Program-made: the position numbers and the translations under genes
Notes under the pieces: generated by a model
Told to the model about the DNA's origin: nothing
The model's input: the letters and a program-made list of their open reading frames with translations, nothing else
The model's database searches: none
Shown: positions 1 to 64,000 of the stretch, piece by piece
How the letters are laid out: each line of letters begins with the position of its first letter
Numbering within the stretch: position 1 is the stretch's first letter
DNA from: Psammoneis japonica
Lineage: Eukaryota
NCBI GenBank assembly: GCA_008632985.1
Contig: QPGO01000126.1
Coordinates: 1-64,000 of the forward strand
Direction of reading: 5' to 3'
DNA length: 64,000 nt

Positions 1-1
1 C

Positions 2-496
2 TTCAAGCTCCACCGATCACTCTCTACCGAATCAGCTTTGGACGAAGAACGATCACTTGCCCTAAGCTATTTGAGTAAGCTTTGTCCAGCTGCGACGGAA
101 GATGAGGTGAACGAGTTGTTCTCAATGTTTACGAGGGAAGTGTATACCCAGGGAGAAGTTATATGGACGCAAGGGTCTACCAGTGACAGCGCAAAGCTGC
201 TCGTCAACGGCGTGTTGCTCTCGAGTCTTGAGGACGAGACCTGCATCGAAGAGATTGCCATGGGATCGACTATTGGGGAGCTTGGTTTGGTTCATGGGAC
301 GGAGCGTCTTACTACGGTTACATGCCTGTCAGATGTGGCAGTGCTATTTACACTCAACCGAGAACGATGGGAGGCAATGCTAAATTCCAGGCCGGGTCTA
401 TCCAAACACATTTACATGTTGGTTGTGCGACACCTGGCGCATAGGGTTCAACATGTATCGAATCGCATCTTGGAAAGCCGCAGTCTGCCAATCTAG
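2..496 (+). CDS. 3' part of a cyclic-nucleotide-binding (cNMP) domain protein, possibly the C-terminus of a SulP/STAS/cNMP sulfate transporter; 5' end lies outside the window
   Basis: Frame open from the window edge; cNMP motifs GEVIWTQG, GSTIGELGLV..TERLTTV. Confidence 0.7.
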   Translation, partial: FKLHRSLSTESALDEERSLALSYLSKLCPAATEDEVNELFSMFTREVYTQGEVIWTQGSTSDSAKLLVNGVLLSSLEDETCIEEIAMGSTIGELGLVHGTERLTTVTCLSDVAVLFTLNRERWEAMLNSRPGLSKHIYMLVVRHLAHRVQHVSNRILESRSLPI

Positions 497-689
497 CACG
501 TAAGGTTGCATTTGTTAGCGGCACAGACCTTGCATATCTGAGCTAAAACGATACACGCCTGAGATAAAAAATTCGTTGATGGAACGAAGATGTGCCTTGT
601 TTATCACCACTCCCTCGTCGTCTCACATAGTCCTCTTCTTGACGTCGTGCGACGTGTAAAAGTAAGTATATATCTATAGATTCCTGTGA

Positions 690-1094
690 AGCCCAGTTCT
701 TTCTTTTCTTTGTTATTGTGCGCGGCTCAAGTCGCAGTCGTGGCAGTGTTGGGACTGGAGTCTTCACGCACATCAACCACAGCATCCTCACGCGGCAAGT
801 TGACACTGGCGACCATGAGATAAATCTGTTCTCCCATCGTCTGCGTTCCCAACAAGAGCGAGTGCTCATTGACGCGAGGCAATTGTCTCGTCCGTCACGG
901 GCAACCACTGACAAGTCAGCGACGCGGCCATTCCAAAGCGTGCGTCATGACAAAGTCGTACAGGTAGGGAGTGTTTTCTTTCATGTCTTGTATTCGGCAT
1001 CAATCATGCGCTCTTCCATGGCGGCTGTAAAGTCAACCTTGTCCTTGAGGACTGCGCTGCTGCTGCTATTGGTGGGAACGGTAGACGACGACAT
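690..1094 (-). pseudogene. N-terminal fragment of an RBBP4/MSI1 (CAF-1 subunit C) histone-binding protein, disabled; copy 1
   Basis: Joining frames on the minus strand gives MEERMIDAEYKT*K.NTPYLYDFVMTHALEWP..LTCQWLPV..NEHSLLLGTQTMGEQ.YLMVASVNLP; contains a stop and frameshifts; WD40 part absent. Confidence 0.8.
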
Positions 1095-1701
1095 GGTGGC
1101 TGTGGTTGATGCGGCGCCGCAAAAGATTTCAGAAAAATGGCGCGCGGCAGATATCTACTACCGTAGCACAGTTTTGTGTAGAAAGTCAAGGATGTAGAAA
1201 TACTGTATTCTTTGGAACACAGTAGTGACAATCCTGACACTCCTCATTACTGTATACACAGTATACGTCGAAAATAGCATACATCATGTTGTATGTACAG
1301 TAGGGTTGGAGAGAGTTCGCATGAAGCGAACAGCGAAAATTTCTAAAATCAAGAGAACTCAACGCACTCGTCTACCAGAGAGTAGACGATGGCCATGCGG
1401 AAGATAGTATTTCCGGTTTTATCTGTACCGTACAATGAAACAAACGTTGGCTTTCGATTGTTACGGAAGACCAGTGTTGGCAAGCTCGCGTTTATATGAG
1501 AACGCCCGTAATATCGTTTAACAATCAACAACGACACATAAGAAATGTGTCGCAAAACGCATCACACATACAACGAGACATGGCCCGGCGCACGGTCGTT
1601 GACAGCATTTGAAATCGTCAACGGTATTTTGTATCGACACGCTCACTTTGAGCGAGTGCATTAATCTCACAATCCGTTTCCAAGGGAAGAACAACACAGC
1701 A

Positions 1702-2943
1702 ATGGACGACGACGACGATCCTTCCGAACGAATCCTCGCTGCAATGGCACGAGCTACGGGACTGTCAAAGTCGCATTTTCTGCACCGTGCTTGCGTCTCT
1801 TATGGAAAAGGACACCATAACTACGTCGATGCAAAAGAAATTCATTTGTATCATCTTGACAATTTGGTTGAGCTGCCGCGCGAAATTCGCTTGTTGCGTC
1901 GACTTGTCGTTTTGGGTTTATGTGCCAAGGAACTTGAGCGGATCCCTCGCGAAATCGGACAGCTGCAGCGACTTGAAGAATTGTGTTTAAGACTCTGCCT
2001 CGAGGTCGTTGCATTGCCCAATGAAGTGTTCAATTTGACAAGCTTGAAGAAGCTGTTTTTGCGTGGTTGCAGTGCTCTCAATAGTTTGCCCGCGGGAATT
2101 GGGCAATTGAAGCAACTCCAGGTCCTTGACCTTCGCTGCTGCCAAAGTCTCGAAGAGTTGCCAATGGGAATTGGGCAGCTGCAGCAACTGAAAACACTTG
2201 ACCTTAGTCACTGCAAAAGTCTCAAAGAGCTGCCAGATGAATTGTGGCGGTTGACAAACTTGGTGGAGCTGGATTTGAGTGATTGCCGATCCCTCACTCA
2301 GTTGTCCCCTGAAATCGGACAGTTGCAGCAGCTTAAGGAACTTGATCTTTCTCGTTGTCAGAAACTCACGAAGCTCCCAATTGAGATTGGGAAGCTGTCG
2401 CAGCTGGAAAAACTCCTACTTCAAAACTTCTCCGAAAGCTTGGAACAAAACCACTCCGGTGGCTTGGATGAATTCTTGCAAGTCGCCGTGAGCAATCTGG
2501 TCAACCTGACGAGCTTAGATCTTAGCTATTGTTCCGAACTTGTTGTGTTGCCTCCCGAGATGGGATTGCTCACAAAGTTGGAGTGCTTAGTTCTGCATCG
2601 GTGTAAGCAGTTGACGACAATTCCAAAGGAAATCCTTGAGCTGCCGAGTCTTTGTTTTCTCAACTTGTGGGGTTGTTCGTCGCTTGCATGCACACCCAAG
2701 GACATTGGAGAAGCTTCATATTCTGTTCAAGAAGTGTACATGCCGATGTATGATGAGGGGCGTGCAGAAATGGATTGCTACACCCAAATGAATCGCGCAG
2801 GAAGACACTTGCTGCGTCGCCACGATGTGCCGGCAGCTCTTTGGCCGCATGTCTTGGCAGGTCGGCGCAGCGATGAGAACTTTATTTTGTGGTTCTTGAC
2901 GAACAATCCGGACTTCGTCAAGACAGGAGAAAACAAGGAATGA
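1702..2943 (+). CDS. Leucine-rich-repeat protein (plant NLR-like 24-aa LRRs) with diatom-type C-terminal NRAGR..LWP motif
   Basis: Repeated LxxLPxxIGQLxxLxxLDLxxC units; ATG at 1702; intact ORF. Confidence 0.9.
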   Translation: MDDDDDPSERILAAMARATGLSKSHFLHRACVSYGKGHHNYVDAKEIHLYHLDNLVELPREIRLLRRLVVLGLCAKELERIPREIGQLQRLEELCLRLCLEVVALPNEVFNLTSLKKLFLRGCSALNSLPAGIGQLKQLQVLDLRCCQSLEELPMGIGQLQQLKTLDLSHCKSLKELPDELWRLTNLVELDLSDCRSLTQLSPEIGQLQQLKELDLSRCQKLTKLPIEIGKLSQLEKLLLQNFSESLEQNHSGGLDEFLQVAVSNLVNLTSLDLSYCSELVVLPPEMGLLTKLECLVLHRCKQLTTIPKEILELPSLCFLNLWGCSSLACTPKDIGEASYSVQEVYMPMYDEGRAEMDCYTQMNRAGRHLLRRHDVPAALWPHVLAGRRSDENFILWFLTNNPDFVKTGENKE

Positions 2944-3654
2944 GTACCCTCGTATTATGAGTACTCAGTGGCAGTTCTTAGGTAAATGTAGGTAGATGTG
3001 CAAGTTCTAGGTCAATATCTGATTATTATTTATCATTGTTCCTTACTGCTAGAGCGGATACCATTCAGATTACAGCAATTCTGATGCGCCCGTTAAGGCG
3101 TAGAGTACTTGTTGGGATATGATACGGTACCGAGTATGGACAGAATGGGACAATAGGACCTCGATACTCGACATTACATTGCTCTTCATTGGTCCTTTTT
3201 GGCATGTGCTCTCGGGGTACGAATGCTGACATTGATACGACTAGCTGTACCCGTGGCCTGACTATGATGAAAATTCTTGATCGTACCCTATCCTCTTGTA
3301 TCTTGTTCAATCTTCAAAGGATACTGCGATAGTTACCGTCTTTGCTTGATGACGATGACGAAATGGAGCTCAAGAGGAGAGCGTCACTGGCAGTTTCGTT
3401 GGATGCTAGCATGACGTATGGCTTTGCGACTTTGTCTGGCTCCGTCTTGTCGTCTTCGGCTGCGGCCGAGAACGGCGGCGGAGGCATATTGTAGCAGCAC
3501 AAAGAAGAAGAAGGCATTCAATCCCACGCCGTAAATGAGTAAGACACCATTGTTGGTACCCATGATGCTAACATTGGTATCTGCAGTTGACATGGCCAAG
3601 TTTATGAGGCATAAATGCGTCAGTATACCACAAATAATGACACATTTGCATGAT

Positions 3655-4430
3655 ATGATGCATAGACTGGCAGTCTTGCACGCCCTCAGCTCCAGTGCCA
3701 TATCCGAAGGCATACCGGTGGCAGCGAAACCTTCTTTCGAGTTGTGTTGCCATTCGAACGACCACAAAATAGTTGAGTGGGTCCGCCATAGGTATGGTAA
3801 ACAGCGATACAAAAGTTCGTCGCGGCGAACGTGACGAGAAGCTTTGCTAGGATACCGGTGCTTATCCAAATCTGCCACCAATTAAAAACTGCACCTTTCC
3901 CCAGGGGCTTTGAAGAGATATTTTCTTGCGAGGCGGGTGTCAAAGTGCATTGAAGTTTCACCCGAGAAAAGTGTTTCCCTTTTGGGGAAAGAAGACTTGA
4001 TTGCAGTACGGCTGTTGGCATAAAAACCGTCTTTCTCTCGTACAAATCCAAATTTCTTGGCTTGGTTGCGATAAATAATGTATCGAAGGAAACGAGCAGT
4101 TGCATGAATTGATAAAGAATCCCACCTCTGTACTGATTCGGTTTATCGCCAATGTGCTTGACGTGAAATTGGCCTCCGAGGCCACGAGCACGTGGCATAT
4201 ATTCTGTATCGCGCCTACCTTCGCCTTGATAAAATCGCTACCGGTATCAAACATGCACGGGTCCCCGAGACGTATCATCCTCAGAAAAAGACGGACATCA
4301 GAATTTATCCAGATTGGATAAAAGAACTCAATATACCCCACCACAAAGCCACGACGAGTAGAATGAATGTTGGCTTGTGAATACCAAAAAGGAAACGTTT
4401 GAGGTGGTACCAAAACGGTAACCGTCACGA
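3655..4430. repeat. Dispersed repeat, copy A (patchy homology to about 37268-37770)
   Basis: Shared blocks such as ctcagctccagtgccatatccgaaggcata, gaattgataaagaatcccacctctgt and ttgaggtggtaccaaaacggtaaccg. Confidence 0.8.
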
Positions 4431-4649
4431 GCCGTCCCTCATTATGTTGAGACCACACCATACCATATATCCTTCCCTCGAGTCTCCCACACAAACTCCC
4501 CGTGGCAAAAACGGAGAATCAACATTTTCCTTGAGAAAGGACGGGTGTTTCGACAAGTCTGCGGTCCACGGGTCGCTACGACAAACTGATTCTACGGAAT
4601 TCACCGCGCACGATTGACTTCAACCAAATGCTTCGCTTTGAGTTTAATG

Positions 4650-5034
4650 TCAATCTTTCTTCGTCATAGTGCGCGGCGGCTGGGTGTCGTCGTAGTACTA
4701 GATAGTGTTGGGATTGGCGTTTTCCCGTACATCAATCACAGCATCCTCGCGTGGCAAATTGACACTATAGTCACAATAATTCTGTTCTCCCATCGTGTGT
4801 GTTCCCAACAAGAGTGAGTGCTCATTGATACGAGGCAATTGTCTCGTCACGGGCAACCACTGGCAAGTCAGCAACGCGGCCATTCCAATGCGTGCGTCAT
4901 GACGGCAATGTCGTACAAGTAAGGAGTGTTTTTCTTCCAAATCTTTCATTCGGCATCAATCATGCGCTCTTCCATGGCTGTCGCAAAGTCAACCTTGTCC
5001 TTGAGGACTGTGCCTGAGCGGTAGACGACGACAT
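4650..5034 (-). pseudogene. N-terminal fragment of RBBP4/MSI1, disabled; copy 2
   Basis: LTCQWLPVTRQLPRINEHSLLLGTHTMGEQNY; direct repeat of 690-1094 with frameshifts. Confidence 0.8.
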
Positions 5035-5799
5035 GGTGGCTGTTTGTGTTGTATTGATTAGGGAGAGTCTATGGTACAGTACCGTATTGGAAGGGGTGGG
5101 TCTGGGGAAATGTGTGGCGGAAGGGTCGCGCGAAGCGCGCTTTAGGGGATGGAGAGAAAAAGGGTGGGCCGAGAGTGCGGACAGACGGTTGAGAGGAGGA
5201 GTTGGTAACAGCAGGGTGGCGGAGTAGAAGGGCTTGATACGTAGAAAGATGGGTGGAAAGAGCAAAGCCGAAGTTAAGACTGAGGATTTGGGAGGCCCAA
5301 AGCGATGGTGTTGAGGTGTGGTGTGAAGAACCGAAGCGGTCTTGAGAGAGTTGTTTCCAGGCCGAGTTGGAGGAGGCAAGGAGATCAGAGGGTGTGAGGA
5401 GTGAGTTGGTGCAGGCGGAAAAGGTTGTTGCAAAAAAGATTTCAGAAAAATGGCATGCAGCCATTGCATTTGGCACATTTCAGTGCAGAAAATCACATGT
5501 GTAGAAACATGCTTGAATCTCAGGAGCGACAATGACAAGACATGGACACTGCTTTCAGGAGGTCTGATTGTCATGCAAGAGTCTTGGTTTGGTGAAAAAC
5601 AGAGTTGCCATTGTGTTGAAGTCAAAAAATGCGTCTTTTCCATTTTTGAGTGGCAAAACCCATGCTTTGATCTTTGTTTGTTAAAGACACCTCCTCTGTT
5701 GCCTGCCATTGCTGGTGTCTCTCTGTCACAGATGCGAAAAGTGCTCACTGTCTTGGGCATGCTGTTTGTGTGATCTGTGGCAAGTGATGTCAGTCGCAA

Positions 5800-7200
5800 C
5801 CGTGTGGTCTCGCATCGGCATTTTGAGACTAACACCGACCCATGCTTTGATGTTTGTTTGTTCCTTTCATCTCTTTGCTCACACTTCTTTGATCAAATCT
5901 TTGCTTTGCAGTTGTGGGAGCATCATTCTGTCTTAGAAGCACAACAACAAATCCACCAAGAAATGCCAAGCAAAGGTTGTGGTTGACGCGTTTGACACAA
6001 TGCCACAGCTCCACTCCACATTGATGTGCGCTGCCTTGAGCCAACAATTTTTGAGCATTTGTGTGGGCGTGAGTGGCGGCACCCCGTTGTGGCCAGGTCG
6101 ATGGGCGTGGAGCACACATTGTTGTTGAGCAAATCCCCAGTCTGCATGCACAGCATGCAGCACACCATCTTGAAAGTGTCCTTGTTGCATGTCTGCCAAG
6201 TGCTGGTTCACGGCAGACAAGTGCTGCAAATCGGTGTCAGCTCTGGGAAACTCAAAAATCGAGTGCAAATCGATGAGAGCACCTGTGTTCGATGTGACAA
6301 ACAATTGCAGCAGCACAGAACAAACAACTTTGCACTTGCCTGCAAGCTGAAGTGGGACCCCGTGCAATGCACAAGCCATTTGGAAAGACTGTGGACAACA
6401 TCTTAATTCTGTGAATGTGTTTGTGGCCCATGCAAACAGATCACTGCATGTCGTCCAAGTCGGGGCACCAAGGAGCATCCACCCAGTCATCAGCTGGCCC
6501 TGTTCCAGGAGTGTTTGTTTCAAAAATTGAACAATCCTCAAAGCCCATGATGTTGAATTCCCCTGGCAGATGAACAAGACCAGGGACATTGCACACTTGA
6601 TTGGCACCTGGGTCAGTCCAAGAAGCAGCCCGTTGCTTCAGTTTGTGCACTGTTGCTCTGGCGAACAATGGAAAATCATCCTCAACCCATCTCTGAAGCG
6701 CTTCTTGCCCAATGACTGGAGCATGTCCATCATCAAGACACATCAAAAACTGCCAGCATCCATGTGACCACCAAGTCAAATCCCTGCCTCCAAAGTGGTT
6801 GTCCACCAACACGGTGTTGTCGAGTCCAAGTGCCACCTCAGTCAAGGAAAACAAAAACAATTTCTCACCAGTGAAATGGCGATGATGCCCATGAACACAT
6901 GGCACAAGAACTGTGTTGGGCAGCTCAAACAAATCATGCAACACTCGCAACTCCTCCACGTTGAATCAAGTCATGTGTTTGGCACAGTTGTCAGAGCAAT
7001 CATTGATTCATTGGTGATGTGTGTGAGAAAAGTCAATGGGACGATGCTCCTCCTCATGTGTCACATCACCAACAGATGAATTTGCATCTGCCCAAATCTG
7101 AGCCACATTGCGACATGCAAAAATGCTGCCCACCAATGCACGTGCAAGAGCAATGCCAAAGGGCTCGTCTGCATTGCCAACTTGCTCTAGATCCAACAAA
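5800..7200 (-). mobile_element. Degenerate PIF/Harbinger-like (DDE_Tnp_4) transposase relic
   Basis: Motifs FTGEKLFLFSL, IMGFEDCSIFETNTPGTGP, GHKHIH.IK.LS.VFPNG and KAAHINVEWSCG across broken frames; TpA- and CpG-depleted. Confidence 0.65.
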
Positions 7201-8234
7201 TGCCCATTTTCCTGATTGCCAACATCAACTCTGGGTGCAATCGAAAGTGGAGTGACAGCTGCAGACCATTGAATGACTGATTGAATGGAGTGCATCCAGA
7301 ACAGACCAGCCCCTCTCATGTTTCTGTTTGTGAGCCACCGCGCCAATTTGCAGTGGTGTCCATGGTGAAAAAGCCTTGGTTGTCTTGGCATGACATGGAT
7401 CACAAGTGCAATGATGATGCAAAAAGTGTTTCTTGCCTTGGCGGATGAGAACCTGCAACCCCATCGTCAAAGCATCAAAGTGCAGGCCTGGAGGCCTGGT
7501 TGAGGGTTGAAGCTGATTGGGCCGGCAAATTGTGATTGAGTCGAGTGTTGAAGCACAAATGGATGAGAACCCTGGACCCATGACCCGCAAGGGTCAGCAA
7601 GAACACTCTCCAGTGGAGAGCAGCTGGCTGGACAGAGAGAGAGAGTGGTGCAAAATTTCTGCCAACGGAAAGTGAAAAGGATGGAAAAGTTGATTTTGGC
7701 ATGAAGAGAGTGTCTTTGCCACACTGCAAGTCGTGACATTGAAAGAGAGCAGTGAATGGATGGAATGCATGTGCAAATGTTTCACGTGCACACATGTGCG
7801 TGAGAGAGGACATCAGAAAATTAGAGATTTTTTTGGCGGGAAGCTGTTTTGTTGATCTTCAGGAATTCTGTGAGACAAACCAAGACAAAAACCTTCCGGG
7901 CTCAAGCAACAGATGGAAGATAGAAAGATCTCAATGGAGGATCTTAACATGAGTGTGCAGAGTTGATTTGTCAACAAATGTTTCAGAAAATTTTGATGAT
8001 CAACCAATCATCACCATGGTGAAAAAGAATGGCATGATGGTGCCAGAATGAAGAACAAACACAGAAAATCTCTGTCAGTCTTAACACAGCAATCAGCATT
8101 GTCTGACATCACATGAAAAGGATTCAAGGACACAGACCCATGCAAAGAGAACAAGCACCGATCACCTTGATCGGGCAGCTTCAACAGATGATTGAGGATG
8201 ACACAAAGGCTGGGTTTTTAGACCAACCTGACAA

Positions 8235-8730
8235 CCGCAGGGTGGCAGACCTGAACAGTGTCAGGCTGCATCAACAGAATGCTTGCATTCTGACATTCAG
8301 ATCAGACAAAATGAGGTGGATTGAGATGACAATCTCAGTCAACTGGATTGCTTGGATCACCCAGATCCAGCATGATTTGAGAGGGCAAAGGCCAATTTTT
8401 AGAGCAACCTCCTGACAATTGCAGGGTGGTGGACCTGAACAACATTGGGCCACATTGACAGGAGGATGCTTGCACTCTGACATTCAGATCAGACAAAACA
8501 AGGCTGGATCGAACTGCAATCCATGTCGACTGGCTTGCGGAGAGTGCCCGGATCCAGTGCAATCTTAGAGGCATCTGAGGCGGCGGGAACATGATCCCAA
8601 ACCATGCCAACAGCAAAACCCAACTGCAATGCTCGCACTTCAACAACATCTGTTGAAGTCAACGAAGACAACACAGGTGCATCACACACAATTGGCTGGC
8701 TTGCGGAGATTCTCTGGATCCAGCACAACG
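8235..8730. repeat. Degenerate tandem repeat, period about 190 bp
   Basis: ctgacattcagatcagacaaaa at about 8290 and 8477; tggcttgcggaga...ggatccag at about 8531 and 8697. Confidence 0.6.
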
Positions 8731-9400
8731 CGTGATCAACAGACAGATTGTGGTGGCCAGATCAATTGATCAATGCCAAACCACAGGACAATCAGCACCA
8801 CATCCAATGCATGGGCAATTGCAAGAGGCACACCAATCAGTGGAAACAATTTTTTCAGTGTTGTCGGCCCACATGTCGGGTTGACGCAACTGATCCCATT
8901 GTCACCGGAAGTCTGCCAAACACAATGAGGGGAACTGGGGGGTGGCCTCTAGTCATCGTCCATCTGTCTGTGCTGCCTTCTGCTGTGCGCTTCCATCCCA
9001 CGGTGACTCCTCCAAGAGTTCAGCCACCCACAAGGTGTCCTCTCCTTGTGCTGGGCCCACCATCTTGGCACCAACAAGAAGCAGAAAAAGGCATGGAGGA
9101 TTTGTGAAAAAAAAAATTCTCAGCTTTCTCATTGTGCAAAGTCCAAAATGGAAGAGTTCTGGGTTCTGCAATTCTTTAAGAACAGTTGCAAGATTTCCTG
9201 CACTCAATTGGCACTGTCAGAACAACGTCAATGGAGACCAACATTTATCAAAATGCTTGTTGTTGTTCTCTTGACATGAAAACGAGTGGTTCATGGTGCT
9301 CTTGTGCAAGCACAGCAGAGCTGCTGGTTGTTTGCAACATTGTCAGCATTGTTGAGCTCCCGAGAAATGAGGCGGCACTTTTGGTCAACCTGTCACGTGA

Positions 9401-9423
9401 TGTGTGTGTGTGTGTGTGTGTGT
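9401..9423. repeat. (TG)n microsatellite
   Basis: Direct reading. Confidence 0.9.
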
Positions 9424-9758
9424 TGCACAACATCACACAAAAGAGAACTCACAATGAGAATTGCCACAGCTGAAATGGTGTGGCGCTTGTGATTCATCTT
9501 GACGCTTGTGATTCATCTTGTTTTCAGCATGCATGGCAGGTGCTGAACATGGCAGTGTGGAGCAGTGTGCCTTGGCATGTGCTCACTTCAGACAAAATGG
9601 TGTGGGGATGGTTTCCCATCAGTGCTGGTTGAACAGTGGGGACCGGTTGCCACGGCGACGAGACTGGNACTTGCGATGGTTCTGGTGCCTCGTGCAGCCA
9701 AACGTTTGGCTTCACGCATGCTTGATTTAAAGACTGGTTTGAACATGGCCAACCAGTT

Positions 9759-12700
9759 TCAAATCCAGTGAGCAGAGTGTGACAGGTGTTCTTCTGCCGA
9801 ATCAAGGAGGAGCGCCTTGTCTCTCGCAAGACAATCGTCTGTACGAGAACAAATGGCCTTGACCTCTGCTTCTGCGTCTCGTCTTTGAGACGACATCCTC
9901 GTTTCCGAATCGTGCCCGTGCACAGCGTCGTTGTGAGCATCCCAGAGGTCCCACCACTGCTCCCACATGAAATTCCCAATGGTTGCAGCCCAATCCAGCC
10001 GTTTCTGTTGATCTGAGAGAGTCCGACAAATGCCGCTCGACGAAAGGTGAGAGGTTTGCGTCGCATTCCACTGGACAGAAAAACGGCCATCAAACAACTG
10101 ACGCCAACCCATTTCCCCTTGGGAATGAAATGCGGGCACGACGCTGTGATGAAATTGTTCCGAGTGCAAAAGCTCGCCTCGAAACCATGCTTCAATGGCC
10201 AAAATTGTCAAGTCTCGTAAGGAAGGAGACATGTGAATGTCATCGCACTTCTTGCGCAATCCTTGTAAAAATTTTCTGTGCCAGGCTTCATCATGAGGGC
10301 AACGGAGAATGTGATCTCTGTCTTCCATGGGGTCCTGACAGTGAATGCAACAGTCCGGACGTGTCGGATTGCATCTGTGTGCAATCTTGTTGGTGGGCAG
10401 AAGATCTTGAACCAGCTTGACGGTGCTGACTTTTCGACGAATGTTTCGCGACATCAATTTCGAATGAACGTCCCAATCAATCGATGCGCACACTTCGTCG
10501 GACCAACCATGTTTCTCTTTCATGTGCTGAACCAGTGCGGGACTCGACGCCTGACATCTGACAACCGGCTTGCATTTGGAAGAAACAGTGGCTCCTTGAA
10601 GAAGCAGGTTTGCTCGGCAATGAGGCATGCGGGGAGCAGCAAGAGTGTCGCCCGTAAAACGACCTTGGAATTGTCCAGCGAGTCTGTCGGCATGCATGTT
10701 CAACTTCGCCGCTTGAGAGAGAGAGTCAATGGGAAGGACATCGTCTTGGTGTCCCTTCGCCCAGTGAATCTCGACTGTGGGACACGACAGTTCATCAGTG
10801 CGTGTTTCTGACAGCTGTCTTGGGGAATGGAAGACCTCATTGACAATGTCCCAATCCGGAGAGAGAGCATTGGCAATGTGAAAACGCCAGTGGAAGTCTC
10901 CTTGGATCTCCTCCTCATCAGCAGGATGAGGAATCACCTGGAAATTTGAGATGGTGCGAATGAGAGCGGAATTGTCGCAATGCAAATCGGCGCCGCTGAC
11001 CTGTGTAGAACAACAGTCTGACAATCGGATCAGAAAACGGAGAAAAGACAGCAGACCGCATGCCTCCGCACGACAAGACGATGGGCGAAAACCGAAAACT
11101 GGACCGGCACAATCCACAAGAGGAACCCCGTCGATCGCAATCGTCCACCCGAGTGCACCTTTGAAATGGAGGACCGAACCGTCGCTAGCTGCTGAAACCT
11201 TGTGGGTGACGAGGAGCTCAGCGATTTCAAACACAGACCGATGCAAATGCAATTCTTCGAACAGAGCAGATTCCCACCGAGGAAGAGACCGCAGCACAGC
11301 CAAGAAATCACTCGGGACGGGAGGGACTGTCGGCAAGGATGCTGGAGAACCGAATGACTTGATCCGCCACAAACCGGTTGTAGTCGTATCCACTGGCACA
11401 GGGGAAGCAGCTGGGGAAAGATCTGGAACATTTTCCAGAGCGGCGAGAGTCTCCGCACAACCTTGGTGCACTGGGAAAATCTCGAAACCCGAATCTCCAC
11501 GAACACACAAGCAATCCTCGGAGGATTCGTAATGTGCGACATGTGTCATGCGCATTTCCGTGGCTGGCACAACCCATTGACCTAAAGGGTGTCGTAGATC
11601 GAGCGAGTCTGGTTTGCAAAACAAGGAACAGGCTCGACGCCACTGTTTCCATGCCCGAGCGGATGGACGTTGTTGTTCGATGGGATTCAGAGTGCTGCGA
11701 CTGCTGAGAAGGAACGATCGGCCGTTCACTTTAAAGGGATCGAGCGAAAAACCATCCGGAGAGGCAACATCTGATGGAGTCAAAACATTTGGATAAAGAC
11801 GACAGCAGTTGACCCACCGCATCTCACGATTGCTGAACGCCTGGGATTGAAGCACAACGTCCATGATGCATTGGTCGTTGTCTCGCTGGAGTGGAAGCAC
11901 TCCAGCATGATCACAATCGATGGTGGCATCGATCCGGGCCAAGAATGAACGCAAGGACATGAACCATTTCGATTCGGAATGAGGGAGCTTGGCATGGACG
12001 TCCTGAAGAAAACTCACACCTGCACCAAGCTGCAACTGAATCCATGATGCAGCGATTCGCGACAACACCTGAGGTTGCCCAGAGCCCCGCCAGTGGGTGA
12101 GAAACTGCAGAACCTGCACTGCACCCTGTTCCACGTCTAAAGACCTGAAACAACCGCCTCCCAGGGAATGAGGTCCGAAGAGGACATCACGTTTCGAGTT
12201 CCGATTGCACCCGCATTTGGCAAAAATGGCACGCATGGCCTTCCTCTGTACTTCGAGCAACTCTTTCTCCTTGAAGTGAGTGTTCGGGAGAACATGCGTG
12301 GTTGCAGACAGATGACAAGCAAAATGGTGAGTCCATGACTCATGTCGATCTAAAGGACAAGACCAAAGGAACAGGGCAATGCCGTCACTCTTTTGTTTCA
12401 GAGCCGAGTGCTGGGTCTTTTGAGTCCCCGCTGGAGCTTTGCAGTGTCCAAGTGTCGTGTGAGAAGAGCATGCGGACAATTGTTTGCTTGACCCAGTCGT
12501 GGCACGGTCTGCAGAAGAGATTTCAATGTCAATGTCCTCGTTGTGGGGTCGAAGGCAAGGTTCGCCGTCCTCTGCAAACATCCATTCGACAGCGTGGAAG
12601 GAGCATTTGGGCAATTCTAGCTCGTGGCCAGCCGCGCTCAAAAGGTCGCACCACAGTTGATCATCTTCCTGCATCTTGAAAGCCAAATCGAGGATGCAAG

Positions 12701-15599
12701 GTTGAGGACTCGAACAAAAATCGTTCACCTGCTTGGACGTGTCGTCGACATGTCCTCCGTTGAACATCTGCAGCGAGAGGGAGTGATCTGGGGACTCGAA
12801 AAATGCACCATGTGCCCATTGATCGAAGATCTGGAACAGACTGTTGCAAATTTGGTTCCAGCAAAATGGAGAGTTTCCACTGCCCTGTCCTGTTCCGCAA
12901 ATGGGGAAGTCATCAGAGTGAGAACAAGAAGTCAGTGACAGGCCCAGCACTGTTCGCAACCAGCAGCAAGCCTTGTGAACAGTGGCGCCAGCGACTTGAG
13001 TGACTTCTTTGGGCATGCCATTGCTGCGGCTCTCAATTGCAACCAGAGCGGGAATGTTCCGATCGCAACACGATGTGCAATCATCATCGCTGTGAATGGC
13101 AGATTTTCGGGAGGCACGGCTGATCTCGAGCATGAGTTCTTCAAGGCACACAGGAGTGTTGGCATTTAAGAAGGCGCGAGTGCCGTAGATCCCCGAGTTG
13201 TGTGATTGGCGGTGTTCCATGTTTTGGGCCAGAGTGCGCCACTTGACGCTCGAGATTAATTGAAAGTCAGCTTCGTAGATGTGGATGACACGGAGCCGAT
13301 GCATCTTGTTGTTGCCTGGCTCTTTAAAGATCATCACATTGACAACATCTTGCCAGCGGTGAAAGGAGCATCCCCAACGAAGGGCACAGTTAAGCAGATT
13401 CAACCTGATTTGAATGAGGGATTGTTGAACTTCATCGAGGGCCTCACGTTCAGGGGTGGGATTGCCTTCGGAATCAGTTGCATCTGAGAACCGATGAGGA
13501 GCATGCATTGCTTTCCAATGACCTGGGTGGAGGCCGGAGCAAATGGACGTGGAGGTGGATTCTTTCCAACGTTTTATTTTTCCTTCGAGATCTGATGCAG
13601 ACAGAAGATTCGGTGCAGAGACTGGGGAACGGTGACGCAAGTGGTTGATGAAAAGGGCAGTTGCTTCGTTCAAAGCCGACGTGTCACACTCACCATCAAG
13701 AACAAGATCCGCCATGACAGTGTCACCTTCACAGCCTGGGTCCATGGATGACGGAGGTGCCGTTGGAGGGGTGCCTTGTGCCTGACCGAAGTGTTTTTGA
13801 TTGCGTTGACGGAGAGCAGTGGCTGCCTCTTCCGGAGCGTCAACAGTGGTCCAATCTTGACATTCTTTGGGAGGAATGGAAGGATTGCTGGGAACTTGGA
13901 CACTCTGAATGCCTGTGTCCCTCTGAGTGTGGCATGAGTCAATCTTCCTGAACAGCTTTTTCATCTCTTCTGCCTTGCGGATGTTGCGCAAGACAGTTGC
14001 CTGTTTACGTGACTCCTCAGTGCCTTCCAGATCGAGTGCGGCTGTCCTCTCGGAAACTTCCCTTTCGCGGTGTGCGACACTGTCAGCCGCCAATCGCTTG
14101 CAATCGTCTTGAGCAGCGCGTGGCGCCTCTTGACAACCTTGTGAAGTGTCGGGGACAGTGAAGGATCCACTCAGTTTGTCTCGCATTGCTCGAATCTGTG
14201 ATGCACAGTCCAATTTTGTCCTCATCATGGATGCGAGGTGGGAAAAGACACACACCCGGTACCTCAGGTCTGAAAGTTCAACCGACCAGTCGGGTTCGCG
14301 ATGAGTTCGGCATTTCTTGGCAGCAGAAAGAGAGAACTGCAGGAGATCACGGTCCAACCGTTCAGCCAGAGCATGATCTGGAGCATCAAGTTCCAGTGGC
14401 TGGAAAGAGTGTTGCAACACCGAACGACTCTGAATCATTGGGCCGATTGCCTGTAGACAAGAGGTGAGCTGTGGTTTAGACGTAGCCTGAATGTCCCTGA
14501 AGGATGCCTTGGGCAAATTGACAGTCGGGTTGCCGAAAAGAGCTGCGGTGTCAAAGTCCACGAAGTGAGCACAATGATCAGAAGTGACTCGATGTCCAAA
14601 GGCTTCACATCCACCGAAGCGAGCTGCAGCAAGAGCGCCAGGAGAGGCTGGTGCGCAGTCAAGACGCCGGGAACCTCTGGCACATGTGGAGAACTCAGTG
14701 TCGCCCATGATGTTAAACAGGACGTCAGACAAATTGAAGCGCTGGGCAACGGCAGCCAAAGAGTCAGTGTCACAGGTGAAATCAGTGTCAAAGTCCCCAA
14801 AAATGATGACTTCTCGATTGGAATCCGCCAGAAAATCCTGCAAGACTCGGGATGAGTCTGTACAAAACGCCTTCCTGGGATCGAGTGACCGGCGCCCCAA
14901 TTGCCGGAGGAGGGCCAATTGTTGAGCGTACGCCGTTGTCTTCCCTGGGTGTTGTTGGTTCTTGGCGCAAACTCGACAGCAAGAGACAAACACAACTTGG
15001 CGTCCATTCCCACCGTCGAAGACTTGAATTGACCACCTGCCGAGTGGGTCGGATTCTTGAGTCCGGAAGCGAGCAGAAATCGAATTGCATGACAACAAGG
15101 CCGTTCCACCCGGTTTGCATTGCATTGCAAAGGTGGTGGAACTGCTTGAAAAGGCAGACCGCCCATGATGTAAAGACTTGGAAACAGCAGATCCACACAC
15201 GGACAAAATGTCGAATTGGGTGGTGTCGAGGCACACCTCCGAGATGCCAATGACATCGGCTTGAATTTCGGAGGCGAGTTGACAGCACTCGTTCACATCA
15301 CCGCCACGCTTGTCGAATTTACAACCGTTGGCATTGAAGGCGTAAAGGCGCGCATGGTGAGAAAGCTTGGGCCGGAGTTCGTCGCCCACAGGTGCGTTGG
15401 TCTTCAGTCGAGAAAAATCCATCCGACGATCTGTGGGAGGGTGGTGACTGCGTCCGTCTAGGATGTTCTGCCAAGCAAGAGCTGGATCTTCAGCAGAAGG
15501 CGAACGACTCATTGTTGGGCCATGCTCCTCCGAAGAGAAGACTGAGGCTTGGAGCACTGCATTGACTTGGTGTTGGTTTGGAAGGAAAAACTCCGGCAT
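9759..15599 (-). CDS. Retrotransposon ORF2: APE endonuclease, reverse transcriptase, RNase H and C-terminal Cys/His knuckle; probably non-functional
   Basis: APE: N.NG, ISE, GDF, RLD, SDH. RT: KEPGN.K.HRLRVIHIYEAD, SCCDR, GTGQGSGNSP, GHVDD. RNase H: ASDGS, RAEA, CDN, KGHQD, N.HAD. Knuckle: CIHC..EDRDHILRC. The reading frame continues past the TGA at 9759 to about 9670. Confidence 0.9.
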   Translation of the reverse strand: MPEFFLPNQHQVNAVLQASVFSSEEHGPTMSRSPSAEDPALAWQNILDGRSHHPPTDRRMDFSRLKTNAPVGDELRPKLSHHARLYAFNANGCKFDKRGGDVNECCQLASEIQADVIGISEVCLDTTQFDILSVCGSAVSKSLHHGRSAFSSSSTTFAMQCKPGGTALLSCNSISARFRTQESDPLGRWSIQVFDGGNGRQVVFVSCCRVCAKNQQHPGKTTAYAQQLALLRQLGRRSLDPRKAFCTDSSRVLQDFLADSNREVIIFGDFDTDFTCDTDSLAAVAQRFNLSDVLFNIMGDTEFSTCARGSRRLDCAPASPGALAAARFGGCEAFGHRVTSDHCAHFVDFDTAALFGNPTVNLPKASFRDIQATSKPQLTSCLQAIGPMIQSRSVLQHSFQPLELDAPDHALAERLDRDLLQFSLSAAKKCRTHREPDWSVELSDLRYRVCVFSHLASMMRTKLDCASQIRAMRDKLSGSFTVPDTSQGCQEAPRAAQDDCKRLAADSVAHREREVSERTAALDLEGTEESRKQATVLRNIRKAEEMKKLFRKIDSCHTQRDTGIQSVQVPSNPSIPPKECQDWTTVDAPEEAATALRQRNQKHFGQAQGTPPTAPPSSMDPGCEGDTVMADLVLDGECDTSALNEATALFINHLRHRSPVSAPNLLSASDLEGKIKRWKESTSTSICSGLHPGHWKAMHAPHRFSDATDSEGNPTPEREALDEVQQSLIQIRLNLLNCALRWGCSFHRWQDVVNVMIFKEPGNNKMHRLRVIHIYEADFQLISSVKWRTLAQNMEHRQSHNSGIYGTRAFLNANTPVCLEELMLEISRASRKSAIHSDDDCTSCCDRNIPALVAIESRSNGMPKEVTQVAGATVHKACCWLRTVLGLSLTSCSHSDDFPICGTGQGSGNSPFCWNQICNSLFQIFDQWAHGAFFESPDHSLSLQMFNGGHVDDTSKQVNDFCSSPQPCILDLAFKMQEDDQLWCDLLSAAGHELELPKCSFHAVEWMFAEDGEPCLRPHNEDIDIEISSADRATTGSSKQLSACSSHTTLGHCKAPAGTQKTQHSALKQKSDGIALFLWSCPLDRHESWTHHFACHLSATTHVLPNTHFKEKELLEVQRKAMRAIFAKCGCNRNSKRDVLFGPHSLGGGCFRSLDVEQGAVQVLQFLTHWRGSGQPQVLSRIAASWIQLQLGAGVSFLQDVHAKLPHSESKWFMSLRSFLARIDATIDCDHAGVLPLQRDNDQCIMDVVLQSQAFSNREMRWVNCCRLYPNVLTPSDVASPDGFSLDPFKVNGRSFLLSSRSTLNPIEQQRPSARAWKQWRRACSLFCKPDSLDLRHPLGQWVVPATEMRMTHVAHYESSEDCLCVRGDSGFEIFPVHQGCAETLAALENVPDLSPAASPVPVDTTTTGLWRIKSFGSPASLPTVPPVPSDFLAVLRSLPRWESALFEELHLHRSVFEIAELLVTHKVSAASDGSVLHFKGALGWTIAIDGVPLVDCAGPVFGFRPSSCRAEACGLLSFLRFLIRLSDCCSTQVSGADLHCDNSALIRTISNFQVIPHPADEEEIQGDFHWRFHIANALSPDWDIVNEVFHSPRQLSETRTDELSCPTVEIHWAKGHQDDVLPIDSLSQAAKLNMHADRLAGQFQGRFTGDTLAAPRMPHCRANLLLQGATVSSKCKPVVRCQASSPALVQHMKEKHGWSDEVCASIDWDVHSKLMSRNIRRKVSTVKLVQDLLPTNKIAHRCNPTRPDCCIHCQDPMEDRDHILRCPHDEAWHRKFLQGLRKKCDDIHMSPSLRDLTILAIEAWFRGELLHSEQFHHSVVPAFHSQGEMGWRQLFDGRFSVQWNATQTSHLSSSGICRTLSDQQKRLDWAATIGNFMWEQWWDLWDAHNDAVHGHDSETRMSSQRRDAEAEVKAICSRTDDCLARDKALLLDSAEEHLSHSAHWI

Positions 15600-15624
15600 C
15601 GTGAAGTCCGACGGAAAATTGATG

Positions 15625-17365
15625 TCAGCGCAAGTGGTGAGTGGGGCGAGGAAACAATGTCAGGAGGTCGCCTGATTTCTTGAGGGGGTGGAGGCGGCGA
15701 AGTCCAACCCCTGCCCAAAAATCCGTCTCCCGTTCTTTGTGGTCGCCAGGGCGTTCAGGAGTTTCCATGTTGTTGGGGCGTTTTCTGGCTGAACTCTGAA
15801 CAGGTTGGTTTGCTTGAAGCAGTTGAACAATTTGGTTCATTTGTTCCTGCACTGCAGCCAACTGTTGGGAATGCTGAAACTGCATGGTGGCCATGTCCTG
15901 GGAGTGTTGTTTGGTGTGCTGACGCAAGGGAAGAACTTGTAGACGACTGAGTCGCTTGAGCGTGCGAATGCAGAGGGGACGAGATTCCTGGGCATCCAGA
16001 ACATCCGTGAGGAGTTGCCTGGAAGGAGGGCCTGGGGGCGAAGATTTGCGGAGGGACTGACGGGCTTGGAGAGTGGCCTCGACCAGGGGTGCCACCACGA
16101 CCATGGCCTCTGCCCGCGAACTGTGCCGGAGGAGGAGGACGGTTTGACCTCGAGGCCTGGGTGTCCGTCAATGGAGATGCGTCTGAGAAGGTCAGGGACT
16201 CCAAACTGCGGATGCTCGCAGACACTGTGGATTCACTGGCTTTGGACTGCTCGTCAAGCACACCAGACATGTGAGGTTGATCGGGAAATGGAGGAGACGG
16301 CCAAGATTCTTTGGGGACATTTGGAATTTGATCCATGATGCATGTAGAGATGCCAGCACGGGAAGCTTTGAAATCCGTACGTTTGACCAACACATTGCAC
16401 CGACCAGGGGTGGCACTAGACTTGCAGATCTCTTTCACTCCGGAGATGGCCCTGATGTGGTTTTCCAAATAAAACATCACATCCGGGGAGGTGCACAACA
16501 GCGGAACCACACAAGCATCATGATTGCGACAAGCTTGGAGTTTGACGGCGTTATAGAAGGTGAGTGGCGACATGTGCCGTGTCTTCGCCATGACAATGTG
16601 TGTCGGCAGCTTGTTGGAGGCGCACAGCAAGGTTTTTCCTGCAGTGCGGCAATCGTCTTGTTGCACTTCGATGGCATGAGTGACGGTGCAAAGGGGAGGA
16701 GCCAATTGATCGTTGTCGGCACGAATGGAGGCAGGTGCGAGACGAAATTTCGGCATCTTGGACTTGAATTCGCCCAGATCTTTTGCAAACAACTTGGCAG
16801 CTTCGTCGATCGGAGCATGCTTGGATGGGGCAGCGACACAATGTGCCGGAGTCGCCGTGTCGATCACTGACTCATTCCAGCAGTGGCGCTTCAAACCCAT
16901 GTTGTTTGAGTCTAAAATGCTCTGAACATGAGGATGAGAATGGATCTCTCGAAGGGGGACTTTGGTTAAAATGCGGTGGCACAGGCGGTGGACGACAGGG
17001 CGTTTTTCTCCACTGCGAGTCGCAGAAATCGTGAAGTGATGTTCGTGCTGAAGGGTTGCAATCCATTCTGCAATGTTGACATTGGTGATCTGGTTGTTGT
17101 GGTTGTCCAGGATCTGAACATCGTTGTGACACGTGAACAGGATTTGTTGCAAAACTTGAAGATGAGCGGTGGCAAGGGTCATTGGCTTGCACGTCGCCTC
17201 CGGGCCACGAATGTCAACGCGCAGGGTGATCTCCACACAGGGAGGCTCTTTCGGTTTAGAAGAAGGTTTGTTGGATGCGTGATCAACAGTGATGTCGTCC
17301 GCCATGTTGATGTCGTTGTCATCATTGGGGGTGTGGCTGCCGTCAGCGACGGAACGAGACGCCAT
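15625..17365 (-). CDS. Retrotransposon ORF1 (probable frameshift near 16.0 kb)
   Basis: Long ORF directly upstream of ORF2 on the same strand; GRG-rich segment and a Gln-rich coiled coil in the overlapping 15625-16104 frame. Confidence 0.65.
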
Positions 17366-17449
17366 GGTGTGTCGGCAGTTCTGCGGAGAGCGTGGTGCTA
17401 AAAACACGCAGGCATGTTCAGTGCAAGCAATCGCAGAATTGTCAACAAC

Positions 17450-19700
17450 CATGCCTCAGAAGAGGTTGGGGCAGCGGTGCTTCTTGTTGAGCAGTGTTGG
17501 CAATGACATCGTCCCTGCAAAACATGCGCCATCATGTGAGGGAGTCTGGCACACTGGAAGGGTGCACCACAAGCAGCAACATCCCAGTGCACTGCTGCCA
17601 GTTGAAGGGAGTGGCAAAGTTGGGATCATTTTTGTTGCAGAGAAAACTGGCACCATTGAGTGCACTGCAGCCAACAGAATGTGGGGTGTGGGAGGTTCTG
17701 TGATTGGCCCTGGGAAGCCAGGTCTGGCAGATCTGCTTTCAGCTTCTGTGGCAAAATGTGGAAGGGCTTGGCAATTTGATGGTCCAACACTCTTGATGGA
17801 GCAACCTTTGTGAGAGTCTCTGACTCCATGGTGCAACACAGGCAGCTGGAAGGGACAAGACAGTGGGGCAAGTGTTCTCATGGTTTGCATGCTTGGATTT
17901 TGATCAAATGCCTGTGGAGTGCATTGCCATGGATGTGCTTCAATGTTTGGTTGCCATGTGAGCTGGATGGCCCCAGCTGTCAGTGACCATGATGATGCAG
18001 TCAAGAAACCACTGCATCTGAGCTTGGGGAATCATCACACATGAGTGTCAGAATGAACACCTGAGAAGGCCCTCACTTGGTTTGGGTGATGGTCAGTCTG
18101 CAAGGTGCTCTTGAGCTGGCAGATGCACCTGAGGATCTGGATCATGATTGTTTCTTTGAAAAGTTTTGGAGCTGAGATCCTGCAACAGCTCAGTGCCAGG
18201 GTGGTTTCTTGGCCCAAATGGCAGTGGACAAAATCATCAATGTGGGCCTCTGCTGCTTGACAGTTGAAGTTTGCTGGTGGGCAACATTCAATTTAAGAGA
18301 GTGTTTTTGAGCACTTGCAGATGGCAGGCTCATTTTTGGTCATTCAAGCTCCACTGCACTGCTTCTGTGAAAAGCCATGTTGTGTTGTCTAACTTGGAAT
18401 CTTCTGAAGAGAAGAAGATGGGAAAGGGGTTCACACTCTCTGTGTGTTGGCTTTGACAAAGAAACAGAGTTTTTCAGTCCTTGTTTTTATGTGGTGGTTG
18501 CCATGATGCAAGAAGCATGGTTTGGTGCACACAGCTGCATGGCGTTGTTTTGACAACATTGTGACAAATTCAAAGGCATTTTTGCAGCATGGGCATTTTT
18601 GAAGTGGCAATGCTTGGGTCTTTGCCTGATCAATTTCCAGTGCTGATTGAACAGCCCACATGTTTCAAGAGACAAAAAGCCATGTTGCCACCCCCAAGCA
18701 GCTTTTGCAGATGGAAATGAGAGACAAGAGGAGCAGCAATGATGATGACAGTGGTGGCCACAAAACAACAGCAGTGGCAGCGGCAACAATGATGACAATG
18801 GCAATGTGAACAAGAGTGGCAACAGCAATTGCAGCAATGGCAACAATGCCAGCTCTGAGCAACTTGCATTTCAAGAGACAAAAATCCATGTTGTGAGGGC
18901 TTGAGCAGCTTTTGCTGGCAGAAAAACAAGAGACAAAAATGGCAGCAATGACAAAAGCAGCAGCAAGGGCTGCAATGCTGGCAACAGCAACAACAACAAT
19001 GGCAACAGCAGCAAGCTGAGGCACAGCTGCGCCACACTCATTTGATCTCCAGACACCCCAGCCACCAGGAGACCACTGTTTTCCTCTGTGGCTCATGAAG
19101 CGGCAACCCAAGGGTTGCTTTCACACATGCCTCTCATGTGCTGGCATGCATGGGCATGAGGCAGAGACTCTCCATTTGGAACTTGCTCGACACAGATTGT
19201 GCTTGTCAGGCAGCTCCAAAACATCACGCTGCTTCATTTCTCAAACATGCAAAACACTTCATTGCCAAATTTGTGCACATGACTCCTGAAAATGCCACCA
19301 ACAAACATTGCGATCAACGTCACTTTTCGCAACCACCGCCAGCTCTGCGATTTCTGTGCCAGGCTTTTGTGTGGATTTCTGCGTGAGCATGGCTCCTCAG
19401 CATCATGGTTGTTGAAGCAATTGCAGAACCAGCTGACAGCTGGAAAGACAATTTGACTTCCTAAATTTTTTTCACTGGAAACTTCGTGCGTGCAACACGC
19501 ATCATCACCAAAAATCGGCAACATGACGGTGTTGCATTGTCGTGACAACAGCAACAACAGCAACATGTCCTCAGATGTTTGAGCATTGCAGACATTTGTT
19601 TTGGTGCGTTTAGGAACGGTTTCAGTCATGAAAGCCCCCGTGAGAAACCTCCGTTTGAAAGCAAAACGGCAACCAACACCGAGCTCTGTTTTTTTTTCCC
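17450..19700. other. Heavily mutated, low-complexity repeat relic (TpA and CpG depleted)
   Basis: No TA found by eye between about 18490 and 19460; GCA/ACA-rich runs; internal duplication tttcaagagacaaaaa at about 18663 and 18869. Confidence 0.6.
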
Positions 19701-20024
19701 GACCACTGTTTGATGCGTTCGATTGTCAAACGATCAAGAGTTTGTCCGGGGGACTTTCTTGACATGTGTGTGTTCCAAACAGTGCAATTGATTCATTTGT
19801 CAAGTGTCCATTGCACAGGCGTCCCCTCAGAGCATCTGAAAAGTGTCGTCATCGTCACAGTGCGTTGCATCGCGCAAATCGCAAAAATTGCACGACCGTC
19901 GACTGTCCGACATTGCAATGCTGCGCGCGACTTCTGCGCACACCTTTCCGATGATTGTTCGCATCCCGCCCAGAGCATCGAAGATCCACCAACATCTCAC
20001 TTGCTTCACAATCATTGAAAGACA

Positions 20025-21395
20025 ATGACGGACTCCAGTTTGACGTTCCAGTTGATCTACAGTGACGGATTCAGTGGCAATTCGAAAGAGTTGCTCTGGG
20101 AATTTTACTCTCTCGCTCTTGCTCCATTCGCTTTCGGTGCTCCTGCCGAGCAAGTCCAACTGTTTCTCGACAATGGGCTCCTTGACTTCTCTGACGATGT
20201 CCTTGACAATGGCGTTCGAACTGTGGGGAGTGGCAGCATCGAAACCCTGCCATGTTTCCCGGAATCTCATGAACAGCATTTCAGAACGGTCCACGGTGCC
20301 GCAAGGATCGTGGAGGATGCAAAGAGTCTTCCCTCCTGTTCATTTAGAATTGTGTCGGGCCATGGCTTCAGTGGGTTCGCTGGTGGTCATGTTCAGTTTG
20401 GAACAAGCATTTGCCATTTTGCCAATTTTGGATCAGCAGCACCCCATTTGACAATTCTCGACATGTGCAATTCCGCACATGCGCTTGCTTCCTTCATGGG
20501 AAATTTCCCACTGGAGAATCCGCGGCGTTTCAACAGCAAACACAGGGCAAAACATGTCTTTGTCAAGGACCCAAATCTTCCCGTCGCTTGCGATTCGAAC
20601 CCACACGTTTGCGCCTTTAGGATCGGGGTTGTTGGACAACACCTCAAAGAACACTTTATCTTAAACGATGACGTGCCGGGCATGTCTCTTCCTGTGGGGG
20701 ACTCCGTCACGTCCAGTGCAATTGCTGCAGTTGGTGAACATGTGCAACAACCCATTGACCGTTGTCACTCATTGGACGATTTGTTCATCGCCAAGTGCAG
20801 TGACAACCTCAAAACGGTTTGTCTCGCGTCAGATCACACACTCAAGCCATTCTGTAATCTCCAAAAGCTCCAGCAGCTTGTTGATGAACACAAGATCCAG
20901 ATCAACACGACGGTTTTCGATTGTGAAATGTTCAATCGACAAAACGAATGGTTCCTGACCTTTGAGCTGGCTGTGAACCTCTCTGTTGACCAGGAAGACA
21001 TGGCCAAGGACATTGTCGATTTCATCATTTCATGGATTGTCTCATGGCACAACAAACACCCCAATTCTGATGTGGAGTCTCTGGAGGCACAGGATGCCTG
21101 GACGAAGCTTGCCCGAATGATGGGCCCCCATCAGCAAATGCTGACTCATGTCCACATTGGACAGAATGAAACAACCCAACAAACATGTGCATCTGCCGAA
21201 GATGAAGGCATTGAGGTTGAATCATGGGTGTTGTCTTGCGAGTCGCTGACTGGCTGCATCGGCCCCGTGAGTCGGAAGATTGAAGCGGGCAGTTTTGAGC
21301 CATTTGTGGAAGAAGACGATGATGTCAAGGAGAAGAACAAATCCCTTGCCAGTCAAAAGTCTGGTGACTCAGGTGTTGTTCCTGCTCTTGTTTGA
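20025..21395 (+). CDS. Hypothetical protein with a possible clan CD (caspase/CHAT-like) His-Cys dyad; TpA-hypermutated
   Basis: 456-aa ORF; IVSGHG and LTILDMCNSA motifs; very few Tyr. Confidence 0.45.
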   Translation: MTDSSLTFQLIYSDGFSGNSKELLWEFYSLALAPFAFGAPAEQVQLFLDNGLLDFSDDVLDNGVRTVGSGSIETLPCFPESHEQHFRTVHGAARIVEDAKSLPSCSFRIVSGHGFSGFAGGHVQFGTSICHFANFGSAAPHLTILDMCNSAHALASFMGNFPLENPRRFNSKHRAKHVFVKDPNLPVACDSNPHVCAFRIGVVGQHLKEHFILNDDVPGMSLPVGDSVTSSAIAAVGEHVQQPIDRCHSLDDLFIAKCSDNLKTVCLASDHTLKPFCNLQKLQQLVDEHKIQINTTVFDCEMFNRQNEWFLTFELAVNLSVDQEDMAKDIVDFIISWIVSWHNKHPNSDVESLEAQDAWTKLARMMGPHQQMLTHVHIGQNETTQQTCASAEDEGIEVESWVLSCESLTGCIGPVSRKIEAGSFEPFVEEDDDVKEKNKSLASQKSGDSGVVPALV

Positions 21396-22029
21396 TGTGG
21401 CGCCAGGGCCAAAAGCGATTTGACCATCAGACCGCAACGTGGGTGTCTGACACTGCGAGAAATCTGAAATGAATTCATTCCAATGAGAGCTGTCAGCACT
21501 CAATTGCATTGTTTCCATGGTCAATGCAAACAAAACACAAGTGCTTCAATGTGCTTTTAAACATCCCAGCTGTTTGGAAAGCCATTGTCCATCTGCTGTG
21601 TAGATCAGCATTTCTGTGCAAGATTCGGCACATGAATTCTGCGTGAGAAAACATTTCTTCTGACATCATTCTCATCATGTCATCAAGGCTCCCTGTTTCA
21701 CACCTGCAAGCCCCAAATGTCCCTCTTTTCACTTGCTGGCTTGCCAAGCTTGCTGTTCTGAGCAGTGACCTGATTGCTGTTGTTCCAGTGCTTGCAAGTG
21801 TGCAACCTGGTCAGCAGCTGGTGAAGACAAGATCCACATCCTTGGAAGCAAGATTTTCTCCCACAGATCTTGCGCCACCAACATCACATCCTGTTTTGAA
21901 TGTCGTGATCATGTTCTTTGCTGTCATGGTGTGCATGTTTTGCATTCTTTCCAAAGGAAAGCAATGACCTCCTTCCAGTGCAGCCCAATTTAGACCAGTT
22001 GTCTCCAGCGGGCATCGCTGCAAAGTGGA

Positions 22030-23920
22030 AGTGCTCTCACAATCTATTTCTAAGGGAATGACAACAACAATGGATGAGGATGACAATCTTTCCAAACAAA
22101 TCCTCGCGGAAATGGCACAAGCTGCGGGACTGCCAATGCTGTGGTTGTTGCGTTGCAATTGCATCTCTTGTCAAAAAGGACACCACAGCTGCGCCAATGC
22201 AAGAGAAATTCATTTGCACAAACTTCATGATTTGGTTCAGCTGCCACACAAAATTGGCTTGTTGCATCAACTTGGAGTTTTGAGCTTGGGGGTGTGCTTC
22301 AAGCTTGAGTGGATCCCCCCTGAAATTGGTCAGCTGCAGCGACTTGAAGAGTTGCACTCATCTTGCAACCCAATCATTTTGTTGCATTGCCCAGTGAAGT
22401 GTGCAAATTGAAAAGCTTGAAGGTGTTAAAATTGCTCAAATGCCATGGTCTTGAGAGTTTGCCTGTGGGAATTGGGCAGCTGAAGCAACTCAATGTCCTC
22501 AATCTTTGGGAATGTGAAAGTCTCAAAGAGTTGCCAATGGGAATTGGGCAGCTGAAGCAACTGAAAACTCTCAGCCTCAGCTGCTGCAGAAGTCTCAAAG
22601 AGTTGCCAGATCAGCTGTGGCAGTTGACAAACTTGGTGGAGCTGGATTTGCATTGTTGCAGAGCTCCCTGACTCAGTTGTCCCCTGAAATCGGACAGTTG
22701 CAGCAGATCAAGAAACTTTGTGGCAACTGCAAGAAACTCACGAAAGTCCCAATTGAGATTGGGAAGCTTTCATAACTGCAAGAACTCAAACTTTGTGACC
22801 ACTCCAGTGGCTTGGATGAGTTCTTGTAAATCGCCATGAGCAACTTGGTCAATCTGACAAGGTTGGATCTCAGCGGTTGTTCCGAACTTGTTGAGTTGCC
22901 TCCCAAGATGGGATTGCTCACAAAGTTGGAGTGCTTGGCTCTGGAGGGGTGTGAGCAGTTGACGTTGATTCTAAAAGGAAATCCTTGAGCTGCCAAGTCT
23001 TCATTGTCTCCACTTGGATGGTTGTTTGTTGCTTGCAATTGCTCCCAAGGACATTGGAGAAGCTTTGCACTCCATTCAAGATGTGCACATGCCAATGAAT
23101 GACCAAGATGAAATGGGTTGCCACACCCAAATGAACAAAGCAGGAAGACACTTGCTGCACTGCCACAATGTGCCAGCAGCTCTTTGGCCGCATGTCTTGG
23201 CAGGTCCGTGCAGCGATGAGAATTTCATTTTTTGGTTCCTGACAAACAATCTGGACTTCGTCAAGACAGGAGAAATCAAGGAACAAGCACCCTCGCATCA
23301 TGAGCAGTCAGTGGCAGTTCTCAGGTGAATGCAGGCAGATGTGCAAGTTTCAGTGCAACTTCTGATTGTTGTCCATCATCATTCCTTGCTGCTGGAGCAG
23401 ACACCATTCACAGATTGTGCCAGCAGCTCTGATGTGCCTGTGAATGCTTGGAGCACTTGTTGGGATGCGGTGCCCTTGACATGACATTGCACTTCATTGG
23501 TCCTTTTTGGAATGTTTCTTGGGGTGCAAATGCTGACATCGATGTGACTGGCCACACCCGTGGCCTGACTTTGACAAAAATTCTTGATCGCACACTGTCC
23601 TCTTGCATCTTGTTTGATCTTCAAAGGATGCTGTGACAGTTGCTGTCTTTGCTTGATGACAAAATGGAGCTCAAGAGGAGAGCATCACTGGCAGTTTCAT
23701 TCTTGGATCCCAGCATGAAGCATGACACATGTTTTTGCGACTTCATCTGGCTGCATCTTGTCCACTTCGGAATTGGGCCACTGCCGAGAATGGCGGTAGA
23801 GAGGCACATTCAATCCCTGGCCAAAATTGAGTGAGACAGCATTGTTGGTGCCCATGGTGTTGAAGTTGGCATCTGCAGTGGACATGACCAAGTTTGTGAG
23901 GCACAAAAGCGTCAGTGCAG
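22030..23920 (+). repeat. Segmental duplication of about 1660-3630 (LRR gene plus about 0.65 kb downstream)
   Basis: Homology continues past the stop, e.g. aaatggagctcaagaggagagc at about 3361 and 23662. Confidence 0.9.
22070..23286 (+). pseudogene. Degenerate paralogue of the LRR gene at 1702-2943
   Basis: Collinear nucleotide homology with frameshifts and stops; systematic TA->CA/TG and CG->CA/TG changes. Confidence 0.92.
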
Positions 23921-24865
23921 CACACCCCAAACAGCGGCCATTTGCATGAGACACCAGCGGGACAATGCAAACCGAGGCGTTTCTTGTGCCCCAATCACCA
24001 TCGCTGTGTTGTTTGCTCTGGGCACAATTCAGAGTAAAAAATTGTCATGTTCACCACAGACAGTGTCTTGTTGCAGTGCTGTCATCTTTTGATTGCAGAA
24101 ATCAGGCACTGGTCTGCACGTTTGGCACTGCTGGAAAAACTTGGGTGGCTGAGCAGTGCCCCCACCTTGCCGACAGACGAGGCCCAAGTCGGGTTGGATG
24201 CACTCTCCAATGAAAACGCAACAATGACTCCCATTGGAGAGTGCCCCATGAAGCGATTTCACCCCCATGAAGGATCTTGCCTTGCATTGGTGACTTTTTC
24301 AGATGCAATGGCAAGAAAAGCAGGAGCAAGGAAGTTCTTGTGCACAGTTGCTTGCATCTCAAGGGCTCTGGGTCCTCTTCCACACATCGACATGCCACTC
24401 TTTTGCACACTTGGAGGAATGCAAGGCAATGGATGCCTGTTGACAAATTGTGAAACATGCTCTGGTCACATTTCACTTTAACCGTGACTCTCTCAAAATC
24501 ATTGACACGTTGGCTGCCGTGATTTTGGCATTGTCACAGCTGGACACAACCACGCAAGTCCACAATGACGACTCAAAATTGAAAGAGACGCCGATTGGTC
24601 ATCTCAATGCCACTGCTCACTGGCTTTACACGCCTCTTGAGGTCTTTCAGGTCATTGCAATTGTCTCCGGAACCATTCACTCCATCCTGTGCGGAAATCC
24701 ACATTATGTTGACCCCAGTCAGACTGAGGCGACATTTTGGTGACGTGTCAGGCTCTCAGTCATGACTGATGTGCATAACAATTTTATTATTTTGGGGTTC
24801 GGTCATGCAATAATTGTCGTTATTATGGTTGTGGAACGTCATGATCAATTATAAAAAACGTCAGC

Positions 24866-27379
24866 ATGAGACATTTTCAACCTCACAAAAAGCGATACTG
24901 GAAGCTGCAAGAGGCCTCCGGTTCAAATTGCTCTCGTGTGCACTTTTTTCTGTGGCCACCTTCCTTTTTAATTTTTCTCGCGATTGCTTTCAGAATGCAC
25001 ACACGGAGCGGTCCCGGAACGACTATGACGACGCTTGCCAACCAGCAACGGGCCAGAGGCATGCGCACCAGGCATAATGCTAGCCGCCTGAGGACTGAGC
25101 AACAACTTATGGGGCCTCTGGTGCATCCACAGCAGCTTTCTGGTGTCAACCAGCGAATGATGTCTGAAACAGTGCTGAACATCGCAGATCAGAATACGGT
25201 CGACAACAACAGTCTCGCGTTCGACCCAAAGAAGGATGAATTCAGGGCGCATTGTGAGTCAAAAGCCGCTGTTGGTGATGACACCACACACCTTGTTACA
25301 AAGGAAAAAGTGCACGAATTTATGTTCCATCAGGCATTCCGAGAAAGGAAGAAACAAGGTGGGAAACGAAAGCGTGGCGAATCGGAACCGACGGGCGGCA
25401 ATTTTGATACCTCCAATTTCCGTACAGTTATCCACACCTACCAAAAAATATTTCAAGAGTGTCTTCAAGGAACAAGGAGTGAAATGCCGGAGCCGCAAAA
25501 CCCGGTCGGCCACAGTTTGATGGCACAGTGCAAATGCGCTGTCAAACACATTCACACGCGGCAGGTCGCTCAGAATGCAAACTCGCTTCCATGGGAATTT
25601 ATTTGGACGGAAGACACAGAAAGGCTGATGAAAATGGTCAGCAATCGCAAGGAAAGAATCAACAAAAAAAATTACAAAGAAAAGATTGACCACGATTTTG
25701 CACCACATGCAGCCATTCAAGAGCTGGACTCGATCGAATCGTGCTTGTGGAAGAGTGGATACAACACCTCTCGTCAGGCTTTCTGTGGCTTAAGAAACCG
25801 TTGCTGCTTCTTACAGACTTTCTCAGGGATTCTACGTGGGGAGTCAGTCTACAAAGCAGAGCTGTCCGATCTCTTGTGCATGAAAATGCAGAAAGATTCC
25901 GACCCTCACCCTTTGACGCTTCTCATCATGCAGACAGCTACGGGAAAGACAAACAAAGGTGTGAAATTGTGTGGCCGCAGCATGAGGCACCTGAATCCCC
26001 TCCTTTGCTCTGTGGGAAGCCTTGGATTCATGTTGCTCTATCGATTCTACCTGACTGGGGAAATGGACCAGCCGCCCGACTTTACCGACAACAAGTCGTG
26101 GTTCGACATCAAGCTTCTGGTGGACTCCAGAACCACTGACAACACCGTGAACATCTCTGACGCGACTTGTGGTGATGCCATGAAGAAAATTGGAAAGGAG
26201 GTGGGCATTCCCATGAACCACTGCGTCCATTTTGGGAGAGTCCTCGGAGCTGTTGAAATGGAGTTTCTAGAGCGTCCCAGCGAAGAGACGCGAACCCTTG
26301 GAAACTGGGACCCAAAGACACAAGAGAAGTTCTACTCTACAAAATTGCCCATGCCATCCATCCGAGCCAAAGGTGGGTTTCACAAAGCCAACGGCATGCA
26401 TTTCAATCCCAGAACAGTGGTTGAGCCGCCAGAAGAGCTCCAGGCGACCACATTTCCATTTGTTGAAGAGTCTCACAATGCTGTGGTGACTTCCATGGCG
26501 CAAAACAATGCCGCTCATCACACCGCCATCAACTTCTTGGTGCTGTTGAAGGAGCTTCGACGAGTGATTCTTCAAGATGCAGCAGCCATTCTAGAGCTCC
26601 ATCCCGAGCGATCAAGGCACCCGCTTTTTCAGATGGAGGTGTTTCAGCATCCACTGTTTCTGGAGTTTCGTCAAACCATGCGGGAGAGCCTGCAAAGCGC
26701 CTCTTCTCCGGCAGACTCAAGCCTCTCTGCTGTCCTCCCAGGAGTTCATGAGCGACTCTCATCTCTCAGTCACGGGCAGCAGCAGTTGGAAGCTGGTCAG
26801 AAGCGTCTGGAGAGCAAGCTTGATGGCTTTGTTGGCGAGTACCGTGCCAATGAAGGAGCCCGGTCGGCAGCAGCAGGACAGCTCACACTGGCTGCCAGCA
26901 GCTTGCTTCATGGCAGAGGACTCTCCAGAGCTGGCGGCAGCGCTCAAGTTGGTGCAGGAGGGAGCTCCAGGGTGGAAGAGGGGCCCGGCAGCAGCACTGA
27001 CACTGCAGATACTGGCATCACAACAGCAGCTCCAGAGGGATTTGGCTACAAACCACCGCGTCAAAACCACTCTAGCGTTCAGTCGATTTACGACCAGTGG
27101 CATGGCTTGAGCGCGTTCAAGGACAAGCCTGTGGTTGGAGGGCTGGAAAAGATGGAAAGCGACCACAAATGCATATGGCGGAAGGACTTTGATAAAGCCG
27201 ACTCACAGTACTTTTCTCGAGTCAAGCGCATTGTGAAAGCGATAGACTCGCTACGAAGCGCAAACCCGCAGAAGACGGCGAGTGTCATCATTGAAGAAAT
27301 GAACACAATTTACAAGGCTGAAGCAAACCAAAAACTTTCTAATTTTGTCAAGGTGTTGAAGGATAAGAACTACATATGA
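24866..27379 (+). mobile_element. Crypton (CryptonF-like) tyrosine recombinase with Ndc10-II-like and C-terminal GCR1_C-like domains; true start probably ATG 24995 or 25026
   Basis: Catalytic-type motifs ILRGES, GKTN, HFGR, LGNW, FYSTKLP; MRH.NPLLC.VGSLGF; C-terminal SVQSIYDQW..GGLEKME..WRK..YFSRVKRIV. Confidence 0.85.
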
Positions 27380-27410
27380 ATGGCAAGTGGCATGGGGGAG
27401 ATAGCGACGG

Positions 27411-28156
27411 CACAGGAGCCTCCGACTTGGCCTGCATCGTTTGCCGCCGACTCAAACTTGAGCGATCTTTCAAAAACTGTTTTTCCGGTGATAAGTCCAA
27501 TGGTGCAAAATAAAACTAAGCATCTCATATTCTTTGTTGAATTGATATTTGAAACAAAACAAGAAGTGAGAAAATCGGTTGAAAAATGAGACAGCACCGG
27601 AGCCTCCGACTTGGCGTGTATCGCACCCCGCCGACTCAAACTTGAGCGATCTCTCAAAAACTGTTTTTCCGATGATAAGTCCAATGATACAAAATAAAAC
27701 TAAGCATCTCACATTCCTTGTTGAATCAATATTCGAAACAAAACAAGAAGTGAGAAAATCGGTTGAAAAATGAGACAGAAACTGCTACGCAGCACTTACA
27801 GTTGTCCAATCTGAATCAAATGAATCAATTTTGCATTCGTTCAAAGTCCACATCTTTAGCTTAGAATGGCTTGTTTCGCAATTCCCACACTCTCATCACC
27901 TCACACACATAATGTGTGCGAGTTCAGAAACAAGAATCGGGAAGATTGACCAAAAAATGACGACGAAAGCCCGCTGCATCAGTTGACAAACTCCATCAAC
28001 TAGAAATCCAATTGGGTGAACTTTCAAAAAATATTTTGTCGGTAATAAGTCCAATTTCGAAGAGTAAAACCAAGACTCTCACATTACCTGTCAAATTGAC
28101 GTGTCAAACAAAACAAGAAGTGAGAAAATCGGTTGAAAATTCATTGAGATAGCACC
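27411..28156. repeat. 184-bp tandem repeat (2 copies, 27411-27778) plus a diverged partial third copy (about 28015-28156)
   Basis: ggagcctccgacttggc at 27415 and 27599; aaacaaaacaagaagtgagaaaatcggttgaaaa occurs three times. Confidence 0.9.
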
Positions 28157-28652
28157 TCCCAAAACCCCCCACGAGCTCATGGTGCTACTGTTGTGATGTG
28201 TTTTCCGGATCCGATGGCCGTTTCCGGTTCGGTACTCATCCTACTTATTTTCTACCTACGGTGTCACGGTGTACACAACTAGGAGAGAATCGTTATTCCA
28301 GTGAGTCAGAAATGCAAGTGGGCCGCGTAGCGGCCCACGTAGAGAACATACCACACGAGTCATGACCAGTCATAAATAATGGACCAGAATAACGCTTCAT
28401 TATTTGAACATGATCGTCTACATGTGGTCGTGGGCGGCCCCGCAAATCCAGTCGTGGGCGCCCCCGCCCAATCAATCCACGTGAGTCCATGTGTCGACCG
28501 TCACAGCATTTTAGGGCTACGGCATCTACTGTATCGGCAAATCGGCACGCATCGTCGATCTTATTTTTTGTGTATTTATCAGTAAGGTTTATTTAGGGCT
28601 ACCCTCTTTGAGCTGCTCACTGCGTGTATAAGTAATAGGAGTATTTCCTACA

Positions 28653-30959
28653 ATGAAGAACAGCAGCATCATTCGCTCCATCAGTGTCTTCCACAAGGAG
28701 TTACCGTTGGCTTCTCCGTATTGTTTGTCGGGTGGCACGGTACACTGCAGCGAGCTGCATGCTACAATTGTCCGCATTGATACGACCGATGGATACTCTG
28801 GTTGGGGTGAGAGCACGTCTTGGAGTCACAATTATTTGCCAGCGTTTGCGGGTGGCGTTCGTGCGTCTCTTGAATTGCTTGCTCCCTACTTGGTGGGCAC
28901 ATGCGCGACGGACTTGGATAAGCTCAATCAACTCATGGACCATGTGTTACCGGGACATTTGTACGCAAAGTGCTGTATCGATATGGCTTGTTGGGACATT
29001 CTTGCGCAGCGTGCTAAACTTCCTCTTTATGCTCTGCTCGGTGGTGCGCACGGCGACGGAGTGGAACCAAACAGTTCCATTTCGACAAACAGCGCGGAAG
29101 AAATGAATCGGGACATTCACAAGTATCGGAAATTGGGATACAAGGTTCATTCCGTCAAACTCGGTGGCGCTGATCCACAAGTGGACATTGAACGGGTCCG
29201 TGGAGTGGTGACGAATCTCAATCCAGACGAAAAGGTTACCTTTGACGTGAACCGGGCATGGACTCCGGCAGTGGCTTGTCAAGTCATGAATGCCACCCAC
29301 GACATTGCTCCCGGGTGGTTTGAACAGCCCTGTGAAACCATGCAAGAATGTGTAATGGTACGAAAGTTGGTGCAGCAGCCGCTCGTGCTGGACGAGATTG
29401 TCGATACCTACGAGTCACATGTGCGTGCCTTCCGTCAAGACGCGTGCGAGGGCATCAAGCTAAAGCCACTCAAGAGCGGAGGCATCACCAAGTCTCGCCG
29501 TATCCGTGATTTCGGAGTCGGTGTGGGGTGGAAGATGCACGTTGAGGCCGTCGCGGGAACCATCTTGGCCGATACGGCGGCAATTCACCTTGCCTTGTCG
29601 ACGCCACTGCCCAACAGAATGGCGTCTTGGTTGTCTCATATGCATCTGACACAAGCGGGAGAGATTGCGCCGGGTCAGGGAGCCAGGTTAAAGGATGGTC
29701 TCATTTGTATCCCGGACAATGTTGTTGGCATTGGTGTTGTGCCGGATTTGGCATTCTTGGGATCACCGGCGGCCGTTTATATGCAGTCGTCTCCAACGTC
29801 CGGTCCAAGCACGACCCCCAAACGTAAGAATGAGATAGCCTATGAAGCAATACCGCGTGTTATGAAAGCAATGGTACTCACCGGACATGGAAGCCTGGAC
29901 CAAATCAAGTATGAGGAGGAATGGCCGGTTCCCGCATTGAAGAGTGGCGAAGCCTTGATTCGCGTTCATGCTTGTGGACTAAACAATTGCGACCTCAACA
30001 TGTGCCTCTCTTGGTATTCAAAGGATGTAACCGTTTCTCATGACCAGTCCCAATCAAACGGAGATATATCATGCAAGTGGAATGGAAAGGAAGCTCAATT
30101 ACCCAAGATTATGGGTTCTGACATTTGTGGAACGGTCGTTGCTCTTGGGCCCGACACCGACTTTGCACGTGACCTACTCAATCGACGTGTACTGGTTGAT
30201 CCATGGATTCCAGTTGCTGGCTCTGGAAAGGAACGAATCAGTATGGCTTACCTTGGTTCTGAGGTTGATGGAGGCTACGCAGAGTATTGCAAAGTTCCCA
30301 TATCTAATGTCCATTGCGTAGACGACCTTGACGACTTTTCGGATGAGGAACTGGCTACTGTGGCATGCAGCGCTGTCGCTGCCGAAACCATGCTCCACAA
30401 TGCTAAGGTAGGTGCTGGAGACGTTGTCCTTCTCACAGGTGCATCTGGCGGTGTTGGTACTTGCTTGTTATCCTTGATTAAACGGCGCGGAGCTACCATT
30501 ATCGCCGTAACTTCCGAGTCCAAGATGAGTACCGTTCTGGAATGTGGAGCTGATTTCGCGCTTCCAAGAGAGGCGGTACGTGATGCGGAGACGCTACGCA
30601 GAGCAATAGAAGAGGAATGCGGTCAAGACGGTATCACTGTGATTGCCGACACCGTTGGCGGGTTAGCGGCCGAAGTTTCCCTTCAGGTGTTGCGTGAACG
30701 GGGTAGATACGTGTGCTGTGGTGCGATTGCTGGTGCTACGCTCAGGGTGGATCTAAGAGATTTGATATATCATGATTTGGAAATGCATGGTGCAGCTCAA
30801 TCGCATTTGAGCTGTTTCAGTGACATTGTGTCTTACCTTCGGCATGGAGAATTTACTCCTCGACTTGCCCTACAGTACCCGCTGGCGAAACTTCATGAGG
30901 CTTTGGAAGCCTTCAAAGAGAAACGGCACACGGGAAACATAGTTGTCACAATGAAGTAG
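28653..30959 (+). CDS. Fusion: mandelate racemase/muconate-lactonizing (enolase superfamily) enzyme plus MDR/zinc-binding alcohol dehydrogenase family oxidoreductase
   Basis: GWGE, IDMACWDI, HSVKLGG, DVNRAW, EQPC, LDE, KLK; then VHACGLN..D, GSD.CG.V, DGGYAEY, LTGASGGVG, G.IVV; intronless. Confidence 0.9.
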   Translation: MKNSSIIRSISVFHKELPLASPYCLSGGTVHCSELHATIVRIDTTDGYSGWGESTSWSHNYLPAFAGGVRASLELLAPYLVGTCATDLDKLNQLMDHVLPGHLYAKCCIDMACWDILAQRAKLPLYALLGGAHGDGVEPNSSISTNSAEEMNRDIHKYRKLGYKVHSVKLGGADPQVDIERVRGVVTNLNPDEKVTFDVNRAWTPAVACQVMNATHDIAPGWFEQPCETMQECVMVRKLVQQPLVLDEIVDTYESHVRAFRQDACEGIKLKPLKSGGITKSRRIRDFGVGVGWKMHVEAVAGTILADTAAIHLALSTPLPNRMASWLSHMHLTQAGEIAPGQGARLKDGLICIPDNVVGIGVVPDLAFLGSPAAVYMQSSPTSGPSTTPKRKNEIAYEAIPRVMKAMVLTGHGSLDQIKYEEEWPVPALKSGEALIRVHACGLNNCDLNMCLSWYSKDVTVSHDQSQSNGDISCKWNGKEAQLPKIMGSDICGTVVALGPDTDFARDLLNRRVLVDPWIPVAGSGKERISMAYLGSEVDGGYAEYCKVPISNVHCVDDLDDFSDEELATVACSAVAAETMLHNAKVGAGDVVLLTGASGGVGTCLLSLIKRRGATIIAVTSESKMSTVLECGADFALPREAVRDAETLRRAIEEECGQDGITVIADTVGGLAAEVSLQVLRERGRYVCCGAIAGATLRVDLRDLIYHDLEMHGAAQSHLSCFSDIVSYLRHGEFTPRLALQYPLAKLHEALEAFKEKRHTGNIVVTMK

Positions 30960-31132
30960 GGAAACCAACCATTATGCCTAGGTTGGTAGTTGATAGAATA
31001 CATCTGGTAATCGAACGCATGGCAAACGATATTAATTCTCGTTAACAGCACTGAATATGGTAGAGTCGGAAAAGGTGATTCCCATCGAATTGCGGCGGCC
31101 TCATGACAACAGTTCCTTGATACATGACAGAT

Positions 31133-34100
31133 TCACCGGCTTCGAAATGTTGGAGAGAGCCCAGCGCCTTCGCCCCTGTCCCAGATTCCCTCGAAGTTCT
31201 TTAGCATGTTTTCCTTGGTACTGATTGACTCACCAGTTTTCATGCTAGTGACGGATCGGTGGACGTTTGGGTAGACGAAGAACGGAAGGCTGATCCTCCC
31301 CTTCGCATGTCCAGTGATACGAACGCGATGGGGTGCAGATATAATGGCTCCTCCTGTCCAGTGTTCAAGCAGGTCTCCAGCGAACAACACGGGCACGCCA
31401 GGATAACCGTGGATCCGACGCCACTCTCCATCGACGTACAGCTCGGGTGGGTCGTCGGTGAAGAAAAGGATCGTGAAGACTCCGTTGTCCGTATGCACGC
31501 CAGCAAATGACTGACTGTATGCGGGATAGTGGATGGCTCGTTGAATCAAGGTCGGCTTATCCAGCAGCGTTTCCATCCTGTTGTCGGAAGCTGCATCGAA
31601 ATAGCTATCCAGACACGAGTTGATCACAGGTACAGCCTCTACCATCACCTTGCGCTGAAGTGAATGGAGTGAATCAGCAAACGCCGGTGCAACGTCATAT
31701 TCAGGCAGGACGGTAGGGCCAATAAAAGGATGTGTCTGCGGATCTTCTGGCAGTGCTTGGCCCTCGAGACCCAAATCAAAAACTTCCTTAAAGTCCGGAC
31801 CTTCGAAAGTGTTTAAGGTCTCGCCGTGTACAGCCACGTAGCCCCTTGCTTTTTCCGGGAATACCGACTGAACTTTGCTTGTGTACCGATTCTTCGTTTC
31901 AGGTGACAAATGAAAAAAGTTTAGGCATGCTTGAACAGCATCTTGAGGAAACCCCACAAAACCATCAAGAAATACAATTCCGTCTGACTTTAGCCCGTTC
32001 ACCAAGCGATCAACCTCAACTCCATCCCTATCCTCGAGCTTATTGAAGGCAATGGTATCCAGAAAAGCGGGTTCAGGAGAAACCAACCGACTCACGTCAC
32101 ACACCGGAGCAAGGAGGGACGGATCAGTGGACACCATCGTTTTAACGGCATCAACTATCTCCTGCGTAACCACCAGATTAAGGCCAGCTGTCGCATCTTG
32201 AATTTTAGGGACTATCTTCAAGGCGTCCTTGCAGTACTCAGAGTTGTAGAGGTGAAGGTTATCTGATACCCAGCACGCACCAACACTCCAAGTAATGAAA
32301 TCATGGGGGTCAAGTCCCATACCAAGTCCAAGCGCTTCAGCGTCCAAGTAGGCAAGCAAGTTCGTGTACGTTACCCATTCCCGCACTGTTTCAAGCACCT
32401 TTTGTTGCTCAGCAGACGGAGTGAACGAGCTCGAAAGGTACTTGTCTGGAATAACGGGCTGCTTGCGTCCAATGCTGTCACAATAGTAGGTGCTGTGCTT
32501 GTAGGTCTTGTCAGCTCCATGAGGGGACGGGCTTACCCAATTCTCCTCTCTCAGAGAAACTCCGGTGTCGTGTTCGGTAATAGTGTTGACCAATAAATGA
32601 TTCAACTTGGCCAACTCGGTTTCATCGTAGCCACTAGCGATACGATTGAAAAACTTCACTGTGGCTGGAAGAACACGGCTCGCAGAATGCTTACTTCCTT
32701 TTGCACGAAATTCCTTTTCCAGGTCCATCGTCAAATTGACATCTTTGACGACGACCTCAAGAGTGCAAGACCTGTCGTAGCTGCCATCCAGAAGACACGG
32801 AACAAAGTGCCGCATAGTCGCCGACATGCTGCTGCCCTGTTCAAGAAATCGCCAAGCATAGTGAGGAGGGATCCCTGAAAGCTTGCAAATAGCAAGAGCC
32901 TCGCCCGAGATAGCTGTAGCAAGGTAAAACATCAGATTAGTGAGTAGCTTGATGGTTTGAGCTTTGCCGATCTCATCCGAAACAAAGAAAGACTTGGCAC
33001 TAATCACATCCAACTCATCGACAACTTGAGCGTATCCTTTGCGCGACCCAGCAGCATAAAACGATGCATTACCAACGTCAACGCCGAGCTGGTGAAGGTT
33101 ACTGACGGGAATTTCCAGCGGCAAGACATTGTTGACTTTGCACAACTCCGCGAGCTTGACCGTCACGTGGTAATCCGTGGTGGAGAAGTCCGCCCACACG
33201 GACCCAGGCTTCATGGCGGCAATGGCATTCCCCGATCCAGTCATGACGTCCTCTACATCCCGCGGAAGGGGTAGATTCGTAATTACAAAATCGGCATTCT
33301 TCACTGCATCTTGAGCATGGTCGTGCCAAGTACCTCCTAGCTCCTCCATTTCTTCCTTGGTGGTGTAGGCGAGCGAATCTGGGTACTTGTCAAACATGTC
33401 AACACTGTATGCTTGAGCAAGAAAAAGTTTCACCATTGCCGATCCCATACGCCCAACTCCAAGCATTGCGATGCGGCGAGACGTACGCTTCTTTTGCGCC
33501 GTGTTCTTGTAAATTGTGACAAGCTTGGCGTCCACACCGATGAGGTAGGGAATCCGTTCCACAGAAATGTCAGCGACTTCGCGCAACTCATCCAGAGCAG
33601 CCTTGAAGTGGGTTTCATAAAAAGTTTCTCGGACCGTAAACATGATTACGCCCCCCGGCTTGGCGATTCGTAGAAACTCTCGCAACGCTGGATTCGGGAA
33701 AACGTGACCTTCCAGGAAGGCTCCCACGCACGTAATGGCTTCAAATTCATCCTTTGGATACTGCGCTAAACTTTTGTTCATGTCGACTTGACGCAAAGTT
33801 TCGTAGTATGGGGCAGCTTCCTCCAGCATATGCTCACTCAAATCGCACCCATGAATCGACCACTCTCTCTTACAATTCTCCGTCTTGTTCAAGTTCACGA
33901 GGTTCTGTCCTACTAAACCAGTCCCACACGCTGCATCCAAGACCTTGATGCGATTTTCTTTCTTGTCTGCAAAATGAGACACGACCTTTTTCGCCACAGT
34001 GGTCGGTCCTTCGTATTGCAGACTCTCCACGTGCCTCTCGTATTTGGCTGCCCATTTTTCATAAACTTTCGAGTTGTCCTTTGATGTGTCTAATGCGTCT

Positions 34101-34189
34101 CGATGCAGTTGCGCCAGTTCCTTCTCATCCTTGTCAGAGGCAGCGACGCCAGGCACATTCTGACCGCTTCCGTTCCTCATTGTGCTCAC
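31133..34189 (-). CDS. Triple fusion: class I SAM methyltransferase, NAD(P)-dependent beta-hydroxyacid dehydrogenase (3-hydroxyisobutyrate DH family) and IPNS-like 2OG-Fe(II) oxygenase
   Basis: VLDAACGTGLVG, CDLSEHML, KPGG; GVGRMG, DFSTTD, IKLLTN, VKD; FFHL..ETK, RGY, DFKEVFD, HYP, HTD, SAPHRV, RISLPFF; intronless. Confidence 0.9.
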   Translation of the reverse strand: MSTMRNGSGQNVPGVAASDKDEKELAQLHRDALDTSKDNSKVYEKWAAKYERHVESLQYEGPTTVAKKVVSHFADKKENRIKVLDAACGTGLVGQNLVNLNKTENCKREWSIHGCDLSEHMLEEAAPYYETLRQVDMNKSLAQYPKDEFEAITCVGAFLEGHVFPNPALREFLRIAKPGGVIMFTVRETFYETHFKAALDELREVADISVERIPYLIGVDAKLVTIYKNTAQKKRTSRRIAMLGVGRMGSAMVKLFLAQAYSVDMFDKYPDSLAYTTKEEMEELGGTWHDHAQDAVKNADFVITNLPLPRDVEDVMTGSGNAIAAMKPGSVWADFSTTDYHVTVKLAELCKVNNVLPLEIPVSNLHQLGVDVGNASFYAAGSRKGYAQVVDELDVISAKSFFVSDEIGKAQTIKLLTNLMFYLATAISGEALAICKLSGIPPHYAWRFLEQGSSMSATMRHFVPCLLDGSYDRSCTLEVVVKDVNLTMDLEKEFRAKGSKHSASRVLPATVKFFNRIASGYDETELAKLNHLLVNTITEHDTGVSLREENWVSPSPHGADKTYKHSTYYCDSIGRKQPVIPDKYLSSSFTPSAEQQKVLETVREWVTYTNLLAYLDAEALGLGMGLDPHDFITWSVGACWVSDNLHLYNSEYCKDALKIVPKIQDATAGLNLVVTQEIVDAVKTMVSTDPSLLAPVCDVSRLVSPEPAFLDTIAFNKLEDRDGVEVDRLVNGLKSDGIVFLDGFVGFPQDAVQACLNFFHLSPETKNRYTSKVQSVFPEKARGYVAVHGETLNTFEGPDFKEVFDLGLEGQALPEDPQTHPFIGPTVLPEYDVAPAFADSLHSLQRKVMVEAVPVINSCLDSYFDAASDNRMETLLDKPTLIQRAIHYPAYSQSFAGVHTDNGVFTILFFTDDPPELYVDGEWRRIHGYPGVPVLFAGDLLEHWTGGAIISAPHRVRITGHAKGRISLPFFVYPNVHRSVTSMKTGESISTKENMLKNFEGIWDRGEGAGLSPTFRSR

Positions 34190-34446
34190 CTTTATCAGGC
34201 TTATAGTGCAGGTACTGTACTATTGTAGTTCACCTCTTGCACCTTGCAGATTGCAGAGCGATCTTTTCTCTGAAAGATCGTGCCGAAACTTGGGGGAAGT
34301 CTCCAGCCAGCTGCTGGCTGAAAAAATTCTGTCCGTCAGTGCGTTAGGGGTATAAAATTCCACGACCCAACGCACTGTTGGCGCAATTTGATGCCCATGA
34401 CGATGGCAAAAGACGGCTCCCGGGGGCTTCTATTTTGTGTACTACA

Positions 34447-34782
34447 ATGTGTCCAACGCCTTCTATAAACACTGTTTGTATTAATGAAGAAAGCTCGCCG
34501 CAATTCGAGGTGTCCGTTGCCAACGGCAGTGATGTGTGCAAGGCGGGGTTCATGCTTCCATCGTTACCCGCTGGATCCATGGTTCCAATTCCAGCGGCGA
34601 AGATTCGTGGAGTCAAGGCTCTCATTGACGACACCATGCTACCAAACGATATGAAAGACAATGACAATGCTATGTGGACGGATCCAAAGCTCCACACCGT
34701 ACGAAGTTCAGTATCAGATGCAGTAGGTCTACAGTATGATCGATACTGGGTGATGGAGGGCAATATGGTGCAGATGGAGTGA
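34447..34782 (+). CDS. Possible small hypothetical protein or gene fragment
   Basis: Short ORF with protein-like composition; no family recognised. Confidence 0.25.
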   Translation: MCPTPSINTVCINEESSPQFEVSVANGSDVCKAGFMLPSLPAGSMVPIPAAKIRGVKALIDDTMLPNDMKDNDNAMWTDPKLHTVRSSVSDAVGLQYDRYWVMEGNMVQME

Positions 34783-34978
34783 CTTTTTCTGAAATTTTTA
34801 CAACGTGTAATCGTTGACGTGGGGGGGCAAGGTCGGGGGTCGCAGGCGTCGTCAGGACGACATAAGCAGTACCTATGTAGGGTCCTACTACTGTACTAGG
34901 GCCCTTAACTGTACGTACAGTACCTACCGTAAGCACATTCTTTTGTGGACAGAAGTAAAAGAGAGTAAAAGAGTGACA

Positions 34979-36690
34979 ATGGCGCCTGTCAAAGAGAAAT
35001 CCGTTAGAGATGGACTGAACCAGAAAGATCAGTTAGAGCTTGATGCCATTGCCAGCATCTTGGGCAAAAAAGGCGACGAAGAACTCACCCGGAGTGCTAT
35101 GGATAAACTCATCCTCGACAAGGTTGGTCACCATGTGAGCGACAGCATCATGGCGGAGATCTTCCAAGAGTGCGATACCGACAACAGTGGCACTGTTTCT
35201 GTTGATGAGTTTGGGAACTACATCCGGAACTTAAAGGGGAGTACTACAAGGGGCGAAAAAGTTCGCTACGTAGTCTGCAAACTCACCTTCTCCATGGATT
35301 GGTGGGCCTTCATCATGTTTCTGATTGCACTTCTTACTTCCGTGACTCTCAATGTCTATTCCCGGCTTGGGATACTGCCAAGAGATTTCAATTTCTATGG
35401 GATGAATGCGCTTTTGTATGTCTTTGGCTGCTACGCCTATGTCGCCCGGATATACGATAGGATTTCTAAGGATTACGACCTCATTGAAATTGTAAACGGA
35501 AAGATCATAACGTGGGTTGAATCACTGGACGAGGAGAGTGGCGTGGTCTCGTCCAAGGAATTGACGCCGCATCAACTCTTTACCCTCCTCGAAAAGAAGG
35601 ACTGTATGTTCCTTATGATACCTTCTATAAAGTGTTCCGCCGGATCGACAAAGACAAAAGTGGGACACTGAGTTTGTCCGAGGTCAAGGACTACGCAGCT
35701 AAAGAACGAGCGCGGGGTCCACTCACTCGGCTACAATTCCATCGCAAGGTACTTAGGAGGTGCTATCTGTCTCTCGATTACTGGTTAAACTGGGGTTGGG
35801 TTATGGGAAGCGTATGCTTTGCGGTTGTTGCTTTCAAGGAGGACTTGTCCGAGACTGAATCTCTTCACATTGCTGGGGCTGGATGTATCCTATTCCTTAT
35901 TAGTGCCTTCTTTCAGCACGTGACAAACTACAAGAGCACAGGTCGTTTCCTGGACCGTGCAGAGGAGTTGAATGCTGTCTTCTTGTCGATAGTTAAGGAG
36001 CAATCCATGAGAACATCAATCATGCGAAGAGGAGGAAATAATATGGCTATCTCCGATGCCTCGATGCGCCGTGTATCCGAGAATGCGGAGGAAGATTCAA
36101 ATATAAAGGAGGCTTGTCATCAAGTCTTTGAGAGTTTTGATAGACAGGGTAAGGATGGGGCTGGTGATGGCAACTTGGATTTCATCGAGCTCTACGAGGC
36201 TCTTTCGGGATTCGGTATTGTCATTGAACTTGATGTACTTCGTTTTATTTTCAACCAGGCTGATGTGAACGGCGACAAAAGCCTTCAGCCTGAAGAATTT
36301 GTTCGTTATATCTTCAGCATTAAAAGAAGCAAAACTCCTCAGGAAAGACGCCGAGAAATCATTAGGGCCATGTCGAAGACCACCTATTTCTGGATGTGTT
36401 GGTTGCAAGTTTTCGCGGGGTTTGTCATCACTCTTGTGAACTACTACGACATGTCTGCTGAGACAGCGCGCAACTGGAGCTTGGCTGGAAACTTTTCATG
36501 GATGATTCCCGTTATATGGTATCTATGGGTGATTGTCAGAGGACATGTGGACTACTTTGAAGCATCGTCTAGAAGCAAGATCCATTTGAAGGAATTTTTC
36601 TTGAGCGAGGCCACCAAGACGCAGCACACTTCCACCTCCGTGTTGATTTCCGCTCGAGTTTTGTATCGTGGTGCCATGCCCCCTCACTAA
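34979..36690 (+). CDS. Membrane protein with three modules of EF-hand(s) plus two TM helices; 1-bp frameshift near 35600
   Basis: EF loops DTDNSGTVSVDE, DKDKSGTLSLSE, DGAGDGNLDFIE, DVNGDKSLQPEE; adding one base at aagaagga|ctgtat joins the two ORFs (..KKGLYVPYDTFYKVFRRID..). Confidence 0.75.
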
Positions 36691-37267
36691 TGTTTTATCT
36701 GCTGTAACTATCTACGGTATGGCCACTTTTGCAGACGTAAGCGTTGAACTAGAAACCCCTAGTAATCACAAAGCAACGTGATGAATCGCACTGCCTGCGT
36801 TCAAGTTGAGACAAAAAACTTGCTTCAACAACAGCACGTCTGCGGGACAGCAGTCTCTCAGCTTATCATATATGGCGTCGTTGTCGTGGCTGATAGTTGC
36901 TCTTCCTGGCTTTGCCGGAGCTACCGTAAGGTGCGTCGTACGCATTCTTGGCTGCTGTCTGGTTCGCTTACTTTTCTTGTTTTCTCGACACTTCCAAAGA
37001 TCCTCCTTCTTTTTGACTCTTCTTTTTGTGATCGCTTGTTTTTCATGGGTAGTGGCGTCGTGGGACGTAGGCACGAGTTGAGCCGAGCCTGTGGCCTTTC
37101 TCAAAGCGCCATTGCAGCTCAAGTTCGTCCTCCAGGCGGGGCAAGAGTGATGGTAAAAAGAAAGCACTTTCCTCGGGGCGTCCGGCGTTTCTGCAGAAAA
37201 TTATCTGCGCTCGAATTCATCCAATTCGGGGCAAGCCTCAGACTTAGCTGGACGAGAGGTTTAGATG

Positions 37268-37770
37268 TGATGCATAGACTTGCAGTCTTGAGAGCCCTCA
37301 GCTCCAGTGCCATATCCGAAGGCATATTTATTCTTGCAAGGCTGGTGTCAAGGCACATTGACGATTCACCGAGAAATGTGTTTCCCTTTTGGGGAAAAAA
37401 GACTTGATTGCAGTACAGTTGTTGGCATATACCGTCTATCTCTCGCACAAATCCAAATTCCTTGGTTGGTTGCGATAAATATATCGAGGCGTTTGAAAGT
37501 AGAGCAGGTTTTGATTGAATTGATAAAGAATCCCACCTCTGTGCTGATTTGGTTTATCGCCAATGAAATTGGCATCCAAAGCCACGAGCTACTGGCAGAC
37601 ATTCTTCGTCACGCCTACCTCTGCCTTGACAAAATCGCTATCAAACAGGCACGGGTCCCCGAAACGCAAATAAAAGTACTCAATGCTCTCAGCAGAGCCG
37701 AGACATAAATGTCGGCTAGTGAATTCCACAAAGGAATCGTTTGAGGTGGTACCAAAACGGTAACCGAAAC
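37268..37770. repeat. Dispersed repeat, copy B (homologous to about 3655-4430)
   Basis: Same shared blocks as copy A, in the same orientation, with internal deletions. Confidence 0.8.
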
Positions 37771-38323
37771 AACGGTAACCGAAACATCAATAATGGAGCT
37801 GGGAAGAAAAGCCCAATCAGAGAGCAGACTGCATCATACAATGTGCATGCCACATTGACCTGGTGCAGAATTTCCTTGATTGTATTTGAAGCAACCGACG
37901 ACAGTTTGCTTGACAAGGTGGGAAGTGTATCGCCGGCCTTTGCTTGATATCTTCTTCGGCTTCTACTGTGAGAAGCAGTCTTGCAACTCTGCCTCCTGGT
38001 CACCCGTGTACTCGGGCCATGAGACCTCAACATCGACGCCTATTTTTGCTTGCCAACATAGGTTTACACCGGCACTCAAAAAGCTTGCGCATTTAAACCG
38101 TTGTTCTTCGCACCAAGATCCGCGAGGGTCAGGTTCGTGTCTCTAGCAAAGCCATCAGTCCCTATCAAAAACATTCCTTTATTAAAAAGTTTTGGCACGC
38201 GTGTTGCTATCGCAATCGCAAAATCACCGTTTTTTTTTGTTTGGCGTTTATTCCTTGAATCCCGAGGATCAAAAGCCGTACTTGACCGAAGAACAAAAGC
38301 GGGCTCGATTTCCACAAGACTAC

Positions 38324-39150
38324 ATGTCTCCAGAAGAACGAGCCAAACTTGACGCAGAACGGGAGAAACGAGCTCAAGAACAAGCCAAGATCCAAACCGA
38401 GCAGGCCAAGATTCGAGTAGCACAGGATCGAAAGCTCTTTCCAGAGCAATTCATCAATCAAGAAGCGATTCTTGACATTTGCAACAAGAACAAGAAACGC
38501 ATGATCGAAAACGTCGCAGACGTGACGTCTGATTCTAAGAAACGCAAGACAGATAGTGTTGATGATAATAGTATTGTCTACTTTACAATCGTGGGTCGGA
38601 ATCATTCTTTTGTATCAACCACCAAGGGACAACCGGTGAAGCTGGAACGAGAACCAAACAATGTGAGAACTTACATACCGGTATTTGTTGTGTGCCCTTA
38701 CGGTGCTGTTCTCGTTCTTATTCAGACTCACCTGACATTCGCTTTTCTCATTCCTTTGCCGTATTCTACTTTCACGATAAGTTTGCGATTCGCGTGGATA
38801 ATGCAAGAGGCGAGAAGCTTGGCTTTGTGAAAAAGGATATTGCACGCAAGCTGTCTCCCATTATCGACAAGCTCAAGACGGACGTTTGGGCCGAGGTTAC
38901 TGGCACGATTGAGAGTCATATGACTTCCGCCGTGATTGACTTTTGTAACTTGGACAAGTCTCCAGCGATTCGACCAAAATTGGACTTTTCCGGTGTTACA
39001 GACGATGTCATTGTCGCCAAGCCTCCAGCAAGGCGCATCACGACATCTCCAGTGTTTAAAGTTGCCAACCCTTATGCAAAAAAGGCAGCGACCCAAGTTT
39101 CAGAGCCAATCAAGAAGGACTCTGAACCAGTCGATTCAAAGAGTGAGTAG
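38324..39150 (+). CDS. HIRAN-domain protein with one probable intron (about 38663-38781; acceptor uncertain); start uncertain
   Basis: FTIVGRNH..GQPVKLEREPNN | DKFAIRVDNARGEKLGFVKKDIARKLSPIID; GTGAG donor right after PNN. Confidence 0.75.
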
Positions 39151-39406
39151 AAAAATGGCCAAAACGGGGTCACTTGGGAAGATTTAGTCAAAAGAGTCCG
39201 AAGGTGGTCACACACTTTCTCTTAATGCAGGAAATAGCGCTGTCTTGTAAGTTTCACTGGTCATCACAATACCGCGTCCTGAAACTTGGGTAAGCTATCT
39301 AGAGAGTATGTTCCAAATAAACTGCTAGGACAAAGGGCGGGTTCCATTTTTGGGAAAGGTTCATTTCTACTGTCGCGAGAGTCCGGTTACCTGAATGCAT
39401 CGCCTG

Positions 39407-42400
39407 CTATGTTGTTGATACTAGTACCGCCTTGATTCTCCTTATTGGGCCTCTACCCTTTGTATCCAGCACAAGCTCGAGTTGATTAGACTCTTTCGAA
39501 ATGCTCCGAGGCACCGAGTCATGCAACGACGCCTCGTTGTCCAGCACAAAAGCTGCGGGGACCTCAATTTTTGTTTTTGTTGAAAAGAACAAGGTCTCCA
39601 CTCCTGTTTGATAAAATACCTTCACCTTGACAACTGGCGGATAACCCTGCTTTCTCGCTTCCTTGACATTCTGGAAATCCCCCTGCACTTGCGACTTGTG
39701 AAACATTCCGGGTTGCAGAGGAATTGGATCTCCTTGGACTCTGACTTTACCGGTCGTCTTCAACTTTAACTTAACCGACATTGGACTGGTTACACGAATG
39801 TATTTGACGTTCTTGTCTGAAAGCTCCTTAACAGGAATCTTCTCTGATGGTTCAGCATCGTAGTTGGAAGGACCGTATCCTTGATAGTCTTTCTTGCAGT
39901 AGTTGAACAGATAGCCCGGAGAAAAATCAAATACATTACAGAAAGCGGGTGTAGATTTGGTCAAAGCGAGATACGTGCAACAAATAAACCGGTCGTTTGC
40001 TGCGCCTACTTGACTGCCAAGCTCGTTCATATACGTTTCTCCGCTGACGAAATAGGCGCTATTTGCGCATCCTGGAACACAATCTACTGGTTCATAGCCA
40101 GGCAGCTCATTTTCTTTTCCAATCAAGTCCGACCACCTGTTGCAGGTGGGAGTGGCATCGCAATTTGGAACGATGCCTCCCGTTGTGGCGTACGAATACT
40201 CATCCCCGAGTTCAAACAAGCTGTGTCCTACGGTAGAGAAACAACCAGAAAATGAAGTGATCAACGTATAGCATGACTCGACACCGAAAAAGACGATTGG
40301 TGCCTTCTTACCTAACTCATGAACCGCAATTATTGGTCCGTAAGGGTGTGTTGTCAATGTCGCTACATTTTCTTTTGTATAGCCACCTCCACCGTAGTTG
40401 CTGTCATTATGGATCACCAGGGTTTGAAGATTACTTCCAGCAGGGAAACATTTCCCGGACTGTGTGTGAGCTGTCGGCAAATCGCAGCATAGGAGCCGTT
40501 CGATCATTCCACAGTTTAAGTTGCAATACGACTTGTTTTTACGCAGCCTCTTAGGACTGACAACAAAGAAATTGACTCGGTGAATATCTCTGCTGAACAT
40601 GTTGAATTTGCTGAAATATCTGTGTATCTTGACGACCTGAGCACGCCACTCTGCGTTCGTGGCGATATCGAATCCCGACGGAACAAACACAATGTTGATA
40701 GCGTTTTCGTCAAACGGGGTACCATACTTATGATGAACAGGAAAACATTCATTTGAAGCCATGCACACACTATTTCGACAAGTGCCGCTGATACACTCCC
40801 TTCCATTAGCACACACCCTCCCGGTGCCCTTTAGAATACCTTGTTGGTCTTCAGGGGTCGGCGGGACGTTTCCATCATCTGGTGTCGATGAACCGGATGG
40901 GGTCAATGTCGGAGACTTGGCAGGCTCTGATGTTGAATCGGAAGCTCTTCCTACTGAAGGAGAAGTTGAATCCGAGGGGGGTGTAGTTGGGAAAAGAGTG
41001 GGAGACTGAGTTGGTGGTTGCGTTGGTTTTGGGTTAGAGGCGGTCGTCGGAGATGGCGTCGGTGGAATACTCGGACTCAGCGTGAGAGACTTGGCACCAC
41101 TTGTAGGATCAGCAGTTGGAGGCAACGTCGGAATTTTAGTAGGCAATGCTGTGGGACGCGAGGTCGGAGGGGGTGTCGGCAAGGGTGTTGGAGGCTTTGT
41201 AGGGTAAGGTGTTGAAGAGACTGTCGGACTAACTGTTGGAGGTGGAGGCGGTGGCAATGTCGGACTTTTTGTGGGCAATGTTGTCGGACGCGAAGTCGGA
41301 GGGGGTGTCGGCAAGGGTGTTGGAAGCTTTGTAGGGTCAGGCGTTGAAGAGACTGTCGGATGAAGTGTTGGAGATGGAGTCGGCGGCAATGTCGGACTTT
41401 TTGTGGGCAATGCTGTCGGACGCGAAGTCGGAGGGGTGTCGGCAAGGGTGTTGGGAGCTTTGTAGGGTAAGGAGTTGAAGAGACTGTCGGACGAAGTGTT
41501 GGAGGTGGAGTCGGCGGCTGTGCAGGCTCAATGAAGTTTCGCCACAGGAAATGATACGGCTGGTACCTTCCACTGTCTCCAGTGTCACTAGTCATTCGGC
41601 GAACTGTTTTCCACTCACTGCTATCCCAAAGACAAAAGCTGACGCCTGAATCGGCGTCTTGTACTGACAACATGATTTTGTTGCTATCTGGAGAAGATTC
41701 CAGAGTCATGGACATTGGGGCCCTACCCAGATCTGGTCCATCTTGCTCTCTTGACCAACTTCCGGACCACGTTCGGTACATAACCTTGTTTCCACTTCCT
41801 TTGTATGTAACAATGGCCTTCCCCGAATTCCCTTCAAAAGCGACGGCAATTCCATAGAAGCTAAAGATAGGCATGTCATATTCGGAGATCAGCTCAACAT
41901 CTCACCAGTCCTCGCCATCCCAGACTGCTACCCAAATCCTTCTTTCGTTCGTAGAAGCTACTAATACAATGCGGTTACTTGTTGGGTCAGTTGCAATCCT
42001 GAGATGCTTAGGTTTCGTCTTTACTGCTTTTGGCGGGCTCAAGTTATCCTCTTTACTCCAAGTATATCCTTCCGCTGTTCGATAGTAAACATCCTCATCC
42101 CTGTTTACATAGACAACAAGCGCTCGGCCTCTTGACTGTTCATAGGCAATGTCTGTATTCGTGGCATACATGTTGTCCATGTTCTTCAAATCGAAGTGTG
42201 GACCAGGTGTATGACCTCTGTACATGGTACACTGATCGGAACCACCTTGTGTTGCCAAAACTACCACCATATCGTCCGCCTTTGGATTCGAAACTAACTT
42301 GATGTTTCGCGGCATTCGATTCCCGAGAACAGTTCTAAAATTGATTTCCTTCTCCCAATCAAGTCCCATTCCATTTTTTAACCTTCATTGGAAACGATGG

Positions 42401-42799
42401 ATGATGCAACGAGTACCACATTACTACAGCACTACCACGCTGAGACTCATAAGCAACGTCAGCGGCCCATGAATAAGGATCTGAACGATACCAAGTATGC
42501 GAAAAAGGGATGTCTACCCAGCGTCCCTTGGTGTACATTTGGCCGCGAATTTTCTTTTCCTCTGTCATGCCAACCACAATGGCTTCATCACGAGTCGGTG
42601 ATGTGGCACCATTCATAGTGCGCCAACTTGTTCGTGTAGATAACATACTCTGTGCCGGGTTCATTTGATCACCGTCCCATAATGCGTATCCCGGTGGGTC
42701 ACTTGCTGCGTTTGCAAATATTGCAATCCCTTGGTCTTCGGCAGCAGCAAGTGACGGAATTGCAAGATAATATGTTACGCAAGCTGTGAACAGACGCAT
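39407..42799 (-). pseudogene. Secreted protein: signal peptide, W-x-G-x-x-W beta-repeat region, Pro/Thr linker and M64-like (HExxH) metallopeptidase; interrupted by 2 frameshifts and an in-frame TGA
   Basis: MRLFTACV..LAAAE; INIVFVPSGF, YGGGG, HELG|H..FELGDEY after splicing intron 40228-40311; breaks near 42360, 41902 and 41432. Confidence 0.7.
41110..41520. repeat. Coding tandem repeat of about 120 bp (Pro/Thr-rich linker)
   Basis: gttgaagagactgtcgga and gtcggcaagggtgttgg recur at about 120-bp spacing. Confidence 0.85.
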
Positions 42800-43218
42800 A
42801 TTGGTGCTTCGCTTGAGTGGATTACGACATCGAACACTTTGAGATGACATGATGAATTGAGATATGATTAGATTGGCTCCTCCGTACTGTACAGTACGAG
42901 TTTGAGAGTACTTCTATTCAAGCACGAGGTTTGTGGCCGAACTGTCATTCGTGCCTGCCGTTTTGTCCGGGCTTAAGTAGTGTGCTGGCATTGATGACTA
43001 CTGTATTTTATGACAACTTGTAAAAAGTCAACAATAAACAAAAGAAATGACCAATGCAGCAGTGTTGGCGTGCCGAGCTCTCGAGCTCTGTAAAGCTTGC
43101 TCTGACAACCCAACTCAACGCAAGCACACTCGCGCTCAACGCACATTGAGCGAGACAGTTCGCTCGCGTGCGTCGGCATGACAGCAAAGAAACCACGCCG
43201 CCGCACCTCGCTAGCTCT

Positions 43219-43978
43219 CATGGCATGCAAGTCGAAGCCGCAATGAGTAATCCCCAGCCTGAAATGCCGCTGGACCGGCATGCACAACACCCGTTACAGT
43301 CGCTTCAACGGACAACTGCAACTCTCGGTTCCACGACGGCTCAATTAGGCTTGTCATCAACAGTGCAGGTGACACTCTCGATTGATGCTCTCACCGAGTC
43401 AGAAGTGAGAATGGTTCTTGCTCGAGCAGCGCTTACACACCCTGACGTCGTTGCAGAGGCTTCGTCTCACGTTCTGAATATACTGAGAGGAGAACAGAAT
43501 GCTGCTTCTATCGCTCCTGCGGTTCCTGTAAGAAACGGAGTTGTTCCGAGCATAGCAAGCTTAGCAACGGCATATGGCGTACATCATGTACAACCACCAC
43601 TGCCTTCAGTTGCGACTGGCGCATTTCTTCCCATAGCAACGACAAACGACTGCTTCCGAAACCCGAACAGCTGCAGAACTACCGAGTCCTGAGAGACCGC
43701 CTCAAAAAAAGGTGCGATTGAGCACTTCAGCAAAGGACGGTGAGGAGTGGGATGATGGTTGGGATGAAAAGTTCAAAGAATTAAAAGACTTCAAGGAGAA
43801 GTTCAATCACGCTAATGTGGACGCTAAAATTGTCAAGAAACATCCTGAGTACAAAGAATTGATGTCATGGTCTGACAATCAAAGGAAATTTCGCCGGCGG
43901 TACCTTCAGGGTAAAGACAATCCGCGCATCAATCCCCATCGAATCGCAAAGCTTCAAATGTTTGGCTTTCAATGGTAG
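43219..43978 (+). CDS. Helicase-associated (HA) domain protein; probable 1-bp frameshift near 43645
   Basis: WDEKFKELKDFKEKFNHANV..LMSWSDNQRK..RIAKLQMFGFQW; removing one A joins the upstream ORF through ..SPERPPQKKVRL. Confidence 0.75.
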
Positions 43979-44891
43979 TTTATGCATCCAACAACTTAAG
44001 GGGAAGGGGTTCTAAGGGAACGAAAAATCATAGGCTGTGGTAATGCTTTTTGTTAGTGTAAATGCCACAGAACTATCGACTTCCAACGGGGTTCATGCAC
44101 TTCACGTACTACGTAAACAGCTTTTGCAGGAAAAGCCTCTGGTTAATATTGAAAACATCCACCAAATAGCCGCATGCTTCTCTATAGTGCTGTTTCATTT
44201 CTTTTCCTCACACAGCATCAATGGTTCAAACACAGGCTTGTTTCAAGCTGTCAGGGAAACTATCCTTTCAAAAGTTGTGGTATGCAACCAAGGCTTCACT
44301 AGAGAGTTGCCTCATTTTCATAGGGCCACATTGCTGTACTGCAGAACGAGCACACCAGGCTACTTTACAGGCCAAAGTTCCAATCCAATCATCGATTTGT
44401 TCCAGAAATCTGAAAAGAACGGAACGAGCCAGTACAGTGTGGATGCTATCGGGGCCCAAATTCAAATTGGTACCGGCACTTGAAGTCATGAACTCCGGCA
44501 CGAGCTCGCGAAAGGATCAACCAATCGGACGACGGTCGGTCGCCGAATCTCACCGCCCAATATTTGGTGTCAATTGTTCTATTCAGAAATGGAGTGTTTC
44601 ATTAGATTCTCTCCGTTCACTATCAAATTTGTGTAGGTACAAAAGGCGGTTGAATCTTGCGCAGAAGACTTTGTTCGACTCCGACTGCTGACGGCTTCGC
44701 ATTCAGTGACATTTCGCGACACGCGCTGTCACCTTTCTTCGCCAATCCCACTTCCCAACTTCCCGAGCGCACTTTGGAGGTTGTCAACGCGCTGTCATAA
44801 AAACACTTCTTATGATACACTGTATGCATTCTTCACTCAATACACGCTGCTGATCATCACCAAAGCGGCATTACATGTTATAGAATACACA

Positions 44892-45617
44892 ATGGCAAGT
44901 CGAAAACTCACACACTTCTTAACCACCCCTTCACGCGTTGCGAATGCGTTGAACTGGAAACGCATGGGGTCGGTTTTATCGCTCGATATCGGTAAAGACC
45001 GAATCGGAATGGCGGTTGCCTCCCACCCGTCATCAAGTTATGACGGAGACTTTGGCGAAGACCCCGTCGTCAAGCTAGACTCCATCCAGCTCAAGTATGG
45101 GATCCGGAACAACCGTAAGGTTCTTTCTCCCTGCGTGTTGGAAGAACTCCACGCGGTTGTTCAGGAGAACGACGTTTGCGGCCTCGTGGTTGGGTGGCCT
45201 CTCCAACGCGAGGGAAACCTCGGTGCTGCCTGCGGGAAGGTGTTGCACACTCTCGATTGCCTCGTGGAGAACTCAAGCATTCTCCAGAACCGCCCGTTTT
45301 GCCTCTGGAACGAGGACATGGTTGTGCCGAGGTCTCCGGATTCCTTATACGAAGACGAATGGGGAAGATCACCCATTTGGGCGCGGTCGTCCATGAAGGA
45401 GCATCACGTGGCCTCCAAGGAACAGTACGACCACCACGAAGCGTCTCCGGATGTCGCGGCCGAAGTCTGGAGCGACTTTTGCGAGAGCCAGTGGCCTGAG
45501 CATTGCGAACCCAAGGCGCAGGAACGAAAGCAGTCTACGAGCGAGCCTTTCTTCGACCCTAGCTGGTTGGAAGATTGTGAAGGCGGTGGGCAGAATATTC
45601 AGATGTCTCTCCTCTAG
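44892..45617 (+). CDS. YqgF/RuvX-like RNase H-fold protein
   Basis: VLSLDIGKDRIGMAVA, GLVVGWPL..G, CLWNE. Confidence 0.8.
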   Translation: MASRKLTHFLTTPSRVANALNWKRMGSVLSLDIGKDRIGMAVASHPSSSYDGDFGEDPVVKLDSIQLKYGIRNNRKVLSPCVLEELHAVVQENDVCGLVVGWPLQREGNLGAACGKVLHTLDCLVENSSILQNRPFCLWNEDMVVPRSPDSLYEDEWGRSPIWARSSMKEHHVASKEQYDHHEASPDVAAEVWSDFCESQWPEHCEPKAQERKQSTSEPFFDPSWLEDCEGGGQNIQMSLL

Positions 45618-46339
45618 AGAGATATCCATCCCCATAGACACATAGAGAATGGCAAGGGGAAGCCGACATAGATAGATAGGGAACAAAATACAAGTACCGA
45701 TAATTATTAGACCACACGCTTCATCACATCATTATCTACTTCATACTCTACTCCCCAAATCTAGAGTTATTACAATTTCTTCTGCAGACCTAAACACCAA
45801 AATAGAATAGACTTTCACTTGTAGCAATTCATCTACTGACAGGTCACCGGATAATTTCCCTGCCGTACGCTCTAGTTAGTAGTAGTACATAGCAACTTAT
45901 TTCTAAAGCTAAAGAGGTGAAAGCTTAGCATCTAGATTCCTTCGTGGTGTGGTGCAATTCTCTCTACATTTAGAGCTCACTCATCCCGCAACTCTAGGGA
46001 TTCGTAGATGCCAGATTGGTCGTGGTCAGTTGGTCGGAGTTGCGGATGGATCTTGACAACGAAGTCGTGCAGGAGGTGCAAGGTAAACACGTGGTTGAGC
46101 TGTTGCACTGCTCACGCGACCTCCATGTCGCGTTTTTCCAGACGTGGTCACAAGATGACACGAAAACTTATCATTAGGAATCTTCAGCGATGAAGATTTG
46201 AAACAAAAATTTGATTCTCAGAAAGACTGTGGGAAGTTTTCAACGGCAATATACAACCTAAATACTCGAAGAAAGCCTATATGTCTATAATTTTGGTCGT
46301 TTTTAAATTTGAAAATAAATTTTCAATATAATGGCTTTA

Positions 46340-47750
46340 GAGCATGGATATGTTTGGAACATGAGCATCACATGCCACTGCCGTAAGAAAGGTCGCTTTA
46401 TCCGTTGAAGAGGAACGTCGCGTCGAGGGCTTGTCACAACACAACCAAAAACTGGTGCTCCCGCTGCGACGTCAACCTCATCCCAGCCTCCACCAACGAC
46501 TTCCAAGGGTGCAAACCATCTGCCTCAACGTCCAACAGCAGTGCTGTCACACCTGACTTGTGGTCACGACCTCCATGAGCTCCTGGACAATGCCAACCCA
46601 CACTCACCTGCTTTGCATCACATCTGCATGCCCCCTGGAACAAGCCATCACCAAGCCTTGTGCAGAGTGCTGCGCACACCCCATCCTTGCCTCCAACAAC
46701 TTTGCCCACATTGCCCATGGGATTCTTGCTGGTGCCCCCCCTGCGCCTGCTCCTGCGGCCATGGGCACTGCTGGAACTGGTGCAGAGCTCGTCCTTTCAT
46801 GCTTGCATGATTGCATCCCAACCCTTTCATCCTTTTTTTTGCTGGCGGCAAGCCTGGCACATTTGCATTTGGACATTTGCACATGTCGTGTTGGGCAATC
46901 AATGCCAATGCCTCACACACGCATCACACAACAACACGTGTGAAAAATGTAAATGCTCTGCATGTTGAGCAACATGCAATGTGGGGATCCTGTGATTGAT
47001 GACACACCCATGTGCACGAATGTGGTGTGTTTCAAATTTTCCAGCAATGCACTCCATCAACAGCCACAAACTCACCATGACGCTGACATGACATGTCAAC
47101 ATCGCGCAATTCATTTCACATGTGTGTGCCTTGTTGTGCTTTGACATTGATTGATCACAGCAAAAACAGCTGAAATGTTCAATTTTTTGCCCATCGCTTT
47201 TCAACCGCATGAGTCAACAACAAGCCCGTCACACTCGCATGTGACAATTCTGCCACACACAAGTTCACGAGATGCAAAATGTTGTTGATTGTTGTGGCTC
47301 TTGAAGGTGATGCCATTGAGGAAACGGCGACCGCAGAGTTGCCATGGTGTGGTGGTTTCTACAGTTTCCGGCTGCAGCGTTTTAACGGCAAATTCGCAGT
47401 GCTGAAACTGAGTCATGCTTGTCGAGTTGGCATGGCTGCCACTTTGCGCATCATGTGCCTGCCATTCTCAGTGGCGGGGCTGCCAGCAAAAAAAAAAGGA
47501 CATTTGGCGGAAAAAAAATGACTCAGACCTGGACCCCAGGTCCAATCCTGCAAATCTTTCATCAATCACATTAGCGCCCATCCTGCCCACAGGAAAGGCT
47601 GCAACAATGTGGGCCGTTGGTGTGAATGCACACCCACCACAATGCAGCAATGACCGACTTGTTCCAGACTCAGGTGCCCTCGCGCGAAAAAATGACCCTT
47701 TTCGCATGAAACGCGCGGTCCACACTTGCGGTACCATTTTCGATAGTAAA
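46340..47750. other. TpA-depleted degenerate repeat domain, with a candidate tRNA primer-binding site at 46453-46470
   Basis: Abrupt loss of TA; TGGTGCTCCCGCTGCGAC is the complement of a tRNA-like 3' end. Confidence 0.5.
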
Positions 47751-48519
47751 AACATAACAATTTGCAAATGTGTTGTTATGGGTACATACAGAAAGGTCTT
47801 GTGCGTGTACCCATGTATTCGAAACTGTGGATGGACTCAGTTATTAGTCCCTAAATTGTACCGTAAGTTGAGAGCTCTGTTTTCCGAGGAGCGATTTATA
47901 GATGTCTAAATGTGTGTAGAAACGTATAAAATATTATTCTTATATATAAATTAACCCTCTAACATAACATAATTAATCTTTGGTTACAATGCGCGAATAC
48001 AACTTTGATTCAACGGATCGAATAAAACATACGTTGATTGCTAAGTTTCGGACGACGTGAGAAGAAGGGTAGCTCAGCCCACGCAATGGCGTCGACTTCG
48101 GACCATTTTTCACTGTTTAAGAGGCATAAACGATTGAGACACTTGAATCCGTCGAATATATTGAGGAAGTATACATGGTAATGGCAAAGAAATGGTCCTT
48201 AGAGGCAAATTGTGAGTGAATTGAGGCTCAATTGTTGTGGCTGACAGATTTAGTATTATTGTGCCGCGCTGCAACCTGTAACAAGCATTTTCACTATTGT
48301 TGTTGATGCCATAGACTATATCAAATACGGAGGTCCTCGTCATGACATTAAATTTTCCATAAGGCTGAAAAAAGTGGGCCGTCATGGTCACTGAAAGCCA
48401 TGGCCGGTTTGGCTGTTTGTTTGTTCGAGTTTATTCTGTTTATTTTACTTAAAAGCAATTAATATGATCAATATAATGAAATATGTCCGATGTTGTATAA
48501 AGCATAAAAAAATTTTTTT

Positions 48520-51500
48520 CTGCGAAAAGGGGCATGTGCGCGCCACCTAAGTCTGGAACAAGTCGACCTTGGTTTGGTTTCACCGTGGGATTCCCCAAAA
48601 TTCCCCGGGACCACCACCTTTTACTGTGATTTTCCACGGGAAGCATGATTTCCCGGGGAATCACCATGAATTGCACTTCGTTGTGTGCATGCTGCACACA
48701 TGAATAAAAAATCACACATTGGTGGTTCCCCGTGCTTCCCTTCTCATGCATTTCTGCATCTTCTGTGTGCTGGGATGCAGGAGCCAGACAATCGACCGAC
48801 CGCAACAAAAATGGGCAACACGCAATGCGCCATGGCGCGCTCGCATCCCATTCATGACAGCTGTTGTCTGTCAATCACGACACCATTCAATGCATTCGAC
48901 AATGTCAATTGAATGGGATCCATGACATGGAACATGAGATGAAACATGGTTGCACATGTGCAGAATGCTGGTGCAATTGAGTTGTCAGTCGTCAGTTTTT
49001 CTTTTGTCGTGCAGCCACAAATGCAAGCCATGAGGCGCACAGCAAAGGCCAAGGCAAAAGCAGAACCATGCACAGCTGACAACAACAATGATGCGGATTG
49101 AACAGTCACCCTCATTCTTCTAATTTGCACATCTCATGTGCAGAATGAAGGGGATCATTCAGATCACTCTTTGGTCATGCTTTCAGAAAGACAAGCCACA
49201 AGGCGCCCAGTGTGAAGAATGAGGCAAAAGCAGAACCTCACATGGCCAATGAAATGTGGAGGATTGATTGACAGTGTTCATTCTTCCCTTTGACCTGTCT
49301 CATGTGCAGAATGCAGTGTGCCATTTTTTCCATCTTGTGTCATGTGATCACAAGTGCAATCCACAATGGCTCTGGTGCACTGTGCTCAAAGAATGAGCAC
49401 AAACAAAAAAGTAGAATCAAGTGTGAAAAGTGAAAATTATGAGGTTGAATTTCACTCTGTGATTTTTGGTTTCTCCGAATGAGTTCTCAATGGCCCAAAG
49501 CTTCTGCACTGTTTCCACAGACAAAAGGCCTTTCGGAGAATGCACTCGTGACAACAGATTGTCCGGACATGATTGCTGTTGACACGCAAGAGATGTCAAC
49601 ATCGTCAATCGATCGCATTTGCAATTTTTGACATCCGAACAACTCTGTGTGATCGTTCTGTCCTTTGTGCGCATCCATGACTGTGGTGCGATTGACGCAC
49701 AAATGACACACAATTGTGAACATGCACACAACAGTTGCACACGGTGCTGCACTGGAGCAAAGGCCAAGGCAAAAACAGAGCCATGTGTGAGAGCAATGTC
49801 AACATGTGTGATTTGGTGGTAAAGTTTGTTCTTCCCTTGCTCTGCCACAAGGGGCCAATTTGTGTCGATTTGTCGATGCATCCATCATGGTCAGCGGCGG
49901 CAGAGCGTGGCTTCATTTCTGGTTGAATGCATCAAAAGCACACCCGCCCACATGAAATGAGACGTGAATTGCCGCACTGCACTCATTTTTTGTTCCTTCC
50001 CCTGACCCCTTTCAGTCGTTCCTTCCCGCTAAATTGCCCTCATTTCCTGGGTGTTCCCCAAAAGGGTGAGGCAATTCCCCCTTGCCCTTGCCATTTTGGG
50101 GAGTCCCAAATGGGTGAAACCAAGCTGAGGCAATGACCCTGCTCTGCCAATCACCATGGTTTTTCACTCATCACACATCAACACATTTGCAGTGTGCAGC
50201 ATGTTTTTAAAGGAAGAAATGGCAGAGAGGAAAGGACTGCAGTGCCCAGCCTGATGGGGGGCTTTGGGAAGCAGGTCACACTCTTTGTGAATTTTGTCAG
50301 CCCCCATGCCACCATGCATGCCACCCTGCAAAAGAACTCTGCAGTGACAAATTTGTGCAGAAGAAGTGCCAGGGCCCCAGCAGAAATGCCAAACAAGTTC
50401 AGAATTTCATGATTTTTTTGCGTTCCTGGTGCTGATTCTATGATGGATTCTGAACACAGTTTCTGGACATTCCGAACTTTTTTGGCATTTCCACTGGGAC
50501 CCTTGCACTGCTTCTGCACATGACTTTGGTTTTTTGGAGCTCATTTGTGGGGTGGCATGATCAAGAAGACAGCAATGAGAATCATTCAAAAATGTTGCAT
50601 GAGTCACAATTGACATTTTACACAAGGAGGAAAAATGCAAAATTGTGTGGAAATGCATGCAATGTGCCGTGACATCACGCAGCTTTGCACACAATGCAAG
50701 GGGTGAACCTCAAGTGACCAGGAGGTGGTGGCTGCCCAATGTGCCCCAAGCAACCCTGATGATGGGATTCCCAATTTGCCAAAATCAGGTGATTTTGCCA
50801 AATCCAACCAGCCATCCACCCACCCGAATGATTCCCATTGCCCATCTTTCACCAGTGCAAAAACTGTCTGCTCATTGTGGGGGGGAGGATGGAGTGCCCA
50901 TCTTGGAAATGAATGGCATGTCCGGTGTCTTGGTCCCAAGGTGTGCAGAGAAAACATTTTTTTTTTTTCAGAATGGCTTGATGACATCTTTTTCATGACC
51001 AACCTGGAGATGAGCGTGTTTGAGGCATTTCAGCAATTCCACCTTGTCAGCATCAAAGGGTTCTTGAGCCACTGGGTTCCAATGCTCTGTCCTTCCCTCT
51101 GCCAGTTTTTCCCGGCAATTTTCCACACAGCTGATGACTGCTGTGCCTTTTTTGGATGCACTCCAGCTCCAGGTGGGACCTCGCACTGCTGAACTGTGAC
51201 ACAGTTGTTTTTCATCATCCGTCGCATGTTTTGCACGTGCATTTCTACGTGTTCTGTTGTAAAAAATTGTTCCACACTGCCTGTTTTGCGAAGCCAAAGG
51301 CTTTCTGTCATCCACGTTCATGACAACAAAAATGCACTGGGTGCATTCTTTGATGACTGAAGAACACACCTGGACATGCTGCAAAGAATGTGCTTCAAGT
51401 GTGGAGGAGGAGATGCATTCACAAAATTGCATCTTTTTCTGTTGGCGATCATTGACACATCCATTGCTTGACAATTTATTCTGCGGGCCCAATGTCACAA

Positions 51501-52330
51501 AAAGTCCCACCTGGGACTTTAGCCTGTCTTTGATTCATTCATTGTCTTTTCCAGAGCAAGCTTCTTGAACTCATGGATGCCCTCTCTCAATTTTCATTTG
51601 GTGGCTGTGGCTGCGGCTTCTGTCAACACACACACGGTCATTCAACGAGACAACAATTTGGCCAAACTCAGCCCACACCACATTCACTCTGCAAAATCTC
51701 TCCACAATGAGTCATCACTGTCAGCAGGGAGATCCTCCAGTGGAAAAGAAGGTGTTGTTTCAGCAAGCTTTTGAACTGTGGAGTCTCAAAGGAGCTCATT
51801 GTCTGTTGGTGCTGTGCAGTGTTTGCCATTTGCCCCCACATGTGTGACCCACCAGCCACAGCAATGGACAGTGACAGATGAGTTGGGGAAGGCAACTTTT
51901 TTCATTGTGGCACATCATCAATTTAATCCACTGCAGATCTTTCTCTGATGATCTTGGAAGCTCATGGATCATGGTCACCATGCAGAACCAGCATCCAATT
52001 TTGATTGATCTTCAATGATGTGAGTGCATTTTACACAAGCCATTGTCTGCACTGTTTGTTCACATTGCAGCAAGTCCACACAGCACACACATGGAGACAA
52101 ACATCATGATTGGTGGTGTTTTCAATCAGGGGGGCAATCATTGCACATGGTTTGTGCATGAAATCAATCCACTCCTATTTGTCCGAGTCGCTGCTGCACT
52201 TTTTAACATGCAAAATCTTCCTCATGCCCTCCTTTTCAGTTTTGGCTGTGAGCACATCTTGCACCGGCATCAATGCTGCTGCAAGTGGTTGCACATCTTG
52301 CATTTTTGAGTTGGCCACAGCCCCCTTCAT
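48520..52330. other. TpA-depleted degenerate repeat domain (unclassified)
   Basis: CA/TG-rich with almost no TA; internal repeats gcaaaggccaaggcaaaa at about 49042 and 49756; inverted repeat 50354-50520. Confidence 0.55.
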
Positions 52331-53110
52331 CCCTGCACTCTCATGGAGGCATGGGGGGGCAGGCAACTCTGGAAAGTTGGGTGCAGCTGCAATCCAAACC
52401 CCAGCCATGGTTCTTCACAAACATTGGGGTGCATCGATTTGGGTTTGGGTCTAGATTGACTGGCCTCTTTGTCATGGACCATGTCTTGACTCCAGATGAG
52501 GCTGATGCTCTTGCACCAGCATGTGCCAGGCTGTGTTGCAATGCAGCGGTCACTCTTGGTTTGCCCCTGGCACTCAAACTCCACCTGGCATGCATGTCAA
52601 TCAAGCCACTCACTGGCTTCCCTCACAAGCAGTTGCAATGGATTTTCAAGCATGCCTCTTGGATTGCATTCATCTCTTGGTGCAACAACAGCTGGAGAAT
52701 GGTCCACCCCTGCATGCAAAAGTGTTGGAAAAGGTGGCTCAATTCAAATGCAACAAGGTGATGAATTCCAATGACATGTGGATGGGCTTTTCCCCAGTCA
52801 AGGTGCCAATGCAGAGGGAGCTGGTGTGGAGGAATGGGAGGGGATCGTGTCAGGCTTGTCCATGTTGTTTCATCTCGTTGATTTTGAAACGGACGGCCTG
52901 CAAGGAGGGGAAACGCGATTATGGTCGGGGGGCAGGTTCCAAACACGTGGATGTGAAGCCGCGCAAGGGCCGTGTCCTTTTCCTTCGTCGAGGAAGTTCT
53001 ACCGGTAATGCCGTGACGATGCGGGCTTGCCCGTGACGGGGGGGGGGGGGGGGGGGGCAAGTAGAAGTACATACAAGGCACTCATCAATTTGGCCCATGG
53101 AGAAGGGACC
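52330..53110 (+). pseudogene. Prolyl-4-hydroxylase-like 2OG-Fe(II) oxygenase pseudogene
   Basis: HVLTPDEADAL, EFQ*HVDG, LSMLFHL, GGETRLW, VDVKPRKGRVLF, AGLPV..KY across frames; G20 tract at 53038-53057. Confidence 0.65.
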
Positions 53111-53195
53111 GGCACAAAAATGTAAAAATGTTGATGTAAATAGACCGCGTTTAACCTGTGTCCAATAAGAGGTTGCAACCTGCACCATGTTGTAG

Positions 53196-56100
53196 CTACC
53201 GCCGTCTGGGATTGGATTCACCATTGGATGGGACCCTATTGACAGGGTTGTCCAGTGCATAGACATAGGGATGAAGGCTTAGTGGACGAACTAGACTGGC
53301 ATCTTGGTTGCGGGATGGACTAATGAACCGGCCGACACTGGGATCTTGGTACCTCTGACGGAAGTAAAGGAAGTCACCATTGCGCTCGCGGGAAACATAG
53401 TCGTAAAACGTCGTAAATACAAGAGGGTCAAAGGGTGATGTTTCCAACAATCCGTAGGGAGTGTACTGCCTCGGGCCCTGGGGATTTACTACACCAGCAG
53501 CGTCGTGCTCTGTAATGATGGAGCCAACACTGTCTAAACCCAAAAATTTCTGTCCGGGGGACTCTGAGTTATCAGCAGCTATCACGTTGTCCAAATCAGG
53601 GTCATGAAGAAAGCTCTCCGTAAACCCAGAGGAGAGCTGGACGATGCTCTCCAATATGTCTTTATTGTCCAGGAGAAACCTGTCATCAACCGTAGTAACC
53701 CCAGCCGATACTGCCTCAGTTCTCACTCGTGCGCCAAGTGCGTCATAATAAAAGTTCAATTCATCCGTTCCCACGGTCACCCTTCTCAGACGGTCGAGAG
53801 AATCCCAGTCAAGGCTCATTCCGTCTCTTGTGGCAAGTCTTCCATTATCATCCCAGGTGTAGGTCGCCCCTGTTGCACCAGTGGCACCAATCAAGCGATT
53901 ACGGGAATCATAAACGTACGTTGTTACTGCTCCGTCTCTAGTCAATCTTCTCAGATTTCCTGCCGCATCATACTCGTATGATTCGATTCGCGTACCATCA
54001 CGATTCCACTCCGTCAAACGTGAAGCGCCATCATAGGTGTATGTAGATGTTGCCGTCGTCGTTATTTCCTGCTGGCGATTTCCACGCCCATCGTAGGTGT
54101 AGCTGTATTCAAAGAAGAGAGGACTCCCTGAAATATCAAATGTGGGTTTTGTTGTCAGGCGCCCTGCATCATCGTACTCGTACTCGGTCGCAAATCCAGC
54201 AGGATCAACATAACGCATGCGACGGCCAACCCCATCATATTCGTAGGTATGGGTGCCAAGGAGGCTATCCATTATAGAGATAACCTTTCCCGAGGCATCG
54301 TATCCATACTGGATAGACCTATCCACATTACCCGTTGACAGATCTGCCATCTCAATCAAGATGCGATTGCCCGCTGCATCATAGTCGTACTCTACTTTTC
54401 TCATCAGGACTTGGTCCTGAGATGAAGTCATGCGGCTCAGTGCATCATAAACAAACCTTTTAAAGGACCATGGATTCCGGGCTTCAGTCAGGCGACCAAG
54501 ATTATCATAGAAGAAACTCTCTGTTACAATGCCATCAATAGGGTCGTTGTTTGTGACATCTGTCAACAGACAGCGGTCATCGTATATGAAATCGATGGTA
54601 TTCCCAACTGGATCAGTCTGGCTATTCAGATTGCCGCATTCATCATATTGCAGACTGTAGCTGAACGAGAGTGAATCAGTCTTTGTTGTAATGCTGTTGA
54701 GCTCATCGAAGCTGCAAACCGTAATCCCACCATTTGGATCCACAATTCTTTCGAGATTTCCAGCAGGGTCATAGCCATATTCAGTTATTGCATTCTCTGC
54801 ATCCGTTACTCTTTCAAGTTGTCCAAGGACGTTGTACACAAACGACGTAGTATGTGAGTCCGGGTCAAGAACACTTCCGATTCTGCTCAAGCTCTTGCTA
54901 TTTCCGGCACAACTCCTCATTCCCCTTGCTGCACCAAACGGACCATAATTAAACGTCCACGTATTGTCCATTCCATTCGTCCTCGTGGTGATACGGCCAT
55001 TGACGTCATATGTCGCACTATCTTCTTGACCCAAAGCGTTGGTTCTGGTTTCCACGTTCCCGGAACTATCATAGGAGAAGGTTGTTGTCCGGCCGAGGGG
55101 GTCCGTTATTGTTGACAACTGATAAAATAACGACTGATCATATGTAAATATGTTTGTGTTGCCGAGAGGATCAGTCAGTGTTGCCATATTGCCATTGGTA
55201 TCAAAGGAACGACTCGTTACATTTCCGAGTGGATCAGTGTCAGTAAGCCTGTTGTTGTCGTCATCCCAAGTAAAAGTAAAAGTATTGCCAAGAGCGTCCG
55301 TTTCGGACATTGTTCGGCCATCTGAATCAAAAAGAAAGGTAGTGACGGCATTGTTTGCCTCCGTAAAGGTGGCCATGTTTGTTCCGTAGTCTATTGATAG
55401 TACATTGCCACAGCAAGGCGCAGCTGCCATCTCGAGCCGCCCCATTACATCATACATGTAGCCCACAGAGAAACCACGAGGGTCAATCTGATTCTCAATC
55501 AGGTCATTTGCATCATATTCGAATGTGGTGGTGAATCCTCTTACATCGGTGATGGTCCTGAGGAGATCGCCAGAATATGTGAAGGAGACTACCTTGCCTT
55601 CAACGTCAATGACACTCTCAATCTTTCCACTGGGCAGCGTTGTGAACGCAAGCGCGGTCCTGCTTGATGCATCCGCGACACTCACCAAGATACCCATTGC
55701 ATCGTAAGTCATGGTTTCTCTGTTTTGATTGGGATCTCTGGTTTCTCGAAGTTGACCGGCATCGGAAAAAGTATAAACAAAGCCATCAATTGTGGTCAAT
55801 TCAAAACCAACACCTGGGATTTCCACCAACGTCAGATGCTTCCCCGCAGGTCGTATAAAGGTTCCCATATCGTTTACAAAAGTGTGCGTGGTCCCATCAG
55901 CCTCATTGTAAACAACTTTCCCACTCTCAATGTCAAGTGATTCACCGTACGAGAAGCTCCAGCCTAGTCCAAACGGGCCAACTACGTTGGACTTGGAGTT
56001 GTAGAATAGCTCAAAGTTAACGTCACGACCAAGAGCTCCAATGCTAAAGATGGTTCGGGTAATCATGTGGTTCCCACAGAATGGGTTGACGTAATCACCT

Positions 56101-56926
56101 CGCAGCCCACGACGAGGAATTCTTCGACCTGTCCCACATCCTGGATGTGGATGCTCTGGAGCAAGATTGAGGAGCTCTGAAAACTCGTCGTCCTCCACAG
56201 ATATAGTCGGAAAGCCCATTTGGGGGAGCATTGGATCTTGTTGTTTGGGAAACAATTCCCAGATGAAGAGCCAGTCTTCAAAGCCCAATGGACATAGCTC
56301 TTCAGGCATTGTAGGCGATGGAGTTGGAGCTAGCGTAGGTGCCACTGTTGGTGATGGAGTTGGACTTGGCGTAGATTGGAGAGTCGGAGCTGGCGTCGTA
56401 AGCATTGGAGTAGGTGACGGCGTTGACGCAGGCGTGGGTGATGATGAAGGAGACGGCGTAGGTGATAGAGTTGGACTAGGCGTGGGTGCGACAGTCGGTG
56501 ACGGCGTGGGGTCTGGTGTAGGCATCGGAGTGGGTAATGGCGTAGGCTTTGGCGTTGGTGATGGAGGTGGTGCATCCGTAGACTTTTTCCCTTTTGATGC
56601 ACCTTTACTCTTCTTCTTTCCTTCACCACCTTTCCCCTCTTTTTTTCCCTTATTACTATCTCCTTTGCTTTTTCCGTTCTCTCCCTTTCCCTTTTTCAGA
56701 TTGTCCTTTGCTTCATTATTATCAAAACTATTCCACGATTGACTAAAAACAGAGCGCGACGCTCTTCGTCTGTTGACACTAGGGCCCTACGCTTGTATTT
56801 TCGAAACTGCCCGGCAGACACTGTATGCTCGTTCTGAGTGTCGATTATTGCCCTGATCCTACCAAACTCCGTCAAAAACAGCGCAAGTTGAAACAGAGCA
56901 ACGATATTGGGTACATCAACGATCAT
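53196..56926 (-). CDS. Secreted RHS/YD-repeat protein; N-terminal part joined by a frameshift or intron near 56745
   Basis: Hydrophobic N-terminus, Lys/Gly-rich and Pro/Thr linkers, YNS..GPFGLGWSFSY (DUF6531-like), many YDxxG repeats, core LYFRQRYQDPSVGRFIS..YVYALDNPVN. Confidence 0.88.
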
Positions 56927-59900
56927 GTTTGGGCACACGTTCAGATAGGAGATGGAGGGTGATGATAATGTGTTTGATATTAGGGCCCTACCGGTACGGT
57001 CTATGCTGTCATACCGTAGTCATGTTTCGTTGCGGCGTGTAGCGTACGCACCTACCTCTCAAAATTTAACGGCTAAATCGTACTTGTACACATCTGTGAT
57101 ACTCACAGTCTATGAACCTAATCGGTAACGAATGTGTATAATGAAAAAGATGCTTTAATATTTTATATGCACGATTTAGTTGTCAATTTAAATTTCAAAA
57201 AATATCGGCACAGTGACAGAAGAGAAAATCATCACCCACTCTCACCTGCCTCAAGGAACCCGACTGCCAAGCAGCAAGCAGGGTCAGGAGGGAGCTTGGC
57301 TCGAGACATGGCATGGCCTTCGGCAGATCATCTCCCTCGGCCCTCATCCACCCTCACACTCCTGTTGAAATGATTGAAAACATTCTCAATCTGGTTGATC
57401 ACACGTGAATGACTCATTTGTGCTGAAGTTTGTCCACAGCACAAAGATCATTGTGCGACACATGTTGCTCCTCAACAAAATTGTGAAAGTCAGCACGCGA
57501 TCTCCTCCAAAGGTTTGTCACCAAAAGCTTTGCCAGTGCACAAAATCAGTCATCAATCAAAGGATTTGAGTGTCGAACACAAGAGAGGAGAGAGAAGACA
57601 CTGTGTGGAGTTTTGATGAGTTTTTGCAAAAGACAGCTCACAGCACACAGCACATTCACAATGTGAAAACAAAATGAACAGCCGACACCCAGCACAAAAC
57701 CTTGACATCTCTCTGCCATGCACAATGACCACAACACAGTGATGAGGAGATCAACATGACTTGCAACTTGTTGAATTGTGTCATGGAACAAAGCTTGTTG
57801 GCTCCTGGCTCAGGCTGCATGGGGGGCTGCTCAAGACTTCTCGACTCAAAAATGCACCGTCTCTGGTGGAGAACCTTGCCATGGCTAAAATCATGAATGA
57901 TGTCCCTCAACAAGATCAAGCACAGTCACCAAAAGAACCACAGGAAGAACTGAAGTGCGTCAAAAAGCACTTTGCGATTTGCCAAATGCTGCTCAATTCC
58001 TGTGTTGGAATGTTGGAATGCCTTCCCAAGAAGGACAAGGCAATGCAACAGCTCCAATTTGCATTCTCAGAACCCAAGTGTGTGTGACATTGTTGGGTTG
58101 ATTGGCATCTTGTTCCTTTTTACACTTTGCAGAAAAGGCGCGGATTGCGTGACAAGTCTTGCTGGCCACACAGCATTTGCATGATTGCAGCGGTGTGGTG
58201 TGTGGTTTCTTAACCACGGAAAACATTGGGCTGACAAGTTGGAGATGTGTGGGGTGTTCTGTCAGACATTGCTGCACACAAGCACATTGCAGCCCCACCC
58301 AATGACAATCCATCCCTCTGTCTCTGTCATTTTCAAGAAGAGCTCCAACACCACTCCAAGGAAACCTCCACATCGCCATGGCCGGGCTGAAAAACACTGT
58401 TGTCTCACCCCCCAGAACAATTCCATGCACACCCTCTTGCCCCTTCTTGCCACTGTGTGTCCACCCAAACTCACAACAGCACCCAACATGCACGATGAAA
58501 ACCTTTTTGAGTGGAGAATGAGCCATCAATTTGGGCAATTTGGTGGCCTGATGGAGATCCACAAACAGGGCACCTTGACAGCCAGATTCTTCTTGAGAGT
58601 CCACGCTTGGAGATTGCATTTGCTGTGGCTGCTCTTGTCATTGTCTTGCAACTCCTTGCTGGGTGCCTTGCCAGTTTTGCACTTCTTTCAGTTGTTGGTG
58701 GTGCCTTGTGACCTTGTGAGATCCATCGTCCTTGTCAGAATCCATCCTGACACTTTCTCCATGAATTGCTTGACATGTCACTTTGTGTCACATTTGGACA
58801 CACCACAGGTTCAATGGAGGGAGAAAACATGATGACACATGGGTGGCAGGCAATGACAGAAACAGCAAGGAGAGAAAAAAAGCAGAGTGGCACATTGCAG
58901 TTGCAATTTTCAGTGCAAATTAGATGCACATTTCTGCAAGGCCAAACTCAGCAAAAAATGTTGAAACCTCTCTTCTCGCGTGAAGTTGCATGATCCATGT
59001 CTTGTGATGCATGAATGGAGAACCTTGACAATGCTGGCAATGATGACTCCCTCAACAATGACACAGATGCTGCCAACATGATGTTGCAGCATGACATTGA
59101 TCACTGCACTGCCCTTGCTTCATGGGTTCAACCCCACTGTCCCGAGCTCCTTTTGAGAACGGAAGTTTCCAAGAGTGGAGCCCATGGGCACCATGTGTCC
59201 AGAGTGCACTTTCTGCAATGCATTGTCCCCACTGGAAGATGCTGCCACCTGAGACTTCCCTGAGGCAGTCCCAGCTCATCTGCATGCCAAGCACAAAGAC
59301 ACAGACCTCTGATTTTTCCCACAAGACTTTCTCTCCTGGGCTGGCCTCCACTCCTGTCACATGTGCAATTTCACTCAGCACCTCTGCCTGCACCCAGGGG
59401 ACCTGCGCAATCAGCTCATCTGCCACAACAACCCAGACCACATTGAAACCAACTCGGCTCTCATTGCCACACACCTGCCCCTCCATGGCACCACCTGGCC
59501 ATCAGCCCCCCAATGGCTTGCCATGCTCACAAAGTGACACCTCTGCCTTTCCCTTCCTCCATCTGCTGCAAACTTTCCCTGCCTCTGTGCATTGCACACT
59601 GTTCATCACCTTGCACCATGTCCTCTCACCTGGACACCTGGGTCATGATCATGTCCACTGAACAACCTCTGCACCATGACCCAGACAAGCCCACTCCACC
59701 CTGCAAACACACATCCACCCCTTGAACTGCCGCTCCTTTTTGAAGCACTTGTCCTTAATCCACCCTGCTGCTCCACTGCCACCAACCCCAAGAAGTGCCC
59801 ATCTGCTTCTTCTGTTGCCTCCACCCACCCCAAACCATTCCAACAAGGCCGTGTCTTCAAACTCTGTGGTGCCATGCACACCATCACCTCCCACCATGCT

Positions 59901-61826
59901 GCCGCCACCCATGCACCCAACTTTTCTTCATCAAGAACCTGCTGTCACACAGCCCAGCTGTCCACTGATTCCAACTGCTTTGGCGCTGCTTGCAACCAAG
60001 CAACTTCCAGCCAACCTCTCCATTGCTGCCATTGACGACACTCAACTCCCTCTCATTCATGCATTCTGCCCACCCTGCACCCAGCAGCCACCACAAGAAG
60101 CCCCTGCTCCTCACACATGACACTCTCCTCCCCACCGTTCCCACCCCACATCTCTGATGATGCGCTCTTGGCAGCTCTCAGCAAGTGCAAACCTGGCACT
60201 GCTGCTGCTGCCAGCCCACACACTGACTCTGCTGACATCCTCAAAGCATGCACCCCATTTAAAACCACCACCCCAGCCAAGACACAGCCACCTTTGCCCA
60301 CACCTCTCCAGCTTCAAGCACTTCTCCTGTGCAAACTGACTCCTTCCAACACCCACCTTGAACAAAAAGCCTCTGCATTCTGCACCAACCTTGACCAACT
60401 TTTGTCCCTCCTCTGAGACACCCAGACTAAAAGCTCCCTCTGCTGCACCTGCACACCACTTTCTCACTCTCACACCTCCTTGTCTCAGATGTGTGCTTCA
60501 AATTTGACCCAGACAACCCACCGCTCCTTGCTTCCTGGACTTCACCTTTCTAACAGGATGTGTCCAGCACTGCTGCTGTGCCTCCTTGCAGCATCTCACA
60601 GCCCAATCACAGCCCTTCTTGCTGCCCTGTGCACTGCTCCTTGCCTGCCATCTCCCTGCACCTGCTGGCGGGGCAGGCCACTGCTCCATCTCCACCTCCA
60701 CCATCCGCTTCCTCATCTCCCAATTTGCCCACTCCCTGTGACACACCATGCACAGCCCCGTTGGTGGCAAAGACCACTCTCCCATGAGCTCCCTTGCTTT
60801 TGCGCCTGCTCACTCTGCACACAGGCCACTTCCTCCCATCACTCCTCCTTGCACCTCCATCAAGCATTCCAACTCTGTGGCTGGCACCACCACCACCCCA
60901 ATTCTCAACCCTGCTCCAACCTCTCTCACAACCCCTGTCAAAAACTTCCCGCTGCACAGCCTCTCCCATGCCCTGCACCATGCCCACTTTCAATGCCAGC
61001 TGCAAATGCTGCAACAGCAAGACCTTGCACACACCACCCTTTTGCACTCTCCTCCCTCCTTTCCCCACTCATGAGCACCCCTCTTCTCCCTTGACTCCAT
61101 CTGTTGCCCTTCTTGCAATGATGCTGCTGACCCCTGCAGCACAAAACCACCCCATCCAATGCCACACATGATGGCCTCTTTGCTGCACTCCAAACACTGG
61201 CTCCACTCTCTTGTGTCTGTGTGAACTCCTTCACACAGTCCACCATGAATCCACCAACCTCATGCCTCTCTTCTTGCCCCTCAAGCACCATGCTGAAGTG
61301 GGCATCTATCCAGCTTGACCCAGTCACCTCTGTTGCTTGCCTCCCCTCTGCGACATTGCTGCCTTGCAATCAACATTGCCATCACCAAACCTCCTCCACT
61401 TCCTGCTCCTGGCTTCTTGCCTGCCCCCACTCTCAACCCTTTTGCCAAGGTGCACCACATGAGCACCAAGCAGAAATTCAATGGAGCACATGAAACCCAA
61501 ACATGAAGCAACCCTCACATCTGCCCTGAGCAGTGCTGGCATCTGCCTCATGATGATCACCCTCACCACCACTTGATCACTTGGGAGCTCCTGGCCATTT
61601 TGCTTGCTGCCATCTCCTTTTTGGAGCTGATCAAGACCACCCCATTCCTGCTCCACCTGCCCCTTCTTGGACCACTGAATCCTCCTTCCAACATCCAGCT
61701 TCCCATGCTGCACATGCCTGTGCCCAACTGTCACCCTCTGTTGTCCTCCCCACTGCCACTTGGCAAAACACCTCTGCCATGAGCTTCAGCCTGATCCACC
61801 ACACCTCTGCTCTGCCACAATGGGGC

Positions 61827-62049
61827 NNNNNNNNNNNNNNNNNNNNNNNNNNNNNNNNNNNNNNNNNNNNNNNNNNNNNNNNNNNNNNNNNNNNNNNNNN
61901 NNNNNNNNNNNNNNNNNNNNNNNNNNNNNNNNNNNNNNNNNNNNNNNNNNNNNNNNNNNNNNNNNNNNNNNNNNNNNNNNNNNNNNNNNNNNNNNNNNNN
62001 NNNNNNNNNNNNNNNNNNNNNNNNNNNNNNNNNNNNNNNNNNNNNNNNN
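61827..62049. other. Assembly gap (N run)
   Basis: Direct reading. Confidence 1.
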
Positions 62050-62072
62050 CACACACACACACACACACACAC
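62050..62072. repeat. (CA)n microsatellite abutting the gap
   Basis: Direct reading. Confidence 0.9.
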
Positions 62073-64000
62073 TGTCACCCTCCCCTGATGAGCAATGCAA
62101 AGCTCATCAAGAAAAAAAGAGCACCTCCAAAAGAAAAGAGAGGGCCAGAATGGCAGAACAAAGAAAAGGACCAAAGAAATGGCCAAGACTTGGCCATTGA
62201 ACATGACAACAATCAACAACAATGTCCTGTCATCAGTCTTCAACAAAAAACATCAAAGGCACACAAATCTTTTGGACAAATTGAGTTCTGCATCAAAGAA
62301 TCATTTCATCAATCCACAAATCATTGACTGCAATGGGACATTCTGGCAAGTCATGCTGTCACCAAAACTCATCCCAAGAGATGGGGCCAAAAAATGGAAT
62401 CCACCACAACGGATGATGCACGATGCACTGAAAATCAAGCAACAGGCAGCAATCTGCACCTGACAAACTAGTGCTTCTGCTGCCAGTTGTGTCACCTCTG
62501 AGAAACACATTGGATGACCAAAATGCATTGTAAAGTTGTGCTCAATGTTGGAAGAACAGTGATGTGTTGCAGGTGAGCATCACACGGTGTTCAAATCATG
62601 GTCATCAAGTGAGATTTCTTGATTGAGGAAGGTTGAATTCTCAACAGCCTCATGTGCTCCTCCTGGCCCTGAGCTGTGGGAATCCTTCCCCTGATCAAAA
62701 TGTGTGGGGTCATTGTTGGGGATGGTTGACAGGTCGTCACGAGCACCAGGAACAACGCTGCTCGACACCACAACAATGGTCTTGACAGCAAAGGAAAGAG
62801 GTGGTGTGGTGGGAGACAACAAGACTTGGGGGGCCTCTTTCAGGGTTGCCCCACTTCCAAGCTAACTGGACAAACAGAGTGCAACACTTGGAGTGCCTCA
62901 TTGTTGGAAGAAGGTTGACATTTGGTTGGCAGATTTTCAGTGACAAGCAAATCTTGGTCACCAAACAATTCACCACTGGAAGAGTTGGAATGTTTGTCAA
63001 TCTTGTGCACTTCCACTGCACCATGTTGCTCCCTCCCCTGATCAGAAAATGAAGGATCATTGTCAGCAATGATGGATGGGTCCAGAGTGCCATGAAAAGT
63101 GCAGTTGGACGTGTGACAACAGCCCTGACTGTGGAGGAAAGAGACTGGGTGGCAGAAGGCAGCAAGACTCCATGGCCCTCTTTCACATGCTGACTGCCCT
63201 GCTGCTGTTGGTCTTGTTCAAACAAGAGAAGGAGCAGCAGCATTGCACATCCAAAATCAATGATGGCCAAACCAAAAATCCAAATTTGAATCAAGTTGAC
63301 AACCAACAAAGCACCGGTGGTGTCCATGAGTGACATGTGGTGGCAGCGCACAGGTGGCAAGCAAGTTAGGTGCAACCTTGATGACAGAGGACAGTCCATG
63401 ACTGGGGTGAACATGGCCATCTTTGCGCGGAACAACAGAATGACCAGAAACAAAAAACTTTGCTGGGGTCTTGAGTGGGCAGGCATGGACTTCAGCAGGA
63501 AGTGCCGCTAATTTGGCAGGAAGTTTGAGGGGTCCAGCATCAACAACTGCAGGTGGCTCCCTCTCAGATGCCGTGACAGACACAGTGGACTTGCTGTGCA
63601 GTGAAACATCATCCACAGGATCCACCCCAGCATCGACAGCAAGTGCATCTTGAAAATGAGAATTTTCATTCTTCCCAGCAGTCTTGGCAGCAGGAGCCAC
63701 ATCTTGAACCTCCACAGATGCAACAGACACGACAGAGCCTCCAAGAGGAAGAATGCTCTTCAGCGCTTTGGCCACAGCTTGCTCGTGCTCTTTTGGACCA
63801 GGCAAATGAGTGGCTGAGGCCTTGGCAAGATCTTCGGGGGTGTGAAACCTGCAGCAAAAGCTGGAGATGAAAAACTTGGGGCAGAAGAGGATTTTGGGAG
63901 AGGATTTTGGGTGTGGAGCATCAGAGATGTCATCCCAACATTTGTGCGAATCAAAGTCATGACAAAAACAGAGACAGAGTGTTTCAACATGTGCCGCTGT

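Follow-up and report, generated by a model that had tools for sequence, protein, structure and literature searches.

Why long stretches of transposon-rich DNA in the diatom Psammoneis japonica should be nearly free of the dinucleotide TA, and how the TA was lost if it was once present, are the questions raised by this locus. The window analysed is a 64,000-nt stretch of contig QPGO01000126.1. Removal of TpA through TA to TG/CA transitions in transposon-rich domains, with the neighbouring genes spared, is supported by the evidence below. We consider it probable (about 0.8) that silenced transposon-derived DNA of this diatom is hypermutated in place, at the DNA level, from TpA to TpG or CpA; the term hypermutation and the rates given below are deduced from end states in P. 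japonica.

Distribution of TpA loss along the window

Observed/expected ratios (o/e) of TpA, CpG and CA/TG were computed in sliding 1-kb windows over all 64,000 nt. TA is erased from 31.3 kb in four blocks (5276–24479, 46400–47732, 48705–52920 and 57204–64000). By segment totals the blocks hold 123 TA against 1967 expected (o/e 0.063), whereas the interleaved host DNA holds 1215 against 1928 (o/e 0.63); the densities are 3.9 and 42.5 TA per kb, and the Poisson probability underflows to 0. In the 1-kb windows TpA o/e is 0.01–0.17 at 5501–24500, 0.15–0.35 at 24.5–27.5 kb, 0.05 at 46501–47500, 0.05–0.10 at 48501–53000 and 0.02–0.06 at 57501–64000, with the blocks far below the host windows, which mostly lie at 0.41–0.85. 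Lower host values occur over an LRR gene (0.28–0.33 at 1501–3000) and where windows straddle a block edge (0.25–0.33). CA/TG o/e in the TA-poor stretches averages 1.3–2.1 and reaches 2.6 next to a run of N. In the mass balance of the blocks, the deficits of TA (1117) and CG (937) sum to 2054, against a CA+TG excess of 1982. The preliminary description, which saw blocks almost devoid of TA and flooded with CA and TG, is thereby borne out, and the TA-free run it had found by eye at about 18490–19460 is exact, since none lies in the 974-bp gap from 18488 to 19462. Its view that the interleaved host genes are ordinary in TA and Tyr also holds: Tyr makes up 2.6–4.4% of host proteins and 0–0.6% of the ORFs within blocks. 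The block edges are sharp, with erasure ending a few hundred bases from neighbouring genes.

CpG is depleted as well in most blocks, a point on which the earlier description laid no stress. Its o/e is 0.46 overall, with a minimum of 0.03 at 17.5–19 kb, and it is retained (about 0.7–1.0) in two stretches, 9.5–17 kb and 19–21 kb.

Block 1 (19.2 kb; TA o/e 0.072, CG o/e 0.58, CA+TG o/e 1.61) combines older DNA, poor in CpG, with younger inserts of normal CpG content. It contains an ORF at 5936–6637 (minus strand) with no Tyr in 234 aa, whose weak match to DDE_Tnp_4 (Harbinger/PIF-type transposase) is sub-threshold (E=0.0053, 16.8 bits against a cut-off of 24.8). A non-LTR retrotransposon ORF of 1966 aa follows at 9759–15659 (minus strand), with endonuclease, RT and RNase H-like regions. 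The 566-aa ORF directly upstream of it (15755–17455, minus strand; Tyr 0.4%, His 6.0%, Cys 4.1%) is, from its position, probably ORF1 of the same element. Further along are a 458-aa ORF without assigned function (20019–21392, plus strand), which shares 75% identity with a protein from the diatom Amphora coffeaeformis, and a TA-erased and CpG-decayed copy of the LRR gene region (22035–23949, plus strand). A partly erased stretch at 24480–27400 (plus strand; TA o/e 0.30, CG o/e 0.72) holds a Crypton-like ORF (24845–27376, plus strand) with NDC10_II and GCR1_C domains. The affected DNA had been described as unrelated elements together with a host-gene copy; the non-LTR, Crypton-like and LRR members stand, while the Harbinger-like one amounts to the sub-threshold match.

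Block 2 has 4 TA against 79 expected. Block 3, mostly high-copy repeats, has 18 against 291 (CG o/e 0.30), and block 4, which reaches the window end, has 14 against 395 (CG o/e 0.16); by read depth, 57.2–60 kb of block 4 is single-copy. Between blocks 2 and 3 lies a TA-normal island (47733–48704, o/e 0.78) bracketed by 22-nt inverted repeats (47655–47676 and 48544–48565). The element so delimited (47655–48565) looks like a high-copy, MITE-like and probably younger insertion that is unerased. A second island of normal composition (52921–57203, minus strand; TA o/e 0.73) carries an RHS-repeat gene (ORF 53196–56786), with erased DNA beginning within about 0.3–0.4 kb on either side. Low-copy duplicates outside the blocks are untouched, which together with the TA-normal MITE-like element inside the domain indicates that repetition alone is not sufficient for erasure. 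Nor is repetition demonstrably necessary, since 57.2–60 kb is erased though now single-copy.

An artefact of sequencing or assembly would arise if modified bases of heterochromatin were misread and true TA came out as TG/CA in the consensus. The CpG decay of the blocks suggests that their DNA is probably modified, and the single read set found (X1–X3) comes from one sample, probably that of the assembly. However, contigs built from run X1 at a k-mer depth of 55–62 reproduce TA-free single-copy DNA, matching the window at 53038–60000 with 2 differences and at 51510–53033 with none. Such k-mer contigs, up to 7 kb long, need accurate reads rather than error-prone raw signal, and deep, accurate reads that reproduce the TA-free DNA make a base-calling artefact unlikely. 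X1, though not independent material, thus probably rules out consensus or base-calling error. Moreover, the erased LRR copy has diverged at ordinary sites too, Tyr to Cys/His replacement recurs among proteins of other data sets, and mutations of this kind have been seen arising by Illumina resequencing of Bigelowiella natans lines. The artefact is therefore hardly credible.

Direction of the change

The intact LRR gene (ORF 1603–2943) with its downstream DNA (1665–3653, plus strand) is situated outside the blocks and provides an unmutated reference for its copy in block 1. Over an alignment of 1992 columns, none of 72 TA is retained in the copy; 32 have become CA and 26 TG. Had the TA sites diverged like the other sites, of which 289 of 1647 differ (17.5%), 48.9 TA would be retained. 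In all, 58 of the 72 sites have changed in this way. Control duplicates outside the blocks retain 21 of 38 TA (Fisher p=1.5e-12 against the LRR pair). Along the pair, the order of CA and TG outcomes is random (30 runs, 29.7 expected), and 56 of 99 CpG have become CA or TG. Since its ordinary sites differ too, the copy is an old, real paralogue; the 8 TA that it has now are all new, none of them being aligned with a TA of the intact copy.

The non-LTR ORF has a TA o/e of 0.11, against 0.39–0.85 in all 80 of its environmental DNA relatives. Its Tyr content is 0.4%, against 2.4–4.4% in 55 protein homologues, all Tyr-normal; Exo_endo_phos and RVT_1 are carried by its homologues. At 29 columns where Tyr is conserved among 31 homologues, it has Cys 17, His 4, Phe 4, Tyr 3 and Asp 1, with other conserved residues fully retained (Trp 28/28, Asp 33/33, His 16/16). 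None of the 55 protein and 80 DNA relatives is erased; thus either the process is not general to diatoms with this family or assemblies seldom include its erased copies. Similarly, the 13 Tyr of the Amphora relative correspond in ORF 20019–21392 to His 6, Cys 4, Tyr 2 and Asn 1, with no change in the reverse direction; at the 10 changed sites an outgroup has Tyr at 4 and His or Cys at none. The Crypton-like ORF has His 3, Cys 2, Phe 2, Tyr 2, Ala 1 and Met 1 at 11 columns of conserved Tyr (40 homologues). The same Tyr loss appears in two further Crypton-like lineages from other public data sets, P0129 and P0110/P0214 (Tyr 0–0.2%), whose conserved-Tyr columns have Cys 7 and His 3, and Cys 5 and His 2, respectively. 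The mass balance and the four polarised comparisons (LRR, non-LTR, ORF 20019–21392 and Crypton-like), with negative controls normal, bear out the TA to TG/CA direction proposed earlier.

Alternatively, a codon bias, a foreign origin or the need to escape a nuclease that cuts at TA may have kept these elements TA-poor from the start, or TA may have been lost in heterochromatin by neutral decay or biased gene conversion. TpA is indeed mildly under-represented everywhere, including host DNA. Nevertheless, relatives of three different elements are TA- and Tyr-normal elsewhere, TA of the source LRR gene stands at the very positions that read CA/TG in its copy, and non-coding host DNA adjoining the blocks retains TA. 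Neutral decay does not fit a total loss of TA in a pair otherwise diverged by 17.5%, and biased gene conversion has, to our knowledge, no dinucleotide specificity. We regard this explanation as very improbable.

Level, tempo and chemistry

Both strands are affected, without strand-coordinated runs. ADAR-like A-to-I editing of transposon RNA, subsequently fixed through reverse transcription, would accord with the usual preference of ADARs for a U on the 5′ side of the edited A (B. natans preprint, bioRxiv 10.64898/2026.01.13.699255), and with the surplus of Tyr to Cys (sense-strand A to G, 17) over Tyr to His (4) in the retrotransposon ORF. Yet TG on the sense strand of that ORF (476) is balanced with CA (529) rather than above it, and the LRR pair lacks coordinated runs. 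Erasure extends alike to the Crypton-like DNA transposon, to the collinear host-gene copy and the DNA downstream of it, and to non-coding DNA in single copy; the B. natans mutations occur in place within integrated DNA that is single-copy. RNA editing is thus largely refuted and very unlikely. The DNA transposon and the collinear duplicate, the random CA/TG alternation of the LRR pair and the TG/CA balance of the retrotransposon ORF argue for a process at the DNA level.

Of 314 sites, 25 (8.0%) show double flips between TG and CA, compared with 29 of 1486 control dinucleotides (2.0%); this excess, with the new TA of the LRR copy, points to prolonged activity. Judging from end states, TpA erasure may be at least about 20–70 times faster than ordinary transitions, and it appears to outpace methyl-CpG decay, which would come later in the same DNA.

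The change from TpA to TpG or CpA amounts to an A:T to G:C transition on either strand. Anything in an affected stretch is hit, be it a retrotransposon, a DNA transposon, a captured host-gene copy or now single-copy DNA, and erasure has proceeded to near saturation. In-frame stops are never created, the sole stop obtainable being TGA from TAA, so that dead elements retain long ORFs; what they lose is Tyr (replaced by Cys/His), ATA-Ile, TATA-type signals and TAA/TAG stops.

Our best guess at the chemistry, a tentative one, is adenine deamination in 5′-TA-3′ DNA by an ADAT2/TadA-like deaminase. Its main rival, a symmetric miscoding modification at TpA, is less likely, and the remainder is unspecified. 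The two give an equal outcome and differ in chemistry alone. In the rival case a mark on the palindromic TpA of silenced DNA, such as 5-hydroxymethyluracil (5hmU) or a derivative made by TET/JBP, or N6-methyladenine, would occasionally be miscoded or misrepaired; we think this whole reading, candidates included, possible though rather doubtful. A symmetric mark suits a strand choice that is random at each site and a flank effect that acts on the duplex and not on one strand. TpA loss and CpG decay also share the same DNA, and dinoflagellate 5hmU is enriched on repeats, its inhibition activating the marked transposons (PMC11572971). Against it, the non-LTR insert without TpA yet with CpG implies that no strict coupling links the two marks, should both exist, and we found no evidence of 5hmU or a TpA-specific mark in diatoms. 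If the modified base were correct, TpA loss would reflect an epigenetic mark through the mutations it leaves, as CpG loss does for 5mC.

The surviving TA show a strong tetranucleotide bias. The strand that the flanks predict to be favoured was mutated at 20 of the 40 informative sites, whereas an enzyme acting on a single strand would be expected to give 30.7. A simple enzyme of that kind, with a preference for certain flanking bases, is thus unsupported.

Comparison with known systems

In fungal RIP, C is changed to T at CpA, and TpA and stop codons are created. The diatom process resembles it in that dinucleotide-specific transitions in DNA wreck transposons and gene duplicates and leave neighbouring genes intact. 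As noted in the preliminary description, the polarity is opposite: here TpA is destroyed, and no in-frame stop is possible. Unlike in RIP, duplication is not the trigger, since the LRR source copy is untouched and TA-normal repeats exist. Methyl-CpG decay shares the TpG/CpA products, the blocks, a palindromic target and the involvement of both strands, but deamination of 5mC cannot remove TpA, and it is slower (TA o/e 0.11 but CpG o/e 0.84 in the non-LTR insert). Animal ADAR and APOBEC enzymes act on RNA or single-stranded cDNA, leaving strand-coordinated clusters in retro-copied DNA only. They share deaminase-type hypermutation of mobile elements and, for ADAR, the 5′ U preference (B. natans preprint), whereas in the diatom DNA transposons and duplicated genes are affected and the strand is chosen at random site by site. 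Dinoflagellate 5hmU, from another SAR lineage, is likewise a silencing mark associated with transposable elements and, per older work, preferentially replaces T in TA and TC; in the accessible part of PMC11572971, however, it is a modification and not a reported mutation signature.

The preliminary description knew of no such system in diatoms. This agrees with our literature search, in which no diatom report of the TpA to TpG/CpA signature was found. Outside the diatoms, its first report, of April 2026, concerns the chlorarachniophyte B. natans (Mettrop et al., bioRxiv 10.64898/2026.01.13.699255). In mutation-accumulation lines of that alga, two integrated viral regions gained 231 new mutations, of which 230 were A to G or T to C, at TpA. 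There are also 124 TpA-poor, CpA+TpG-rich clusters, and such clusters carry reverse-transcriptase and DDE-transposase domains. The likeness extends to the identical signature, TpA alone becoming TpG or CpA by strand, and to the restriction to foreign or mobile DNA, the remaining genome being normal. The differences are several. P. japonica is a stramenopile and B. natans a rhizarian, from a different supergroup branch; erasure is near-complete in the diatom blocks (o/e 0.03–0.07) against 0.45 in the B. natans NCLDV region; and the main targets are transposons and a host-gene copy rather than giant-virus or virophage inserts. CpG decay accompanies erasure in the diatom, while the term CpG occurs 0 times in the preprint, and the mutations were observed de novo in B. 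natans but are known from end states alone in the diatom. By analogy, we infer that the process is the same in both, and its presence in so unrelated an alga suggests that an A:T-to-G:C mutator may be widespread in marine algae.

Loss of TpA from four blocks

Segmentation of the window at TA gaps yields four blocks (positions 5276–24479, 46400–47732, 48705–52920 and 57204–64000), which hold 31,326 non-N bases, and three segments of interleaved host DNA with 28,557 bases. The blocks contain 123 TA against 1967 expected from base composition (observed/expected, o/e, 0.063), whereas the host segments contain 1215 against 1928 (o/e 0.63). The preliminary description had claimed that TpA is scarcer in the blocks than in genes and that the blocks are flooded with CA and TG. 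Both claims hold in this one 64-kb window, where the host value covers genes and intergenic DNA together and CA+TG o/e in the blocks is 1.68. A TA-free run that had been noticed by eye is exact, with zero TA between 18488 and 19462. In 1-kb windows, TpA o/e is 0.01–0.17 across 5.5–24.5 kb, 0.05 at 46.5–47.5 kb, 0.05–0.10 at 48.5–53 kb and 0.02–0.06 from 57.5 kb to the end of the window, and mean CA/TG o/e rises to 1.3–2.1 in the TpA-poor stretches. The near absence of TA that had been described for 5450–27000 is borne out as far as 24.5 kb; beyond it the loss is partial (0.15–0.35 onward to 27.5 kb).

CpG o/e is 0.46 in the blocks and 0.94 in the host segments. Single blocks span 0.16–0.58, and CpG is near normal (o/e about 0.7–1.0) at 9.5–17 kb and 19–21 kb, where GC is 0.51–0.55. 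Relative to host o/e, the blocks lack 1117 TA and 937 CG, 2054 in all, and carry a CA+TG surplus of 1982. The two accounts therefore agree if TA and CG were both converted to CA or TG by single transitions. Within block 4, the stretch 59001–61500 is strand-asymmetric and C-rich (C 37–42% and G 14–17% on the + strand); no tandem repeat was detected in it, and a 223-N gap (61827–62049) adjoins it.

The edges of the erased DNA are sharp. At 46399, 52920 and 57203, TA density falls from the host level to zero over a few hundred bases, and in this one 64-kb window the edges lie about 0.3–0.4 kb from genes. For instance, erased DNA starts about 0.3–0.4 kb beyond either end of an RHS-repeat gene, whose ORF (53196–56786, − strand) is uninterrupted, encodes 1196 aa with DUF6531 and seven RHS-repeat matches, and has a bacterial-type architecture in a diatom. 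The gene in this island may be protected, or the island may have been inserted late. Non-coding host DNA retains TA, and the contrast between blocks and host thus does not arise from codon selection. Two intronless host ORFs have several domains each: 28632–30959 (+ strand) has a mandelate-racemase/enolase-type domain together with a zinc alcohol dehydrogenase, and 31133–34219 (− strand) combines a methyltransferase with a 6-phosphogluconate-dehydrogenase-type NAD-binding domain and a 2OG-Fe(II) oxygenase. For a host protein, the closest Atlas clusters come from diatoms; a taxonomic search with a host gene was uninformative, its top match being an unnamed protein at 78% identity.

Reads were available from three runs of one sample. 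The run X1 probably comes from the sample that was assembled and is not independent material. Its k-mer depth is 55–62 over unique DNA, and it reproduces the TA-free single-copy sequence. A 7153-base X1 contig covers 53038–60000 with 2 letters different, and others cover 51510–53033 with 0 differences and 44598–47081 with 6. Contigs of this depth and length need accurate reads, which makes miscalling of a modified base in the consensus very unlikely. A sequencing or assembly artefact is therefore a very improbable source of the TA-free sequence; X1 speaks against the consensus artefact that the preliminary description had listed as a refutation, with the same-sample proviso. In host DNA at 41336–45998, X1 and the window differ at 22 listed sites; at 6 of them the reads carry TG or CA against TA in the window, and at 1 the reverse holds, although TA sites account for just about 8% of positions. 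Allelic differences with a slight bias towards TpA in ordinary DNA are a possible explanation. In X2, a second run, one contig links 40226 straight to 40311, which fits an 84-nt intron (40227–40310) in the gene 39407–41527 (− strand) and is consistent with X2 being RNA-derived. The summed depth of X2 is 0–1.1 per bin over 46.0–60 kb, a span that includes the RHS gene, except for 2.2 at 56.0–56.7 kb; this low cover was not counted as evidence of silencing.

Direction, level and persistence of the change

The direction of change can be read from a gene and its erased copy. An intact LRR gene region (1665–3653; ORF 1603–2943, with matches to Pfam LRR families) has a copy at 22035–23949 within block 1, and the two align over 1992 columns at 77% identity. 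The block copy keeps 0 of the 72 TA present in the intact region; 32 became CA, 26 became TG and 14 were further changed. This agrees with the TA→TG/CA direction proposed earlier (58 of 72). Of 99 CG, 56 became CA or TG and 20 were kept. Sites that are neither TA nor CG differ at 289 of 1647 positions (17.5%), a level that predicts about 49 surviving TA, so the conversion also exceeds other change, as had been proposed. Four duplicate pairs outside the blocks keep 21 of 38 TA (Fisher p = 1.5e-12 against the LRR pair).

Along the LRR pair, CA and TG outcomes form 30 runs, and shuffling gives 29.7 ± 3.7. The strand is chosen site by site, and both strands are affected. RNA editing followed by reverse transcription, in which the changes would have entered through an RNA copy, fits poorly with this run count and with the retrotransposon ORF, whose sense strand has 476 TG and 529 CA, that is, no excess of TG. 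Moreover, a DNA transposon, a collinear gene-plus-flank duplicate and the now single-copy DNA at 57.2–60 kb (depth 62) are affected alike, which places the process at the level of DNA and leaves RNA editing with hardly any credibility. A local, DNA-level TpA→TpG/CpA process has saturated the transposon-derived DNA. It is not simply repeat-induced; the source LRR copy retains all 72 TA and its ORF, duplicates outside the blocks are untouched, and a high-copy MITE-like island is TA-normal.

TpA erasure outpaces CpG decay. In the non-LTR insert, TA o/e is 0.11 and CpG o/e still 0.84, and no stretch across the window combines CpG o/e <0.5 with TA o/e >0.35. The CpG→TpG/CpA changes in these putatively silenced repeats look, from the sequence, like methyl-CpG decay, which accounts for the CpG loss in the blocks but not for the TpA loss. 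The absence of survivors among 72 TA implies k*t > 3.2 per TA, against 0.175 per ordinary site, and TA/(CA+TG) in the blocks is 0.019. Taken together, these end states suggest that erasure proceeds about 20–70 times faster than ordinary transitions. The activity is also long-lasting and continues past the first erasure. Newly made TA would again be pushed to TG or CA, and an excess of TG↔CA double changes is expected if this happens; such changes occur at 25 of 314 sites (8.0%), compared with 29 of 1486 (2.0%) for double transitions of control dinucleotides. The erased LRR copy now has 8 TA, none of which aligns with a TA of the intact copy, where the opposite bases are CA, CG, TG or other.

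The surviving TA have a distinct flanking context. In the CpG-poor, older parts of the blocks, RTAY accounts for 0 of 65 remaining TA as against 32% of host TA, and YTAR for 40 of 65 (62%) as against 14%. All 14 YTAR sites of the intact LRR copy are erased in the block copy. The counts of the ten tetranucleotide classes are fitted well by a per-strand model in which the base 3′ to each A determines how readily that A is hit (T>C>G>A). Nevertheless, of the 40 informative sites of the LRR pair, the strand preferred by the model was mutated at 20 (20 by chance, 30.7 under the model), and the partly erased Crypton stretch has no YTAR enrichment; the model was dropped for these two reasons. A weaker hint of a 3′-pyrimidine effect comes from codons, TAT being mutated in 19 of 19 cases and TAC in 12 of 17 (p = 0.016). 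Tyr→Cys and Tyr→His stand at 35:18 when proteins outside the window are included (p = 0.027) and at 23:13 in the window alone, which is not significant. We conclude that the flank effect operates at the level of the duplex or through the formation of new TA and is not a simple single-strand preference.

Transposon-derived sequences and their relatives

An erased ORF of 1966 aa (9759–15659, − strand), probably that of a non-LTR retrotransposon, for which an apurinic-type endonuclease and a reverse transcriptase in one long ORF would be typical, has 55 homologues (1224–2073 aa). They were found in metagenomes and in the diatoms Epithemia and Fragilaria; many have Exo_endo_phos, and a few have RVT_1 or zf-RVT. 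For the ORF itself, a Pfam search at E ≤ 0.05 gave no match. It aligns with its six best relatives (1560–2018 aa) over 77–98% of length at 39–41% identity; PF03372 is found in three of those six, and PF14529, PF13966 or PF00078 in others among the 55. Its Tyr content is 0.4% and its Cys content 4.2%, against 2.4–4.4% Tyr in all 55 homologues and 1.2–2.7% Cys. In an alignment with 31 homologues longer than 1800 aa (from the proteins P0007–P0041), 29 columns have Tyr in at least 70%. At these the window ORF has Cys 17, His 4, Phe 4, Tyr 3 and Asp 1 (codons TGT 9, TGC 8, CAT 4, TAC 3, TTT 3, TTC 1, GAC 1), while it retains conserved Trp at 28/28, Asp at 33/33 and His at 16/16.

A metagenome scan queried with the erased protein gave 23 pattern matches, none of which was confirmed. 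The same scan queried with alignment A1 found 80 loci encoding non-LTR relatives, all TA-normal (o/e 0.39–0.85, median 0.66; window copy 0.11), and in none of the 80 does any 1-kb window fall below a TA o/e of 0.3. That the elements are TA-poor by their native composition is thus scarcely tenable, since 80 of 80 environmental loci and 55 of 55 protein homologues are normal in TA or Tyr.

By genetic-code logic, TA→TG/CA makes a stop codon only from TAA (→TGA). Per kb, the blocks have 1.7 TAA and 1.1 TAG, compared with 8.7 and 8.9 in host DNA. Such ORF-preserving loss explains how a dead element can carry a 1966-aa ORF that lacks the Pfam match its relatives have. Since ORFs are kept while Tyr codons are lost, gene prediction will report dead elements as long "proteins" free of Tyr.

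Two further ORFs lead to the same substitution. An ORF of unknown function (20019–21392, + strand) has its closest named protein in Amphora coffeaeformis (75% identity), and the 13 Tyr of that protein are His 6, Cys 4, Tyr 2 and Asn 1 in the window; no change in the reverse direction was found between the two. At the 10 changed sites an outgroup (36% identical) has Tyr in 4 and His or Cys in 0. The ORF at 24845–27376 (+ strand) matches PF16787 NDC10_II (E = 1.1e-32) and PF12550 GCR1_C (E = 1.7e-05), a domain pair which we take to mark a Crypton-type tyrosine-recombinase transposon. It is partly TA-depleted (o/e 0.30) and has 2432 relatives at E ≤ 0.001. Eleven columns have Tyr in at least half of 40 full-length relatives, and the residues of the window ORF at these are His 3, Cys 2, Phe 2, Tyr 2, Ala 1 and Met 1. 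A 60% cut-off applied to 37 relatives leaves 8 columns, at which the ORF reads Tyr 1, His 2, Cys 2, Phe 2 and Met 1.

Among the 150 Crypton-like representatives listed, two are Tyr-free: P0129, from a Logan assembly, and P0110, from JGI/IMG, which has a longer cluster member, P0214. Their Tyr content is 0–0.2%, and identity is only 27–31%, both with the window ORF and between the two. Where the 11 columns have conserved Tyr, P0129 has Cys 7, His 3 and Phe 1, and P0110/P0214 has Cys 5, His 2, Tyr 1 and 3 others. The same erasure therefore occurs in other assemblies, which independently supports the reality of the TA-free sequence. ORFs like these three get called as proteins.

The preliminary description had named Harbinger-like, non-LTR and Crypton elements and host-gene copies as the affected DNA. 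The Crypton-like and LRR parts are upheld, and the non-LTR part probably holds, given the domains of the homologues; the Harbinger-like part is left with a weak DDE_Tnp_4 match. Among 93 block ORFs searched against Pfam at E ≤ 0.05, the LRR copy alone is clear, and the weak matches other than DDE_Tnp_4 are noise-like. Between blocks 2 and 3 lies a TA-normal island (47733–48704; TA o/e 0.78) whose summed depth of 2700–5100 indicates that the MITE-like element there has many copies. This element (47655–48565) has 22-nt terminal inverted repeats, 95% complementary, and an AT-rich, TA-normal interior; the left arm falls within TA-free DNA and carries CA at the position of a TA in the right arm. 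Paralogous contigs of a repeat family mostly have TA at 49453 and 49568, where the window has CA, and mostly CG at 48625 and 50742, where it has TG, so that less-mutated copies of the family exist elsewhere in the genome. Positions 49453 and 49568 look like ancestral TA with independent TG or CA in separate copies.

Candidate chemistry and comparison with known systems

The native target of TadA/ADAT enzymes is A34 after the invariant U33, a 5′-UA-3′ context. An ADAT2/TadA-like enzyme would deaminate adenine in 5′-TA-3′ DNA, and we rank such a DNA adenine deaminase first, at roughly 40%. If the agent were a natural deaminase acting on DNA in a double-strand context, it would be of interest for base editing. 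The main rival chemistry, a symmetric modified base at TpA, is rather unlikely; the random choice of strand fits a symmetric mark, and a published account of dinoflagellates (PMC11572971) describes 5hmU that marks and silences transposons, with a preference for TA and TC taken from older work. Less likely again is a broader proposal that SAR algae use TpA as a second dinucleotide for epigenetic marking, with a symmetric heritable mark on silenced DNA. The candidate mark would be a thymine derivative made by TET/JBP, like dinoflagellate 5hmU, and TpA erasure in diatoms and chlorarachniophytes would be its mutational shadow, as CpG depletion is for 5mC. Such a mark would account for the random strand choice, the duplex-level difference between RTAY and YTAR, and the sharp edges.

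The polarity is opposite to that of fungal RIP, as had been described earlier. RIP changes C to T at CpA, creates TpA and depletes CpA/TpG, whereas in the window TpA is destroyed (0.063) and CA+TG raised (1.68). RIP is triggered by duplication and mutates both copies; here all 72 TA and an intact ORF persist in the source LRR copy, and the duplicates outside the blocks keep 21 of 38 TA. A mutator opposite to RIP alters how repeat age and GC content are read in such genomes. ADAR hyperediting, in turn, leaves strand-coordinated A→G clusters and is limited to sequence that has passed through RNA, whereas the window lacks such runs and its DNA transposon and gene duplicate are also affected.

A full-text literature search that covered few subscription journals found one report of a TpA-specific A:T→G:C mutator, a 2026 preprint on the chlorarachniophyte Bigelowiella natans (Mettrop et al., bioRxiv 10.64898/2026.01.13.699255), and none in a diatom; within that coverage the earlier statement that no diatom system is described holds. 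Fifteen mutation-accumulation lines of B. natans yielded 302 new single-nucleotide mutations. Two integrated viral regions received 231 of them, and 230 of these 231 were A→G or T→C on TpA, at about 1000 times the background rate and in some lines only (bioRxiv 10.64898/2026.01.13.699255). The preprint also describes 124 TpA-poor, CpA+TpG-rich clusters enriched in RT and DDE domains, proposes an ADAT2-like DNA adenine deaminase, and nowhere mentions diatoms, stramenopiles or CpG. Both of its cluster cut-offs, for TpA and for CA/TG, are passed in the window at 5.5–10, 17–19.5, 21–25, 48.5–53 and 57.5–64 kb; 10–17 kb passes that for TpA only, with CA/TG o/e of 1.3–1.5.

By analogy, we infer that the diatom process is the same phenomenon. 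As in B. natans, TpA is changed to TpG or CpA, and host DNA is spared in this one 64-kb window. In the window, conserved Tyr of three elements became Cys or His. The B. natans work gives a de novo rate, whereas the diatom window gives only the end-state bounds k*t > 3.2 and the ratio 0.019. The signature at saturation in a diatom, a member of an ecologically important group that is well served by genetic tools, turns a single-species curiosity into a possibly SAR-wide way of disabling mobile DNA. The process reaches several transposon classes and a captured host gene with no per-strand context preference. New relative to B. natans are the host lineage, the saturation, the range of targets, the coupling to CpG decay, the persistence and the preservation of ORFs.

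Follow-up and report, generated by a model that had tools for sequence, protein, structure and literature searches.

A tyrosine-poor ORF2 and its element

The window analyzed here, a stretch of 64,000 nucleotides from Psammoneis japonica, carries on its minus strand (positions 9759 to 15599) a frame of 1946 codons from its ATG, and translation with the standard code gave a single stop, the terminal one. The frame aligned end to end with homologous proteins of 1870 to 2050 amino acids, with no frameshift relative to them, and is identified as ORF2 of a LINE-like non-LTR retrotransposon, with predicted endonuclease, reverse transcriptase, RNase H-like, and zinc-binding C-terminal parts and with missense changes of the TA>TG or TA>CA type throughout. 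A preliminary description of this DNA had counted about 7 tyrosines in an open frame of 1946 residues and had noted an excess of cysteine and histidine. The tyrosine count and the open frame were borne out, the residue totals being 7 Tyr (0.36%), 80 Cys (4.11%), and 90 His (4.62%). Among 160 proteins (ORF2 and 159 homologues), ORF2 had the lowest tyrosine content (homologue mean, 3.43%; range, 2.16 to 5.3%; z = -4.7), and none of the 159 homologous proteins fell below 2.16%. The excess of cysteine also held, since ORF2 ranked first among the same 160 proteins (homologue mean, 1.86%; maximum, 3.56%; z = +4.5), whereas histidine was in excess only relative to generic proteins and was ordinary for the ORF2 family (homologue mean, 4.07%; 33 of 159 homologues equaled or exceeded 4.62%).

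ORF2 itself matched no Pfam family at an E value of ≤0.1. In its aligned N-terminal part, where the ORF2 copy is alignable from residue 19, 15 of 25 homologues reached the Exo_endo_phos cutoff, and an AP-type endonuclease with damaged motifs (CKPGG, STCARG, and RLDC) is predicted there via homology. The Pfam family RVT_1 was under the cutoff in all 25 homologues scanned, with a subthreshold signal in 7 of them, and Protein Atlas gave matches at the family level only (RVT_1, Exo_endo_phos, and RNase_H clusters; scores of 0.92 to 0.99). A PDB sequence search with a nine-sequence profile returned no match at an E value of ≤0.01, and the best match of one homologue searched alone was an L1 endonuclease chain (E = 0.2). 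Because the PDB sequence searches found nothing, the identity of the reverse transcriptase was taken from its fold. ORF2 residues 640 to 1080 (positions 12360 to 13682, minus strand) were modeled with AlphaFold2 with 36 homologues as input (mean pLDDT, 89.8), and in Foldseek comparisons with the PDB the best matches were R2 and human LINE-1 ORF2p, with E values of 8e-16 to 1e-11 and query TM scores of 0.52 to 0.67 at a sequence identity of only 11 to 14%. The top 14 PDB matches were R2 or LINE-1 ORF2p without exception. As modeled, then, the reverse transcriptase of ORF2 is of the LINE/R2 structural type and shares its fold with human LINE-1 ORF2p and R2 (PDB 9hdo, 8c8j, and 8uw3; 9dou and 8gh6). 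The label Ambal, used for similar elements in the preliminary description, appeared in the articles found solely as an entry in lists of clades.

A second frame, ORF1, lies about 155 nucleotides upstream of ORF2 on the same strand (positions 15755 to 17455, minus strand; 566 codons from stop to stop). It is likewise poor in tyrosine (0.4% Tyr, 4.1% Cys, and 6.0% His) and contains 11 TA dinucleotides against 92 expected. ORF1 was conserved upstream of ORF2 in the loci of 18 metagenomic relatives (tblastn; E values of 3e-34 to 4e-5), and the products of ORF2 and ORF1 each lacked an exact match in a collection of 15 billion proteins. The arrangement resembles LINE-1 in that ORF1 is located upstream of ORF2 and in that the homologues possess an AP-type N-terminal endonuclease; unlike LINE-1 and R2, however, the element encodes a protein of about 1950 amino acids whose C-terminal half is RNase H-like and zf-RVT-like. 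Judged from these sequence comparisons, ORF1 and ORF2 probably make up a full-length but dead LINE-like retrotransposon on the minus strand. Within positions 9100 to 9800, a (CA)n run was also seen at positions 9393 to 9432.

Conserved columns and motifs in ORF2

ORF2 was compared column by column with 31 full-length homologues, and the codons at conserved columns were tabulated. The proposal that conserved tyrosines had become cysteine or histidine agreed with the counts at both levels of conservation. At the 13 columns with at least 70% Tyr, the copy keeps 3 tyrosines and shows Cys at 8 (TGT or TGC) and His at 2 (CAT), and at the 28 columns with a Tyr majority it shows Cys at 16, His at 5, and Tyr at 3. 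Other conserved residues were kept (W, 21/21; H, 11/11; C, 6/6; T, 12/12; and G, 45/46), and the loss of tyrosine relative to the remaining residue classes was significant (Fisher test, p = 3.9e-7).

Individual motifs that had been put forward were also checked. Tyrosine occupied the column of the cysteine in CKPGG (17 of 31 homologues), STCARG (19/31), RLDC (18/31), SCCDR (28/31), ICGTGQG (18/31), and RAEACG (19/31); at the first cysteine of the longer motif SSCRAEACG, tyrosine is the commonest residue among the homologues and yet is present in just 14 of 31. The proposed changes of leucine to proline, all with codon CCA, are found at columns with leucine in 29 (GLHPGH), 26 (RLYPNV), and 17 (LTPSD) of the 31 homologues, and the methionine of KMHRLR (codon ATG) replaces an isoleucine present in 26. 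GHVDD had been read as a change of tyrosine to histidine, but its column is phenylalanine in 30 of 31 homologues, and WAKGHQD had been read as a change of valine to alanine via TA, but its alanine codon is GCG and the homologues have V (18) or I (12); neither is a one-step TA change.

Among 47 changed conserved columns, 18 could be derived by TA>TG or TA>CA (11 as A>G and 7 as T>C on the sense strand), compared to 0 to 7 columns for each of 15 alternative dinucleotide-transition processes. The remaining 29 of the 47 were not derivable from TA, and therefore the divergence is partly ordinary or lineage specific.

TA depletion and the open frame

The DNA of ORF2 contains 36 TA dinucleotides, against 329.7 expected by base composition (observed/expected ratio [obs/exp], 0.11), and on the sense strand the ratios were 1.31 for TG, 1.43 for CA, and 0.83 for CG. 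Prediction from 38 intact relatives gave 269.5 TAs where 36 are present. Survival of TA was 0.10, 0.13, and 0.16 across the three codon phases, with the lowest value in the nonsynonymous tyrosine phase and the value of 0.16 at codon boundaries. Since the loss is even over the codon phases, nonsynonymous sites were unprotected by selection. The coding DNA of 80 relatives had TA obs/exp values of 0.38 to 0.84 (median, 0.69), and none of these 80 metagenomic loci fell below 0.38.

Enumeration of all codon contexts confirmed the earlier argument that a sense codon cannot become a stop when TA is converted to TG or CA; the same conversion removes TAA and TAG. When 85% of the TAs were erased in relatives' frames by simulation, 660 of 660 frames stayed open, compared to 0 of 660 after an equal number of random transitions. 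Because TA erasure makes no stops, an open frame is to be expected without any selection. The suggestion that the element was inactivated by missense while looking intact is likewise consistent with the sequence, in which conserved residues appear to have been replaced throughout an open frame of 1946 codons.

The repeat-induced point mutation (RIP) found in Neurospora and other ascomycetes introduces dinucleotide-specific transitions at the DNA level, is restricted to repeats, and inactivates transposons; it converts CpA to TpA and creates many stops. The process at this locus is like RIP in being a DNA-level, dinucleotide-specific transition hypermutation in repeats by which a transposon is killed, but it runs in the opposite direction, so that TpA is destroyed and no stop arises. 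RIP was rejected as the cause because TpA is depleted to 0.11, CpA and TpG are enriched, and 1946 codons lack a stop, whereas RIP-type simulation on relatives' frames produced on average 38.5 stops per frame, leaving 0 of 660 open.

We also considered the possibility that the element is alive and that its avoidance of TA is adaptive, serving for instance to evade a TA-directed defense, with its frame held open by selection. Both ORF1 and ORF2 lack internal stops from end to end and show no frameshift when compared to homologues, and the element belongs to a multicopy family in sequencing run X1 (described below), as this explanation would have it. However, the near-invariant tyrosine of SCYDR (Y in 28 and F in 3 of 31 homologues) is cysteine here although tryptophan (21/21), histidine (11/11), and glycine (45/46) are kept, and TA survival is not higher in the nonsynonymous tyrosine phase than at codon boundaries. 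Moreover, the endonuclease is invisible to Pfam in this copy but reaches the Exo_endo_phos cutoff in 15 of 25 homologues, copies show TG versus CA at the same site, and the simulation predicts an open frame without selection. A living, TA-avoiding element is thus very improbable.

TA-erased islands in the window

TA erasure is not a property of the element itself. The process spans a whole island of 19.5 kb around the element (positions 5251 to 24750) and hits DNA that does not belong to the retroelement. Across this island, TA obs/exp was mostly 0.02 to 0.2 per kb and TG/CA obs/exp mostly 1.3 to 2.0; CG obs/exp was mostly 0.3 to 0.8 outside the element (0.04 in one bin) and 0.7 to 1.0 inside it. 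At the left edge, the count fell from 12 TA in the bin at positions 5001 to 5250 to 1 TA in the bin at 5251 to 5500. To the right, positions 24751 to 28000 form a zone of intermediate TA depletion (1 to 10 TA per 250 bp) that includes a frame of 844 codons encoding NDC10_II and GCR1_C domains, with 1.7% tyrosine and a TA obs/exp of 0.30. A small TA-erased island lies at positions 46501 to 47750 (0 to 4 TA per 250 bp, compared to 15 and 30 in the bins on either side), and islands erased of both TA and CG lie at positions 48751 to 52999 (18 TA, 77 CG, 467 TG, and 481 CA) and at positions 57251 to 64000, the latter reaching the end of the window. The island borders are sharp, edges at about 5.25, 46.5, 47.75, 48.6, 53.0, and 57.25 kb being resolved to ≤250 bp, and TA obs/exp in host stretches was mostly 0.5 to 0.8. 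TG and CA were nearly equal in number in the islands (471/471, 792/749, and 467/481). These results show that TA erasure is regional, affects both strands, and includes non-retroelement DNA. A C-rich skew was present at 59 to 62 kb, where a search for tandem repeats as its cause found none.

A paralogous pair of LRR-gene segments gave a direct comparison. The hypermutated paralogue lies inside the island (positions 22035 to 23949, plus strand) and has 75% identity over 2028 bp with a reference LRR segment outside it (positions 1665 to 3653, plus strand; LRR ORF at 1603 to 2943). None of the 63 TAs of the outside copy was kept in the island paralogue, and 54 of the 63 had become CA (31) or TG (23). 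Of its 85 CGs, 17 were kept, 30 had become CA, and 21 had become TG. A>G after T was found at 24 of 63 sites and T>C before A at 32 of 63, compared to 5 to 10% in other contexts; T>C before C (11/109) was at the background level. The 54 TA outcomes showed no clustering into strand runs (runs test, P = 0.80) and therefore gave no support for processive single-strand events; clustering was weak among the 51 CpG outcomes (P = 0.018).

The islands and the LRR pair bear on whether the changes arose in RNA. ADAR-like A-to-I editing at UA of the element's transcript or double-stranded RNA, followed by reverse transcription, would have inserted an element already mutated, and the mutated frame does belong to a retroelement. 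Such editing should affect the transcribed strand and the retro-copied sequence only, but ORF2 is changed on both strands (11 A>G and 7 T>C), the non-retroelement flanks and the LRR paralogue carry the same signature, and the edges of the island differ from the ends of the element. ADARs, moreover, are known as a metazoan family. We therefore rejected ADAR-type editing and give an RNA-stage origin very little credence, even though ADARs prefer a 5' U according to the text of a preprint on Bigelowiella natans (Mettrop et al., bioRxiv 10.64898/2026.01.13.699255).

A different DNA-level chemistry is less easily set aside, although we still regard it as unlikely. In this alternative, the T of TpA is modified in silenced repeats (for example, to 5-hydroxymethyluracil [5hmU] by a TET/JBP-type dioxygenase), and miscoding or faulty repair then gives T>C. 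TpA is palindromic, so that this route predicts equal CpA and TpG, and the TG/CA outcomes in the islands are indeed symmetric. Against it, there was no matching loss of TpC, T>C before C in the LRR pair not being above background. Diatoms are not known to us to contain abundant 5hmU. In the dinoflagellate literature, as represented by passages of two articles, 5hmU takes the place of T preferentially at TA and TC in Crypthecodinium cohnii, and in Amphidinium carterae transposable elements are marked by 5hmU loci, but a Breviolum study found no TA preference (PMC11572971, PMC11071213). Dinoflagellate marking is similar in being a TA/TC-preferring modification on repeats with possible T>C chemistry; it differs in that TpC is unaffected here and the lineage is another one, and those passages contain no mutational signature (PMC11572971, PMC11071213). 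The signature in the window is alike for chemistry directed at A and at T and cannot distinguish the two.

Residual TA context, CpG decay, and other copies

Among 130 surviving TAs, the residual density relative to host DNA was 0.026 for TAT, 0.062 for TAC, 0.126 for TAG, and 0.212 for TAA, which suggests that TA erasure prefers the 3' neighbor in the order T > C > G > A. The tyrosine codons surviving in ORF2 were TAC in 6 of 7 cases. The residual order could partly reflect new TAs arising from C>T, and it was not reproduced in the zone at 24.75 to 28 kb (TAC, 0.36; TAG, 0.48; TAT, 0.55; TAA, 0.64). CG obs/exp in ORF2 was 0.83, compared to a median of 0.96 in relatives, and because the CpG content of the element is nearly intact, a rough estimate suggests that TA erasure is faster per site than CpG decay by about an order of magnitude.

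Other copies of the element were sought in sequencing run X1, a single run in the form of contigs (word share, 0.47) that is possibly related to the assembly's own sample. On the element, 914 contig pieces had at least 80% likeness, as for a multicopy family. The 40 best-supported of 1225 differences, which are not a random sample, included 5 adjacent TG<->CA pairs, 5 sites with TG or CA in the window and TA in the read, and 14 differences of the CpG type. These differences argue for independent mutation of the element copies. No RNA run among the listed runs matched the window.

Modified bases lead to systematic miscalls on some platforms, and modified TpA bases in silent chromatin might accordingly have been miscalled as G or C during sequencing or assembly. 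Such an artifact is extremely improbable. The run X1 contigs extend up to 315 kb, hence from accurate reads, and 153 pieces match the stretch at a likeness of at least 99%; miscalls would neither split cleanly into TG and CA by site nor vary between copies; and CpG decay runs in parallel in the older parts of the islands. In addition, the same signature consists of genuine de novo mutations in Illumina-sequenced B. natans lines, according to the preprint text (bioRxiv 10.64898/2026.01.13.699255).

Comparison with Bigelowiella and proposed mechanism

According to that text, integrated NCLDV and virophage DNA in B. natans undergoes TpA-restricted hypermutation, de novo TpA>TpG/CpA mutations were measured in mutation-accumulation lines at a rate about 1000-fold over background, and coding sequences low in TpA show enrichment for reverse-transcriptase, endonuclease-reverse transcriptase, and DDE domains (bioRxiv 10.64898/2026.01.13.699255). 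The locus studied here is similar in that only TpA is affected, TpG and CpA are the products, and TpA depletion is accompanied by CpA and TpG enrichment, and also in that the process keeps to clusters of foreign or repeat DNA and spares neighboring genes (here with edges of ≤250 bp). Compared to what the preprint text describes, it differs in its host, a diatom (stramenopile) rather than a chlorarachniophyte; in its target, a LINE and its island rather than integrated NCLDV/virophage DNA; and in its extent, erasure being near complete (TA obs/exp mostly 0.02 to 0.2) versus 0.45 in the B. natans NCLDV region. Among 46 matches of the YqgF/RuvX host frame, the three carrying an organism name were all diatoms. 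A host frame of 1028 amino acids had only four matches, the best named one being a dinoflagellate at 44%, and was uninformative on taxon, as were Protein Atlas matches of host genes, which scored only 0.82. The words tyrosine, stop codon, retrotransposon, and diatom are absent from the preprint text without its supplementary tables (bioRxiv 10.64898/2026.01.13.699255). Relative to that text, and apart from the supplementary lists of TpA-depleted coding sequences, the consequences for tyrosine and stop codons and the residual order TAT < TAC < TAG < TAA are new. In literature with thin coverage of subscription journals, TpA-erasing mutation in diatoms or elsewhere was found only in the Bigelowiella preprint.

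We consider it likely that the locus holds a dead LINE stripped of TA by regional, DNA-level mutation of TpA to TpG or CpA in repeat-rich DNA. Such a process would amount to A>G on either strand and would have converted about 230 of 270 original TAs in ORF2. TAY tyrosine codons would become TGY (Cys) or CAY (His), TTA and CTA leucine codons would become TCA (Ser) or CCA (Pro), and ATA (Ile) would become ATG (Met). Following the proposal made for Bigelowiella, the likeliest chemistry may be that a TadA/ADAT-like enzyme deaminates the adenine of 5'-TA-3' in DNA, with silent or repeat chromatin as the probable target. CpG decay via deamination of 5-methylcytosine would be a separate, slower process in the same islands.

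A broader joint reading is held tentatively and is possible rather than probable. It states that diatoms own a dedicated chromatin- or repeat-directed DNA mutator that converts 5'-TA-3' (best TAT/TAC) to TG or CA over transposon islands; that this mutator is the same as that in the rhizarian Bigelowiella and hence is an ancient SAR genome defense; that it kills purely by missense and erasure of tyrosine codons, at a pace well beyond that of CpG decay; and that it fills genomes with open "ghost" frames. If the reading of the locus as a dead LINE stripped of TA by regional mutation holds, TpA-erasing hypermutation, known from a single preprint, would extend to a second, distantly related algal lineage, a conserved adenine- or thymine-directed genome defense would become likelier, and a second system would be available for the enzyme hunt. 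The element provides a clean coding readout, since thousands of homologues give the "before" state and the loss is equal in all phases, and the residual order of TA trinucleotides is a motif against which candidate deaminases can be matched.

The prediction that long tyrosine-poor frames are left behind was likewise upheld, as all 16 stop-to-stop frames of at least 200 amino acids that overlap sharply bounded islands have 0 to 0.7% tyrosine. Because TAA and TAG are removed and stops are never made, gene-finding programs will report long false frames, free of Tyr and rich in Cys, in TA-erased DNA; a filter of <1% tyrosine plus a TA obs/exp of <0.2 would flag them. With the element excluded, frames of at least 100 amino acids had a density of 34.7 per 10 kb within islands, compared to 20.4 in gene-bearing DNA.

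Identity and amino acid composition of ORF2

The frame at 9759..15599 (minus strand), here called ORF2, comprises 1,946 codons counted from the ATG and 1,966 from stop to stop. The preliminary description had put its tyrosine content at about 7 residues; exactly 7 were counted (0.36%), the lowest proportion among 160 proteins when ORF2 was compared with 159 homologous proteins fetched as a composition reference (homologue mean, 3.43%; minimum, 2.16%; z = -4.7), none of which was Tyr poor. An excess of both cysteine and histidine had also been proposed. The cysteine excess was genuine (80 residues, 4.11%, the highest of the 160; homologue mean, 1.86%; maximum, 3.56%; z = +4.5), whereas histidine (90 residues, 4.62%) was ordinary for the family (homologue mean, 4.07%), being equalled or exceeded in 33 of the 159 homologues. 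At the DNA level, ORF2 contained 36 TA dinucleotides versus 329.7 expected from base composition (observed/expected ratio [obs/exp], 0.11); TG (1.31) and CA (1.43) were both raised, and CG stood at 0.83. The coding DNA of 80 relatives had TA obs/exp of 0.38 to 0.84 (median, 0.69).

ORF2 itself matched no Pfam family at an E value of ≤0.1. A library of 1.8 billion proteins yielded 6,158 relatives at an E value of ≤1e-3, with a top identity of 43 to 44%, and ORF2 could be aligned end to end with proteins of 1,870 to 2,050 aa. When 25 homologues were scanned with Pfam, 15 reached the Exo_endo_phos cutoff in their N-terminal part and 1 reached the zf-RVT cutoff, while RVT_1 was subthreshold in 7 and RNase_H in 1. 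Atlas clusters uniting RVT_1, Exo_endo_phos, and RNase_H scored 0.92 to 0.99. ORF2 residues 640 to 1080 were modeled with AlphaFold2 from 36 homologues (mean pLDDT, 89.8), and the best 14 PDB matches of the model were reverse transcriptases of R2 or human LINE-1 ORF2p (E values, 8e-16 to 1e-11). About 155 nt upstream, the same strand carries a second frame of 566 codons, ORF1 (15755-17455). As Tyr poor as ORF2 (0.4%), ORF1 is kept upstream of ORF2 in the loci of 18 metagenomic relatives. Together, the domains of the homologues, the reverse transcriptase fold, and the conserved ORF1 indicated that this is a full-length, two-ORF LINE-like element, probably of the APE type. Neither product had an exact match among public protein sequences. 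Just downstream of ORF2, at 9393-9432, there is a (CA)n/(TG)n microsatellite.

Replacement of conserved residues through loss of TA

ORF2 was aligned with 31 full-length homologues, and codons were tabulated. At 28 columns with a Tyr majority, ORF2 carried Cys 16 times, His 5 times, Tyr 3 times, Phe twice, and Trp and Asp once each, as anticipated by the proposal that Tyr had become Cys or His through TA changes. Among the 320 columns conserved in at least 70% of the homologues, 13 were Tyr columns, at which 3 Tyr, 8 Cys (TGT/TGC), and 2 His (CAT) were found; other conserved residues were retained (W, 21/21; H, 11/11; C, 6/6; T, 12/12; E, 8/8; G, 45/46), and Tyr columns differed from the remaining conserved columns (Fisher P = 3.9e-7). 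Conversion of TA to TG or CA in a codon of the consensus residue could yield 18 of the 47 changed conserved columns, compared with 0 to 7 for each of the other 15 dinucleotides. These columns include L>S (TCA) as well as the L>P (CCA) and I>M (ATG) changes already proposed. Most of the other motif changes named in the preliminary description also held; the exceptions were GHVDD, where the position is Phe in 30 of 31 homologues, and the Ala of WAKGHQD (codon GCG), neither of which is a one-step TA event.

Open frames of at least 1,600 codons from 38 relatives, scaled to the length of ORF2, predicted 269.5 TAs where 36 are left. Survival was 0.10 for TAx (Tyr), 0.13 for xTA, and 0.16 at codon boundaries; protein-changing loss was thus no weaker than loss elsewhere, and the protein was not spared by selection. 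A living element that merely avoids TA is highly improbable, since near-invariant residues are replaced, all codon phases have lost TA equally, and copies differ from one another. Rather, ORF2 has been inactivated by missense changes only, as a result of TpA conversion, behind a frame that stays open, as had been suggested. The original observation was thereby confirmed and its first reading supported with minor corrections.

Maintenance of the open frame and ghost frames

Enumeration of all codons with their flanks upheld the expectation that TA>TG/CA yields no stop from any sense codon; existing stops are lost or altered (TAA to CAA or TGA; TAG to CAG or TGG). Four processes were then simulated on the frames of 33 intact relatives, with 20 replicates each. 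Erasure of 85% of TAs (mean, 226 changes) created no new stops and left 660/660 frames open. No frame of 660 remained open under random transitions (mean, 226 changes and 8.6 new stops), CpG decay (224 and 14.5), or RIP-type CpA>TpA change (226 and 38.5). On both strands, TAA and TAG together occurred at 7.4 per kb in ORF2 versus 35 in host DNA, the gene-bearing stretches with normal TA. The prediction that long Tyr-poor false frames would be left behind was realized in this window: all 16 stop-to-stop frames of at least 200 aa overlapping sharply bounded TA-erased islands had 0 to 0.7% Tyr. Per 10 kb, the islands (element left out) contained 34.7 frames of at least 100 aa, and host DNA (real genes included) contained 20.4.

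Regional extent of TA erasure

In 1-kb bins, TA obs/exp was mostly 0.02 to 0.2 at approximately 5.25 to 24.75, 46.5 to 47.75, 48.75 to 53, and 57.25 to 64 kb, and mostly 0.5 to 0.8 in gene-bearing stretches. Island borders were abrupt, with TA counts per 250-bp bin changing from 12 to 1 at 5250, from 1 to 12 at 53000, and from 23 to 0 at 57250. Counts of TG and CA were nearly equal in the islands (471/471, 792/749, and 467/481), indicating that both strands were affected. An LRR gene segment outside the islands (1665-3653) has a paralogue of 75% identity inside the element's island (22035-23949). None of the 63 TAs of the outside copy was kept inside (31 became CA and 23 became TG), while 17 of its 85 CGs were kept (30 became CA and 21 became TG). 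Per site, A>G after T occurred at 24/63 and T>C before A at 32/63, compared with 5 to 10% in every other context. The mutator is therefore not limited to retroelements, and the process is a property of the region rather than of the element. We considered the possibility of ADAR-like editing of the element transcript at the RNA stage, but the flanks and the LRR paralogue were affected too, and the ORF2 sense strand had changed 11 times by A>G and 7 times by T>C, making such an origin very doubtful. Together, these results establish a DNA-level, island-wide, two-strand conversion confined to TpA.

The outside LRR copy is itself low in TA (obs/exp, 0.33 in bin 2001-3000 and 0.27 over the ORF), a deficit that may stem from the codon makeup of LRRs or from slight exposure to the mutator. 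In the same island as the element, a Tyr-free frame of 234 codons (5933-6637, minus strand) with a weak DDE_Tnp_4 match (E value, 0.005) is probably a hypermutated DNA-transposon remnant. At the right edge, a plus-strand frame of 844 codons (24845-27379) combines NDC10_II (E value, 1e-32) with GCR1_C, an architecture known from Crypton-like elements. TA depletion is only partial in the zone around this frame (obs/exp, 0.30; Tyr, 1.7%), which perhaps inserted more recently or was targeted less. A strong C-rich strand skew (C, 37 to 43%; G, 14 to 17%) was noted at 59001-62000, in an island erased of both TA and CG and beside N runs; no tandem repeat was found there as its source.

Other copies of the element

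The contigs of one public sequencing run, X1, contain this stretch. At a likeness of at least 80%, 914 contig pieces fell on 9000-18000 (153 at ≥99%, 175 at 95 to 99%, 172 at 90 to 95%, and 414 below 90%), indicating a multicopy family. Because X1 may come from a sample connected with that of the assembly, none of this amounts to independent proof. Differences from the window were mostly transitions (A>G, 224; G>A, 281; C>T, 165; T>C, 175; transversion classes, 32 to 67 each). Site-level classification covered the best-supported 40 of 1,225 differing places, which are not a random sample: 5 had TG or CA in the window versus TA in the read, 10 formed 5 adjacent pairs with TG in the window versus CA in the read or the reverse, 14 were of the CpG type (window TG/CA versus read CG), and 11 were other changes. 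Such adjacent pairs are predicted if one ancestral TA mutated independently in separate copies. A base-calling artefact can be given almost no credence, because the contigs derive from accurate reads and the outcome, TG or CA, varies from site to site.

Context of surviving TAs and relative timing

T-A-N densities relative to host DNA were counted on both strands, with 130 TAs surviving in the islands. Residual densities were 0.026 for TAT, 0.062 for TAC, 0.126 for TAG, and 0.212 for TAA in the islands, and 0.021, 0.168, 0.164, and 0.256, respectively, in ORF2 alone. ATAT was absent among surviving island tetranucleotides, and TTAA was 5.6-fold overrepresented; 6 of the 7 surviving Tyr codons of ORF2 are TAC. 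If TAY were preferred on the target strand, the excess of Tyr-to-Cys (16) over Tyr-to-His (5) changes would also be explained. The partly depleted zone at 24.75 to 28 kb did not reproduce the island T-A-N order.

CG obs/exp in the element (0.83 versus a median of 0.96 in relatives) exceeded that of the flanking island, mostly 0.3 to 0.8 with a minimum of 0.04 in one bin. About 87% of the TAs, but few of the CpGs, have thus disappeared from what is a younger insertion, which suggests that TA erasure is a process separate from CpG loss and much the faster of the two. In diatoms, DNMT5 is known to methylate CpG sites of transposons (PMC9998398).

Possible mechanism and precedent

The most probable chemistry is deamination of adenine in 5'-TA-3' by a TadA/ADAT-like enzyme, with targeting that would be set by repeats or silent chromatin. 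Modification of thymine at TpA (5hmU) would be an alternative chemistry, for which a TA and TC preference in one dinoflagellate and transposon marking in another have been reported (PMC11572971, PMC11071213); TpC is untouched here, however, and this route appears unlikely. Adenine deamination at TpA would also agree with the proposal by Mettrop et al. of an ADAT2-like adenine deaminase in Bigelowiella natans, where TpA hypermutation is the same kind of process as in this window. In mutation-accumulation lines of that species, 231 of 302 nuclear mutations fell inside two integrated viral regions, almost all being A>G or T>C and these all on TpA, and domains of the RT, endonuclease-RT, and DDE types were overrepresented in a low-TpA subset of coding sequences (bioRxiv 10.64898/2026.01.13.699255). 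Tyrosine, stop codons, retrotransposons, and diatoms are nowhere mentioned by these words in the text of that preprint, supplementary tables aside. No other description of such a process was found in the literature searched, which took in only a minority of subscription journals. The process is thus a recently described one, here in a second, distant lineage, and the main interest of ORF2 is that it provides clean, quantifiable coding evidence for it.

Host genes in the window

Host genes appeared as long uninterrupted frames of 706 to 1,196 codons. A YqgF/RuvX frame (44637-45617) is a host gene with 46 matches (best, 64% identity); the 3 that carry an organism name are all diatoms (Seminavis robusta, Nitzschia sp. 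Nitz4, and Cylindrotheca fusiformis; 41 to 45% identity). The window also contains a Helicase-associated (HA) domain, which is common in diatoms. The source is therefore probably a diatom, with no near kin among annotated species. Two large fused enzymes were noted in host DNA: an enolase-superfamily domain with a zinc alcohol dehydrogenase (28632-30959, plus strand) and a methyltransferase with a 6-phosphogluconate-dehydrogenase-type NAD-binding domain and a 2OG-Fe(II) oxygenase (31133-34219, minus strand), the best named relative of the latter being a dinoflagellate protein (44% identity). Finally, the minus-strand frame at 53196-56786 runs uninterrupted for 1,196 codons with 11 RHS-repeat stretches and DUF6531, a bacterial-toxin-like architecture; its DNA is of normal composition (TA obs/exp, 0.68) but is flanked on either side by a TA-erased island.

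Follow-up and report, generated by a model that had tools for sequence, protein, structure and literature searches.

We wanted to understand what directs a mutational process that has erased the TA dinucleotides from one of two copies of an LRR gene and left its partner untouched, i.e. whether such a process is aimed by the genomic place in which a sequence lies or by the likeness of that sequence to a second copy. Both copies are found in the window (the whole 64,000-nucleotide stretch of DNA analysed, from an apparently diatom genome) at the following positions.

Positions 1665 to 3653, forward strand: locus A, an intact LRR gene (ORF 1702-2943, 413 amino acids) with 710 bp of 3' flank; the unmutated partner.
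Positions 22035 to 23949, forward strand: locus B, a dead, TA-erased, and CpG-decayed copy of locus A.

The ORF of locus A matched LRR_14 (E 1.7e-27), LRR_8, and other Pfam families. When compared by blastn, 1665-3653 and 22035-23949 were 75.1% identical over 2028 columns, gaps counted, and 1506 of the 1891 ungapped columns (79.6%) were identical in a MAFFT alignment. Locus B starts 37 bp upstream of the start codon, without a promoter, and contains two stops and frameshifting indels (+2, +2, and +1) when read in the frame of locus A. The observed/expected ratio of TA is 0.53 for the whole of locus A (CDS, 0.26; 3' flank, 0.98; CG, 0.90) and 0.05 in locus B, which has 7 TA in total and a CG ratio of 0.25. 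None of the 69 TA of locus A was kept in locus B under MAFFT, as 32 had become CA, 26 had become TG, and 11 had met another fate, and the loss was complete in coding (21/21) as well as non-coding (48/48) DNA. The six TA of locus B that could be aligned face CA (3), CG (2), and TG (1) in locus A. Transitions affected 33/69 T residues within TA compared with 40/456 other T residues (Fisher p 6e-14) and 27/70 A residues within TA compared with 33/394 other A residues (p 1e-9); i.e. T or A within TA underwent 5-6 times more transitions than T or A elsewhere, at rates of 39-48% against 6-11% in other contexts, counted on fixed differences and not on de novo mutations. Both strands of locus B were hit, and the CA and TG outcomes are interleaved along it, with 30 runs observed and 29.7 expected, so that a runs test detected no clustering of same-strand mutations in locus B (z 0.08). 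CG dinucleotides had decayed as well: of 93 in locus A, 19 were kept in locus B, 31 had become CA, and 24 had become TG (55/93 to TG or CA). The initial annotation of this DNA had quoted five pairs of strings from the two loci, all of which we recovered at the given loci, and had described changes of TA to TG and to CA on both strands and in coding and non-coding DNA, which the counts above bear out. The alignment that it proposed, with TA fates counted against other contexts, is the one reported here, and the excess at TA is significant; a similar loss of TA in both copies, which it had named as the contrary outcome, was not seen, the 3' flank of locus A standing at 0.98.

To which of the two copies the changes belong could not be read directly from single A/B sites, because the best homologue of the LRR pair was just 37% identical; no close outgroup was present among the 864 proteins with E<=1e-3 in 8000 scored candidates. 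The asymmetry between the copies is nevertheless pronounced: TA in locus A faces CA or TG in locus B at 58 sites, compared with 4 in the reverse sense, and CG in locus A faces TG or CA in locus B at 55 sites, again compared with 4. As TA and CG both converge on CA/TG in locus B, a single process acting on locus A cannot produce the pattern. Further, all eight Tyr codons of locus A are altered in locus B (to C, C, H, G, H, H, N, and H) and no Tyr codon is left there, while the ORF of locus A is intact, which counts for locus B as the changed copy. An outgroup test could be performed on a retroelement in the same TA-poor DNA.

Positions 9669 to 17455, reverse strand: LINE-type retroelement with ORF2 (9762-15659, an open frame of 1966 codons) and an ORF1-like frame (15758-17455); TA erased, CpG kept.

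This element has TA at 0.11-0.12 and CG at 0.80-0.84 of expectation and 55 homologues at E<=1e-10, many of them with Exo_endo_phos; its 1966-codon ORF gave no Pfam match, and a tblastn search with seven LINE relatives turned up no other fragment of a LINE in the window. Tyr makes up 0.36% of its residues compared with 3.0-3.7% in the relatives. At 31 columns where 70% or more of 25 relatives share a Tyr, the element has Cys (17), His (4), Tyr (3), Phe (4), or Trp (1), so that 21/31 are now Cys or His, and control residues were retained (Trp 29/30, His 18/19, and Asp 36/38). Conserved Leu columns have changed from Leu to Pro (5) and from Leu to Ser (3), which fits hits on the antisense strand. 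About 90% of the conserved Tyr residues have thus gone from an element in which CG is nearly intact and the long frame still open. This indicates that TA erasure and CpG decay are separable and that TA erasure is the faster of the two.

Taken together, these indirect outgroups give strong, if indirect, support to a polarity of TA to CA/TG in locus B, which we infer for the LRR pair in agreement with the direction claimed in the initial annotation. The reverse, in which CA/TG is ancestral and locus A has gained both TA and CG, draws on the lack of a direct outgroup for the pair. It would require C-to-T changes at CpA plus T-to-C changes at TpG within one sequence, and would turn CAA, CAG, and TGG codons of the intact ORF into stops; the TA level of locus A is not higher than that of other genes, the entire 19-kb block around locus B is TA-poor, and the LINE test gives TA loss. 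We regard the reverse polarity as close to refuted.

The same data bear on whether chromosomal DNA was changed in place or whether an RNA or cDNA intermediate was edited before integration, e.g. by ADAR-like A-to-I editing followed by reverse transcription. The 5' U/T neighbour is the one that ADAR prefers (bioRxiv 10.64898/2026.01.13.699255), and the 17 Tyr-to-Cys changes in the LINE, compared with 4 Tyr-to-His changes, amount to a sense-strand A-to-G bias. However, the strands of locus B were hit about equally and in an interleaved manner, non-coding DNA included; locus B is in part intergenic and in part read from the other strand; the Leu-to-Pro and Leu-to-Ser changes in the LINE fit antisense-strand hits; and unrelated neighbouring pieces of the same block are all erased. 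An edited intermediate is therefore, in our opinion, a most improbable source of the pattern, and we continue with a process that acts on DNA.

The erasure is confined to discrete blocks of the window.

Positions 5301 to 24700, no strand: TA-poor block with locus B; 89 TA in 19.4 kb, observed/expected 0.07; CG 0.58, uneven along the block.
Positions 46401 to 47700, no strand: TA-poor block; TA observed/expected 0.05; edges at 46399 and 47732.
Positions 48601 to 52900, no strand: TA-poor block; TA observed/expected 0.06; CG 0.30.
Positions 57201 to 64000, no strand: TA-poor block; TA observed/expected 0.04; CG 0.17; reaches the window end.

The four blocks (TA 0.04-0.07) lie among DNA at 0.61-0.73, and their edges are sharper than 100 bp. 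The first block has its edges at about 5275 and 24705, and at the start of the last one a dense series of TA ends at 57203, with the next TA at 57886. An island of 0.8 kb with normal TA lies within TA-poor DNA, and an intact Crypton-like ORF that directly adjoins a block is not erased. The block that contains locus B is a patchwork whose pieces differ greatly in CpG decay; every one of them is TA-erased. From the abrupt edges and the TA-normal island we conclude that position alone is insufficient or that the process is episodic. Pfam scans covered 102 out of 106 ORFs with 130 or more amino acids (the other four overlap the N run at 61827-62049) and 103 ORFs of 75-129 amino acids from TA-poor DNA outside the LINE and locus B; in neither set was there a match above the gathering threshold in TA-poor DNA, the sole match being NICE-1 (E 8e-4), below the cut-off. 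For the "TE domain" in which the initial annotation had placed locus B, a TE is documented only at the LINE (about 9669-17455). A further ORF of this block is located at 20019-21392.

Duplicated sequences outside the blocks served as controls for an effect of homology.

Positions 37264 to 37766, forward strand: piece C, a continuation of the same A-like copy, matching A 3652-4424 in three blocks; normal DNA.
Positions 745 to 1103, forward strand: left member of a pair of 360-bp direct repeats on either side of locus A; normal DNA, control duplicate.
Positions 4704 to 5043, forward strand: right member, the partner of 745-1103; normal DNA.

The homology of locus B ends at A 3653 and that of piece C starts at A 3652; judged by this shared breakpoint, locus B and piece C, now 13.3 kb apart, are the two halves of one A-like copy that was broken at A 3652/3653. 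Piece C has TA at 0.61 of expectation, and the three blocks in which it matches locus A measure 63, about 350, and 62 bp. In the reliably aligned blocks, 12/21 TA of A 3652-4424 were kept in piece C, compared with 0/69 in locus B (Fisher p 1e-9), and background divergence was 7.9% between A and C and 9.6% in the non-coding part of A and B. Changes from TA to CA/TG in these blocks of piece C numbered 5, compared with 1 in the reverse sense, which is not significant; a count of 10 vs 0 from a global alignment of A 3652-4424 with piece C was discarded and replaced by this block-wise count because about 260 bases had been misplaced. The direct repeats are 88% identical and kept 4/6 and 4/8 TA, symmetrically and without directional bias. 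The control pairs that the initial annotation had said to keep their TA thus exist and behave as described, but their coordinates were slightly off and are corrected above, and its claim that only the copy inside the domain was hit agrees, with the TA-poor block taken as that domain, with the fates of locus B, locus A, the repeats, and piece C. This suggests that, in the LRR pair, the mutational process is aimed by genomic place and not by sequence likeness.

A RIP-like trigger, in which homologous copies pair and locus A appears clean through selection against lineages with a mutated A or through asymmetry between the partners, has to be weighed against these controls. At about 1.9 kb, locus B is a duplicate long enough for known pairing-based systems, and a length threshold for pairing might also spare piece C because it matches locus A only in short blocks; RIP is further known to leak into flanking DNA (PMC7296669). 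However, the non-coding 3' flank of locus A, which selection does not protect, retains TA at 0.98; piece C and the 360-bp repeats are unmutated; and the direction is opposite, TA being lost here, not gained. The erasure in locus B moreover lacks the one-strand clusters found in RIP (PMC7296669), and the target of a comparable process in Bigelowiella natans is single copy (bioRxiv 10.64898/2026.01.13.699255). We conclude that TA erasure in locus B is independent of a homologous partner; pairing as its trigger is strongly disfavoured, and a RIP-like process with a secondarily clean locus A is very improbable. The proposal in the initial annotation that location in spreading silent chromatin, not pairing, is the trigger therefore stands with respect to pairing, but spreading is not borne out by the edges, at which TA changes within less than 100 bp, by the TA-normal island, or by the unerased Crypton-like ORF.

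A different reading of the block is that locus B was mutated as part of a targeted mobile or foreign unit (e.g. a transposon-captured gene fragment recognised by small RNAs), so that position itself is not the cause. The evidence here comes partly from contigs of three sequencing runs of one sample, for which summed word depth was used qualitatively and does not equal copy number. Many contigs of the source sample are related to the block at 5301-24700, and the long contigs within it are near-exact matches to the window and have a word depth of 56-63. Several features resemble those of a unit: the block edges are abrupt, as unit boundaries would give; at the left one a high-depth repeat begins (summed depth 1000-1200 in the bins of 5001-6334; joints at 5043-5434); the right one is also the end of a contig (24707); locus B begins without a promoter; and the summed contig depth over locus B exceeds the two-copy expectation, at 206-307 compared with about 57 for single-depth contigs. 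Although this depth does not measure copy number, it means that there may be additional copies resembling B or A. On the other hand, two bins of the block sum to depths of only 55.7 and 78.1, from which it follows that erasure also strikes stretches of about single depth, and such stretches directly beside locus B (20342-21008 and 23677-24343) are erased too. A search for long terminal or inverted repeats was negative both around locus B and at the two ends of the 13.3-kb interval that separates it from piece C, the flanks of locus B have no Pfam match above the gathering threshold, and the mosaic of differently CpG-decayed pieces is erased throughout. We therefore consider a targeted unit unlikely and retain membership in the block as the preferred address.

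The TA that remain in the blocks indicate which sites are erased most readily. Among the 127 residual TA in TA-poor DNA, 8 lie in RTAY, 54 in mixed, and 65 in YTAR contexts, a distribution that differs from that in normal DNA (387, 673, and 172, respectively; chi-square p 1e-26) and from the contexts of CA+TG in the same TA-poor DNA (p 2e-14). The trend toward YTAR is present already in the young LINE (p 1e-5), where the excess of Tyr-to-Cys over Tyr-to-His changes (17 vs 4) fits a preference for TAY (p 0.007); in the A/B pair, the flanking context predicted the strand hit in 16/24 cases, which is a trend (one-sided p 0.076). Since the surviving TA are mostly Y-TA-R, the eraser prefers TA followed by a 3' pyrimidine. 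Locus A itself may have been lightly hit, either directly or, in its LRR core, by gene conversion from locus B, because its CDS is TA-poor (0.26, compared with 0.46-0.80 in eight other ORFs). In the same CDS, TTA and CTA account for 5/83 Leu codons, compared with 49/374 in five other ORFs, and T|A across codon boundaries occurs 8 times, with 22.3 expected; Tyr makes up 1.9% of the protein, compared with a median of 2.5% in 40 homologues.

On balance, we regard as probable a place-addressed erasure of TA from the dead copy B in a silent block by adenine deamination of DNA. In what appears to be a diatom genome, locus B would be a promoter-less, dead LRR duplicate within a discrete block that is rich in repeats and probably silent and methylated at CpG; the CpG decay of locus B is only an indirect sign of methylation. 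Within such blocks, a process at the DNA level would turn A:T into G:C specifically at 5'-TA-3', striking either strand at random, site by site, and TA with a 3' pyrimidine faster than others. As each TA ends as TG or CA, its substrate would be lost, and the process, being far quicker than CpG decay, would near saturation. The address would be membership in the block and not pairing with a homologous copy, which would be why locus A and piece C are spared. As to the chemistry, the likeliest candidate is an ADAT2/TadA-like enzyme that is brought to silent chromatin and there deaminates adenine in DNA to inosine, a mechanism already put forward for B. natans. More tentatively, and with rather less confidence, diatoms and chlorarachniophytes might share an old defence in which a DNA adenine deaminase specific for T-A-pyrimidine acts at sharply bounded silent blocks and rewrites every TA regardless of copy number or origin. 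If so, host gene copies that land in such blocks would be destroyed while their partners elsewhere are safe, and this enzyme would amount to a naturally occurring adenine base editor that is context-specific and works on genomic DNA in its double-stranded form.

If the place-addressed reading holds, the locus is a natural experiment on targeting, in which one duplicate was erased in a repeat block and spared in ordinary DNA, with its partner untouched; the process would then be distinct from fungal RIP, which depends on pairing, a phenomenon described in a single preprint, for a rhizarian alga, would extend to diatoms, which are major marine primary producers, and the motif, TA plus pyrimidine, could guide the search for the enzyme. 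There are also consequences for annotation: erased transposons, such as the 1966-codon LINE ORF, evade domain searches, the disappearance of TAA and TAG leaves long spurious open frames in erased DNA, and divergence-based dating of pseudogenes and transposons is badly biased within such blocks.

Among known systems, RIP in Neurospora and other Pezizomycotina resembles the present case in that transitions in one dinucleotide context riddle repeats and dead gene copies and spare neighbouring genes. In RIP, which depends on a RID/DNMT4-type enzyme and takes place before meiosis, C-to-T changes fall mainly on CpA, so that new TpA arise. Here, unlike in RIP, TpA is destroyed (TA 0.05, with CA+TG in excess), homologous partners are untouched, and strand clustering is absent, whereas RIP is described as C-to-T mutations clustered on one strand (PMC7296669).

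The decay of CG to TG/CA in locus B and in most TA-poor DNA is like that of methylated CpG in diatom transposable elements and is the trace to be expected from deamination of 5-methylcytosine in silenced DNA. Diatom transposable elements are reported to be CpG-methylated, in Phaeodactylum in a DNMT5a-dependent manner, and DNMT4 relatives to occur in many diatoms (PMC9998398). CpG decay cannot explain the loss of TA, because TA is erased from the LINE while its CG stands at 0.80-0.84.

The A-to-G outcome and the 5' U/T neighbour are shared with ADAR and with ADAT2/TadA. ADAR favours a 3' G, and ADAT/TadA act on A34 of tRNA, directly after the invariant U33. The substrate of ADAR is double-stranded RNA, whereas here genomic DNA is changed on both strands and a 3' pyrimidine is favoured; an ADAT2/TadA-like deamination would fit the TA context with its favoured 3' pyrimidine. 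The B. natans preprint cites cases in which ADAT2 edits DNA, from amphioxus and from Trypanosoma (bioRxiv 10.64898/2026.01.13.699255).

Full-text literature searches found no description of TpA erasure in diatoms, and that preprint was the sole relevant paper. In B. natans, de novo changes of TpA to TpG/CpA in mutation-accumulation lines are confined to a single-copy, silent viral insert (Mettrop et al. 2026, bioRxiv 10.64898/2026.01.13.699255), from which it follows that the process there is not pairing-based. The preprint reports 231 de novo mutations, a mutation rate of about 1000 times background that is active in some lines only, integrated NCLDV and virophage DNA hypermutated at TpA in an otherwise ordinary genome, and long-term depletion of TpA with enrichment of CpA+TpG in clusters that include reverse-transcriptase and DDE genes (bioRxiv 10.64898/2026.01.13.699255). 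In the text of the preprint, the words "flanking," "trinucleotide," and "diatom" do not occur, and the 3'-pyrimidine bias and the paired-locus test are, with respect to that text, additions. As in B. natans, A:T goes to G:C only at TpA, with TpG or CpA as the outcome depending on the strand and within discrete regions; unlike the de novo mutations there, the changes here are read from fixed differences. The host in that case is a rhizarian and the targets are mainly viral inserts, whereas here, in an apparent diatom, they are retroelement or repeat blocks and a copy of a host gene. Finally, depletion is partial in B. natans (Rho TpA 0.45 in the NCLDV region), whereas the blocks described here have lost nearly all of their TA (0.04-0.07) and show CpG decay as well.

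The intact LRR locus (A, 1665-3653) was matched by blastn to the dead copy (B, 22035-23949), and a MAFFT alignment of the two gave 79.6% identity over 1891 ungapped columns. The homology begins 37 bp 5' of the start codon of A and continues across the coding region into 440 bp of intergenic sequence and ~270 bp beyond; all five string pairs quoted from the two copies in the initial annotation were found at these loci. In the frame of A, B is interrupted by two stops and by insertions of 2, 2, and 1 bases that shift the frame, and is thus a pseudogene. The reading frame of A is as follows.

1702-2943, plus strand: intact ORF of A, 413 codons, with Pfam LRR matches (LRR_14, E = 1.7e-27)

In the MAFFT alignment, none of the 69 TA dinucleotides of A survives in B (CA stands at 32, TG at 26, and another dinucleotide at 11), and the 93 CG dinucleotides of A are kept in B in 19 cases, CA in 31, and TG in 24. 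The T of TA underwent a transition at 33/69 sites vs 40/456 for T in other contexts (Fisher p = 6e-14), and the A of TA at 27/70 vs 33/394 elsewhere (p = 1e-9). TA was lost at 21/21 coding and 48/48 noncoding positions, and none of the eight tyrosine codons of A is kept in B, where they specify Cys, Cys, His, Gly, His, His, Asn, and His. The CA and TG outcomes are randomly interleaved along B (30 runs, 29.7 expected, z = 0.08), indicating that both strands were hit and that one-strand tracts are absent. TA loss in B, well above chance expectation, therefore has the directional (58/69), two-stranded, coding and noncoding character that the initial annotation had ascribed to it. Editing of an RNA intermediate is an unlikely source of these changes, as they affect both strands and extend into the intergenic part of B.

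The best of 864 matches in the protein collection was only 37% identical to the LRR protein; the question of which copy changed was therefore approached indirectly, and four indirect lines agree in pointing to B as the copy that lost TA. TA in A stands opposite CA or TG in B 58 times and the reverse occurs 4 times; for CG in A, the counts are 55 and 4. Both TA and CG of A thus face CA/TG in B, a convergence that two transition types, both known, would explain if the loss was in B. Gain in A is very unlikely, as it needs opposite changes in the same dinucleotides, and stop codons would arise in the intact ORF. Further, the TA observed/expected ratio is 0.05 in B and 0.07 across the 19.4 kb around it, and 0.53 in A and 0.98 in the noncoding flank of A, making B the compositional outlier of the pair. 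The claim that the intact copy keeps its TAs holds for A overall and for its flank but less well for its coding region, where the ratio is only 0.26, similar to the 0.30 of a Crypton-like ORF (24845-27376) and below the 0.46-0.80 of eight other ORFs in the window. TTA/CTA use and T|A codon junctions are rather low in this region; LRR composition may account for this, and a light or old hit on A is conceivable.

Two-state segmentation of the window called four TA-poor blocks, with TA observed/expected ratios ranging from 0.04 to 0.07.

5301-24700: TA-poor block, containing B and a LINE
46401-47700: TA-poor block
48601-52900: TA-poor block
57201-64000: TA-poor block

The rest of the window has ratios of 0.61-0.73; positions 2001-2500 in the LRR core of A, coding DNA without tyrosine codons, were likewise called TA-poor. 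In the 57201-64000 block, CA outnumbers TG (817 vs 651), and at 59000-62050 the plus strand is pyrimidine-rich (GC skew -0.36 to -0.51), with a run of 223 N at 61827-62049 after this stretch. The description of the block around B as a TE domain was borne out only in part, by the LINE at about 9.7-17.5 kb; no ORF of TA-poor DNA outside the LINE was above the Pfam threshold. The LINE carries one long frame.

9762-15659, minus strand: LINE-type retroelement ORF, open, 1966 codons, with 55 homologues at E ≤ 1e-10

Despite these homologues, the ORF itself gave no Pfam match at E ≤ 1e-3; many of the homologues contain Exo_endo_phos and some RVT_1 or zf-RVT, and two are attributed by name to the diatoms Epithemia and Fragilaria. 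We aligned the ORF with 25 of its relatives, taking as conserved those columns in which at least 70% of the relatives agree. Of the 31 Tyr-conserved columns, 17 are occupied in the LINE of the window by Cys, 4 by His, 3 by Tyr, 4 by Phe, and 1 by Trp, and control residues at conserved columns were kept (Trp 29/30, His 18/19, and Asp 36/38). Tyrosine accounts for 0.36% of the LINE frame vs 3.0-3.7% in the relatives. This outgroup comparison, from the same block as B, agrees with TA loss as the probable polarity. With TAA and TAG gone, frames stay long open on all strands, and erased DNA therefore contains many false ORFs.

The LINE, with its open frame and erased TA, has a CG observed/expected ratio of 0.80-0.84, in a block where the ratio is otherwise uneven, falling to 0.0-0.3 in places and standing at 0.25 in B. 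The two processes, TA erasure and CpG decay, can thus be separated, and the former is the faster. By a rough estimate that assumes steady rates, the LINE would have undergone about 2.3 natural-log units of TA decay with little CpG loss, and B 1.6 units of CpG decay vs more than 3.1 of TA decay. Much of the block is repeated, as indicated by the contig cover of the source sample: 1583 contigs match 5001-25000 at ≥80% likeness, only 244 of them at ≥99%. Word depth derives from the contigs of one sample and should not be taken as copy number; summed, it reaches 1000-1200 at 5001-6334 and 300-860 across the LINE, compared with 56-63 for long contigs near-identical to the window. The bins 20342-21008 and 23677-24343 sum to 55.7 and 78.1, indicating that DNA at about single depth was also erased.

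A third piece (C, 37264-37766, plus strand) matches A 3652-4424 in three blocks. Homology to B ends at A 3653 and homology to C starts at A 3652, in the same order and orientation, and background divergence outside TA and CG is similar (9.6% for A-B noncoding DNA and 7.9% for A-C). From these features, B and C are best explained as a single A-like copy split into two parts that now lie 13.3 kb from each other. Past the break, neither B nor C continues (local alignment scores 13 and 10 vs shuffle maxima 14 and 15). The intervening DNA (23950-37263) is TA-poor over its first 750 bases and includes several genes of ordinary appearance along with the Crypton-like ORF; terminal repeats sought at its ends were not found. 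TA was kept at 0/69 sites in B, in the TA-poor block, vs 12/21 in C, in ordinary DNA (Fisher p = 1e-9); C shows 5 changes to CA/TG and 1 opposite. The 360-bp direct repeats flanking A (745-1103 and 4704-5043) are 88% identical and likewise unmutated. These repeats, 3.6 kb apart, bracket A and its neighbor, and all the sequence with matches in B or C falls between them. Of the same apparent age and partner, B and C differ in place and in fate, which supports location better than the A/B pair alone does. C would also escape a pairing mechanism that requires a minimum length, as it matches A only in short blocks. RIP, the pairing-based repeat-induced point mutation of fungi, fails on direction, partner-copy fate, and strand clustering. 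The proposal that the trigger is location rather than homology pairing was thus supported in part: homology pairing is disfavored, but spreading does not fit the block structure.

As for spreading, the edges are abrupt at all blocks and a gradient is absent. At 57203, TA occurs about every 10 bases before the edge and then not for 683 bases, and equally sharp switches lie at 46399, 47732, 48548, 5275, and 24705; a source-sample contig ends at 24707, exactly at the right block edge. Further, an AT-rich, TA-normal island of 0.8 kb (about 47710-48520; TA observed/expected 0.82 and GC 0.39 over 47600-48620) separates two TA-poor stretches, and an intact ORF starts 140 bases past the right block edge.

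near 47650-47710 and near 48520-48570: left and right arms of an imperfect inverted repeat, ~60 bases, at the island ends
24845-27376, plus strand: intact Crypton-like ORF, 844 codons, with NDC10_II (E = 1e-32) and GCR1_C

The island could be a young nonautonomous DNA transposon inserted after erasure; one TA of its right arm corresponds to CA in the left. NDC10_II with GCR1_C is the architecture of CryptonF transposons (PMC3212892), and the ORF keeps many tyrosines at its ratio of only 0.30. Just 3' of it, a tandem repeat (27406-28143) has a 184-bp unit in two copies 91% identical and a third diverged. The edges, the island, and the Crypton-like ORF indicate that the process respects sharp limits, and the latter two that adjoining or lying inside erased DNA is insufficient, at least for recent arrivals. 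Sharp limits are compatible with bounded chromatin domains or episodic activity and equally with the main rival, targeting of discrete inserted units, which we regard as improbable.

The window also contains three long frames.

28632-30956, plus strand: single frame with mandelate racemase/enolase N and C domains and zinc alcohol dehydrogenase
31136-34219, minus strand: single frame with methyltransferase, 6-phosphogluconate-dehydrogenase-type NAD-binding domain, and 2OG-Fe(II) oxygenase
53199-56786, minus strand: open frame, 1196 codons, with seven RHS-repeat matches (E = 5e-72) and DUF6531

The first two each fuse domains usually found in separate enzymes; the third has a bacterial-type architecture in an apparently diatom genome and lies in normal-TA DNA, with TA-poor blocks on both sides.

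The 127 residual TA of TA-poor DNA lie in Y-TA-R (65), mixed (54), and R-TA-Y (8) contexts, vs 172, 673, and 387 in normal DNA (chi-square p = 1e-26). They also differ from the CA and TG contexts of the same DNA, which give the expectation for newly created TA (p = 2e-14). The young LINE accounts for seven of the eight R-TA-Y survivors and already shows the context trend (p = 1e-5). By our own arithmetic, the 16 tetranucleotide ratios fit a product of per-strand factors, the base 3' of the adenine ranking T > C > G > A. The LINE excess of Tyr to Cys over Tyr to His (17 vs 4, p = 0.007) is as a TAY preference predicts, and between A and B the hits fell on the predicted strand at 16/24 informative sites (p = 0.076).

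We propose a process that modifies DNA in place and in which, at 5'-TA-3', the A of one strand or the other would become a base that is read as G. Each TA would be hit only once, and the resulting TG and CA would not serve as substrates. The process would be addressed to sharply bounded blocks, probably silent and CpG-methylated. Adenine deamination by an ADAT2/TadA-like enzyme seems the most likely chemistry, and the T-A context may mirror U33-A34 of tRNA. Such deamination has been proposed for Bigelowiella natans, the closest known case, where TpA-restricted hypermutation affects an NCLDV insert that is silent and single copy, as well as an inserted virophage; mutation-accumulation lines acquired the changes de novo at roughly 1000-fold the background rate (bioRxiv 10.64898/2026.01.13.699255). 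Our full-text literature searches found no TpA erasure described for diatoms, and in the main text of the preprint no flanking bias was found ("flanking" and "trinucleotide" have 0 occurrences). Overall, we file the A/B locus with the recently described B. natans kind of TpA hypermutation, to which it adds a paired-locus test of aiming and a flanking-base preference.

Follow-up and report, generated by a model that had tools for sequence, protein, structure and literature searches.

The domoic acid dab cluster of Pseudo-nitzschia is an algal gene cluster of bacterial origin. The thraustochytrid crtIBY has been described as an algal fusion with an origin of this kind (PMC10016063). Among enolases, the only close relatives of the enzyme considered here that have been characterised act, in the accounts given in PMC3950512 and PMC5144071, on proline betaine, hydroxyproline betaine or cis-3-hydroxyproline, and HpbD is described as binding its betaine via Asp293 and a Trp (PMC3950512). 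For the Roseobacter dddQ gene cluster the native function is given as unknown (10.1101/161257), and the report on METTL27/WBSCR27 presents this methyltransferase as having no known substrate, its authors favouring nucleic acid (PMC9240639).

In a 64,000-nucleotide stretch of diatom DNA (the window), five enzyme domains lie on two adjacent, convergent, intronless fusion genes that occupy 5.5 kb in all. Like crtIBY and the dab cluster, this stramenopile locus consists of few packed or fused genes that very likely serve one small-molecule pathway, but its enzymes and presumable product are others, and here five domains are divided between two convergent genes that apparently differ in origin. With the HpbD and cis-3-hydroxyproline dehydratase enolases it shares two Lys bases and D/E/D metal ligands and, going by alignment, perhaps also a strand-7 acid and a Trp near strand 8; those enolases serve catabolic pathways with Rieske and flavin demethylases, whereas the diatom module contains a methyltransferase, a 2OG oxygenase, an extended beta-hydroxyacid dehydrogenase (betaHAD+) and a fused MDR oxidoreductase. 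The enolase and MDR subfamilies of the dddQ cluster are among the nearest relatives of the first gene (41-51% and 41-46% identity), but the 20 long ORFs of the window include no cupin, dimethylglycine-dehydrogenase-like, Rieske or class III aminotransferase gene, and none of eight dddQ-type loci examined carries genes of the second type. All five subfamilies are found, at 32-46% identity per domain, in a bacterial cluster (Pseudomonas putida/coleopterorum group, cyanobacteria-like loci and locus L032) in which, unlike in the diatom, the genes are separate and their order varies. Mammalian METTL27/WBSCR27 stands alone, whereas its diatom and bacterial relatives share a polypeptide or an operon with small-molecule enzymes.

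Structure and host context of the two genes

ORF1 (28653..30959, forward strand, 768 aa) encodes an enolase-MDR fusion and ORF2 (31133..34180, reverse strand, 1015 aa) a methyltransferase-dehydrogenase-oxygenase fusion, with a spacer of 173 bp (30960..31132) separating the convergent stops. The original prediction of two convergent intronless fusions with five enzyme domains and about 170 bp between stops is borne out by these coordinates, by gap-free contigs and by the Pfam matches (MR_MLE_N/C and ADH_N/ADH_zinc_N on ORF1; Methyltransf, NAD_binding_2/NAD_binding_11 and DIOX_N/2OG-FeII_Oxy on ORF2); of the span then proposed, 28653..34189, the start holds and the end lies 9 bp beyond the first ATG of ORF2 (34180). 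Each ORF is a single intact frame with complete catalytic motifs, and in base shuffles of the 5.5-kb stretch (n=200) the longest stop-free run averaged 143 aa, with a maximum of 258.

A contig of 5896 nt from run X1 covers both ORFs with zero gaps; 12 letters differ, and the 12 differences within ORF1 and ORF2 among those listed comprise seven silent and five missense changes, with no stop and no catalytic residue touched. In run X2, ORF1 is fully covered by a gap-free contig of 2430 nt (28602-31031) and ORF2 by another of 3307 nt, both of which stop inside the spacer (at 31031 and 31013) that the X1 contig reads through. The depths of these two X2 contigs, 18 and 159, carry no weight here; contig depth gives no ranking of genes. 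Run X2 is on record as 'DNA?'; we read it as RNA-derived because its contigs skip two GT..AG introns in neighbouring genes that X1 retains. On that reading the gap-free X2 contigs would provide transcript support for each fusion, which had been named beforehand as a test. As both runs come from a single sample of a single study, from which the assembly itself may derive, they do not count as independent support.

The host is a diatom, with 24 silicon transporter family matches in its genome, and contamination was ruled out by host-like GC and depth (55 in X1 at the locus versus 60-66 nearby) and by flanks that contain spliced genes and host repeats. The flank 250 bp upstream of ORF1 holds a Crypton-like element (24702..28403, forward strand) bounded by 6-bp direct repeats, which belongs to the surroundings and not to the pathway; its ORF (24866-27379) carries tyrosine-recombinase-like NDC10_II and GCR1_C domains, and an empty allele is present in X1 (joint 24701-28398, depth 31.7 versus ~60). 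About 110 bp upstream of ORF2 lies one end of a MITE-like repeat (34291..34345, forward strand), which elsewhere measures ~210 bp with terminal inverted repeats. This end has 30 matches in the diatom genome at no more than one mismatch (control, 0), and its recurrence ties the locus to the host genome. At 34290 a high-depth element of 30 bp, weighed as a possible spliced leader, proved instead to be one end of a genomic inverted-repeat element.

Domain assignment

The N-terminal domain of ORF1 (28653..29780, forward strand) falls within the muconate-lactonizing-enzyme (MLE) subgroup of the enolase superfamily, with Pfam MR_MLE_N and C and with K169, D198, E224, D247 and K271 invariant in the alignment, also with respect to an HpbD proxy; K169 and K271 are the bases, D198/E224/D247 the metal ligands, and E298 and W326 end strands 7 and 8. 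Its matches in the PDB are 2qdd (409 bits), 4mgg (209) and 4e8g (137). The domain is 49-57% identical to the uncharacterised 2qdd-type clade versus 29% to the HpbD proxy, which falls short of the similarity expected of an HpbD orthologue; H136, considered as a possible HpbD, proved not to be one. In the sequence alignment E298 coincides with HpbD Asp293, and W326 lies one column off the Trp of the HpbD proxy L073. Against the cis-3-hydroxyproline dehydratase family NF043002 the domain scores 266.8 bits, below the curated cut-off of 500, as do the enolases of the bacterial operons L035 and L022 (379 and 357), with which it has LSGG, H[ST]xK and strand-8 Trp motifs in common. The start of ORF1 is in register with those of stand-alone bacterial enolases, leaving no obvious targeting peptide.

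A Ser/Pro/Thr-rich linker of ~25 aa (29781..29852, forward strand) leads to the MDR domain (29853..30956, forward strand), assigned by Pfam, NCBIfam and motifs to the quinone/enone-reductase type. GLNNCD and GSD occupy the catalytic zinc-ligand places, a pattern that, going by established MDR motif definitions, we take to mark a zinc-free enzyme; a zinc-dependent alcohol dehydrogenase was ruled out, as both the catalytic Cys/His/Cys and the structural four-Cys zinc sites are absent. The best NCBIfam match is PIG3-type (108 bits versus a cut-off of 297), in keeping with zinc-free reductases, and the nucleotide motif TGASGGVG, lacking a following Asp, suggests NADP(H) as cofactor. The nearest plasmid relatives (38-45% identity) come from roseobacters and rhizobia, and in the Mesorhizobium plasmid NZ_AP023251 the enolase is directly followed by the MDR gene, the order of the ORF1 fusion. 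At least one full-length fused homologue of ORF1 (P0003, 78% identical) was found by word-based search; both its domains are 79-80% identical and the linker is divergent. ESM Atlas returned for P0003 only MDR clusters, all under 0.9, which has no bearing on the fusion. The same type of search, whose ORF2 counterpart missed known homologues, found no enolase-MDR fusion for dinoflagellates.

In ORF2, the methyltransferase (33497..34120, reverse strand) is assigned to the METTL27/WBSCR27 family by its class I SAM motif I (DAACGTG, 82-88), D113 and family-level similarity, since in the profile comparison with the PDB it matches 7qcb at E 3e-38 and the runner-up at 3e-13, a gap of 25 orders of magnitude. 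The betaHAD+ domain (32111..33490, reverse strand, ~460 aa) is a member of the beta-hydroxyacid dehydrogenase superfamily by its GxGxxG (GVGRMG, 241-246), its invariant catalytic Lys of the helical domain (K411) and its fold (predicted structure, pLDDT 89; best fold matches, 3cky and 1vpd, cover ~300 of 463 residues), and D264 points to a preference for NAD. It scores only 64-87 bits as HIBADH, TSAR, threonate or sulfolactaldehyde reductase (NCBIfam cut-offs 292-397), has the substrate loop PVSNL in place of PVSGG and an additional C-terminal helical domain, and hence is none of these named dehydrogenases of ~300 aa. Its first ESM Atlas match is a 454-aa, mostly bacterial cluster of 206 members, with no bearing on the fusion. 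Eukaryote-type matches are a few only, none of 401 sampled Pseudomonadota genomes has a betaHAD+ (E 1e-35), viral contigs yielded no relative and plasmids only generic dehydrogenases. The third domain (31136..32080, reverse strand) is a 2OG-Fe(II) oxygenase of the DIOX/IPNS type by Pfam and motifs, with the iron triad H896-x-D898, H951 and the 2OG motif R962-x-S964.

P0007 and the dinoflagellate protein cluster P0008/P0157 (from Pyrodinium bahamense) have their domains in the same order as ORF2. A word-based search with the whole ORF2 gave no match, which is no evidence of absence, because an exhaustive search over the same length range recovered full-length homologues.

Bacterial gene clusters and ancestry

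The betaHAD+ alignment was used to collect 37 metagenome loci, where relatives of the diatom enolase occur in 24, of the methyltransferase in 16, of the oxygenase in 16 and of the MDR in 8; short loci may hide neighbours, and in the 22 of at least 9 kb the counts are 20, 15, 15 and 5. All five types are found together in three of the 37 (L032, L034 and L035). L035 contains six genes of the five types, each matching only its corresponding window domain (34-45%), and in L034 and L035 the oxygenase directly follows the dehydrogenase. When the 32 betaHAD+ matches covering 60% of the domain were grouped at 70% identity, seven locus groups resulted, four with methyltransferase, oxygenase and enolase and two of those with the MDR too. 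As a control, 13 loci of distant enolases from one genome-contig search with the enolase domain alone contained no methyltransferase, oxygenase or MDR match, and a weak generic dehydrogenase in one. Eight plasmid or genome loci that we chose from the top enolase matches (L016, L017, L055, L056 and L063-L066) look catabolic, having the MDR in seven and betaHAD+, methyltransferase and oxygenase in none.

Additional genes across the 37 loci encode sulfotransferases (15 loci), EamA exporters (13), Rieske oxygenases (12) and APS kinases (6), and regulator genes are present too. The addition of a sulfotransferase, sometimes an APS kinase, and an EamA exporter suggests that many bacterial versions probably sulfate and export the product, whereas the diatom locus carries none of these three; exporter, sulfotransferase and regulator are equally compatible with an osmolyte and with a secreted metabolite. 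For the L035-type sulfotransferase the diatom genome gave a weak partial match (E 2e-4) that we do not count as evidence. In the Pseudomonas-type operon a Rieske oxygenase is present and an MDR is missing, and one query with this Rieske protein found no relative in the diatom genome. Searches of open-licence PMC and bioRxiv texts found no paper on the bacterial operon or the diatom cluster, and within that literature the bacterial methyltransferase-2OG oxygenase-betaHAD+-MLE(-MDR or Rieske) cluster is undescribed.

Trees were built on subsets of the matches that we picked (55, 31, 14, 19 and 32 rows), and in these the diatom enolase is nested in a marine alphaproteobacterial clade (100/99), sister to the operon enolases; some of its marine alphaproteobacterial relatives sit in dddQ-type catabolic clusters. 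A joint clade of diatom and operon enolases, a group named after the first tree had been seen, is rejected (p-AU 0.0027, LG+G4). The ORF2 domains join dinoflagellate-type proteins first (support 97 and 100), and the MDR tree leaves the diatom branch unplaced. Among the best 120 enolase matches, most of them unnamed, no named protein is eukaryotic. One-step transfer of a single bacterial operon is at odds with the rejected enolase clade and with the dinoflagellate grouping of the ORF2 domains. Bacterial nesting in the enolase tree, with host DNA at host depth on the flanks, identifies a horizontally acquired, host-integrated gene. Judged from these trees and fusions, the locus is a mosaic of an ORF2 fusion common to dinoflagellates and an alphaproteobacterial ORF1 enolase. 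ORF2 may have been fused once in an alga and be held in common with dinoflagellates, ORF1 would be an enolase-MDR pair fused out of marine Alphaproteobacteria, and the two could later have been united at one locus or inherited, already mixed, from an unsampled donor. The original prediction included neither the bacterial origin nor the mosaic ancestry, nor did it mention homologues in dinoflagellates.

A candidate pathway and its substrate

Because bacteria keep these five subfamilies in clusters, it is very likely that the five domains act in one joint pathway, which agrees with the earlier proposal of a pathway for a methylated, hydroxylated small molecule; co-location of five non-homologous domains in 5.5 kb, with the same set in bacteria, is also what marks a eukaryotic biosynthetic gene cluster. 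We assign a probability of about one in two to the reading in which the two genes, bacterial in ancestry and integrated in the host genome, form a compact biosynthetic module for one small molecule with the following chemistry. Its five domains would sit on two cytosolic polypeptides, with proline or pipecolate as the cyclic imino acid on which they act. This imino acid could be N-methylated towards a betaine by the methyltransferase, the 2OG oxygenase may place a hydroxyl on the ring, with C3, beta to the carboxylate, as the probable position, and the enolase would abstract the alpha-proton, with C2 epimerised or the beta-OH eliminated as a result. The NAD-type dehydrogenase might oxidise the beta-hydroxy acid, possibly with CO2 loss, or reduce an iminium arising from dehydration, and the NADPH-type MDR might reduce the ketone or enamine thus formed; the scheme does not fix which step precedes which.

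A proline-like substrate class is suggested by the characterised enolase relatives and by the betaHAD+ neighbours elsewhere, which include MttB (6/37 loci), proline-racemase-family genes (5/37), betaine ABC binding proteins and an oxygenase resembling butyrobetaine hydroxylase. These two lines favour the proline-betaine-like substrate of the original prediction, while the enolase falls short of the NF043002 cut-off and of HpbD orthology. The proline-racemase-family genes of L041 and L044 were rejected as 3-hydroxyproline dehydratases, having Ser and Cys at the catalytic positions and scores below NCBIfam cut-offs. The likeliest product is an N-methylated, hydroxylated proline- or pipecolate-type zwitterion, for which we regard the chances as evenly balanced.

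It is unlikely, though the least so among the alternatives, that one pathway acts on another scaffold, either an acyclic trimethylammonium acid (of butyrobetaine, valerobetaine or diaminobutyrate type) or N-methylpipecolate aromatised to homarine. A butyrobetaine-hydroxylase-like oxygenase gene in L033 and the diaminobutyrate transaminase adjoining rhizobial relatives of the oxygenase would agree with the former, and by our own reckoning a route from pipecolate to homarine could on paper be accounted for by one methylation, one dehydration and three oxidations. However, the MDR appears to be a reducing enzyme, pyrrolidine rings are the substrates of those enolase relatives that have been characterised, and homarine is described as produced by many diatoms and Synechococcus (PMC13236597), whereas betaHAD+ is rare.

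Hardly less plausible is the same five-step module making a sulfonium zwitterion (DMSP- or gonyol-like), in which a methionine-derived acid would be S-methylated by the methyltransferase and its beta-carbon reworked by enolase, dehydrogenase and MDR. Close relatives of the diatom enolase and MDR do occur in clusters with the DMSP-lyase-like cupin DddQ, dinoflagellates are described as producing DMSP and gonyol (PMC11965087), and enolase-type alpha-proton abstraction suits sulfonium elimination, as considered in 10.1101/161257. The same account, however, argues for a promiscuous DMSP activity of DddQ and takes its neighbours as indicative of proline betaines; DddQ clusters carry class III aminotransferase and N-demethylase-like genes, and neither Pfam nor NCBIfam places the diatom methyltransferase in a DMSP-synthesis family.

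We give slightly less weight still to a catabolic or salvage module, in which an environmental betaine would be imported and used for nitrogen or carbon, with the methyltransferase as an accessory. The catabolic-looking clusters that hold the nearest enolase and MDR relatives, and the position of betaHAD+ beside MttB demethylases in anaerobe-like loci, would be in line with it. Against it, a methyltransferase forms part of the diatom fusion and of both dinoflagellate-type proteins (two to three copies) and is present in 15 of the 22 long loci, bacterial versions carry exporter and sulfotransferase genes, one query found no Rieske demethylase relative in the diatom genome, and the 20 long window ORFs scanned contain no demethylase, aminotransferase or aldehyde dehydrogenase family. 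That two unrelated, horizontally acquired fusion genes became neighbours by chance in a transposon-rich region is very improbable despite their differing nearest relatives and the mobile elements on both sides, because the five subfamilies co-occur in several bacterial groups, betaHAD+ is rare and the 91.4-Mb genome contains a single close copy of each domain, so that we estimate chance adjacency at ~1e-4 (10 kb of 91.4 Mb).

Returning to the biosynthetic module, it is conceivable, though doubtful, that the diatom genes, their dinoflagellate counterpart and the bacterial operons make one methylated zwitterion that is the true substrate of the roseobacter dddQ cluster, which would use the same enolase and MDR subfamilies to degrade it, while many bacteria would sulfate and export it. 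If so, two genes would expose a hidden alga-to-bacterium metabolite and account for DddQ's native function, and the METTL27/WBSCR27 family would gain its first small-molecule substrate. Genes are unknown for many algal polar methylated metabolites, and substrates for marine bacterial catabolic clusters; the locus is a minimal two-gene, intron-free and directly expressible form of an uncharacterised pathway for which a culturable Pseudomonas operon offers a counterpart, and the locus opens to test the product of the gene set, the native substrate of dddQ and the reactions of METTL27-family methyltransferases. A eukaryote seems to have rebuilt, out of two sources, a gene set that bacteria hold as an operon.

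Two convergent fusion genes and their surroundings

The original prediction described two convergent genes, about 170 bp apart at their stops, that together carry five enzyme domains, and this arrangement proved to be real. ORF1 (28653-30959, plus strand, 768 aa) fuses an enolase (MLE) domain to an MDR domain, and ORF2 (34180-31133, minus strand, 1015 aa) joins a methyltransferase, a dehydrogenase of a rare, extended beta-hydroxyacid dehydrogenase subfamily (betaHAD+) and a 2OG-Fe(II) oxygenase. All five domains were recovered by Pfam, the stop-to-stop spacer measures 173 bp, and each gene is a single open frame, far longer than the longest stop-free run in 200 shuffled copies of this stretch (at most 258 codons). 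The genome (91.4 Mb) is that of a diatom, with 24 silicon-transporter-family matches, and it holds one close copy of each of the five domains. A 1511-aa frame in the same genome (G000:C38:226311-230342) contains three tandem silicon-transporter units.

Two sequencing runs from one sample of one study, X1 and X2, hold the stretch and are possibly the source of the assembly. Both ORFs lie within a 5896-nt X1 contig at a depth of 55, its neighbours having depths of 60-66. Run X2, recorded as 'DNA?', was read as RNA-derived: genes to the right of the ORFs have two GT..AG introns that it skips and X1 retains. All of ORF1 lies in one X2 contig and all of ORF2 in another, with no gaps, and both contigs end in the spacer; with X2 (listed as 'DNA?') read as RNA-derived, this speaks for intronless fusions that are transcribed separately. 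The twelve differences listed within the ORFs comprise seven silent and five missense changes, none of them catalytic.

Mobile elements flank both genes. A Crypton-like element (24702-28403) with a 6-bp direct repeat at its borders lies upstream of ORF1, at a distance of 250 bp. It contains an 837-aa ORF with NDC10_II and GCR1_C domains and about four 184-nt tandem units (27406-28143), and it is polymorphic, since X1 includes an allele that lacks it, at about half the depth. About 110 bp upstream of ORF2 there is one end (34291-34345) of a MITE-like inverted-repeat family of roughly 210 bp, with 30 genomic matches to a 36-base pattern. It is possible that these elements helped to assemble the locus.

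Elsewhere in the window, two overlapping ORFs (34979-36690) encode EF-hand membrane proteins, and one extra base at position 35591, present in the X2 contig and absent from X1 (an allele or an error), may fuse them into one gene. Other features are a weak Peptidase_M64 match (39407-41527), a RuvX/YqgF-family match (44637-45617), two long minus-strand frames of 1966 and 566 aa with no Pfam match (9759-17455), a single 1196-aa frame with DUF6531 and RHS repeats (53196-56786), a bacterial-type architecture on a diatom contig, and a region of strongly negative GC skew (58001-62000; -0.21 and -0.48), which is probably a simple or tandem repeat.

Domain features and algal homologues

Intact catalytic motifs are present for every step: transfer of a methyl group, oxygenation with iron and 2OG, abstraction of an alpha-proton, and two redox reactions with nicotinamide cofactors. 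The enolase domain retains K169, D198, E224, D247 and K271, and among solved structures it matches best the uncharacterised 2qdd (409 bits), followed by 4mgg (209) and 4e8g (137). As a proxy for HpbD we used a Cereibacter protein (L073; 671 bits to 4e8g/4izg/4j1o), to which the diatom enolase is 29% identical. In the alignment made through this stand-in, E298 of the diatom enolase aligns with Asp293, a residue named for HpbD in PMC3950512, and W326 falls one column off the proxy's Trp. The betaine-binding Trp of HpbD is residue 312 in that paper and 321 by counting along the L073-4e8g alignment. The diatom enolase scored below the curated cut-off for cis-3-hydroxyproline dehydratase, and orthology to HpbD was not found either. 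By the motif definitions of the MDR family, the MDR domain lacks both zinc sites, and its sequence looks like that of an NADPH reductase.

The methyltransferase of ORF2 is a METTL27/WBSCR27 family member (match to 7qcb, E 3e-38); PMC9240639 describes the substrate of this family as unknown. The betaHAD+ domain represents a distinct dehydrogenase subfamily of about 440-460 aa, with K411 as its catalytic Lys, D264 as the acidic residue that follows strand 2, a substrate loop altered to PVSNL and an additional helical domain; its predicted model has a pLDDT of 89, known folds cover about 300 of the 463 residues, and it fits none of the named dehydrogenase families tested. Both the iron triad and the RxS motif of the oxygenase are complete.

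ORF1 has at least one full-length fused homologue (P0003, from a 5503-nt contig), 78% identical overall, with domains 79-80% identical and a linker that is not conserved. The ORF2 architecture also occurs in P0008/P0157 (one 90% cluster, with an entry from Pyrodinium bahamense) and in P0007, with two and three methyltransferase units ahead of the dehydrogenase and oxygenase. Quick trees grouped the diatom dehydrogenase and oxygenase with these proteins (SH-aLRT 97 and 100), indicating a single origin of the ORF2 fusion among these algae.

A bacterial gene cluster around betaHAD+

Scanning metagenomes with a betaHAD+ alignment yielded 37 loci, and relatives of all four other diatom domains were found beside betaHAD+: enolase in 24, methyltransferase and oxygenase in 16 each, and MDR in eight (20, 15, 15 and five, respectively, in the 22 loci of at least 9 kb). 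All five enzyme types are present in L032, L034 and L035, the last of which looks cyanobacterial from a DUF1822 neighbour. These loci are redundant, since 32 long betaHAD+ matches collapse into 20 groups at 90% identity and seven at 70%; four of the seven have methyltransferase, oxygenase and enolase, and two of those four also have MDR. Among 13 control loci with distant enolases, no match to the methyltransferase, oxygenase or MDR was detected, and one carried a weak generic dehydrogenase. The betaHAD+ subfamily itself is rare, being found in none of 401 sampled Pseudomonadota genomes, and a chance meeting of single-copy genes within a few kb is estimated at about 1e-4. Taken together, the clustering, the control, this rarity and this estimate make it very likely, at a probability of roughly 0.85-0.9, that the five domains serve one pathway, as originally proposed.

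One locus group is Pseudomonas, as L018 shares 99% identity with P0011, a protein in the P. putida/coleopterorum cluster. In this group the genes run methyltransferase, oxygenase, betaHAD+, enolase, Rieske, APS kinase, LysR, EamA, sulfotransferase. Across the 37 loci, additional genes encode sulfotransferase (15), EamA (13), Rieske (12) and APS kinase (six), besides MttB (six) and a proline-racemase-family protein (five), the latter two marking a separate anaerobe-like group devoid of methyltransferase and oxygenase. Other oxygenases were also seen: butyrobetaine-hydroxylase/TauD-like in the L033 cluster, HalD/WelO5-like in the L037 group, and a family-less ORF resembling a 2OG-oxygenase in L035 and L052. 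Rhizobial plasmids (L061, L062) carry relatives of the oxygenase (36-38%) without the other four genes, adjoined by DUF2267 and GMC oxidoreductase genes and, in L061, near a diaminobutyrate transaminase gene.

Ancestry and proposed pathway

The best 120 stand-alone enolase matches are 49-57% identical to the diatom domain, the named ones being bacterial, mostly from marine Alphaproteobacteria, and the nearest include Kiloniellales and Rhodospirillaceae MAGs; enolases of the bacterial loci carrying betaHAD+ with methyltransferase/oxygenase (operon enolases) are more distant (42-46%). In trees, the diatom pair is nested in a marine-alphaproteobacterial-type clade (100/99) whose sister group (97/95) comprises the operon enolases, and a forced grouping of diatom and operon enolases was rejected (p-AU 0.0027, LG+G4; the tested group was named after a first tree). 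Eight loci fetched via the enolase have MDR nearby in seven cases and ORF2-type genes in none, and on the Mesorhizobium plasmid NZ_AP023251 the enolase is directly followed by MDR, in the same order as in the ORF1 fusion. The position of the diatom branch in the MDR tree was not resolved. The locus is thus either a mosaic or derived from an unsampled donor.

These enolase-fetched clusters are of the dddQ type. They contain genes for dimethylglycine-dehydrogenase-like, Rieske and aldehyde dehydrogenase proteins and for a class III aminotransferase, and L063 and L064 also have a cupin of the DMSP-lyase family. The native function of dddQ clusters is termed unknown, and is linked to proline betaines, in 10.1101/161257. 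In L055 (13703-20392), the Sulfitobacter enolase-MDR catabolic cluster has a tripartite transporter and a pair of sulfatase-like genes as neighbours; these would fit a sulfated substrate, or may be a coincidence.

The substrate of the diatom module would be a cyclic imino acid, since characterised enolase relatives use proline betaine, hydroxyproline betaine and cis-3-hydroxyproline, and since the neighbours of betaHAD+ include betaine demethylases, genes of the proline-racemase family and transporters for betaines. A methylated, oxygenated zwitterion would result from N-methylation, hydroxylation of the ring, epimerisation at C2 or beta-elimination, an NAD-linked oxidation and an NADPH-linked reduction; bacteria might further sulfate and export it. 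Plankton contain hydroxyproline betaine and proline betaine, according to PMC11965087. We give this scaffold, together with a biosynthetic direction, about an even chance; that the dddQ cluster natively acts on this product is a bolder and less likely reading. A different nitrogen scaffold, or homarine, appears improbable against these imino acid-using relatives, a sulfonium product slightly more so, and a catabolic module a little more so again. Chance neighbourhood of the five domains is the least credible reading, given the estimate of about 1e-4.

The locus belongs to no characterised pathway, because the enolase misses both the family cut-off and HpbD orthology, the dehydrogenase misses the named families, and the other dddQ-cluster genes are missing from the diatom locus. 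No published account of the bacterial operon or the diatom cluster was found in the open-licence PMC and bioRxiv literature covered. The domoic acid genes form a small biosynthetic cluster. Thraustochytrids offer a similar likeness, of small cluster and fusion, in their fused crtIBY (PMC10016063). The two fusion genes of P. japonica would likewise work as a small biosynthetic cluster.
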